Virus record (IMG/VR): IMGVR_UViG_3300020043_001414
Location: 1 to 30,870 of that record
Length of the DNA: 30,870 bases
Origin: a virus
Lineage: Duplodnaviria > Caudoviricetes
Direction: 5' to 3' (one strand)
Shown piece by piece: positions 1 to 30,870 of the stretch. The notes beneath the pieces were generated by a model, which worked only from the letters and a program-made list of their open reading frames with translations, was not told where the DNA came from and searched no databases. Position numbers and translations under genes: made by a program. Positions within the stretch are counted from its first letter, which is position 1, and the number at the start of each line of letters is the position of its first letter.

Positions 1-89
1 AATAACGGTTCTGTGAATTCAATTGGATGCCCTAACTTTCTCATAAGTGATTTAATAGCATCTCCATGTGTAATTTGTAGTGTAATCAT
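1..89 (-). CDS. Hypothetical protein, 5' part only (MITLQITHGDAIKSLMRKLGHPIEFTEPL...), runs off the window edge
   Basis: ATG at 89 with AAGG-like SD upstream, open to the window edge, preceded by the GTAAGTA motif at 112-118. Confidence 0.5.
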   Translation of the reverse strand, partial: MITLQITHGDAIKSLMRKLGHPIEFTEPL

Positions 90-165
90 TCTTTTATTAC
101 CTTGTTGTCTTTACTTACCTGATCTGTTTTGACAGATTATTCGTTTTTCTGTCTTAAAACTGGGA

Positions 166-385
166 TAAGTGTTACCCTACTTTTCATGGGTAACACTTAC
201 GGTAACACTTAAAACCTGCATTGTAAGTGGTTTAAATGCAGGTTTTGCTTCAAAGTGTTACTGGAAGCACGGTGTTACCCTACTTTTGCATTTTTTAATT
301 TTACAATAAAACATTTTTATTTTTTTCTATTTCTACTTGTATTATTACAGCGTAATACAAGAAAACACGGTAACACCGTGCTTCC
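166..385. repeat. Putative replication origin: GTGTTAC/GTAACAC heptamers, nested inverted repeats and an AT-rich core
   Basis: Heptamer at 169, 190, 202, 255, 272 and 370. 12-bp IRs 166-177/188-199 and 211-222/235-246. 17-bp IR 263-279/369-385 flanks the AT-rich 288-345 tract. 16-bp direct repeat 169-184/272-287. Lies immediately downstream of the helicase gene. Confidence 0.7.
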
Positions 386-395
386 TTGCTTCCTA

Positions 396-2216
396 TCAGT
401 CCTCGTCACTCTCGAACAAGTCCTCATCGTCATCAACATCGCCTTTGACGCCAAATACCAATTCATCTTCTTTAATCAAGTCTTGGCCTGCCGCAACACT
501 ACCAGTATAAGCAGTATTACTAACCAAGGTCCAATCAAAACTCTTGTCAGTCCAGGCTTTGTTTGCGGCTGGACGGATAACTGTGCATTGCTTTCTGGTG
601 CTGATGCTAGGACCGCTGGTAATGTAAATGTGGATTTTTTCATTTACAATGTCCAACTTGTATTGGCTTGCCAACTCATTAAGTCTAGTGTTAATGGTTT
701 TATCTTTGGTAATAAAGCCATCAATGTGGCGCATCAGTTCTTTGACAACAAAGAACGGCACACATCCACCGTTATTAACAACTGGCATGATTAAGTTGCG
801 GAAAATAGTGTCTAGGCTGTCCAATTGCTGATCCAAAAAGTAACGGTAATCTTCGCCGTGTAATGGCTTTAGCGTGTAATTTGTATCAACTTCTGGATGC
901 TTGGCCTGTAGGTGCTTGAACCAAGCACCAATGCACAATCTGTTTAACAAGTATTTGCTGACAATTTCTTCTGCAAAATCCTTGCTTTGCTCAACACTAA
1001 CTTCATGTCCCTTTAATGCAAAGTGATGGCGGATACTTTCCAAAAATGTAATGTTGGTACGAGTAATACTAAAACGACGATCAACACCACCTTCTTGACC
1101 TGCTGGTGTAAGTTTGAACGGCAGTTTGTTGTTGAACCAAGCACTGCTGTGCGTCTTTTCGCCTTCATACTGATCTTTGCCTTTGGGTTCAAAAATCATT
1201 GTGTCGCTACCAGCCAATTGTTTTACAACTTCTAGCGGGATTTCTTTTGAGTTTTGGTCATCAAAGAATACAATCAGTTTGCCCAACATGATAGCATTAA
1301 AGTTGCCGTTAAGTGTTTTCGAGTTGGCTTTGCCGCTTAAAATAGCAGGCAACATCAATCGCACGATAGCCTGAATGATACCTTTACCATTACCACCAAC
1401 ATGACCTACAACCACCAAGTCTGGTGTTGTCACTGCCTTTTTGTAGTTGATGATCTTGTGTAAAATCCAACGCTCAATGTGGTCTTGGTTTTCTTTTTTG
1501 CCACCACTTAAACTATACATCAACCAGTCAAAATACTCTAGACCGTTCATTGCCATTTCCTCTTTGTCCTGTGGGATTTGGATGCGATCAATAAAGTATT
1601 GTTCCATGTGCTTGATTGGCAAATACACTTTGTCTTGTTGCCACAAACTAGGATCAATACTATAGCGTTTCAATTGGAATGTGCGGTTTTTGTTATTGAA
1701 CAAATCTACAACACGATAGTCTGGCAAGTGCCATGACTTTAAATGCAATTCGTTTGCCAACAACTTAATAAACTGCTTGGCAGGCATATTGCGAACTTGC
1801 ACGTTTTGCTTTTCTGGAATACTGCTGTAATCGTCAATAAACAAAAACTCATCGTCAGCAATAATGTAAGCCACACTTGGATCATTGTCCAAGTATTGTT
1901 GTGCAACTACATTTAGTGCGGCTTGGATTTTTTCTTCGTTTTCGTCATCCCTGGTGCGACTTAAACTTTTTAAATCTATTTCGTATTCTACCAGGTTAGC
2001 CGTTAGATTTTCAATCTCTTTCAACTTGTCTGCGTAGCGTTGCTTTTTGTCTGAGACAACTTCAATGTCAAGTTTTTCGATTTTGCGTAAATCTTTATTG
2101 GCCTGTGTAATCAGTTGCTTTTGCGCGGCAATATTTTTTAAAATAGTTTCTTTTGCCGCATTTAATTGTTCTACTGGATCAGTGCCAGTTGTTTCTAAAT
2201 CGTCTATTCGTAACAT
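396..2216 (-). CDS. SF3 (D5/NrS-1-like, DUF5906-type) replicative helicase with an N-terminal coiled coil
   Basis: Walker A-like VVVGHVGGNGKG, Walker B LIVFFDD, EPKGKD segment, motif C-like WFNN, DRRF arginine finger. SD AAGGA upstream. Confidence 0.85.
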   Translation of the reverse strand: MLRIDDLETTGTDPVEQLNAAKETILKNIAAQKQLITQANKDLRKIEKLDIEVVSDKKQRYADKLKEIENLTANLVEYEIDLKSLSRTRDDENEEKIQAALNVVAQQYLDNDPSVAYIIADDEFLFIDDYSSIPEKQNVQVRNMPAKQFIKLLANELHLKSWHLPDYRVVDLFNNKNRTFQLKRYSIDPSLWQQDKVYLPIKHMEQYFIDRIQIPQDKEEMAMNGLEYFDWLMYSLSGGKKENQDHIERWILHKIINYKKAVTTPDLVVVGHVGGNGKGIIQAIVRLMLPAILSGKANSKTLNGNFNAIMLGKLIVFFDDQNSKEIPLEVVKQLAGSDTMIFEPKGKDQYEGEKTHSSAWFNNKLPFKLTPAGQEGGVDRRFSITRTNITFLESIRHHFALKGHEVSVEQSKDFAEEIVSKYLLNRLCIGAWFKHLQAKHPEVDTNYTLKPLHGEDYRYFLDQQLDSLDTIFRNLIMPVVNNGGCVPFFVVKELMRHIDGFITKDKTINTRLNELASQYKLDIVNEKIHIYITSGPSISTRKQCTVIRPAANKAWTDKSFDWTLVSNTAYTGSVAAGQDLIKEDELVFGVKGDVDDDEDLFESDED

Positions 2217-2225
2217 ATTATTTCC

Positions 2226-3158
2226 TTATTTCATTACATATTTGTTAAAGATTGCTTCGCGTTCTTGTTTCCAATTGGCTTGATCTCGTAAGCAATCCTT
2301 GCCGTGTCGTTCTTTTAGCAAGTGTATAACACTTCCCATTGTCACTGGCTTACCAACTTGACCACCATCGTTCCAAACCTTTGCGGCATCGCTTGCACTC
2401 TTTTTGCTCATCATGCCAGTTGTAACATACTGAAAGTCAGCAACTGTAAAGCCACCTGCTTTTAAACCCCAACCAACATTACGCCAAATAGGATAACTGC
2501 CCACATAAGTTTGCTTTAGCAAGTCAAGTATGCGTTGCTTTTGTGCGTCATCAAGTTGGATAGCAGGACCGTTGTAGTTTGTCATTGCGCTTGCCATTTC
2601 AGCATCTTCTGCTTCCACAATTTCAACCAGGTTTTGCACAATCGAACCAGGTAGCACCAGGTTTCTACATTCTTTTAATTGGCAGTTGATATTGCCGTAA
2701 AACAAACGCACAGGATCAACACACGCTGTATCGCCTGCTGGAAATACTTTTAACAAACCACGAATGATTTTGCGACAACGACTTGCATCTGTTTCTGGTT
2801 GCTCCAGCACAAAACAAATGCGAAATTTGTGATGATCTGGTTGGAAACTGTGCGTGGCATAAAAGCCAGCACCGTATGCTTCGTAAAACGGGTGTTGCAA
2901 TAACTCTGGTATTGTTAGTGTGTTGGGATTTTTGTTTGTATCGTTATCTACATCTACCATCAGTAGTTGTCTGCTTACAAACTCTGAGCCAATGCGATGA
3001 TCGTTTTGTAGTTCTGCACTATTGGCATAACCATCAACGGTGATTAGTTCAAACGCTTCAGCCCAATTTACATCAATATTAACCCAACCTCGTCCCATTG
3101 CCTGTAATGCATTGGGCGCAGTTGATTTACCTTGTGTATAATGAATACTAAGTTTCAT
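2226..3158 (-). CDS. Primase: AEP/prim-pol-like N-terminus plus C-terminal PriCT-2-like domain
   Basis: LMVDVD, ATHS..H.KFR and ACVDPVRLFYG motifs. C-terminal SYPIWRNVGWGLK...W...TMGSVIHL is PriCT-2-like. Start moved to ATG 3158 because of SD AAAGGA. Confidence 0.8.
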   Translation of the reverse strand: MKLSIHYTQGKSTAPNALQAMGRGWVNIDVNWAEAFELITVDGYANSAELQNDHRIGSEFVSRQLLMVDVDNDTNKNPNTLTIPELLQHPFYEAYGAGFYATHSFQPDHHKFRICFVLEQPETDASRCRKIIRGLLKVFPAGDTACVDPVRLFYGNINCQLKECRNLVLPGSIVQNLVEIVEAEDAEMASAMTNYNGPAIQLDDAQKQRILDLLKQTYVGSYPIWRNVGWGLKAGGFTVADFQYVTTGMMSKKSASDAAKVWNDGGQVGKPVTMGSVIHLLKERHGKDCLRDQANWKQEREAIFNKYVMK

Positions 3159-3334
3159 AATCTTTTCCTTTCTTATACGGACCACTTATAGGGAAAAGAC
3201 TTTCCCATTTCGACGCAGGACCACTCATTTAAGAGGCGGTAAAAACTTTCTCAGGATTTTTACACCTGAAAGCCCCAGTTAAGGGGCATCAGGTTGAGAA
3301 TTGTCGAAATGTATCAGCATTGCACTGACAACTT
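3159..3334 (-). ncRNA. Candidate structured 5' leader or cis-regulatory RNA of the primase operon
   Basis: Nested stems on the - strand: CATTTCGAC/GTCGAAATG enclosing TTCTCA/TGAGAA, ACCTGA/TCAGGT and GCCCC/GGGGC, plus GGGAAA/TTTCCC. Begins right after CTAAATA at 3335-3341. Confidence 0.45.
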
Positions 3335-3341
3335 TATTTAG
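3335..3341 (-). promoter_or_regulatory. T4-late-like promoter motif CTAAATA upstream of the primase-helicase operon
   Basis: Intergenic copy of the recurring motif, oriented toward the primase. Confidence 0.6.
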
Positions 3342-3349
3342 TCCGCATG

Positions 3350-3535
3350 TTATGGCGTGTTGTCCAAATCATACAATTTTCGCCACAAATTGGCAACAAT
3401 ACGGCTATCTCGTTTGTCCAAAACAGCCTCTCGTATGATTCTGCGTAGTCGTGTGTATTGTAATGTGGGTTGTTTGGTGTTGTTTAGGATCACTAGTTCG
3501 TGATGTAGTTGGGTTATCCAATCAGTTTTCGCCAT
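3350..3535 (-). CDS. Hypothetical protein, 61 aa
   Basis: ORF on the major strand in a small-gene region. Confidence 0.5.
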   Translation of the reverse strand: MAKTDWITQLHHELVILNNTKQPTLQYTRLRRIIREAVLDKRDSRIVANLWRKLYDLDNTP

Positions 3536-3612
3536 GCTTCGATTCCGTGTTCTTTAATATATTCGCAAATGGTTTTGCTATCTTGTATAAATTCATGTAG
3601 GCTTTTGCTCAT
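3514..3612 (-). CDS. Small hypothetical protein, 32 aa (MSKSLHEFIQDSK...), possibly leaderless
   Basis: ATG lies 5 nt after ATAAGTA at 3618-3624. Overlaps the next ORF by 22 nt. Confidence 0.4.
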   Translation of the reverse strand: MSKSLHEFIQDSKTICEYIKEHGIEAWRKLIG

Positions 3613-3617
3613 GCAAA

Positions 3618-3694
3618 TACTTATGACCTCACAAAAACGCATTTTGCCAAACGCACGACTTTTGGTTTCTGCGTGATTACTCAAGTCATAAGTA
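3618..3694. promoter_or_regulatory. Divergent promoter pair, both reading GTCATAAGTA
   Basis: Identical 10-mer at 3618-3627 (-) and 3685-3694 (+), each pointing to an ORF. Confidence 0.6.
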
Positions 3695-3730
3695 AATGCA
3701 CAACAACAATGTTGCACAAAGGAAAAGATT

Positions 3731-3937
3731 ATGGGAAAGCAAAGAATTGAAGTTTATGTATCGTTTGAAATTGATTTTGACGACACTGCCGCAGACGATG
3801 ATGAAATCCTCACACAAAACGAAAATCGTGTGCGAGCCGCATTTAGTGATGCTTGCGATGTGCTGGACGCTGACGCAGTTGGCACTACTATTACAACTAC
3901 CAGTTTGGTCATCAACGGCGAAACTTGGGATGTATAA
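3731..3937 (+). CDS. Small acidic hypothetical protein, 68 aa
   Basis: SD AAAGGA, upstream ATAAGTA motif, 16 D/E versus 4 K/R. Confidence 0.7.
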   Translation: MGKQRIEVYVSFEIDFDDTAADDDEILTQNENRVRAAFSDACDVLDADAVGTTITTTSLVINGETWDV

Positions 3938-3940
3938 ATA
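3933..3940 (+). promoter_or_regulatory. Perfect T4 late promoter consensus TATAAATA
   Basis: Exact 8-mer overlapping the stop codon of 3731..3937, followed by an ORF-less structured region. Confidence 0.6.
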
Positions 3941-3945
3941 AAGTT

Positions 3946-4044
3946 ATAAAACAAACGGTTCTTTTATGTAATAGCATTTGGGTTCCTCCCCGTTTGTTTT
4001 TAGCCCTGAGGTTTTTATTAGGCCATTTTCCTCAGGGCTTTTTT
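3946..4044 (+). ncRNA. Candidate two-hairpin small RNA ending in an intrinsic terminator
   Basis: Stem 1 is 3948-3958/3990-4000 (11 bp, 31-nt loop). Stem 2 is 4002-4011/4030-4039 (10 bp, 18-nt loop) followed by a T-run. Promoter motif directly upstream. Confidence 0.55.
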
Positions 4045-4321
4045 ACGGCAGTATGCGAAGTGGTTGCATAACTGCCACACTAAATGCATCAGTGTTGTGA
4101 GCCTCATTCAACCTGCGTGCCAATGCAATAGCATGTCCTGGTTCTGGGAACATGCTTTTATTATACTTGTAACCTTGATAAAGTGCCGCAGGATTTATAC
4201 TGCGTAACTTCACAGGTCTGCCATTAAACAGCACAGCATATACAGCATCTGCTTCACACACTTCGATCATACGATCACCTTGTGCATGCGAGCAGATCAA
4301 GGTTGGTTGGGGTCTTGACAT
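4043..4321 (-). CDS. Conserved phage hypothetical protein, 92 aa (MSRPQP...PGHAIALARRLN)
   Basis: Clean ORF coupled to the upstream gene. From memory it resembles a family seen in large aquatic T4-like phages (not verified). Confidence 0.75.
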   Translation of the reverse strand: MSRPQPTLICSHAQGDRMIEVCEADAVYAVLFNGRPVKLRSINPAALYQGYKYNKSMFPEPGHAIALARRLNEAHNTDAFSVAVMQPLRILP

Positions 4322-5025
4322 TTAATGTTTCCAAATTTTTTGTATAGGTAAGCAGGCGTTGTGTTAAACTGTATGGCAATTTCTTTAACAGGAACACCAG
4401 CCCGTTTTGCGGCCACAATAGCATCAACATCTAAGTGTGGCTTACGAGCACCCAACACCACACCGTTGCGCCACTTTTTAGCAACATACGCAATGTTTGG
4501 TTCTGGGAATCCCAACTGCTTGCCAATCTCTGTTGTAGTCTTGCCTGCATCCAACAACTTATAAACCACAGCATGGTCTAATTGGCGGCGAACTCGTAGC
4601 CCTTCAGTTGCGGCACGCATGCTTTCATTGGTTGGTCGTTTCCACCAAACATACGCCGCACCATGAGCAGTGTAAGTTTTCAACCAGTTCATAACTTCGT
4701 GCATAGGCACTGCGGCACATAACCCCAATGCTGGCACATAGTTTTTCTTGTTTGATCCTATCATTCTGTGAGCAGGAGGAATTTCAAACCAGCGAAATAA
4801 CTCGCGGTGCATACCAGTCACAGGCAAACCATAACCATCTGGTTGTTTATACCAAATGCCTGCCACACTTATCTCATGTGGTGTAATTGTTCCGTGTTGG
4901 AATGTGGTGTCATCCAGGGTTTGAGCATCAAGTGCTCGACGTAACCAGGCTCTAGGACTGCCTAGCGGCCCAGTGACACCATATTCTGTATTAGTTTTTG
5001 TATTAGTCCAAACATCTTCTTGCAT
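4297..5025 (-). CDS. Putative DNA-binding protein with two C-terminal helix-turn-helix repeats
   Basis: LLDAGKTTTEIGKQLGFPEPNIAYV and AKRAGVPVKEIAIQFNTTPAYLYK are HTH-like. ATG lies 5 nt after ATAAGTA. Confidence 0.7.
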   Translation of the reverse strand: MQEDVWTNTKTNTEYGVTGPLGSPRAWLRRALDAQTLDDTTFQHGTITPHEISVAGIWYKQPDGYGLPVTGMHRELFRWFEIPPAHRMIGSNKKNYVPALGLCAAVPMHEVMNWLKTYTAHGAAYVWWKRPTNESMRAATEGLRVRRQLDHAVVYKLLDAGKTTTEIGKQLGFPEPNIAYVAKKWRNGVVLGARKPHLDVDAIVAAKRAGVPVKEIAIQFNTTPAYLYKKFGNIKCQDPNQP

Positions 5026-5030
5026 GCACC

Positions 5031-5037
5031 TACTTAT
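5031..5037 (-). promoter_or_regulatory. Late-like promoter motif ATAAGTA flanked by TGCATGCA palindromes
   Basis: TGCATGCA at 5021-5028 and 5037-5044, ATG at 5025. Confidence 0.55.
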
Positions 5038-5057
5038 GCATGCAAAAGCACCGTGTT

Positions 5058-5345
5058 TTACTTGAGATGTGTGATTACATAACCCAGCATTGCCAACAAA
5101 CTTACAATGATTGTGGCAGTGGCAGTAATCATTACCTTGAACTTTTCATCCTTGGCATTGGTCAGCATGTTTTTAATTTCACCTGTGCTTTTGGCAGTGG
5201 CTTCTTTGAGTTCCTTAACATCTTGCGATATTGAATCCATGCGTTGTTCAATATTATCCATGCGTATCTCAATTCCTTTGTATCTCTCAGCACATAAAAT
5301 TTCGTGGGTGTTTAATCTTGCTTCCGTAGCATCAATTTGCGACAT
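5058..5345 (-). CDS. Coiled-coil protein with one C-terminal transmembrane helix (XhlA/holin-like)
   Basis: HEILCAERY start, heptad-rich middle, hydrophobic VMITATATIIVSLLAMLGYVI tail. Follows the tail fibre. Confidence 0.65.
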   Translation of the reverse strand: MSQIDATEARLNTHEILCAERYKGIEIRMDNIEQRMDSISQDVKELKEATAKSTGEIKNMLTNAKDEKFKVMITATATIIVSLLAMLGYVITHLK

Positions 5346-5494
5346 CTCTCTTGTTCCTTTTGTATAATTTCTCGCATTTCTTCTTCACGCATCTCTCTTA
5401 TTATGCGCTTTACTGCTGCCTTGATACGCAATGATTTAGCATCACTAACAATATCGCCTCTTGCAATCTGACTTATCATTTTTTCTGTTAGCAT
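5312..5494 (-). CDS. Small hypothetical protein, 60 aa (MLTEKMISQ...)
   Basis: ATG at 5494 with GGAG SD. Confidence 0.55.
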   Translation of the reverse strand: MLTEKMISQIARGDIVSDAKSLRIKAAVKRIIREMREEEMREIIQKEQERCRKLMLRKQD

Positions 5495-5515
5495 CTGCGA
5501 CTCCAAATAACCAAC

Positions 5516-5539
5516 AGAATAGCCCTACTGGGCTATTCT
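5516..5539 (-). terminator. Hairpin directly after the tail fibre stop, weak U-tail
   Basis: AGAATAGCCC-4 nt-GGGCTATTCT, perfect 10-bp stem. Confidence 0.55.
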
Positions 5540-8500
5540 TTATGCACCTACTGGTGTTAATGTAGTGATGACTGATGCTGTGCTTGGTGCAAATGCTGTA
5601 GCCGCATAGAACGGGAATGTGATGTTTAAATCTTCAACAGCATACGCAATTTCCCAATAATCAGTAGTGTTGGCACTTGTAACCAAGTAGTTCCAACCAC
5701 TAATAGTTCCTACACTCTTAGCCACTGTAACACGACCTGTTGATCCAACAACATCTACACCATTTTTACGCAACCAAATGTAAGCAACATGGTCCTGACC
5801 AGTATCAGCGTTATTAACTTGAACACTGAACTGCAAGTTGTATCTACCAGCGGCACCTGCAATCAATCTGCTTGTGCTACCAACTGTGGCAATGTTGTTT
5901 GTTGCCGCTGTGCCCAACGGGAACACTGCGGCTGTGTTAATTGCGGCTGGTGTAATAGTTGTGTTGTATTCAAACTGACCAAAAACACGGTTGTAGTTAA
6001 TGTTATTGCCAGTTACGCCAACGCCAGTGTTACCATAGGCACCAGTGTTAAATGTAAAACTGTTGCTACGGAATGTAGCAGCCGCAGGACTGATATCTAC
6101 AATTTCCAAACGGTTTTGTAAGTTGGCAGGAGTAGCCAATGGAAACGCACGAATTCTAAATGCCGCGCCCATGTAAGCAGTTAAACAACTGAATGTCTGA
6201 GCACCAGCAACAGTAGGCGCAACAGTGTGCGGAACACCCAAACTAAATGTTGCTGTAGTTGGTGTGCCCCAAACTGGGTATGTGCCATCAGTGACGTTGG
6301 TGATACCAGTAACTGTAACTAAAGCACCACGACCAAACGGAACGTTAGTCAAACCAGTTGTAGTAAATGATATACTGCATCGTATTAGTGTCAAACCAGT
6401 TAATGTGCCAGCAGTAGTTGTAATTGGGCTACCACCAGGAGTTGCACTTAGAGTGGCAAAACTGTTGGTTCCGTTGTTGCTATACACAATCATGTAGTAA
6501 GTCTGACCACTTACAATACCCGTAGCAGTGCCAGTTAGTGTGCCTGTAACACGAACAGCCTGACCAACAGCGCCACTTGTGCCTGAATATTGAATTTGAC
6601 CCTTGGTGCCAACTACAGTAGGAGTGCCCATTGTAGCACGGAAACTTGAAGCAATCGCAGTCACATTGGTTGAGTTTAGTGTTAAAGTAGAATCACTAAA
6701 GTTTTCCGCCGCATAACTTTGAACTTGCATTGTTTGCAAGGCATTGATACCACCACCTTGATATTGTGTTGCAAGGTCGTTAGCAAAGCCAGTGGTTGCA
6801 TAACCAGAGAAGTTTTGTGTGCCCATAACGTTGCCAGTGCCAATAGCACTTGGAGCAACACTAGTTAAACCAGTAAATGGGATTGTATCGCCAGTTGAAC
6901 TGTTACCGTTGGCATTACGGAATGTAAAACCAGGAGCAGTTGCAGTTCCAGCAAGTGTGTCACCGTAATAGTGCGTGTAACTCATAGAAGCACCATAACC
7001 GTTTGTGCCTGCTGGGAAACTTGAAGCCGCACTGTAGCCGTTGTTGTCTGTAACTGTGTTTAGTGTTTGTGGCGGGAACACATAGTTCAAGTTTGTGCTG
7101 GCTTGCATTTCACCTTGTAGGCGAGTATTTTCACTTAGAACAATGGCACCAGTGCCATTTGCGGCAAGAACCAAATCACCGTTTGTGTTTGTAGTAGTAA
7201 TTGTATTGTCTGTTGCAACACCAACAGAGATGTTACCAGCACTAATGCCAGCAAAACTTGGGCTATCACCTGTGCCAACACTTTGTCCAATTGCAACTGA
7301 GATTTCGTTTGCACTTGTTTGTGTTACACTTACACCTGTGCCTTGAGCAATCTTAACTGTGTCAGTGCTTGCGTCTGAACCAACAAGGTTCAAGTTTGCA
7401 CCACCAGTTGTAGAACTTGCATCAATGGTGTAAGTTGTGTTTGTATCAACGGCGTTGATAGTCATTGTGTTTGCATCAGTGGCAACCACTGTTACATTAG
7501 TGCCACCAGCAAACTTAACGCTATCAGTTGTAGCATCACTACCAACAAGGTTCAAGTTAGCACCACCTGTTGTAGAACTTACATCTTGAGTATATGTTGT
7601 GTTTGTATCTGTGCTGGAAATTGTAATTTCATTTGCACTTGTTTGTGATACGGTTGTAGCACCACTGCCACTGAATTTAACAGTGTCAGTAGTAGCATCG
7701 CTACCTACCAAGTTCAAGTTCGCACCACCTGTTGTAGCACTTGCGTCTTGAGTGTAAGTTACCACAGTTGGCAACACACTATTGACATAACCAACAGTTG
7801 TCAGGTCATCAGTGTTAAACGGACCAAACGGATTGATAGTTGCGTAAGTGCCTCCCAATGGGGCTGTATTAACGAAACTTACACCACCGTTGGCATTGAC
7901 AGTGCCAGTTGTAAGGCTGTTGGTTGTTACACCGTTGAACTGCACATTGTCTGTTGTGCCAACTGCTTGACCAATTGCAACAGTGGCTGTGTTGGCATCT
8001 GTGTAACTTACGGTCACACCTGTGCCATCAGCAAATTTAACTGTGTCAGTTGTTGAATCACTACCAACCAAGTTTAAGTTGGTGCCACCAGTTGTGCTAC
8101 TGAAGTTTTGAGTATATGTTGTATTTGTGTCTGGCGCATTGATTGTAATTGTGTTGGCATCTGTAGCCACTACAGTCACATTGGTGCCACCAGCAAATTT
8201 GATGGTATCTGTAGTCGCGTCTGATCCTACCAAGTTTAAATTGGCACCACCAGTTGTAGCACTAGAATCAATTGTGTAAGTTATATTGGCAGGAAGTGCA
8301 TCAACATAAGCCTTGGTTGTTAGGTCTAACGGATTTGTAGGTCCGCTTGGATTTACAGTTGCGTAGGTTGTGATGTTATCAACAAATGAAACTACAGTTC
8401 CACTTGCACCTAGAACACCTGCTGTATATTTGCCTGTTTGAATACGCAAGTCTGTGGTTGCGGCACCACGAGCACTGATGTTAATAAACTTGCCGTTGTC

Positions 8501-10075
8501 ACCGTCATTACTACTAAAAGCACTGACGTTGGCAATAGCACTTGTGGTTGCATTAGGTGCTTCTACACGCAAACCACTACTGTTGCCAGTTGTGCTACGA
8601 ACTACAGGACGGTTAGCACGATCATTGTTTTCATTATAACCAATTAAAGTTGCAGGCGCTAAATTGACATTGTTGCCTTGCACAGTTAAATCATCTGTGG
8701 CTGTGATATCAGCAAAAGTCACATTGCTGGTTGTAGCAATGCTTTGTGGCAAACTCAATGTAACTGCACCAGTTGAACTGCTGGCAATAACTTGATCTGC
8801 TGTGCCTGTAATGCTTGTAACACCTGCGGCAGCAGAAGCATCAACATAAGCCTTGGTTGTTAGGTCTAACGGATCAGTAGGACCACTTGGGTTCAACGAA
8901 GCATAAGCAGTGATGTTATCAACAAATGTTAGACTTGTCCCACTTGGACCTAAAACACCACTTGTGTATTTGCCTGTTTGGATACGCAACGGAGTAGTTA
9001 AATTACCACGAGCGTTGATGTTGATAAATGAGCCGTTATCAGTGTCGTTTGTGTTAAACGCACTTAGCACAGCACTTGCACTGGTAGTTGCATTAGGTGC
9101 TTCCACACGGAAACCACTGGTGTTGCCAGTTGTGCTACGAACCACAGGACGATTTAAACGGTCGTTTGCTTCACTGTAGGCAATAATAGTGCCTTGTGCC
9201 AAACCAACTTGTGTTCCATCAACTGCAAAACTGTTGCGAACCACAGTAGTGCCAACACCACTGCTGGCACCAATTTCTAAAGTTGTTGCTTCGTCAAATG
9301 CATAGATTGTTGTAGGCGAATTTAACAAGTTAAATGTGCCTGTGTTGTCTGTGTAAAGTGTATCTACACCAATCAATCCAACATTACCATCAAAAGCACC
9401 AATTTTAATACCGCCTGTGGTAGTTGTGATTGTGTTGTTGTCTGTGATACCAACAGTGATATTGCCAAGGTCAGCACCTGGGGCAGTAATGTCGCCTATA
9501 AATGTGCCAATGCCTTCTACCAACAAATCATTGTTGATATTGGTTTCACCTGTATCAGAACCAATGTTTAAGGTTGTTGCGGCTCTAAAAGCATTAACAA
9601 CAGTTGGTTGGTTCAACAAGTTAAATGTTGCGGTGTTGTCTGTGTAAATTGTAGTAACATCTGGCAACTTTACAATACCAGTAGCACTGCCTACTCGCAA
9701 CTCACCACTTGTAGTTGTAATTGTTTGGTCGTCAGCAACACCAATGGTAATTAAACCAAAATCTGCGCCTTCTGCTGTAACACTGCCATCTACCACCAAG
9801 TTGTTGTTGATGGTAGTTGTGCCTGTATCTGCACCAATATTCACTGCTGTTGCACTGGCACCTAAATTAACTGTTGTTGCGTTGGCTGGAAAAATATTGC
9901 CAGTTGTGGCTGTTGTTAAAATGTTGCCACTTAAAACGATTAAATCACCACGAACTACTAAATCACCTTCTGGCGTTGGGATAGGCGTGTCAGCACCACC
10001 ATACAAACTGGTTGAGTTTGTTGATTGTGTATTTTGCTGATTAACATTGCCGTATAAACTTGAACTGCTTGTCAT
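5540..10075 (-). CDS. Long tail fibre / receptor-binding protein, 1511 aa
   Basis: Thr/Gly/Asn-rich repeats, LTTKAYVD fibre motifs, C-terminal C1q/BclA-like beta domain (GRYNLQFSVQV...IWLRKNGVDV). Start set at ATG 10075 by SD TAAGGA. Confidence 0.85.
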   Translation of the reverse strand: MTSSSSLYGNVNQQNTQSTNSTSLYGGADTPIPTPEGDLVVRGDLIVLSGNILTTATTGNIFPANATTVNLGASATAVNIGADTGTTTINNNLVVDGSVTAEGADFGLITIGVADDQTITTTSGELRVGSATGIVKLPDVTTIYTDNTATFNLLNQPTVVNAFRAATTLNIGSDTGETNINNDLLVEGIGTFIGDITAPGADLGNITVGITDNNTITTTTGGIKIGAFDGNVGLIGVDTLYTDNTGTFNLLNSPTTIYAFDEATTLEIGASSGVGTTVVRNSFAVDGTQVGLAQGTIIAYSEANDRLNRPVVRSTTGNTSGFRVEAPNATTSASAVLSAFNTNDTDNGSFININARGNLTTPLRIQTGKYTSGVLGPSGTSLTFVDNITAYASLNPSGPTDPLDLTTKAYVDASAAAGVTSITGTADQVIASSSTGAVTLSLPQSIATTSNVTFADITATDDLTVQGNNVNLAPATLIGYNENNDRANRPVVRSTTGNSSGLRVEAPNATTSAIANVSAFSSNDGDNGKFINISARGAATTDLRIQTGKYTAGVLGASGTVVSFVDNITTYATVNPSGPTNPLDLTTKAYVDALPANITYTIDSSATTGGANLNLVGSDATTDTIKFAGGTNVTVVATDANTITINAPDTNTTYTQNFSSTTGGTNLNLVGSDSTTDTVKFADGTGVTVSYTDANTATVAIGQAVGTTDNVQFNGVTTNSLTTGTVNANGGVSFVNTAPLGGTYATINPFGPFNTDDLTTVGYVNSVLPTVVTYTQDASATTGGANLNLVGSDATTDTVKFSGSGATTVSQTSANEITISSTDTNTTYTQDVSSTTGGANLNLVGSDATTDSVKFAGGTNVTVVATDANTMTINAVDTNTTYTIDASSTTGGANLNLVGSDASTDTVKIAQGTGVSVTQTSANEISVAIGQSVGTGDSPSFAGISAGNISVGVATDNTITTTNTNGDLVLAANGTGAIVLSENTRLQGEMQASTNLNYVFPPQTLNTVTDNNGYSAASSFPAGTNGYGASMSYTHYYGDTLAGTATAPGFTFRNANGNSSTGDTIPFTGLTSVAPSAIGTGNVMGTQNFSGYATTGFANDLATQYQGGGINALQTMQVQSYAAENFSDSTLTLNSTNVTAIASSFRATMGTPTVVGTKGQIQYSGTSGAVGQAVRVTGTLTGTATGIVSGQTYYMIVYSNNGTNSFATLSATPGGSPITTTAGTLTGLTLIRCSISFTTTGLTNVPFGRGALVTVTGITNVTDGTYPVWGTPTTATFSLGVPHTVAPTVAGAQTFSCLTAYMGAAFRIRAFPLATPANLQNRLEIVDISPAAATFRSNSFTFNTGAYGNTGVGVTGNNINYNRVFGQFEYNTTITPAAINTAAVFPLGTAATNNIATVGSTSRLIAGAAGRYNLQFSVQVNNADTGQDHVAYIWLRKNGVDVVGSTGRVTVAKSVGTISGWNYLVTSANTTDYWEIAYAVEDLNITFPFYAATAFAPSTASVITTLTPVGA
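7300..8285 (-). repeat. Five copies of a ~52-aa repeat (TYT..S.TTGGANLNLVGSDATTD.VKF) in the tail fibre
   Basis: Visible in the translation and as ccaccwgttgtag...aagtt repeats in the DNA. Confidence 0.85.
8298..9180 (-). repeat. Two ~115-aa duplicated modules in the tail fibre, 540 bp apart
   Basis: NDR.NRPVVRSTTGN.SG.RVEAPNATTSA...LTTKAYVDA occurs twice. 37 identical bp at 8298-8334 and 8838-8874. Confidence 0.85.
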
Positions 10076-10085
10076 TTTGTGTTCC

Positions 10086-11294
10086 TTATTTGATGTTGTA
10101 TTGGCGATACTGTCGTGGTTGCCATACACTTGTTAAACGAGTGTGACCACCACTCCACTTGCCAAGGTTGTTTTGATCTTCAACCACATTCCAAGCATCT
10201 TGGAACTTGGCTTGATAAACTGCGGCATCAGTATCGTTGTGGCGTTTGATGTAATATTCACGCAGAGTTGCATACACATAACCTTCAGGCCAAGTTTGTA
10301 GCACTGCGTTGTTTTGAACAGTCAAGCCAGTTTGAGTAATACCTGTAACAGTGCCCGTATCTGGGATAGTGCCACCTGTTGTTGTGGCTGTGATGCTTGT
10401 CGAACTTACAATACTAGCAACACGAGTAACACCACCTGCGCCAAAACTACCAGTTCCGTCAAGGGCGTAAATTTCGTCACCAACTGCCAAGTCACCTACA
10501 CTGGTCATGCCAGTGATAGTAAATGTCCAAGGACCACTACCTGTAATGCTACCAACTGTGCCTGTAGCACTGATAACTTCGTCTGTGACAGGAGCAAACA
10601 ACAAGGGCCAAGCCTTGTAGTAATACATGTTGATTAGGTCGCCTTCAGCAATGTAAGGTAAGAATTGATACTTGTTATACACTTCAGAAAACTTACCACG
10701 AATAACTGCTGGCACATTAACTGGTTGTAGGTATAACTGAGCAATCATGCTTTGTGTGATAATATCACGATCACCAATACGGTCATACACAATCCAAGGA
10801 CCAGTATTACTTGCCGCATTGCCTGTTGTGGCAAATACGATAGTGCCACTTACTGTGCCTGTGTTGGGCAAACTCAATGTGATAACACTGCCACTTCCAC
10901 CGCCACCTGTAATATTGGTAATAGTTGCACCAATGGCAATACCAGTGCCTGTGACCAACATGTTGTTGGTAAGCACTTGTGCTGGGATGCTGGTTAATGT
11001 GATGGTTGTTTGACCACTAGTGCCTGTTGCTGTAGCACTGGTTGTAACTTGCTGTCCTTGCTTGAAGAACAAGATTGGCTTGTTCATGTCGCCTGGAATT
11101 GGGATGCGTCCGTTGGCATCAGCAACGCCAATATTTTCTGGAGCATACGGATCACTGCGTAGTGCTGGCAGTTCGATGTTACGCATGCTCATCTCTGCCA
11201 TGAAAATGCACTGCTTGATTTCTGTATCGTTTGTGCTACCAGTGAAGTCTTTGATAAAACTTACAAGATCATCGCCTGTTGGGATAATAAACAT
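10086..11294 (-). CDS. Head-tail adaptor protein with two inserted Thr/Gly-rich beta domains
   Basis: N-terminal DLVSFIKDF...IFMAEMSMR and C-terminal VLQTWPEGYVYATL...YQAKFQDA resemble podovirus adaptors. Position downstream of the capsid gene. Confidence 0.7.
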   Translation of the reverse strand: MFIIPTGDDLVSFIKDFTGSTNDTEIKQCIFMAEMSMRNIELPALRSDPYAPENIGVADANGRIPIPGDMNKPILFFKQGQQVTTSATATGTSGQTTITLTSIPAQVLTNNMLVTGTGIAIGATITNITGGGGSGSVITLSLPNTGTVSGTIVFATTGNAASNTGPWIVYDRIGDRDIITQSMIAQLYLQPVNVPAVIRGKFSEVYNKYQFLPYIAEGDLINMYYYKAWPLLFAPVTDEVISATGTVGSITGSGPWTFTITGMTSVGDLAVGDEIYALDGTGSFGAGGVTRVASIVSSTSITATTTGGTIPDTGTVTGITQTGLTVQNNAVLQTWPEGYVYATLREYYIKRHNDTDAAVYQAKFQDAWNVVEDQNNLGKWSGGHTRLTSVWQPRQYRQYNIK

Positions 11295-11296
11295 TC

Positions 11297-11878
11297 TTAA
11301 TTTCCTTTAAAGTATTTCTTTTCACCCCGTTTAGTTGGATAGGCAACTGAAACTGGGATTGGCAATTTGCCACCTGGATAGCACACATACTCAGGATATT
11401 CTGTTTCTACCACGCGATAGAATTGTGCTTTTAGAGTGCGATCATTCTTTAATGCTGCCCAAGGAATACCATCAAAGTATTGGTCACTGATACGAATACT
11501 TATAACGGTTGGTAATTCCATCCACTTGTAAGTTAATTTGCCATCTTCTCCAATTGGTGCAAGAGGGTCTGGAACACCTAATTCTGCCGCATGACGGTAA
11601 TTCTTGACTCGCAACTTGATTTCATCTGTGTTCATCTGTTCGCGGGTGATGTAAAACTTACCATCTTGGCGTCCAGTTGTGACTTTGATGTTGTTGCCTT
11701 TGTTCCATGCGGTTCGTGTCCAATCGCCTTTCATACTGCGATAAAGATTGTCGTTTGTTAGCAGTTTGTCTGCTATACCGTTGTGTTGAGTAACCATGCC
11801 ACCATGATCTTGTCTCCAATAATCATAGTTCTTTTCTGGGTCACTGTTGTCTAGGTATTCTGGGGTATCATTGCTCAT
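11297..11878 (-). CDS. Hypothetical virion-module protein, 193 aa
   Basis: Clean ORF, ATG 5 nt after CTAAATA at 11884-11890. Confidence 0.8.
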   Translation of the reverse strand: MSNDTPEYLDNSDPEKNYDYWRQDHGGMVTQHNGIADKLLTNDNLYRSMKGDWTRTAWNKGNNIKVTTGRQDGKFYITREQMNTDEIKLRVKNYRHAAELGVPDPLAPIGEDGKLTYKWMELPTVISIRISDQYFDGIPWAALKNDRTLKAQFYRVVETEYPEYVCYPGGKLPIPVSVAYPTKRGEKKYFKGN

Positions 11879-11882
11879 AGTG

Positions 11883-12215
11883 TTATTTAGCGTTGGCGCG
11901 TTGCGCCATTTTTTTCCATTCTTTATTTTTTTGAGTCTTTAATCTATGGCAATTCGCACACAATGTTCGTAGATTTGATAACTCATTATTAAAATGATTT
12001 CCATCTATATGATCTACATCTAATTGGCATCTATGTTCAGGTATAAACCCACATTCCTCGCATTGATCTTTTTTATGTCTTGTATATGTTTTATCATTGC
12101 AAGAATCACATATACGTCTGTATCGTATAATATCTGTGTTTTTAACCCTATAATTGTGTTTGCCAGGATTTACATTGCATATTTTACATATTGGTCTTGG
12201 GAGTTGTCGTTGCAT
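11883..12215 (-). CDS. HNH endonuclease with Zn-binding CxxC pairs
   Basis: CEECG...LDVDHIDGNHFNNELSNLRTLCANCHR. More AT-rich than its neighbours. Confidence 0.9.
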   Translation of the reverse strand: MQRQLPRPICKICNVNPGKHNYRVKNTDIIRYRRICDSCNDKTYTRHKKDQCEECGFIPEHRCQLDVDHIDGNHFNNELSNLRTLCANCHRLKTQKNKEWKKMAQRANAK

Positions 12216-12226
12216 GCTATACTTAT

Positions 12227-12254
12227 AAAAAAAGGGCTACAATGTAGCCCTTTT
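12227..12254 (-). terminator. Intrinsic terminator after the major capsid gene, potentially bidirectional
   Basis: AAAAGGGCTAC-AAT-GTAGCCCTTTT with a 7-nt U-run on the - strand that abuts TATAAGTA at 12220-12227. Confidence 0.8.
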
Positions 12255-12281
12255 CTGTGTTTTCCAAAATCCTATTACAGA

Positions 12282-13457
12282 TTAGGGAGTAACATCGCCT
12301 GCGCCAATATTTACACGGCTTACTAGGGCTGCTGGACGAGCACCTGGTAAAGCAGATTGTGCATCTGTGCCTGCAACGATGTTGTTCAACATACCAACAC
12401 CTGCTGGGTTACGCACAATTAGTGTGCCTTCAAGTAAAAATTGATCTAAACTTGCGTCAGCGTTCGAGAACACTTCGTTGTTTGGACCTAGATCACGTAA
12501 AGAACCCCACTGAACAACATCTTCGTTCAAGAAGTAAATGCTGTTGCTTACACCTGCTTGGTCCATGATCCATGAATCGTGGATTTCGTAAGAGTAGTTG
12601 AAGTCACCTTCGTATGTCTGAATTGTGTCGCCACGAGCAGAATCAACACGGTTGATACCACGAGATTGTGCAATGTTATCAGAGATAGAAGTGCGTAGGC
12701 TTGTTGGAGCAACAACAGTGCGAATCTTCGCATTGTAACGCTGTTCAGCAACAGTTACCAACTGCTTGTATAGAGCAGGAGAGAACAACTGGTTTGTGAA
12801 TGTGCCAGCGTAGTAAGCACTACCGTTAGCATAAACACGTAGGGCGTTAGAAGCCTGAACAGAACTGTCTGTATCTTCGTTGTTCAAGAATGTGTCTAAA
12901 CCACTCAATGTGCCAGAAGTTGTGTTGAAGGATTGTGTGCCTGCGAAAGCAGCCAACGAACCCATACGACGACCAGTTTGACCACTTGGCAAGCCAGAGG
13001 CTGAACCAGTTTGACCAGCATACTTTGTGCCAATTTGGTCGTTACGAACCAATTGCATCTCAACGTCAAACATCAATTCGATCAACTGCTTAACTTCTTG
13101 GTATGCTTGTGGGTCGCCACCAGCCTGCATAACTGCTCGTGCTGTGCCGCTAGATGCGATAACAGTAGAGAAGATTTGTGTGTAGTTACCCAAGTTGTAA
13201 CGAGAGTTAGACTCTGCACCTGCTGTAGAAACAGCGGCACCTTCAACTTGTGCTTGAACTGCTGGAGCGCGATAGATATCGTCAGTCCATAATGGTAAAG
13301 TAGAATTAACTTTACGCTTTTTTGACATAGCCATGTTTAGAACAGGTGTATCGTCCTTAACACGGTTGGACACATCTAGGTCCAAGTCTTTTACAACAAT
13401 ATCGCTTCCGTAAGCGGTCGTTCCGTTACCAATCTGCGATGTGGTGATTTCTGCCAT
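12282..13457 (-). CDS. Major capsid protein (SU10-like / DUF5309-type, HK97 fold)
   Basis: DTPVL, WTDD, GNYTQIFS..I..SGT and LLEGTL.VRNP motifs. Follows the scaffold, has a strong SD and a downstream terminator. Confidence 0.9.
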   Translation of the reverse strand: MAEITTSQIGNGTTAYGSDIVVKDLDLDVSNRVKDDTPVLNMAMSKKRKVNSTLPLWTDDIYRAPAVQAQVEGAAVSTAGAESNSRYNLGNYTQIFSTVIASSGTARAVMQAGGDPQAYQEVKQLIELMFDVEMQLVRNDQIGTKYAGQTGSASGLPSGQTGRRMGSLAAFAGTQSFNTTSGTLSGLDTFLNNEDTDSSVQASNALRVYANGSAYYAGTFTNQLFSPALYKQLVTVAEQRYNAKIRTVVAPTSLRTSISDNIAQSRGINRVDSARGDTIQTYEGDFNYSYEIHDSWIMDQAGVSNSIYFLNEDVVQWGSLRDLGPNNEVFSNADASLDQFLLEGTLIVRNPAGVGMLNNIVAGTDAQSALPGARPAALVSRVNIGAGDVTP

Positions 13458-13479
13458 GATTTTATTCCTTTAAAATAAA

Positions 13480-14649
13480 TTACCTTGAACCTCTTGACTG
13501 TCGCAATCTTTGCAACTGAGCCACTAAGAGGTTGTCTGCGGCTTTTTTGTCGCCGCCTTTGGCTTGCTCACGAAGTTTTGAGATATCACTATCTCCACTG
13601 CCACGCTGTGTTGATGATCCTTTACGACTTGTCAATGCCGCCATGCTATTACCAGCACTTTTTGCGGCGGGTTTGTCTCTGTATCGCAAACCATCACGGA
13701 CTAGGCTTAACAATCCTTCGTCACTTGATAGCAAGTCAATATTGGCAACGCCTGGAATAATCTCACCACGGGCTTCAGGCCATAGTTTCGCAATCTTGTC
13801 TCGCACTTCATTAAAGACAAATTCATTTTTCAGTTCTTTGTCTGTAAAGTTCTTACGAGCATGATCTAAACGCTCTACTACCTGTTGGGCACGCACTGCA
13901 CGGAACTGATCTACTGCTGGCTTCAACTGTCCAATGACTTGTTGTTGCTGGCGAATATATTGTTCGTTTTGTTGCATACCTGCCTGAATCCGCGCAATTT
14001 GCGCTGGATCACGGGTTTGTGCTAACTGCTGTTGGAAAGTTGTTTGATAAGATTGTGTTTTTAGAATCTCATCATAGGCTTTCTGCAACTTGGGTTGCAC
14101 AGTAAATTCCATTGCCAAAGTCAAACCTTCTTGTCTTGATCGCACATCGTTTAAGTATTCCTCAAACTCTGCCTTATCAACTTTTAGTTGGCGTGCTTCT
14201 TCGTGTATTGCGCTACCTTGACCTAGAATGGCTGCGGCTTTCTTGGCATCAATGATAACTTCTTTACCATTCTTCATAAATTTGAATTTGGCGTTTGGGT
14301 TCGTTTCTGCGAACTCAATAAAGTCAATCAATTCGTTTGCACTAGAATCATTACTATCAGTGCTTACAGTATCATCATACTGGGCATCTGCTTCTTGATT
14401 GTCGCTGGCATATTCTGTGTCGCTAGTATCAGCAACTTCAGCATCAGCATTATCGCTGGGTGCTACAGGGCTTGAGTCTGCTGCCGCATCGTCTTGACCT
14501 GTTGCAGTTGGTTCAGTGGCACGAATTTGGTTACGCATGGTGGTTTCACGCATTGCGGTCATTTTCTGTGCTATAGAGTCCAAACTTGGAACTGCGCTTT
14601 GACTAGTATCCGCACCTGGGGTGTTAGGACTTGTCGTTGTATCTGTCAT
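13480..14649 (-). CDS. Capsid scaffolding protein
   Basis: Acidic disordered N-terminus, KFMKNGKEV, Gln-rich coiled coil, basic C-terminus. Lies between portal and capsid. Confidence 0.8.
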   Translation of the reverse strand: MTDTTTSPNTPGADTSQSAVPSLDSIAQKMTAMRETTMRNQIRATEPTATGQDDAAADSSPVAPSDNADAEVADTSDTEYASDNQEADAQYDDTVSTDSNDSSANELIDFIEFAETNPNAKFKFMKNGKEVIIDAKKAAAILGQGSAIHEEARQLKVDKAEFEEYLNDVRSRQEGLTLAMEFTVQPKLQKAYDEILKTQSYQTTFQQQLAQTRDPAQIARIQAGMQQNEQYIRQQQQVIGQLKPAVDQFRAVRAQQVVERLDHARKNFTDKELKNEFVFNEVRDKIAKLWPEARGEIIPGVANIDLLSSDEGLLSLVRDGLRYRDKPAAKSAGNSMAALTSRKGSSTQRGSGDSDISKLREQAKGGDKKAADNLLVAQLQRLRQSRGSR

Positions 14650-14695
14650 ATCTATCCTTAAATTGTATAGGGTCCGTATGGATTACCTGTATGTT

Positions 14696-14702
14696 TATTT
14701 AG
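14696..14702 (-). promoter_or_regulatory. Late-like promoter motif CTAAATA for the scaffold-capsid operon
   Basis: Intergenic and independent of the upstream stop codon. Confidence 0.65.
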
Positions 14703-14709
14703 TATTTGT

Positions 14710-15063
14710 TTATTGTTCTGTCGAAATATTTTCTGTGGCTTCTGCTCTCAACAACACTGTTCGTTTATAAACAGCACTTTTCAGTGTATTCACAAAACTA
14801 TCAATGCCACTTAACTGGTTTGCCAGTGCTACTCGTTCTGCATTTGCGTCTGGAGTATGAGTGCGAATGTTTGCTATGGTATCGTTGATTGAAAACTTAA
14901 AATGATGTATAAATTGTGCTAAATCACGATTTTTCAGCAGGGCTTCTGCCAAACTTCCATAATTTTTTACAGCATCTCGCTGACTTGGCGTAAGTTTCTT
15001 AACATTACTTGTATCAATTGTGAGCCTACGATTGTAGGCATCAACTGCTTCTTCACTAATCAT
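14710..15063 (-). CDS. Small hypothetical protein between portal and scaffold
   Basis: SD TAAGGA, helical ORF at a position commonly occupied in podovirus head modules. Confidence 0.8.
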   Translation of the reverse strand: MISEEAVDAYNRRLTIDTSNVKKLTPSQRDAVKNYGSLAEALLKNRDLAQFIHHFKFSINDTIANIRTHTPDANAERVALANQLSGIDSFVNTLKSAVYKRTVLLRAEATENISTEQ

Positions 15064-15087
15064 TGCGTTTCCTTAAAATTGTAGTTA

Positions 15088-17367
15088 TCAGTTGTTGTAG
15101 TCAGTTGGTTTGCCAGCCGCCATACTCATAAAGTTCAATTGCGAGTTGGCATCAGTGCCAGCAATTTCTGCTTCAATTTGTTTGGCTTTGGTTTCATTCA
15201 ACTTGGCTACAGAGATATCTTTCTGATCCACTGGGCTTGGTTGCTTGTTTGCACCTGCGGCTTTGCCTGCTTCAATCATTGCCATGACTTCTTCATCAGT
15301 TGGCAAGTATGTGTTGCAGTCTTTTACGCCTAGCACATATAAGGTATCTTCAAACGGCTTTTTAACTTTCTTGAACATTTCTGGTGTTAAACTGCCAGCA
15401 CCAACCATTGCTTGAACCATTTGATACAAGTCTGTTTGGCACTTTTGGATAATTTGTAGGCGGCTCAGTGCGTTTTCATCACTCATCATGCCCAACGCCA
15501 ATTCCAAATGCACTTGTTTGCGATCACAGAAGTTCATGTCATCCCATGCTAGGAAGTCTAAGAACTCTGGCTTCTTGTCTGGGTGACTTGCTTGTGCCAA
15601 TTTCTTAACACCATAGTCATCACCATACTGAATTAAGGTGCGCCATACCAACCATAGTGCTTCTTTCAAACCTTCTGCCGCATTGCGAACTGTGTTGTCT
15701 TGAATAATTTGGTTAGGACTCAATGCCATTTGCAACTTGATACCTGAATTGCCAGGTGCCATAACTTCTGGATTGAACACATCTTGTGGTGTAGTCATAC
15801 CTACCATTGCCATAGTATCTTGTTGAATACGGTTCATTGCAACTTCTAAGAACTGCAAGTTACCAGAAGGAGGTGGCATTTGGTAAATGTCTTTGCTTGG
15901 GTCAAACTTGCTATCTAAAATAAAGATTGCACTTTCACCGTCTTGCATCATTTCAAAATCAACACGGTCTGGTTTAACACCAATACGAGGCGTAGCAGTT
16001 AGCAAGCCCAATTGAATTTCAGCACGAGCCGCACTGGTTTGGTATTCCTGCATTGGAATAACACTTTCAGCAATACTCATACCATAGAAGTTTCCTGGCA
16101 GTGGCTTTGGACACATGTTGGCAACAGGAATAAACTCTACTTCTCTAGCACTAATGATGTAACTACCACTATAGATAAGTTCTACTAGTTCTAATTCACC
16201 ATCACCGTCAATGTCATACTTGTTCCAAACAGTAACGATACTGACTTGACGACTATCTGGGTCAGCACTTGCGGCACTACTTACAGGAATACCCATAACT
16301 GGCACACTGTCACGAGCGTGAATAGCCAAGTTGTTCAACACTGAACCTGCTTGATAAGCACCGTTCATGTTGTATTCTGCATACTCACGGAATTCTTCCA
16401 AGTTGATACCTGGATATAACTCTAGGGCTTCTTGAATTGTCATTGGGTCGTAGTAACCGCAGAAAGGTTGATCTTTCATTTCAGGCACAGTTGGATCACA
16501 AATCCAGTAGTGCTGTGCAATAGGATGGAAACGAATGTTGATGTTGTAGCCAGTTAGTTTATACTTGGCTTTGTATGTGGTGTTGCGACGAATACTGTCT
16601 TGAATAATGCTTTCTTGTTCGTCTAAGTTGCCTTGAACAATTGCATCGCCTTGCTCACCAAACTGTTGGGCTGCTTCATCACTTTCAGTAATGTCTAGCA
16701 TGAACTTTTGAGCAACGCCTTTGGCATATTCTGTTTTTTGTGAGCCTAGCAGTTGAGTGGCTTCTTCCATGACTTTCATCATATCCACTGTTTCACGGCG
16801 TTTGCTTTGGCGTAGTGCAGTTAAACCTGCTTCAGCGGCTTGTAATTCAAATGCTCGTAATTGGTCTGCGGTTCCGCTTGTTTCGACATAACGAACAATT
16901 TGCTCACGAACTGGCTTAATCATCATCATGCCGTTTTTGTGCATAACTGAGTCCATTGCCCAACGTTCCATCACAAAGTGCGGGTCATTCATTTGATTGA
17001 CAACCTTGCTGACCATGTTGGTGGCTTGTCTAGCCGCGACTTCATCTTCCTCGCCATCAGCAACAAAGTCAAAATTGATTTCGCCGTTGGGAGTAAGACC
17101 CTTGGCAATAACGGCTGTTGCGTAATCTACAACTGGTTTTACACTGGGATGGATGTAGTCAATGCCATTGACAGGTGCAGTAGAATCAGTAACTGCAAGG
17201 CACAGGTAGTGATAGTCTGACGCACGATTTACTGCGTTTTTGGTGCCTAGATAACGCAAGTAGGACGCCATTTTAACGTCCATTTGGTTCTTCATGCGGA
17301 CAAAAGTGGCATTAGTCTTGTTGTTCTGATTAATGTCCTGCACAGGGATATTCTTGATGTTTAACAT
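15088..17367 (-). CDS. Portal protein (P22-like, 759 aa)
   Basis: DEVAARQAT..V, D.DGDGELEL and P.P..FYGMSIAE.V.P.Q motifs. Downstream of TerL. Confidence 0.9.
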   Translation of the reverse strand: MLNIKNIPVQDINQNNKTNATFVRMKNQMDVKMASYLRYLGTKNAVNRASDYHYLCLAVTDSTAPVNGIDYIHPSVKPVVDYATAVIAKGLTPNGEINFDFVADGEEDEVAARQATNMVSKVVNQMNDPHFVMERWAMDSVMHKNGMMMIKPVREQIVRYVETSGTADQLRAFELQAAEAGLTALRQSKRRETVDMMKVMEEATQLLGSQKTEYAKGVAQKFMLDITESDEAAQQFGEQGDAIVQGNLDEQESIIQDSIRRNTTYKAKYKLTGYNINIRFHPIAQHYWICDPTVPEMKDQPFCGYYDPMTIQEALELYPGINLEEFREYAEYNMNGAYQAGSVLNNLAIHARDSVPVMGIPVSSAASADPDSRQVSIVTVWNKYDIDGDGELELVELIYSGSYIISAREVEFIPVANMCPKPLPGNFYGMSIAESVIPMQEYQTSAARAEIQLGLLTATPRIGVKPDRVDFEMMQDGESAIFILDSKFDPSKDIYQMPPPSGNLQFLEVAMNRIQQDTMAMVGMTTPQDVFNPEVMAPGNSGIKLQMALSPNQIIQDNTVRNAAEGLKEALWLVWRTLIQYGDDYGVKKLAQASHPDKKPEFLDFLAWDDMNFCDRKQVHLELALGMMSDENALSRLQIIQKCQTDLYQMVQAMVGAGSLTPEMFKKVKKPFEDTLYVLGVKDCNTYLPTDEEVMAMIEAGKAAGANKQPSPVDQKDISVAKLNETKAKQIEAEIAGTDANSQLNFMSMAAGKPTDYNN

Positions 17368-17394
17368 CTGGTTAAGTTTCCTTTACTGATTGCT

Positions 17395-17401
17395 TATTTA
17401 G
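17395..17401 (-). promoter_or_regulatory. Late-like promoter motif CTAAATA for the portal gene
   Basis: Intergenic, placed after a TGA stop so it is not a TAA stop artefact. Confidence 0.65.
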
Positions 17402-17403
17402 CA

Positions 17404-17658
17404 TCAGTTGTATTCGCCTGGCATAATGATGCGGGGCGTGTTTGCCTCCTCAACTTGCTTGGCATAGGCTTTTGCCACTTGTAAATCACACGCATGGCAG
17501 TAATATGGTCCATCCTCATCATCCATTTCGTAAATTGTGTGAGGAATATCGTTGGCTAACATAGCCATTTCAAACACTTTGGCATGGTTTTCACACAAAA
17601 TGGCAGGTGTTTGGTCTGCCACTGTTGTCAAAAACTTACCGTTCATTTCTTGTTTCAT
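17404..17658 (-). CDS. Small putative Zn-binding protein (CENH...CHAC)
   Basis: SD TAAGGA, CxxH and CxxC pairs. Confidence 0.7.
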   Translation of the reverse strand: MKQEMNGKFLTTVADQTPAILCENHAKVFEMAMLANDIPHTIYEMDDEDGPYYCHACDLQVAKAYAKQVEEANTPRIIMPGEYN

Positions 17659-17667
17659 TGCTGTTCC

Positions 17668-19290
17668 TTAATCTGCACTAAATGTTTTCTTCCAAGCAGG
17701 CTTATTGCTTTCATCTCTTGGACGATAATACTTATCTCGTGCCGCAGCCATGCGTTGCTGTGGAGTTCTGTTATCCCACGGTTCAGCAATGTTTTGCAAA
17801 CAAGCCAATAAAGCATAACGAGCACTATCAATAGTGTCATCTGGGTCACTAAATCTGCCTCGTTCATCCACGAAATAGTTGCGTGCATCACTTAAAAACT
17901 GCGTGCAATTTTCATTGACTCGTAGGCTACCAACTTCTAGCATTTGACGCATTTGGTTGATACCATAACTCTTGTGGTTGGTAACGCGACCTTCCTGATC
18001 TGGCGGATTCATAATGGCTTTGTGATACACATTCAACTCGTAACTTTCAAACAACTCACGAATTGAGTTTGAACTCATAGTGTATCTGCCAGGAGTAGAT
18101 GCGTCAGCAGGTAGAACAATAGGAGTGCCAAACACTTCAGGACGAAGTAGATGATTAATATATTGCGAAGGAACAGCCTCCTCAATACCCTGCACACAAA
18201 TTTGTTTATGTAGATACGCAACTCGCTCATACGGTTCCCAATACATTAAGGTAATAACAGTTTGGTCATTGACCAAGCCCAAGTCCAGTGCAATCACACG
18301 CTGAATATTTGGTATGCGAGTAAAATCAATTTCACCAGTGGTGTAGGTAGGCCAATGTGCCAACTGGAACACAGCACCTTTACCCATAACTGGCTTACCA
18401 GCAATACGGGCTTCTCGCTCGTGTGGTAGATAATCTCGTTCTAACTGGCGACGAGTTTCTTTTAACAGAAACGGCTGACCCCAAGGATCATATTCTGGAA
18501 CATCGTCCCACGACACACGAATAAACTCATAACCTTCTTGTTTGTTCCAAAACTTACTGACCAATCCGTTCAAGCCTTTTAGGGGCGTGAATGAACACAG
18601 GACTTTACCTTGTGTGGTAGCAGTTCGTGTAACGATTTCAGAGAAGAAATCATCTGGTGGTTGCTCGTCAAAAACTGCCAAATTAAGTTTAAAACCTTGC
18701 AGTTGTCTTACCTCTTGCGTGTAGTTAGCAAATAGCAAATAACTTTTTGCACCTGAGACATGCTTGATTTCAACGCCAATACAGTTAGCGCCATCATTCC
18801 GCATAGTATCAACAACAATACAATCACGAGGTATCGCTCCAGTTCCCAAATTCTCCGTAATCTTAACATCTTGTGTGCCTAACAATTCATTTTGTAAAAC
18901 AAGAGCAACCTGCGACCAACCTTCGCCAGCAACCATGCAAGTGATAGCCTTGTTAAAACGATGCCCTTCCCACCAATCTGGATATAAACCAGTCAGGTGC
19001 ATTGCAGTTTCATAACATGTAGATACCGTTTTACCAATACGGTTTGCGGCTAGAATACCACGGCGTTCTGCACTTGGATTACTGCCTGTTTTGAAAAAGG
19101 TCAGTTGGTGTTCAAACGGACGAAAGTATTTCAACTGGTTAAACTGCATATCATCAGCAGTTTCAATAACCAAGTCTTGTAATTGATTTTGTAAGTTACT
19201 GGGCCAATTGCGATAAGTTTCTGGTGCTACTGAGTTAATATCTAAACTGTATCGCAATGCCCTTGCCATTAGGGTTTCTACGCCAAGCAC
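17668..19290 (-). CDS. terL: Terminase large subunit
   Basis: Walker A AANRIGKT, Walker B AVFDEQ, coupling motif SFTP, nuclease ALDLG and DDTIDSARYA. GTG start. Confidence 0.95.
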   Translation of the reverse strand: MLGVETLMARALRYSLDINSVAPETYRNWPSNLQNQLQDLVIETADDMQFNQLKYFRPFEHQLTFFKTGSNPSAERRGILAANRIGKTVSTCYETAMHLTGLYPDWWEGHRFNKAITCMVAGEGWSQVALVLQNELLGTQDVKITENLGTGAIPRDCIVVDTMRNDGANCIGVEIKHVSGAKSYLLFANYTQEVRQLQGFKLNLAVFDEQPPDDFFSEIVTRTATTQGKVLCSFTPLKGLNGLVSKFWNKQEGYEFIRVSWDDVPEYDPWGQPFLLKETRRQLERDYLPHEREARIAGKPVMGKGAVFQLAHWPTYTTGEIDFTRIPNIQRVIALDLGLVNDQTVITLMYWEPYERVAYLHKQICVQGIEEAVPSQYINHLLRPEVFGTPIVLPADASTPGRYTMSSNSIRELFESYELNVYHKAIMNPPDQEGRVTNHKSYGINQMRQMLEVGSLRVNENCTQFLSDARNYFVDERGRFSDPDDTIDSARYALLACLQNIAEPWDNRTPQQRMAAARDKYYRPRDESNKPAWKKTFSAD

Positions 19291-19292
19291 TT

Positions 19293-19475
19293 TTATTCCT
19301 GTAGTTCAATTAAGGTTGAGATAAAGTGCTCAAGGTCAGTTGCATCCAACACCAGTGTAAAGTGGCTTACACCAGTATCTTCATCAGTGCGAATCAAACG
19401 CAGAAAGATATCATCACCATGACGAGTTACTTCTGCATCAACACGACTGGTTGCATGTTTGGTCAAATTAATCAT
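19293..19475 (-). CDS. Hypothetical protein, 60 aa (MINLTKHATS...)
   Basis: ATG at 19475 with AAGGA SD, overlapping the upstream stop region. Confidence 0.65.
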   Translation of the reverse strand: MINLTKHATSRVDAEVTRHGDDIFLRLIRTDEDTGVSHFTLVLDATDLEHFISTLIELQE

Positions 19476-19770
19476 GGCTAATATCCTTGTGAATTTCATA
19501 AACTGCATGTAAAGCACAGGCAAGACTTTCAATCTCAGCGGCTGTGGCTGTCCAAGTTTCTGGGTCACTCAGTTGGGCTGGTTTGTTGGTCATGACTGCT
19601 TGCAGGCGTTCAGCAATTAAACGCAGGATGTGCTCGCACTGTCCTGGAAACTTTTGCACAAATGCTTCACGATGTGCATGATTGACCTTTTGTAAAATGA
19701 GCGTATCACGAGTCATACGCTCTTGTTGTGCTTGGTCAATCATCGTGTCACGGATGATTGGATCAGTCAT
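19468..19770 (-). CDS. Hypothetical protein, 100 aa
   Basis: TAATG coupling with the upstream gene. Confidence 0.75.
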   Translation of the reverse strand: MTDPIIRDTMIDQAQQERMTRDTLILQKVNHAHREAFVQKFPGQCEHILRLIAERLQAVMTNKPAQLSDPETWTATAAEIESLACALHAVYEIHKDISHD

Positions 19771-20594
19771 TATTGAGAAATATCCCAGGGATTGTGCGCC
19801 ACTGAATCGTTTAGTGTGATAAATTCACGGTCAATCCAAGTAGCCCATTGGTTGCTTTTATTGACTTTAAATGTTTGCATCATAGCACGCAGGCGTTTGC
19901 CTTGAGGTGTTAAAGTTCCATCTTCACGCTGAATAACTTGTTCGCCACTGCGAGGATCAACCCACTTGATAACTTCTGGTCTAGTGCGACCAAACTTGTC
20001 AATCTTTTCACCATGTGGGCGTTGCTCAAGAGGACCAAGAATTTCATAAGAAATCATGCCGTTGCTGTATTTGCGGAACAACATGCTGACCTTTTTATCT
20101 TGTGCTCGTGCTTCTTCATCTGGATGTGGAATAACGTTGCTTAGGAATACATTTTGCACTTGCTTGCGGTCTGGCAAACTTGCCGCACGAGTTGGAGGTT
20201 CTTTGAGTGATTCAACTGGCACTAATTCTGTGCGGTCAATGTATGGGTTTTCATTACCAATAAATTTAGCATCAACTGGGACACCGTTAAGTGCATCCAT
20301 AGCCACTTGATACTTTAACTTGTTGGCACGACCTTTTAAACTTAGCACAATGCCAGTTTCGTCATATACAAATCGTTCTAGGTCAGTTGCTGTTGGAAAG
20401 TCTGTCATTAGACCTTCTAAATCATATTCACCTGCATTGACTGCGGCAGGTTGCACAGGCGCAGGAATGTCTAGCACTTCTTTGGCTACGGCATCTGATC
20501 GTGTGCGTTTTGTTGGAGTTTTTGCAACTGGTTCTGGTGTTGCGGTGTCGTCCCAAGGATTTTCGTTGGGCGTGTTTGATTTTTGCATGTTCAT
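19770..20594 (-). CDS. Hypothetical protein, 274 aa
   Basis: SD AAAGGA, downstream of CTAAATA at 20648-20654. Confidence 0.8.
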   Translation of the reverse strand: MNMQKSNTPNENPWDDTATPEPVAKTPTKRTRSDAVAKEVLDIPAPVQPAAVNAGEYDLEGLMTDFPTATDLERFVYDETGIVLSLKGRANKLKYQVAMDALNGVPVDAKFIGNENPYIDRTELVPVESLKEPPTRAASLPDRKQVQNVFLSNVIPHPDEEARAQDKKVSMLFRKYSNGMISYEILGPLEQRPHGEKIDKFGRTRPEVIKWVDPRSGEQVIQREDGTLTPQGKRLRAMMQTFKVNKSNQWATWIDREFITLNDSVAHNPWDISQ

Positions 20595-20615
20595 TTCCTT
20601 TATTTTCTATGCATT

Positions 20616-20654
20616 AGCAAGGGGAGTCTGTCCCCTTGCTGTCGTTCTATTTAG
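20616..20654 (-). promoter_or_regulatory. CTAAATA motif followed by a perfect 10-bp hairpin
   Basis: AGCAAGGGGA-5 nt-TCCCCTTGCT at 20616-20640 with no U-run, motif at 20648-20654. Confidence 0.55.
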
Positions 20655-21184
20655 CGTGTGCCGCGAGTGCGTGTAAGACGGTTTGGTTGCACTGTTCTAG
20701 CCTGCTGAACAGGAATACCTGCTCGTGGTGCTGTTCGTGGTTGCTGTCTAACGCCAGGGGCATTAGGTGGAGCAAAACGATTTACTGGTTGTGGTTGTTG
20801 CAACATATCCATGGGATTTTGTTGGATAGGTGCTGGACCAAAACCAATTTGTGGGCCTTGTGGCATAAAGTTGGGTTTAAATATTGAGTCACCGCCACCA
20901 AATATTACATTGCTGTAGTTTTGGTAAGCATCTTGTGGAGTAAGTGATTGTGTTGGGACAGCGCCGCCAGCACTTTTGCCACCACCCATACCTGAACTTG
21001 GTAATGTATCAGGTGCAGGTTGATTGCCTTGGATGCCAACAGGAGCAGGCATACCAAAGCCAATGCCCAAGTTGGGATTGCCCTGTGTGGCTTGTGTTTG
21101 TTGGTAATCTTGCAAGGGCTGACCAAAGCCACCTTTGCCGCCCATGCCCATTGCATCGTTGATGCCTGCTGATACTGCGCTCAT
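20651..21184 (-). CDS. Low-complexity Gln/Pro/Gly-rich protein with an Arg-rich tail
   Basis: 177-aa ORF tightly packed in the operon. Confidence 0.7.
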   Translation of the reverse strand: MSAVSAGINDAMGMGGKGGFGQPLQDYQQTQATQGNPNLGIGFGMPAPVGIQGNQPAPDTLPSSGMGGGKSAGGAVPTQSLTPQDAYQNYSNVIFGGGDSIFKPNFMPQGPQIGFGPAPIQQNPMDMLQQPQPVNRFAPPNAPGVRQQPRTAPRAGIPVQQARTVQPNRLTRTRGTR

Positions 21185-21186
21185 GA

Positions 21187-21471
21187 TTACTTCTTAAACT
21201 TCTTAGGCAACTTGCTTCCGTTAGCAGTTGGGTTAGTCTTGGGACCAGTATTGCTGTGCAAACCTTCTAGGGCTGGATCGTTCTTGGCTGCTGTGCCGCG
21301 ACCACGCATTGCAAGTGCATCAGTAATCATGTTGGCAATAGTAGCACGCTCACTACCAGTGGCAGATTTCTCGTCCATGAATGTGTTGCGCTTTGTAGCA
21401 TTGCCTGCGTTACCAGTTGTTGGTCCGCGTTTTTGGTTAATGGCTTTACCGCCTTGTGGATTAGTGCTCAT
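21187..21471 (-). CDS. Small basic disordered protein, 94 aa
   Basis: TAATG coupling, carries RGPTTGN. Confidence 0.75.
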   Translation of the reverse strand: MSTNPQGGKAINQKRGPTTGNAGNATKRNTFMDEKSATGSERATIANMITDALAMRGRGTAAKNDPALEGLHSNTGPKTNPTANGSKLPKKFKK

Positions 21472-21794
21472 TATGCGTTTCCTTTTGTTGGTCCGCGACC
21501 ATAGTTAAAACTTTCTTTGCCAGTTTTTGGCATTTCTTTTGTGCCGCCTGGAGTGCGAACTTGTGGATTGTGGCAACCCATAGTCATCTCTTTACCAGCA
21601 TGCGTTTTAGGCATGGCACTGGTTCCAGGAGTTTTGTCATTGCTGGTATTGCCAACAGTAGGACCACGACCCTTGTTGATTAGTGCGTCAGAGTTTGTTT
21701 TCTGGTAGTGGTTGCCAGTTAATCTGTCAGCACCGCGACTGAAGCCTTCGCCTGCTCCACCGTAAATGGCTTTGTAGCCGTTAGATTCTTTCAT
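21471..21794 (-). CDS. Small basic disordered protein, 107 aa
   Basis: ATGA coupling, SD AAAGGA, carries RGPTVGN and RGPTKGN. Confidence 0.75.
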   Translation of the reverse strand: MKESNGYKAIYGGAGEGFSRGADRLTGNHYQKTNSDALINKGRGPTVGNTSNDKTPGTSAMPKTHAGKEMTMGCHNPQVRTPGGTKEMPKTGKESFNYGRGPTKGNA

Positions 21795-21958
21795 TTTGAT
21801 TTTCCTTTTTTTGCAGTTTTGGCTGCTTGTTTAAAAGCCTTGGCGGTTGGAGCACCTTTTGCGCCTGCTTTACGCATACGCTCTCCTGAGCCTGCGGCAA
21901 TTCTATCGCGTTTTGCCGCAATATTGGCATACAAGCCAGGTTTCTTCTTTTCCGTCAT
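21791..21958 (-). CDS. Very basic 55-aa protein (MTEKKKPGLYANIAAKRDRIAAGSGERMRKAGAKGAPTAKAFKQAAKTAKKGKSK), below the ORF-track cutoff
   Basis: Translated by hand. Fills the gap exactly, ATG 4 nt after CTAAATA, TGA overlaps the next ATG. Confidence 0.85.
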   Translation of the reverse strand: MTEKKKPGLYANIAAKRDRIAAGSGERMRKAGAKGAPTAKAFKQAAKTAKKGKSK

Positions 21959-21961
21959 GCT

Positions 21962-22318
21962 TTATTTAGCCTCAGGATTAACGCCTACAAGTCGTGCTAG
22001 TGCTTCTGCAAATGCCGCCTGTTTTGCTTCAATAGCATCTTTGCTATCTGTAATTTCGATCTTTGCCATGTTGGTCATAACTTTGTTCAAGATTAAGTTA
22101 TGATACTTTAGGGTGGTTTGAGTATCGTTGTTCATACGGGCTTCTAAAAAGTCCTCAACTAAAATGTCCTCATAATCACGACCACCACTTTTGGCTTCCA
22201 GTGCTTCAAGCAATTGCTTGATGCTGATATTTTCACGGGCACCTTTGGGGCGACCTGCTCCTGGTCTTGCGCCTCCACGACCTCCGTTTGGCTTTGCTTT
22301 TTGTTTGTTCTTTTCCAT
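21962..22318 (-). CDS. Probable terminase small subunit
   Basis: N-terminal GGRGGARPGAGRPKG motif common in TerS, helical body, first gene of the unit leading to TerL. Confidence 0.6.
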   Translation of the reverse strand: MEKNKQKAKPNGGRGGARPGAGRPKGARENISIKQLLEALEAKSGGRDYEDILVEDFLEARMNNDTQTTLKYHNLILNKVMTNMAKIEITDSKDAIEAKQAAFAEALARLVGVNPEAK

Positions 22319-22324
22319 ATATTT

Positions 22325-22356
22325 TATTTAGCAAGCCTGAGCAATTGCGGTAAATA
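22325..22356. promoter_or_regulatory. Divergent late-like promoter pair
   Basis: CTAAATA at 22325-22331 (-) and GTAAATA at 22350-22356 (+) in a 62-bp intergenic gap. Confidence 0.65.
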
Positions 22357-22380
22357 CACTATCATTGAAAGGACTTGCAT

Positions 22381-22869
22381 ATGATAGAATACACTTGGCA
22401 ACTTGCCACAGGACTTGACGTTCCTGATATCGTTAAAATGGCTCAAACTCATTTTCAAAACGAGATTGATACTGTTTTCACTCCTGATCCTGTGGCATAT
22501 AGCCGCAATATCACCTTTGCTGTGGTAAATCAATTCTACCTTCCTGGCAGCGACTTACTCACAGTTGCAAGAGATGCTAGTGGCAAACTCTTGGCATACA
22601 ATTGGGCAAAAAGTAATGATCGTGCCGCATGGAGTGACGACAATATGGTTGTCATTCGCATGGTGCATGTTGATCTACAACTTGCCACTCGTGATCGCTT
22701 ACGAATAATCACTGATATGATGAACCAGTGGGAGCAATTTGCTCGTGCCACTAACAATCCCATCATCTGCTCAACGACCATGCGTAAAGACCAAGATGCC
22801 TTTTTAAAACTGCACTCGCGCAACGGTTATGATGTGCGAGGCAGTTATGCTTACAAACGATTAACTTAA
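22381..22869 (+). CDS. GNAT-fold acyltransferase-like protein, 162 aa
   Basis: WQLAT.LDVPDIV.MA start, LLTVARD..GKLLAY, and C-terminal FLKLHSRNGY in a motif B-like position. SD AAAGGA. Confidence 0.65.
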   Translation: MIEYTWQLATGLDVPDIVKMAQTHFQNEIDTVFTPDPVAYSRNITFAVVNQFYLPGSDLLTVARDASGKLLAYNWAKSNDRAAWSDDNMVVIRMVHVDLQLATRDRLRIITDMMNQWEQFARATNNPIICSTTMRKDQDAFLKLHSRNGYDVRGSYAYKRLT

Positions 22870-23292
22870 AGTTGAACGCAACTGCCAGATTTGTTTAGCA
22901 ATAGCCAATATACGATCTTGTGCGTAGTTGGCTATTTCTTCATGTTCTTCTTCATCTGCCACTTCGTTCAGTTCAATGTAACACTGTTTTAAATGTTCCA
23001 AATCTTCTAAAACCATGCTCAACAATTCCTCAGCATCACCTTCTGCTGGCATGGGTTTAATATGGCTACCATCTACTATGTCAAACATGTCTGCTGGCAT
23101 AAACGCATCCAGGGTGCGTAGCAATTCACCAATCACATCAATTTGTGATTGCAGTGATTCGTAAATGCCGCCCAATAACTCATGGTCACTGGTAAAGTTT
23201 CTGCCTGTGATATTAACATGGCTCACATGACTACGGAAATAAGCCACGAAATTGTCATTAAAGACTTGGGTTAGTTGTTGTATTGTTTTCAT
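22861..23292 (-). CDS. dps: Dps/ferritin-like protein
   Basis: SHVNITGRNFTSDHELLGGIY...IDVIGELLR matches Dps HWNV.G..F..LH...Y...D..AER, with a C-terminal KQIWQLRS. Confidence 0.85.
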   Translation of the reverse strand: MKTIQQLTQVFNDNFVAYFRSHVSHVNITGRNFTSDHELLGGIYESLQSQIDVIGELLRTLDAFMPADMFDIVDGSHIKPMPAEGDAEELLSMVLEDLEHLKQCYIELNEVADEEEHEEIANYAQDRILAIAKQIWQLRSTLS

Positions 23293-23297
23293 AGTGC

Positions 23298-25697
23298 TTA
23301 TTTACCTTTTTTCTTCTTGGCTTGTTTGGCTTGCCATTCCGCATTTATTTTTGCATAATCAATTTCCACGGGCTTGCCCATCTTTTTTTCAACTTCAGCC
23401 TGATGGCGTTTGATCTTGGTGCTTTCTGGCACTGCATCAACACCTTTAAATGTTTCGCGCATCTCTACCATGCTGGGTTTTGGATCAGCCGCAGTCCAAT
23501 CATCACCAATAGGAACTCGTTTGCCAGTTTTTGCATCTGTGGCAAATATATGAGTCTTGGTCATAAACGGAGCAATCTGTTGTGAGTGCATGATCTTATT
23601 ACCTTGTGGGTAAGTGCCCACAGTTGGCACACCTGCCAACACATCAAATGATTGTTGTTCCAAAAAGTCTTGCTTGCTACTAAATGTGTGTGCTGGTTCT
23701 GCACTCATCATTTCCATTGAACCGCCACGCAACTTTTTCATGCGTTCTTGTGCGGCTTTGACAGCGGCGGCTTCTTCTGTGGGATTGATTGGTTGAATAT
23801 TTTTATTGGCTTCTTCCATGGCCTTGATTTGACCACGGATACCACCAGTGCGAGCATCTAAGCCCAAATCATTGGCTTCAGTTTTGATCTGCTTATACAT
23901 CCAATCAGTCATGGCACTCTTGCCTTCGCCAAAGCCCATTTTACTAATGTCTGGTGCAGATTTCCAATCCAACATAACACCTGCGTCAGCCGCAAATTCA
24001 TCAAACACACTGTTATCAACAATGTTTGAGTTTTTGTATCGTCTAATACCAGTGTTGGTAGTTGTTTTAATCATGTCCTTGACAACAGCCGCATCAGTCA
24101 TGGTATCTGATTTTAAACCTTGACGGAACAAGTAATCTGATCGTTCAGCAGGTGACATTCTGGCTAGGCGTTCTGCTTCTGTGCCGCGACCCAAGTTTTC
24201 TGCTGTGCCAGCAAATGTTTCTTTATTCTGAGCACGAGTTTCTTCCAAACCAGCACGATGCTGATTGATCTTGTCAGGGAAACTTGCACGATTTGCAGCC
24301 AAATCAATTGGAGGTGGCGGTGCATCGCCTGCCGTTTCAAATATGCCTGCACCTTTTTTACCACTGCGTGCTTGAATCTGAGCAAGGATTTGTTCAGGTG
24401 TAAGTTTTTGACCCAACACGCTTTCAGTTGCAGGTGCTGTTGCTACTGCTGGAGCAGGAGTTGGTGTAATAGTTTCAGGCGCAACAGGACGAACAGGTTG
24501 TGGTGCAACTTGTTGAGGTCCAGTTGGTTGAACACGGCTTGTATCAATTTCGTAAGGTAAGTTGAAACTTTCACCTTCAATATTCACACGACGACCTGGA
24601 CCGCCCATAGGAATGGTTTGAGGTGTTGGTGTTGGTGAATAACCCAACTGTGGTTGCACAGGAGTAATTCGTTGTGCGGCGGCTTCACGAATAGGTTGTG
24701 GGATATCACTTGGCTTTACTGCGCCAGTTGCAACAAATGGATTACCACCCTGATTTAATATTGTTTGTTGTTCTGGTGATAATGATTTAAAACCTTTGCT
24801 TGCCAAGTATGCATCTGCGGCACCTTGTGCTAAACCTAATGCACCGCGCATACCAGTTAAAACAGGAATACCACCTGTTAAAAACATACTACCAACGTCA
24901 GCGGCGGCAGTATATGGATTGCTGTATGTTTCACCAATTCGCTCACCAAATGCACGCATTGCTTGACCAGCCGCAGGAATTTCACCGCCACTTAACGCAA
25001 GCACAGGAGCAGGTGCTAATTCACTAATAGGGCGAACAGCACCTTGGCTCATTGGCAATCCTGCTTCTAATCTTGCCATTTCAGCGGCTGGAATAAAAGT
25101 GTCGCCTAATGGAATACGGCTACTTGGAACTTGATAACCAGTTGGTGTTTCTCCTGGCTTGGCAATGTAACCTGTGGCTCTACCTGCCGCACCTTTAACA
25201 ACATCAACTGGTGCTTTTGCAACTGCTTTTGCCGCACCTGCAACTTTAGGAACTGCTGGACCTGCGGCAATAGTAGCAGTGTTAAACATGTTAGCAACAT
25301 CAGCCTCTGGTAATCCAGTTGTTTGTGCAATAGGTTGAATCACACTGCCTTGCAAACCTTCGCCAATGGCTGTGCCAAGTTGTCTTAACGGTGCTTGTTC
25401 ATAACCTTGTGTGCCAGTAACACCAAACGCACGACCAAACACATCTTTTGGACTGGTTGTTTCTGCTGTTGCTTGCTCTGGACTACGACCTGCGGCACGA
25501 GCCAAAGCATACGCACCGTAATCTAAGGTGCCTGTTACTGCATTTAAAGCAGAGTCAGCCAGACTAGCACTACTACGCCCAAAGGTTTGTAGTGCTGATT
25601 CTGGTTGCGTCTTTTTAAGATAAGCATCAGGGTCAAAACCAGACTTCTTTTTCTTATCTTCTTTATTCAGATATGCATCTGGATCGAACTCTGCCAT
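23298..25697 (-). CDS. Internal virion / DNA ejection protein, 799 aa
   Basis: Tandem FDPDAYL N-terminal motifs, Ala/Gly-rich amphipathic segments, last gene of the ejection cluster. Confidence 0.7.
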   Translation of the reverse strand: MAEFDPDAYLNKEDKKKKSGFDPDAYLKKTQPESALQTFGRSSASLADSALNAVTGTLDYGAYALARAAGRSPEQATAETTSPKDVFGRAFGVTGTQGYEQAPLRQLGTAIGEGLQGSVIQPIAQTTGLPEADVANMFNTATIAAGPAVPKVAGAAKAVAKAPVDVVKGAAGRATGYIAKPGETPTGYQVPSSRIPLGDTFIPAAEMARLEAGLPMSQGAVRPISELAPAPVLALSGGEIPAAGQAMRAFGERIGETYSNPYTAAADVGSMFLTGGIPVLTGMRGALGLAQGAADAYLASKGFKSLSPEQQTILNQGGNPFVATGAVKPSDIPQPIREAAAQRITPVQPQLGYSPTPTPQTIPMGGPGRRVNIEGESFNLPYEIDTSRVQPTGPQQVAPQPVRPVAPETITPTPAPAVATAPATESVLGQKLTPEQILAQIQARSGKKGAGIFETAGDAPPPPIDLAANRASFPDKINQHRAGLEETRAQNKETFAGTAENLGRGTEAERLARMSPAERSDYLFRQGLKSDTMTDAAVVKDMIKTTTNTGIRRYKNSNIVDNSVFDEFAADAGVMLDWKSAPDISKMGFGEGKSAMTDWMYKQIKTEANDLGLDARTGGIRGQIKAMEEANKNIQPINPTEEAAAVKAAQERMKKLRGGSMEMMSAEPAHTFSSKQDFLEQQSFDVLAGVPTVGTYPQGNKIMHSQQIAPFMTKTHIFATDAKTGKRVPIGDDWTAADPKPSMVEMRETFKGVDAVPESTKIKRHQAEVEKKMGKPVEIDYAKINAEWQAKQAKKKKGK

Positions 25698-25699
25698 GT

Positions 25700-28105
25700 T
25701 TATAATCCTAATCGTTGTTTAATTTGTTTGGCTCTTGGGTCATCAGGGTTATTGCGTGCCCACTCAAGTGCCTGTGTATCTTCTTTACTTAACTTCTTGA
25801 CAGGTTCTTGTTTTGCAATTTCACTGGCTGGCTTTGTGCCATACTTTGGTTCTTGACCAAGTTTAACACGGTTACGATCAATACCACGTTGGATAATTTC
25901 GTTGAACTCTTGTGCGGCAGTTTTAAATTCTTTTTCGCTTTGACTTGTGCTCATGCGTTGAATAGCCTTGGTTGCACTTTCACCTTCAAGGTTACTTAGG
26001 GCACCCATACCACGCAAGTTTTCAATTGCTTGCAAGAAACTTTGACCACCAATTTCTTTAAATCTGGCTTGGAAGTCAGACGCATCAGTGCCTTCAAGGA
26101 TAGGTTCTTTGGTTAAACCAAAGCCATAACTTAAACCTTTACGACCAACTGAGGTTTCAAATCCAGGATGTGTAACAAGTTCATTGATCTTGGTAATCAA
26201 GTAATCAGCATTTTGTTCTGCTTTACCTTGGTTAGCACGAGTAGTTCCAATGTCTTTACCAACAACTTCTGCTGATTCTTTGGCAATGGTCTTACCTGCT
26301 TCAAGTTCCGTCATTGTTGGACGAGCACCTGTAGGAGCACCAGCAGGAGCAACGCGACCTTGTGGGGCTTGTGCCAATGGAACTGGAGCAACAGGCGCAC
26401 CACGAGCAGGTGCAGGAGCAGCCGCAGGTTGTGGAGCAACAGGTTGAGGAGCAACAGCACCAGCAGGTTGCGCGGCAGGCGCAGGCGCACCACCAGCAAT
26501 TTGTGGCACAGCAATATTAACTTCACTTGGCTGAACAGGAACGAAACCTTGACCAACAAGTGCTTTGTTATAGTCACGCAGGATAGCCATTTGTTCTTCA
26601 ACGCCTTTGCCTTGCAATTTAAGGTTGATTTCTTGAATCTGACGAGCACGCATGTCTGCCAATCCACCAGTGCTAGACTGCGGACGGAAACCTGTCATTG
26701 GCTTACGACCTGTATCAGTTTGGACATAACTTTGACCAGTTCGCTTGTCTGTTACAACACGACCAACTTCACCAGTTTTGTCATTGATGTAAGTGCCGCC
26801 TGGAATATCTAATTCACGCTTGCCACCAGTTGCAAAACTTGCAAGTTGTTCTTGAGTTAATTCTCTGTTGTCTGCACTGATACCTTTTAGTGGCAATCCT
26901 TTGGCATTGACTTGAATTAAGGCTGTTTCGCCCTTTTCATTTGACACACTTTGCCACTTGTTACCAAATCCCAACTTAATTGCTTCTTCACCAGCAAGTT
27001 CTGGGCTTAGGAAACCAAGCAAAATCATTTTAACCCATGAGCCTTCTTGATTCTTTAATTCATCAGCAATAGCACGACCTGCCTTGGGATCACCTTGAGC
27101 CGCTGCCGCAATTGCTTGAGTTGCTTGCTCTTTGGCACTGTTCATTTTAAATTCTTGCTCTAACAATGCACGAGCCTGTTGTTTAGCAACAGTTTGCATT
27201 GCTGGAAACTGTGCGAACTCAGGTTGCTTGCTGATCTCCATCCACTTGAACGGGTCTTTGCCTGCTTCTTCAAACAAACGATTACGAAACTCTGGTGTAT
27301 CACGAGGTTCCATACCACCAGCCATCATGGGACGATTGTTTGGACCCAATATTGTAGTTGTGCCATCTGCATTGGTGATTAAACGATTGCCTTCTTCATC
27401 AATTTGCATGCGTGGTTGTGCCGCACTTTGAGCCGCCATTGCTTGAGGAGCAACTGGTGCTGTTGGTGCCGCAGGTGGAGTAATTGTTGGAGCGCCACGG
27501 CGTTGAGCATCTGTTAATGTTCCTGCTTGAGCACTTGGAATAATTGCATCAAACACTTTGCTAAGATAACCTTGAGTTTCACGAGGCAACTGTGCAGGAT
27601 TCAATTGACCAGCATTGGCGGCAATGTTTTTATCAACACGACCTGGACCTGCATTGTAGGCTGCGGCGGCTGCGCGTTCATCACCGTTATACTTTTTCAA
27701 CAGTGCTTGGTAATATTCTTGACCAACACGATTATATTCTTCTGGAGTTTGTGCCTGTGCTGGACGAACACCAAAACCTGGTGATGCAGCCGTTGCTGGC
27801 ATTACTTGATTTGCAAACATCGCACCTTTTGGGCTTGTTAAAGGGCGTCCTTGTGCATCAAAGTCACGACCACCACTTTCAGCCTGTTGCATGCGTGCAA
27901 AAGTTTCTGGACTCACTGGACCAGCCGCAGGGATTTCTTCCTTGACAGTGCGAGTTTGACTACCATCACCGTATGTGGTGACTTCTTGTTTTGTTTTTAC
28001 TTCTGAGGCCAAACGCTTACGGCGTTCTTCTTCAGTTTCGTAAGCGAAAGGGTCAGTCGCTTCAATATCTGGACCCACATAATTTCCAAATGCATCATAT
28101 GCCAT
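25700..28105 (-). CDS. Internal virion protein with an N-terminal lytic transglycosylase (SLT-like) domain
   Basis: QAESGG (catalytic Glu), SPKGAM..NQVMPATA, AAAAYNAGPGRV, LPRETQGY. Confidence 0.9.
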   Translation of the reverse strand: MAYDAFGNYVGPDIEATDPFAYETEEERRKRLASEVKTKQEVTTYGDGSQTRTVKEEIPAAGPVSPETFARMQQAESGGRDFDAQGRPLTSPKGAMFANQVMPATAASPGFGVRPAQAQTPEEYNRVGQEYYQALLKKYNGDERAAAAAYNAGPGRVDKNIAANAGQLNPAQLPRETQGYLSKVFDAIIPSAQAGTLTDAQRRGAPTITPPAAPTAPVAPQAMAAQSAAQPRMQIDEEGNRLITNADGTTTILGPNNRPMMAGGMEPRDTPEFRNRLFEEAGKDPFKWMEISKQPEFAQFPAMQTVAKQQARALLEQEFKMNSAKEQATQAIAAAAQGDPKAGRAIADELKNQEGSWVKMILLGFLSPELAGEEAIKLGFGNKWQSVSNEKGETALIQVNAKGLPLKGISADNRELTQEQLASFATGGKRELDIPGGTYINDKTGEVGRVVTDKRTGQSYVQTDTGRKPMTGFRPQSSTGGLADMRARQIQEINLKLQGKGVEEQMAILRDYNKALVGQGFVPVQPSEVNIAVPQIAGGAPAPAAQPAGAVAPQPVAPQPAAAPAPARGAPVAPVPLAQAPQGRVAPAGAPTGARPTMTELEAGKTIAKESAEVVGKDIGTTRANQGKAEQNADYLITKINELVTHPGFETSVGRKGLSYGFGLTKEPILEGTDASDFQARFKEIGGQSFLQAIENLRGMGALSNLEGESATKAIQRMSTSQSEKEFKTAAQEFNEIIQRGIDRNRVKLGQEPKYGTKPASEIAKQEPVKKLSKEDTQALEWARNNPDDPRAKQIKQRLGL

Positions 28106-28117
28106 AATTTTTATTCC

Positions 28118-28849
28118 TTATTTTCCAATCTTGGTCCCAGGATAAGACAATTCAAAACCAGTCTTATCAACTGTGGTGCCAGTCGTCCCACGGAAATCTG
28201 GCGTGTATGTGCCTTGTGGTGTGCCGTATAAGATACTTGCGTATTGTGAATACAAATCTTGCGGAGTCTTTGCCGCACTAACACCTGCACCAGCCGCACC
28301 AAGTGCTTGACCAAGACCACCTTGACCAAGTTGTGCCAACTGTGAAGCCGCACTTAATCTTTGACTTGCAATGCCTTGCATGATATCGCCAGCGGCTTTC
28401 ATTTGTGCCGCTTGTGTTTGACCTGCTAGGGCACGATCAGCAAGTTTGCTACGGAATCCACCGCCAACACCTGCACCACCCATTGCTCGTTGTTGCATTT
28501 CCAAATTCTGAACATATTGTGCTTGAGCAGGTGCTAAAGCATTTTGAATCTGAATACGCTCATAGTCTGGATTGAACAGGTTTTCTAATCCACTAATACC
28601 AGTGCGTAATGCACTTTCGCCAGTTGAACCAACAACATCTTGCACTTGACGAGCAACGCCTGCTTGGTTTTGTGCCGCATTATTCACACCTGGAGCATAA
28701 CGATTCCAAATTTCTGTTGCACCGCCTGTAGCATTTTTATATGCTGGGATGATTGTGCCAGTTAGCATTTCTGTGGTAGCCGCAATTTGAGCACGTTGCT
28801 CTGGTGTTGTAATTGGGGCTGTGCTAGTTGAACTTTTACCAAAACTCAT
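28118..28849 (-). CDS. DNA ejection / pilot protein, 243 aa
   Basis: MSFGKSSTST start, Gln/Ala/Gly-rich helices, position in the ejection cluster. Confidence 0.7.
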   Translation of the reverse strand: MSFGKSSTSTAPITTPEQRAQIAATTEMLTGTIIPAYKNATGGATEIWNRYAPGVNNAAQNQAGVARQVQDVVGSTGESALRTGISGLENLFNPDYERIQIQNALAPAQAQYVQNLEMQQRAMGGAGVGGGFRSKLADRALAGQTQAAQMKAAGDIMQGIASQRLSAASQLAQLGQGGLGQALGAAGAGVSAAKTPQDLYSQYASILYGTPQGTYTPDFRGTTGTTVDKTGFELSYPGTKIGK

Positions 28850-28867
28850 AATATTTTTCCTTGTCTG

Positions 28868-28874
28868 TATTTAG
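28868..28874 (-). promoter_or_regulatory. Late-like promoter motif CTAAATA for the ejection-protein operon
   Basis: Intergenic, independent of the upstream stop, followed by SD AAGGA and ATG. Confidence 0.65.
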
Positions 28875-28880
28875 TGCAAG

Positions 28881-30791
28881 TTAAACTTGCGGCACAACTG
28901 GACCTGTTACTGTGCCAAATTGTGCTTGATAAGCAGGGTCTTGGACTAGTGCCGCCAACTGCTCTGGTGTTAATTGTTCATACATCTGGTCAATGCCAAA
29001 TGGATTTTGTGGTGCAACTGGCACTGTGTTGTATGCTGTAGCATCAAATGTATCGCCAGTTTGAAAACCATGCGAACCCCAATAGTATTGGTTTTGCACA
29101 TCGTTTGTTGTGTTATAAAACGGCTCTGGTTTAATAAAGCCTGGACTCAATCCAATGTCTGTGATTGGTTTGGTCATGTTGCCAATTTGCGGAGGTGTAT
29201 AACCATCATCCACACTTGGTGTCTTAGGTGTTGTGCCAGTGATAGGGAATATTACTGGTGGAGTTGTAGGTGTAGTAGGTGTAGTAGGAGTAACTGGTGT
29301 TCCAGTCAAATCAACTACTGGTGGCAATCCTGTTACTGGACCCAAATCAGTATTGGCAACAGTGCTTGTTGGGCGATCTGCTGTGATAGTGATTTCACCT
29401 AAGTCAGTTGCATCGCCTGCTGGAGTTGTGACACCACCTGGGGCTGGCGTTGAAGTGCTTGTGCCATCAGGGTGAATTGTAATCGTGCTACCATCGTCAT
29501 ACACATAAGTTGTGCCCGCACCTGTGTTGATACCGCCACTACTTTCACTGCCAGATACGCCAGTTTGAGTAGAACCTGTTGCATCACGAGTGATATAAGT
29601 TCCATCAGGATTACTTGTGATAGTGCTCCCGTTGCTGAAAGTAGTAGTTACACTTCCGTTGTAGTTTTGTGTAGTTGTAGAACCGTCTGGATTGATTGTG
29701 ACAGGAGCAACGTAACTGTCTGGGATACCATAATTGCCTTCACCACCAGAGACTGGCACTGAACCAGCACGCTGAACCCATGCGTTTGTGGTTTGGTCAT
29801 AGTAAGCACCTGTTGTTGGATTTACATAAGTTTCTAATGTGTCATCCCAACGAGCACCGTTTGAGTTTTCGATACTTGCAAGTTCTACACCATCTGGCAA
29901 TGTGCCTGTTCCTGGGTTTTCCAAACTGCGAGGCAAGCCTGTGCTTTCCACACGGAAATCAGTTGTCATGTTGCCATCAATACTGATTGGCATACCACTA
30001 TCAATTGCGGCTTGGTAATCACTTAACAACACTGTCTTGCCACTATCCAACACAACTTCCATACCATTTGGACCGTTGTAAATTGTGCCAGGGGCTGAGT
30101 CACTGATACCAGTTGATACTACATCATGTGGCACCTTGACCTGACCTGTTGAGTTATCAAAACCAACTGGTAAGGTTTCAACACCAACGTTGTTACCACT
30201 GCCTTGAGCAACCAATTCAACACGACCACTATTTGGATTGTATTCATAAACTGGAGCCAAAGTGCCATCAGTTGCAGGAGTAGAACTTACAGCACCACCG
30301 TCTGCATTGTATGTTACAGTTGAACCGTCATCGTATGTGTATGTTGTGCTACCACCTGCGTCTGTGAAGAAACTTTGTGCTGTTCCTGCTAACGCACCAC
30401 CTGCCGCACCTGTTAAGGCACTTTTAATAATATCGCCACCAGTTAAAGCACCTACAGTAGCACCAGCGGCGGCTCCACCAGCGGCACCACTTAGGATAGT
30501 TCCTGCGCCTGCTGAACTTGCCGCACTGCCTGCAATACCGCCAGCATAACCTGCGGCACCACCTAATAAGGCACCTTCAAGAATGTTGCCACCATCTTCA
30601 GCCGCACCTGCCGCACCGCCAAGAGCACCAGCCCAAACAGGCGGAACGCCCATAGCCATCGCACCAACAGTGACAATGGCTTGTAACGGATCATCAACGA
30701 TTGCTTCTACTGTGTCACCAATAAAATCACCAACATCTTCTACAATGTCGCCAATGCCATCAAGAACATCTCCAACGAATCCACCGCACAT
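28881..30791 (-). CDS. Virion/ejection-associated protein with a glycine-zipper N-terminus and Thr/Pro-rich repeats, 636 aa
   Basis: MCGG start, GAAGG repeats, duplicated TY.YDDGST.T...DG...STPA, TPT runs. Confidence 0.7.
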   Translation of the reverse strand: MCGGFVGDVLDGIGDIVEDVGDFIGDTVEAIVDDPLQAIVTVGAMAMGVPPVWAGALGGAAGAAEDGGNILEGALLGGAAGYAGGIAGSAASSAGAGTILSGAAGGAAAGATVGALTGGDIIKSALTGAAGGALAGTAQSFFTDAGGSTTYTYDDGSTVTYNADGGAVSSTPATDGTLAPVYEYNPNSGRVELVAQGSGNNVGVETLPVGFDNSTGQVKVPHDVVSTGISDSAPGTIYNGPNGMEVVLDSGKTVLLSDYQAAIDSGMPISIDGNMTTDFRVESTGLPRSLENPGTGTLPDGVELASIENSNGARWDDTLETYVNPTTGAYYDQTTNAWVQRAGSVPVSGGEGNYGIPDSYVAPVTINPDGSTTTQNYNGSVTTTFSNGSTITSNPDGTYITRDATGSTQTGVSGSESSGGINTGAGTTYVYDDGSTITIHPDGTSTSTPAPGGVTTPAGDATDLGEITITADRPTSTVANTDLGPVTGLPPVVDLTGTPVTPTTPTTPTTPPVIFPITGTTPKTPSVDDGYTPPQIGNMTKPITDIGLSPGFIKPEPFYNTTNDVQNQYYWGSHGFQTGDTFDATAYNTVPVAPQNPFGIDQMYEQLTPEQLAALVQDPAYQAQFGTVTGPVVPQV

Positions 30792-30792
30792 A

Positions 30793-30870
30793 TTATAATT
30801 CCTTTAAACAATTAAACCCCTGAGTCTTAAATCCCAAACGGTTGTAAAATCTTTCAACAACACGAGGATT
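30793..30870 (-). CDS. C-terminal end of a GNAT acetyltransferase-like protein (partial)
   Basis: Hand translation NPRVVERFYNRLGFKTQGFNCLKEL* contains the FY.RLGF GNAT motif B. Confidence 0.7.
   Translation of the reverse strand, partial: NPRVVERFYNRLGFKTQGFNCLKEL

Follow-up and report, generated by a model that had tools for sequence, protein, structure and literature searches.

A TAA(A/G)TA box with T4-late geometry in freshwater podoviruses that may depend on a jumbo-phage sigma factor

A short motif, TAA(A/G)TA, precedes many genes in a 30,870-nt stretch of viral DNA (IMG/VR record IMGVR_UViG_3300020043_001414; hereafter the window). Comparison with relatives indicates that the motif is real, that it behaves like a promoter and that the boxes share the geometry of T4 late promoters. 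The best candidate for their reader is likely to be the long gp55 sigma factor of jumbo phages of the PA5oct/Atu_ph07/Rak2 type, not that of T4 itself. We infer, and consider somewhat probable, that a member of this family is a virion-forming satellite virus dependent on a helper for transcription, whose boxes would be read by jumbo long gp55 on host RNA polymerase (RNAP).

The window is a partial member of a family of common freshwater podoviruses with genomes of 33–40 kb, for which matches to the SU10-type major capsid protein yielded 586 relatives in IMG/VR; capsid matches also occurred in two MAG contigs, which may be mis-binned. Its completeness was estimated at ~86%. Closing the genome had been proposed in the initial annotation, and a 93%-identical contig extended it by only ~0.9 kb and showed that a GNAT gene and a conserved gene of the tail block follow past the right end; ~5 kb of its own genome is still absent. 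On the minus strand, where all features lie unless marked (+), we identified the SU10-type major capsid protein (12282-13457; PF17236, E = 3e-35) and portal (15088-17367; PF23899, E = 3e-44), the terminase large subunit (17668-19290; profile match), a probable scaffolding protein assigned by position (13480-14649), an adaptor-like virion structural protein (10086-11294; phrog_2941, E = 5e-6), probable internal virion (ejection) proteins (23298-28849, with an SLT transglycosylase at 25700-28105) and a 636-aa virion-associated protein (28881-30791; PHROG match). The long repeat-rich protein at 5540-10075 is probably a tail fibre, judging by its position and 162-nt repeats; Pfam-type and PHROG profile searches gave it no family match. 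The family has capsid and packaging genes of its own, and each of the 14 whole genomes, or the extending contig, contained head, conserved tail-block and fibre-like genes; this upholds the earlier claim that the element makes its own virion.

Replication genes of the window comprised an SF3-type helicase/primase-associated ATPase of 606 aa (396-2216; DUF5906, E = 2e-11; PHROG DNA primase, E = 2.5e-8) and a primase-polymerase-like protein with a PriCT-2-like domain (2226-3158, alternative GTG start at 3185; family/PHROG search). A homolog of the latter was found in 10 of 15 whole genomes, the siphovirus G023 among them, and 3 of 14 family genomes (G008, G010 and G011) had no replication genes of recognised families. 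The remaining genes included a 242-aa protein with two weak HTH matches (4297-5025; profile search), a holin-like protein with a weak match (5058-5345; PHROG E = 0.002-0.005), the conserved gene o193 (11297-11878; family orthologs), an HNH endonuclease (11883-12215; profile match), the conserved pair o100 and o274 at the head of the terminase operon (19468-20594; orthologs), o55 with a putative, TerS-like small terminase (21791-22318), a GNAT-like ORF recognised by eye and without a family match (22381-22869 (+)) and a Dps/ferritin-like protein (22861-23292; PF00210, E = 1e-11) with ~29% identical homologs in 4 out of 5 jumbo records. No integrase (PF00589) was found in the window, in 17 near-complete records or in 16 closed small genomes. 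The RNA runs consisted of contigs with small shares and yielded no start sites.

The pattern (C/A/G)TAA(A/G)TA occurred 21 times in the window. The 16 copies listed in the initial annotation were all present at the coordinates and on the strands given there, and the five unlisted ones were intragenic. On the left, TAAGTA boxes lay ahead of an ORF running off the end (112-117) and at 3618-3623, 11 nt from the ATG of a 32-codon frame and 88 nt from ORF 3350-3535; the divergent partner of the latter box (TAAGTA, 3689-3694 (+)) stood 42 nt ahead of ORF 3731-3937, and a TAAATA box (3335-3340) preceded the primase ATG by 182 nt. Boxes stood 11 nt ahead of the SD-less ATGs of the 242-aa protein (TAAGTA, 5031-5036) and o193 (TAAATA, 11884-11889), and 10 nt ahead of the ATG of the HNH endonuclease (TAAGTA, 12220-12225, preceded by a terminator-like hairpin at 12230-12254). 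Further boxes preceded the probable scaffolding gene (14696-14701), the portal gene (TAAATA, 17395-17400, at 33 nt and with an SD), the o100/o274 terminase operon (20648-20653) and the ejection-protein block (28868-28873). The o55/small-terminase pair carried SD-less boxes at 10 nt (21963-21968) and 12 nt (22325-22330), a divergent box (22351-22356 (+)) faced the GNAT-like ORF, and another (23299-23304) lay 12 nt from the SD-less ATG of the Dps/ferritin-like gene. The sole perfect TATAAATA (3933-3940 (+)), singled out in the earlier reading, does exist; it has no plus-strand gene behind it, overlaps the stop of ORF 3731-3937 and points head-on at the operon of the HTH protein and o92.

The predicted enrichment held against shuffled controls. 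On the sense strand, the 60 nt ahead of the start contained TAARTA in 12 out of 30 window genes (antisense, 2), compared with a mean of 2.25 genes in dinucleotide shuffles (0 of 5000 reached 12) and of 4.15 when the last upstream codon, stop codon and SD were kept fixed (4 of 5000 reached 12). Across 15 genomes, 46 sites lay exactly 11 nt from the ATG and neighbouring distances from 6 to 21 nt held 0-7 sites each; control hexamers gave no distance peak. An SD accompanied none of the 46 sites at 9-13 nt from the ATG and 64 of the 112 at 20 nt or more. If TATAAATA starts at -13, as in the T4 late register (PMC2988020), the 11-nt spacing would place the A of the ATG at +1. The TAAATA core would then span -11 to -6, the start site being positioned indirectly, and a conserved -35 element was lacking; in the 6 nt upstream of the box, A/C at -12 was the sole conserved base. 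That base was more often C in the family (61 C and 58 A) than in three jumbo phages (9 C and 34 A), a difference that counts against the satellite model. The full TATAAATA octamer was uncommon, since only 14 of the 136 family sites had a T at -13, and this position was also relaxed in the three jumbos (9 of 49).

A sister clade (that of MW202484), with 60% capsid identity to the family and a similar capsid, portal, terminase and gene order, provided a contrast. A site at 10-12 nt was present at 66 of 80 family loci and 0 of 80 sister-clade loci, and 31% of family genes carried a box compared with 4% in the sister clade. Orthologs of o193 had the box in 76 of 76 family cases and 0 of 80 sister-clade cases, portal orthologs in 74 of 75 and 3 of 64, respectively; for TerS-like orthologs the count was 31 of 32. 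The sister clade lacks such boxes, has TATAAT enriched upstream of its genes and includes a closed genome with cro, ERF, SSB and RusA. That the hexamer merely arises from stop codons or AT-rich junctions, or serves translation or protein binding, is highly improbable: 5 of the 16 listed window sites do overlap a stop codon, but an AAA-TAA stop context fails as an explanation because 110 of the relatives' 147 sites at 10-12 nt touch no stop codon. The stop-fixed shuffles, the single-base 11-nt peak, the flat control hexamers, the exclusion of SDs and the sister-clade contrast all speak against it, and we rejected a stop-codon or AT-content artefact.

The lack of a visible sigma factor or RNAP, noted earlier for the window, extended to the relatives, and the window itself is incomplete. 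The gp55 profiles phrog_12791 and phrog_234 matched none of 22 near-complete family records (9 closed); no gp55-type sigma was found in the closed family genomes, ten in all. Nor did phrog_12791 match any of 29 further small records, and a long-gp55 profile run over 17,182 six-frame segments matched G023 and the T4 control alone. Single-subunit RNAP was found in 0 of 19 records in a search without a positive control; multisubunit RNAP did not appear among the general family matches, which for relatives covered mostly proteins of up to 480 aa. Since Pfam Sigma70_r2 missed the true gp55 of G023, divergent sigma factors may escape detection.

Sigma70-like pairs in the window were at chance level (33 vs 34.3; 23 vs 22.6), in line with the initial annotation, which had seen no convincing pair; one, TTGCCA-17-TATGAT at 3396(-) (3396-3368), lies just upstream of the primase operon and its box. 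In relatives, small variable genes do stand behind canonical promoters of the TTGACA/TATAAT type, in at least G002, G004, G008, G010, G011 and G017 and at loci L333 and L335-L337, in a region absent from the window contig. In addition, a sigma70-like pair preceded the capsid gene in G002, G004 and G005, and a sigma70-like site lay within 2.5 kb upstream of a replication gene in 5 of 11 family genomes. The proposal that everything is expressed only with a helper was thus too strong, and these promoters weaken the satellite model.

Large gp55-carrying phages provided several links to the family. The 41-kb siphovirus G023, which shares the primase and helicase families and the box with the podoviruses, carries a gene for a long gp55 (E = 7e-63); among named phages, the best matches to this protein are jumbos. 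As the initial annotation had suggested, the motif was compared with large phages: freshwater jumbos had the same box and register, and 80 long-gp55 loci showed the same 11-nt peak, both box variants and the same SD pattern. The T4-side box comparison covered one T4 early/middle stretch. The 92-aa protein o92 (4043-4321) is homologous to a gene that long-gp55 jumbo phages keep in synteny. It was matched by 14 of 50,697 phage records, all of them jumbos in the long-gp55 list; of its best 80 IMG/VR loci, 58 were in jumbo synteny, and all 7 near-complete jumbos among those o92 loci had long gp55. Searches by PDB sequence, Atlas family and Foldseek gave no functional match for o92. This link is weakened because o92 occurs in only 8 of 15 whole genomes and its tree yields no transfer direction.

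The helper foreseen earlier was T4-like; the likelier one is a large phage with gp55 from the clade of long-gp55 jumbos. T4 proper was disfavoured, the small-phage gp55 with the same promoter being of the long type. Neither gp33 nor gp45 was found in four jumbo fragments or G023 in searches in which no positive control responded. One jumbo lineage, L136, out of an estimated 2,600 stretches, was compared with four runs holding the phage: it was absent from X1 and X2, left traces in X3 and was covered in X14. The top 30 short matches in the jumbo-family spacer search resembled fibre repeats and included no spacer. Codon usage of the pooled family was nearer to the jumbos than that of the sister clade, and the window's own was nearer to the sister clade, a comparison confounded by GC content. 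Beyond the podoviruses, the box pattern recurred in closed 23-29 kb siphoviruses and in the integrase-bearing provirus G510, in which it preceded 13 of 50 genes; gp55 was found in neither.

Three other explanations accept the box as a promoter. An autonomous phage might make its own unrecognised factor from a sigma70 early promoter and redirect host RNAP to TAA(A/G)TA. Several relatives have small unannotated genes under sigma70 promoters, G023 is a small phage with its own factor, most small family proteins had no family match, and both the failure of the Pfam model on a true gp55 and the ~5 kb missing from the window favour such a factor. We nevertheless regard it as unlikely, because no non-structural gene family is common to all closed genomes, yet the box is near-universal, and the universal genes without known function sit behind boxes themselves. 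Two of the candidates, o274 and o193, occur in the box-less sister clade too, and o274, o100 and o193 showed no profile likeness to long gp55. For o100, three long helices were predicted (pTM 0.53), a model that leaves room for a sigma-like fold. The predicted fold of o92 is mostly beta-sheet plus helix, unlike the all-helical sigma-2 domain.

Quite improbable, in our view, is a host sigma that itself reads a lone TAA(A/G)TA and is merely exploited by the phage. The sigma70 -10 element has the consensus TANNNT; the box lacks the sixth-position T and fits the gp55 register, and early promoters, where present, are ordinary TTGACA/TATAAT. A host trait could explain in one step why several unrelated small phage lineages share the box. 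Long gp55 was not found in 401 and 30 bacterial genomes of two orders, outside which the host may lie. We give a slightly smaller probability still to a facultative parasite that needs no helper to grow, relying on sigma70 read-through or antitermination, and keeps the boxes as a back-up for when a jumbo seizes the polymerase. The sigma70-like pairs before capsid genes in three genomes and near replication genes in five would suit it, as would the lack of an integrase, which makes obligate dependence costly, and perhaps the one jumbo lineage unseen in two small runs that contain the phage. Set against this are the chance-level pairs in the window, the divergent or SD-less genes (TerS-like, o193) that have the box alone, and the sister clade's TATAAT enrichment, which has no counterpart peak in the family.

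In the satellite model that we favour, the element's own virion would inject its DNA, host sigma70 would, in genomes that have its promoters, express a handful of small variable early genes, and the genome would wait unintegrated or enter together with the helper. Once jumbo gp55 is made, the boxes would fire, many yielding leaderless mRNAs, and would turn on the replication, head, packaging and tail genes; progeny would then be assembled at a cost to the helper, with parts that the satellite itself encodes. Boxes are found on the virion operons and, in most members, on the replication operon. The model faces the objection that small genomes without an integrase leave the meeting with a helper without explanation.

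T4 late transcription uses TATAAATA with gp55, gp33 and gp45. The family resembles T4 late genes and the long-gp55 jumbos (CBB/GAP32/PA5oct/Atu_ph07) in its lone -10-type box, core and register; it differs in carrying the boxes on genomes without gp55, in relaxing the first two bases and using TAAGTA, in its many genes that look leaderless and in a replication operon that is often behind a box. In CBB, ATAAATA stands ahead of structural genes and a gp55-like gene is present, with gp33 and gp45 not detected (PMC5259590). Among eukaryotic virophages, Mavirus, Sputnik and Guarani have their own capsid and place a late promoter of the helper's type ahead of most or all of their genes, and Mavirus has its own replication enzyme (PMC6723459). 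The family likewise has a helper-type late promoter before most genes and no transcription enzyme detected, the RNAP search having lacked a positive control. It differs in its unrelated virion lineage, with the portal, terminase, SU10 capsid and SD sites of a tailed phage that set it apart from Maveriviricetes, in keeping some host-type early promoters, and in that a helper sigma would act on host polymerase in place of a helper-encoded one.

MiniFlayer, MulchRoom, Ando and reportedly Aci01-2-Phanie carry capsid genes of their own, as the family does, and need a large virulent helper, as is proposed here; MiniFlayer, which attaches to its helper's virion, has no integrase (PMC10690885), and the Streptomyces satellites lack replication genes, with Ando and MulchRoom tail-less (PMC10690885 and PMC13587820). 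Genomes of the family are larger, include a tail block and, in most cases, a primase-helicase, and what they are proposed to lack is transcription. In P4, PICI/SaPI, cf-PICI and PLE, satellite expression is tied to helper infection, as proposed here, and P2 Ogr, which switches on P4 late promoters, shows that a helper can supply a transcription factor. These satellites integrate and take helper capsids or tails; in the family no integrase was found, and the head and tail genes are its own. PMC13595925 discusses PLE activation in terms of H-NS repression being lifted, not of promoter mimicry.

More tentatively, at slightly below an even chance, there may be a widespread guild of bacterial virophages, small but complete tailed phages from many lineages (SU10-type podoviruses, siphoviruses and integrated proviruses), with promoters rewired to the long-gp55 jumbo sigma, replication only in jumbo-infected cells, gene trade with the helper and independence regained by sigma capture (perhaps in G023). 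Whether jumbo phages have parasitic elements still to be discovered is a question raised in a 2026 review (PMC13282480), and gp55 boxes without gp55 offer a signature for such parasites, with a cheap test using cultured jumbo sigmas. The bacterial satellites known so far rely on others for capsids, tails or replication; here, if the model is true, only the transcription switch would be borrowed, and gp55-type sigmas would prove able to work in trans, on DNA that is not their own and with no sliding clamp. A full-size phage of this kind would look autonomous in every annotation pipeline, so that this family and others would be miscounted as free lytic phages.

The window takes up the entire length (30,870 bases) of a linear virus record whose genome is about 86% complete; about 5 kb is absent from this genome, namely a tail-block stretch and a small-gene region. 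Its virion genes include those for the capsid and portal, both SU10-type, the large terminase subunit and an SLT-bearing internal virion protein. It also has genes for a Dps-like protein, for an HNH nuclease and for a primase and helicase that form a pair. None of the 32 ORFs scanned matched a sigma factor, an RNA polymerase or an integrase. The capsid had 586 IMG/VR relatives (85–94% identity in the best 80 of the 586), and freshwater runs were the main source of near-identical sequence. Near-complete members of this family measure 33–40 kb, and terminal repeats closed nine of the first set of near-complete relatives as well as the relative G505. Replication modules varied among members, with at least three types, and three family genomes (G010 and G011, both closed, and G008) had no recognised primase/helicase family. 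Fibre content also differed widely among relatives; the fibre-like gene of the window (5540–10075) contains five repeats spaced 162 nt apart and a duplicated 300-nt module. The non-coding stretch 3' of the helicase (140–385), with a 24-nt inverted repeat (263–286/362–385) and repeated GTAACAC/GTGTTAC words, is a possible replication origin.

All 16 sites that the initial annotation had listed as T4-late-like promoters were present as described. Their core, TAARTA (the box), occurred in the 60 nt preceding 12 of the 30 window genes in the sense orientation and two in the antisense orientation. Enrichment held against shuffled controls: dinucleotide shuffles gave a mean of 2.25 genes (0 of 5,000 reached 12), and shuffles with the upstream stop, last codon and Shine-Dalgarno-type site (SD) held fixed gave a mean of 4.15 (4 of 5,000 reached 12). 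In six window genes, the box stood 10–12 nt before an ATG without an SD. The full T4 late octamer, TATAAATA, was indeed found at 3933, where it shares bases with a stop codon and is followed by no gene. Within 3933–4045 it faces the HTH-o92 operon head-on, across a hairpin near 4000–4040, and could make antisense RNA.

We measured box distances in 15 whole genomes, comprising 14 family members and G023, a 41-kb siphovirus picked up via the window's helicase. At 46 sites the distance from the box to the first ATG was exactly 11 nt, compared with 0–7 sites at each other distance from 6 to 21 nt, and look-alike hexamers showed no 11-nt peak. Because the T4 late octamer begins at −13 (PMC2988020), TAAATA would start at −11, placing the ATG of the 11-nt sites at +1. 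An SD was present at 0 of 46 sites 9–13 nt from the ATG versus 64 of 112 sites at least 20 nt away, and 110 of 147 sites at 10–12 nt did not overlap a stop codon. This geometry suggests leaderless starts at box genes, and the sequence evidence makes a solid case that the box acts as a T4-late-type promoter.

As a control, we used 80 loci of a sister clade with a 60% identical capsid and the same gene order. A site at 10–12 nt was found in none of these 80 loci versus 66 of 80 family loci, and the box preceded 54 of 1,276 sister-clade genes versus 382 of 1,232 family genes; TATAAT was enriched upstream of genes in the sister clade. The box preceded o193 in 76/76 family and 0/80 sister orthologs, the portal gene in 74/75 and 3/64, the TerS-like gene in 31/32 family orthologs, and the capsid gene in 8/80 and 11/80, respectively, although loci within each clade are related and these counts are thus not independent trials. 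A closed sister-clade genome carries cro, ERF, SSB and RusA, which are absent from the family gene lists.

Host-type promoters, TTGAC(A/T/C)-16/17-TA(T/C)A(A/C)T, precede small variable genes in G002, G004, G008, G010, G011, G017 and the loci L333 and L335–L337, a region partly missing from the window. By eye, 10 of 11 family genomes (G004 being truncated) had a box 23–182 nt ahead of the genes that run into the replication gene, and 5 of the 11 had a sigma70-like site within 2.5 kb upstream of the replication gene. In G023, which has its own gp55, a sigma70-like pair lay directly before the primase. The earlier proposal that everything is expressed only via a helper was therefore too strong: boxes do precede virion operons, but relatives also have host-type promoters. 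Given sigma70-type sites before small genes and near replication genes, there is an early class read by the host; the helper-type part shows most clearly in the virion operons.

G023 uses the same box as the family and encodes a gp55-like sigma (L113:1208–2095, 295 aa; phrog_12791, E 7e-63) whose best named matches were in jumbo phages of the Atu_ph07, CBB/GAP32, 121Q and PA5oct groups. A search run without a positive control found no gp33 or gp45 in G023, which is possibly a satellite made independent again by capturing a sigma gene. About 2,600 IMG/VR stretches carry this long gp55. In 80 of them, both box variants occurred with the same 11-nt peak (29 sites), and an SD accompanied 2 of the 46 boxes close to the ATG but 129 of the 209 farther away. 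Phage CBB has ATAAATA at 35 sites, and gp33/gp45 were not detected there (PMC5259590); four jumbo fragments likewise yielded neither in searches run without a positive control. We infer that a clamp-free sigma would act more easily on a second genome. The long-gp55 jumbo loci L129–L208 also carry TATAAT 10–12 nt before ATGs, which suggests leaderless host-type promoters as well.

Gene content also linked the window to these jumbos. The gene o92 (4043–4321) matched 14 of 50,697 phage records, all of them jumbos of 284–490 kb that are also on the long-gp55 list. The best 80 of 325 IMG/VR o92 loci comprised 58 with jumbo synteny, 20 small phages and two unclassified. Long gp55 was present in 10 of 12 large o92 records selected by hand, including all seven near-complete ones. 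Just 8 of the 15 whole genomes have o92, and its tree leaves the direction of transfer unfixed; its fold, confidently predicted as a beta-sheet plus helix, matched no solved structure. An o92 homolog also occurs at NZ_CP067422.1:7285–7530, in a Skermanella record of 476 kb that is listed as a plasmid and may be a jumbo phage genome. Window relatives share a glycosyltransferase (74% at the DNA level) and fibre modules (72–88% alike) with three jumbos, the latter a weak link because such modules may be widespread. Of the 15 whole genomes, 14 carried the Dps/ferritin-like gene (22861–23292); sister-clade loci did not show it, and four of five jumbo records had distant homologs.

The same pattern turned up in other small phages. 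Six of the small o92 loci were siphoviruses with the window's holin-HTH-o92 block. Six closed siphovirus genomes of 23–29 kb (G483, G485, G486, G490, G492 and G494) had boxes at operon heads, though fewer (2–6 of 27–35 genes); neither gp55 nor an integrase was found in them, and G483 had no obvious replication gene. G510 (L490, L491; GC 0.51, completeness 56%) is a provirus with an integrase, SU10-type virion genes, an o92 homolog and an anti-restriction gene. Boxes preceded 13 of its 50 called ORFs (antisense, one), no gp55 was found in this 56% complete record, and it is a candidate jumbo-inducible prophage.

The family itself appears to carry no gp55, in line with the initial annotation, which saw no sigma factor. 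Two PHROG gp55 profiles matched 0 of 22 near-complete family records and 0 of 21 partial records (window included), their matches being G023 and three jumbo fragments; in another 29 small records the long-gp55 PHROG had no match. When 17,182 six-frame segments were searched unfiltered with a profile built from 30 long gp55 proteins, it matched G023 (E 3e-128) and the T4 gp55 control (E 8e-10), with the next best at E 0.42. A late factor of their own could still be hidden in these phages: Pfam Sigma70_r2 misses the real gp55 of G023, so divergent sigmas can escape, the RNA polymerase search, negative in relatives, was run without a positive control, and the predicted model of o100 is helical. 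We consider this unlikely. No non-structural gene family common to all whole genomes was found, profile comparison revealed no resemblance between long gp55 and o274, o100 or o193, and the sister clade, which lacks the boxes, has o274 and o193 too.

The best explanation, ahead of all rivals, is that the family depends on a jumbo phage with long gp55, and we regard this as somewhat probable. Some results are neutral or run contrary to it. C at −12 was commoner in the family than in three jumbos, and window codon usage was closer to the sister clade than to the jumbos. An unusual sigma of the host might instead read the boxes, an improbable alternative; long gp55 was not found in 431 bacterial genomes of two orders, which may not include the phage's host. 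Still more doubtful is facultative use of the boxes. In a comparison too narrow to carry weight, one jumbo lineage was set against four runs containing the window phage: it was undetected in two small runs, left traces in a third and was covered in the fourth. Dependence on a jumbo helper also requires assuming waiting or co-entry, since no integrase was found in 16 closed small genomes; MiniFlayer, which attaches to its helper, is a precedent (PMC10690885).

The family belongs to none of the P4, PICI, PLE or virophage groups, although under jumbo dependence it would function like virophages. P2 Ogr acts on P4. Virophages bear late promoters of their helpers (PMC6723459), and bacterial satellite viruses without replication or tail genes are described (PMC10690885, PMC13587820). 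Within the open-access literature (subscription papers fall largely outside this scope), no bacterial satellite was reported to use its helper's gp55 promoters; excerpts of two 2026 reviews named no such system, and one of the two asks whether jumbo phages have parasites yet to be discovered (PMC13282480). If dependence is true, the family would be a variant of bacterial satellite virus, new in that transcription is the borrowed function.
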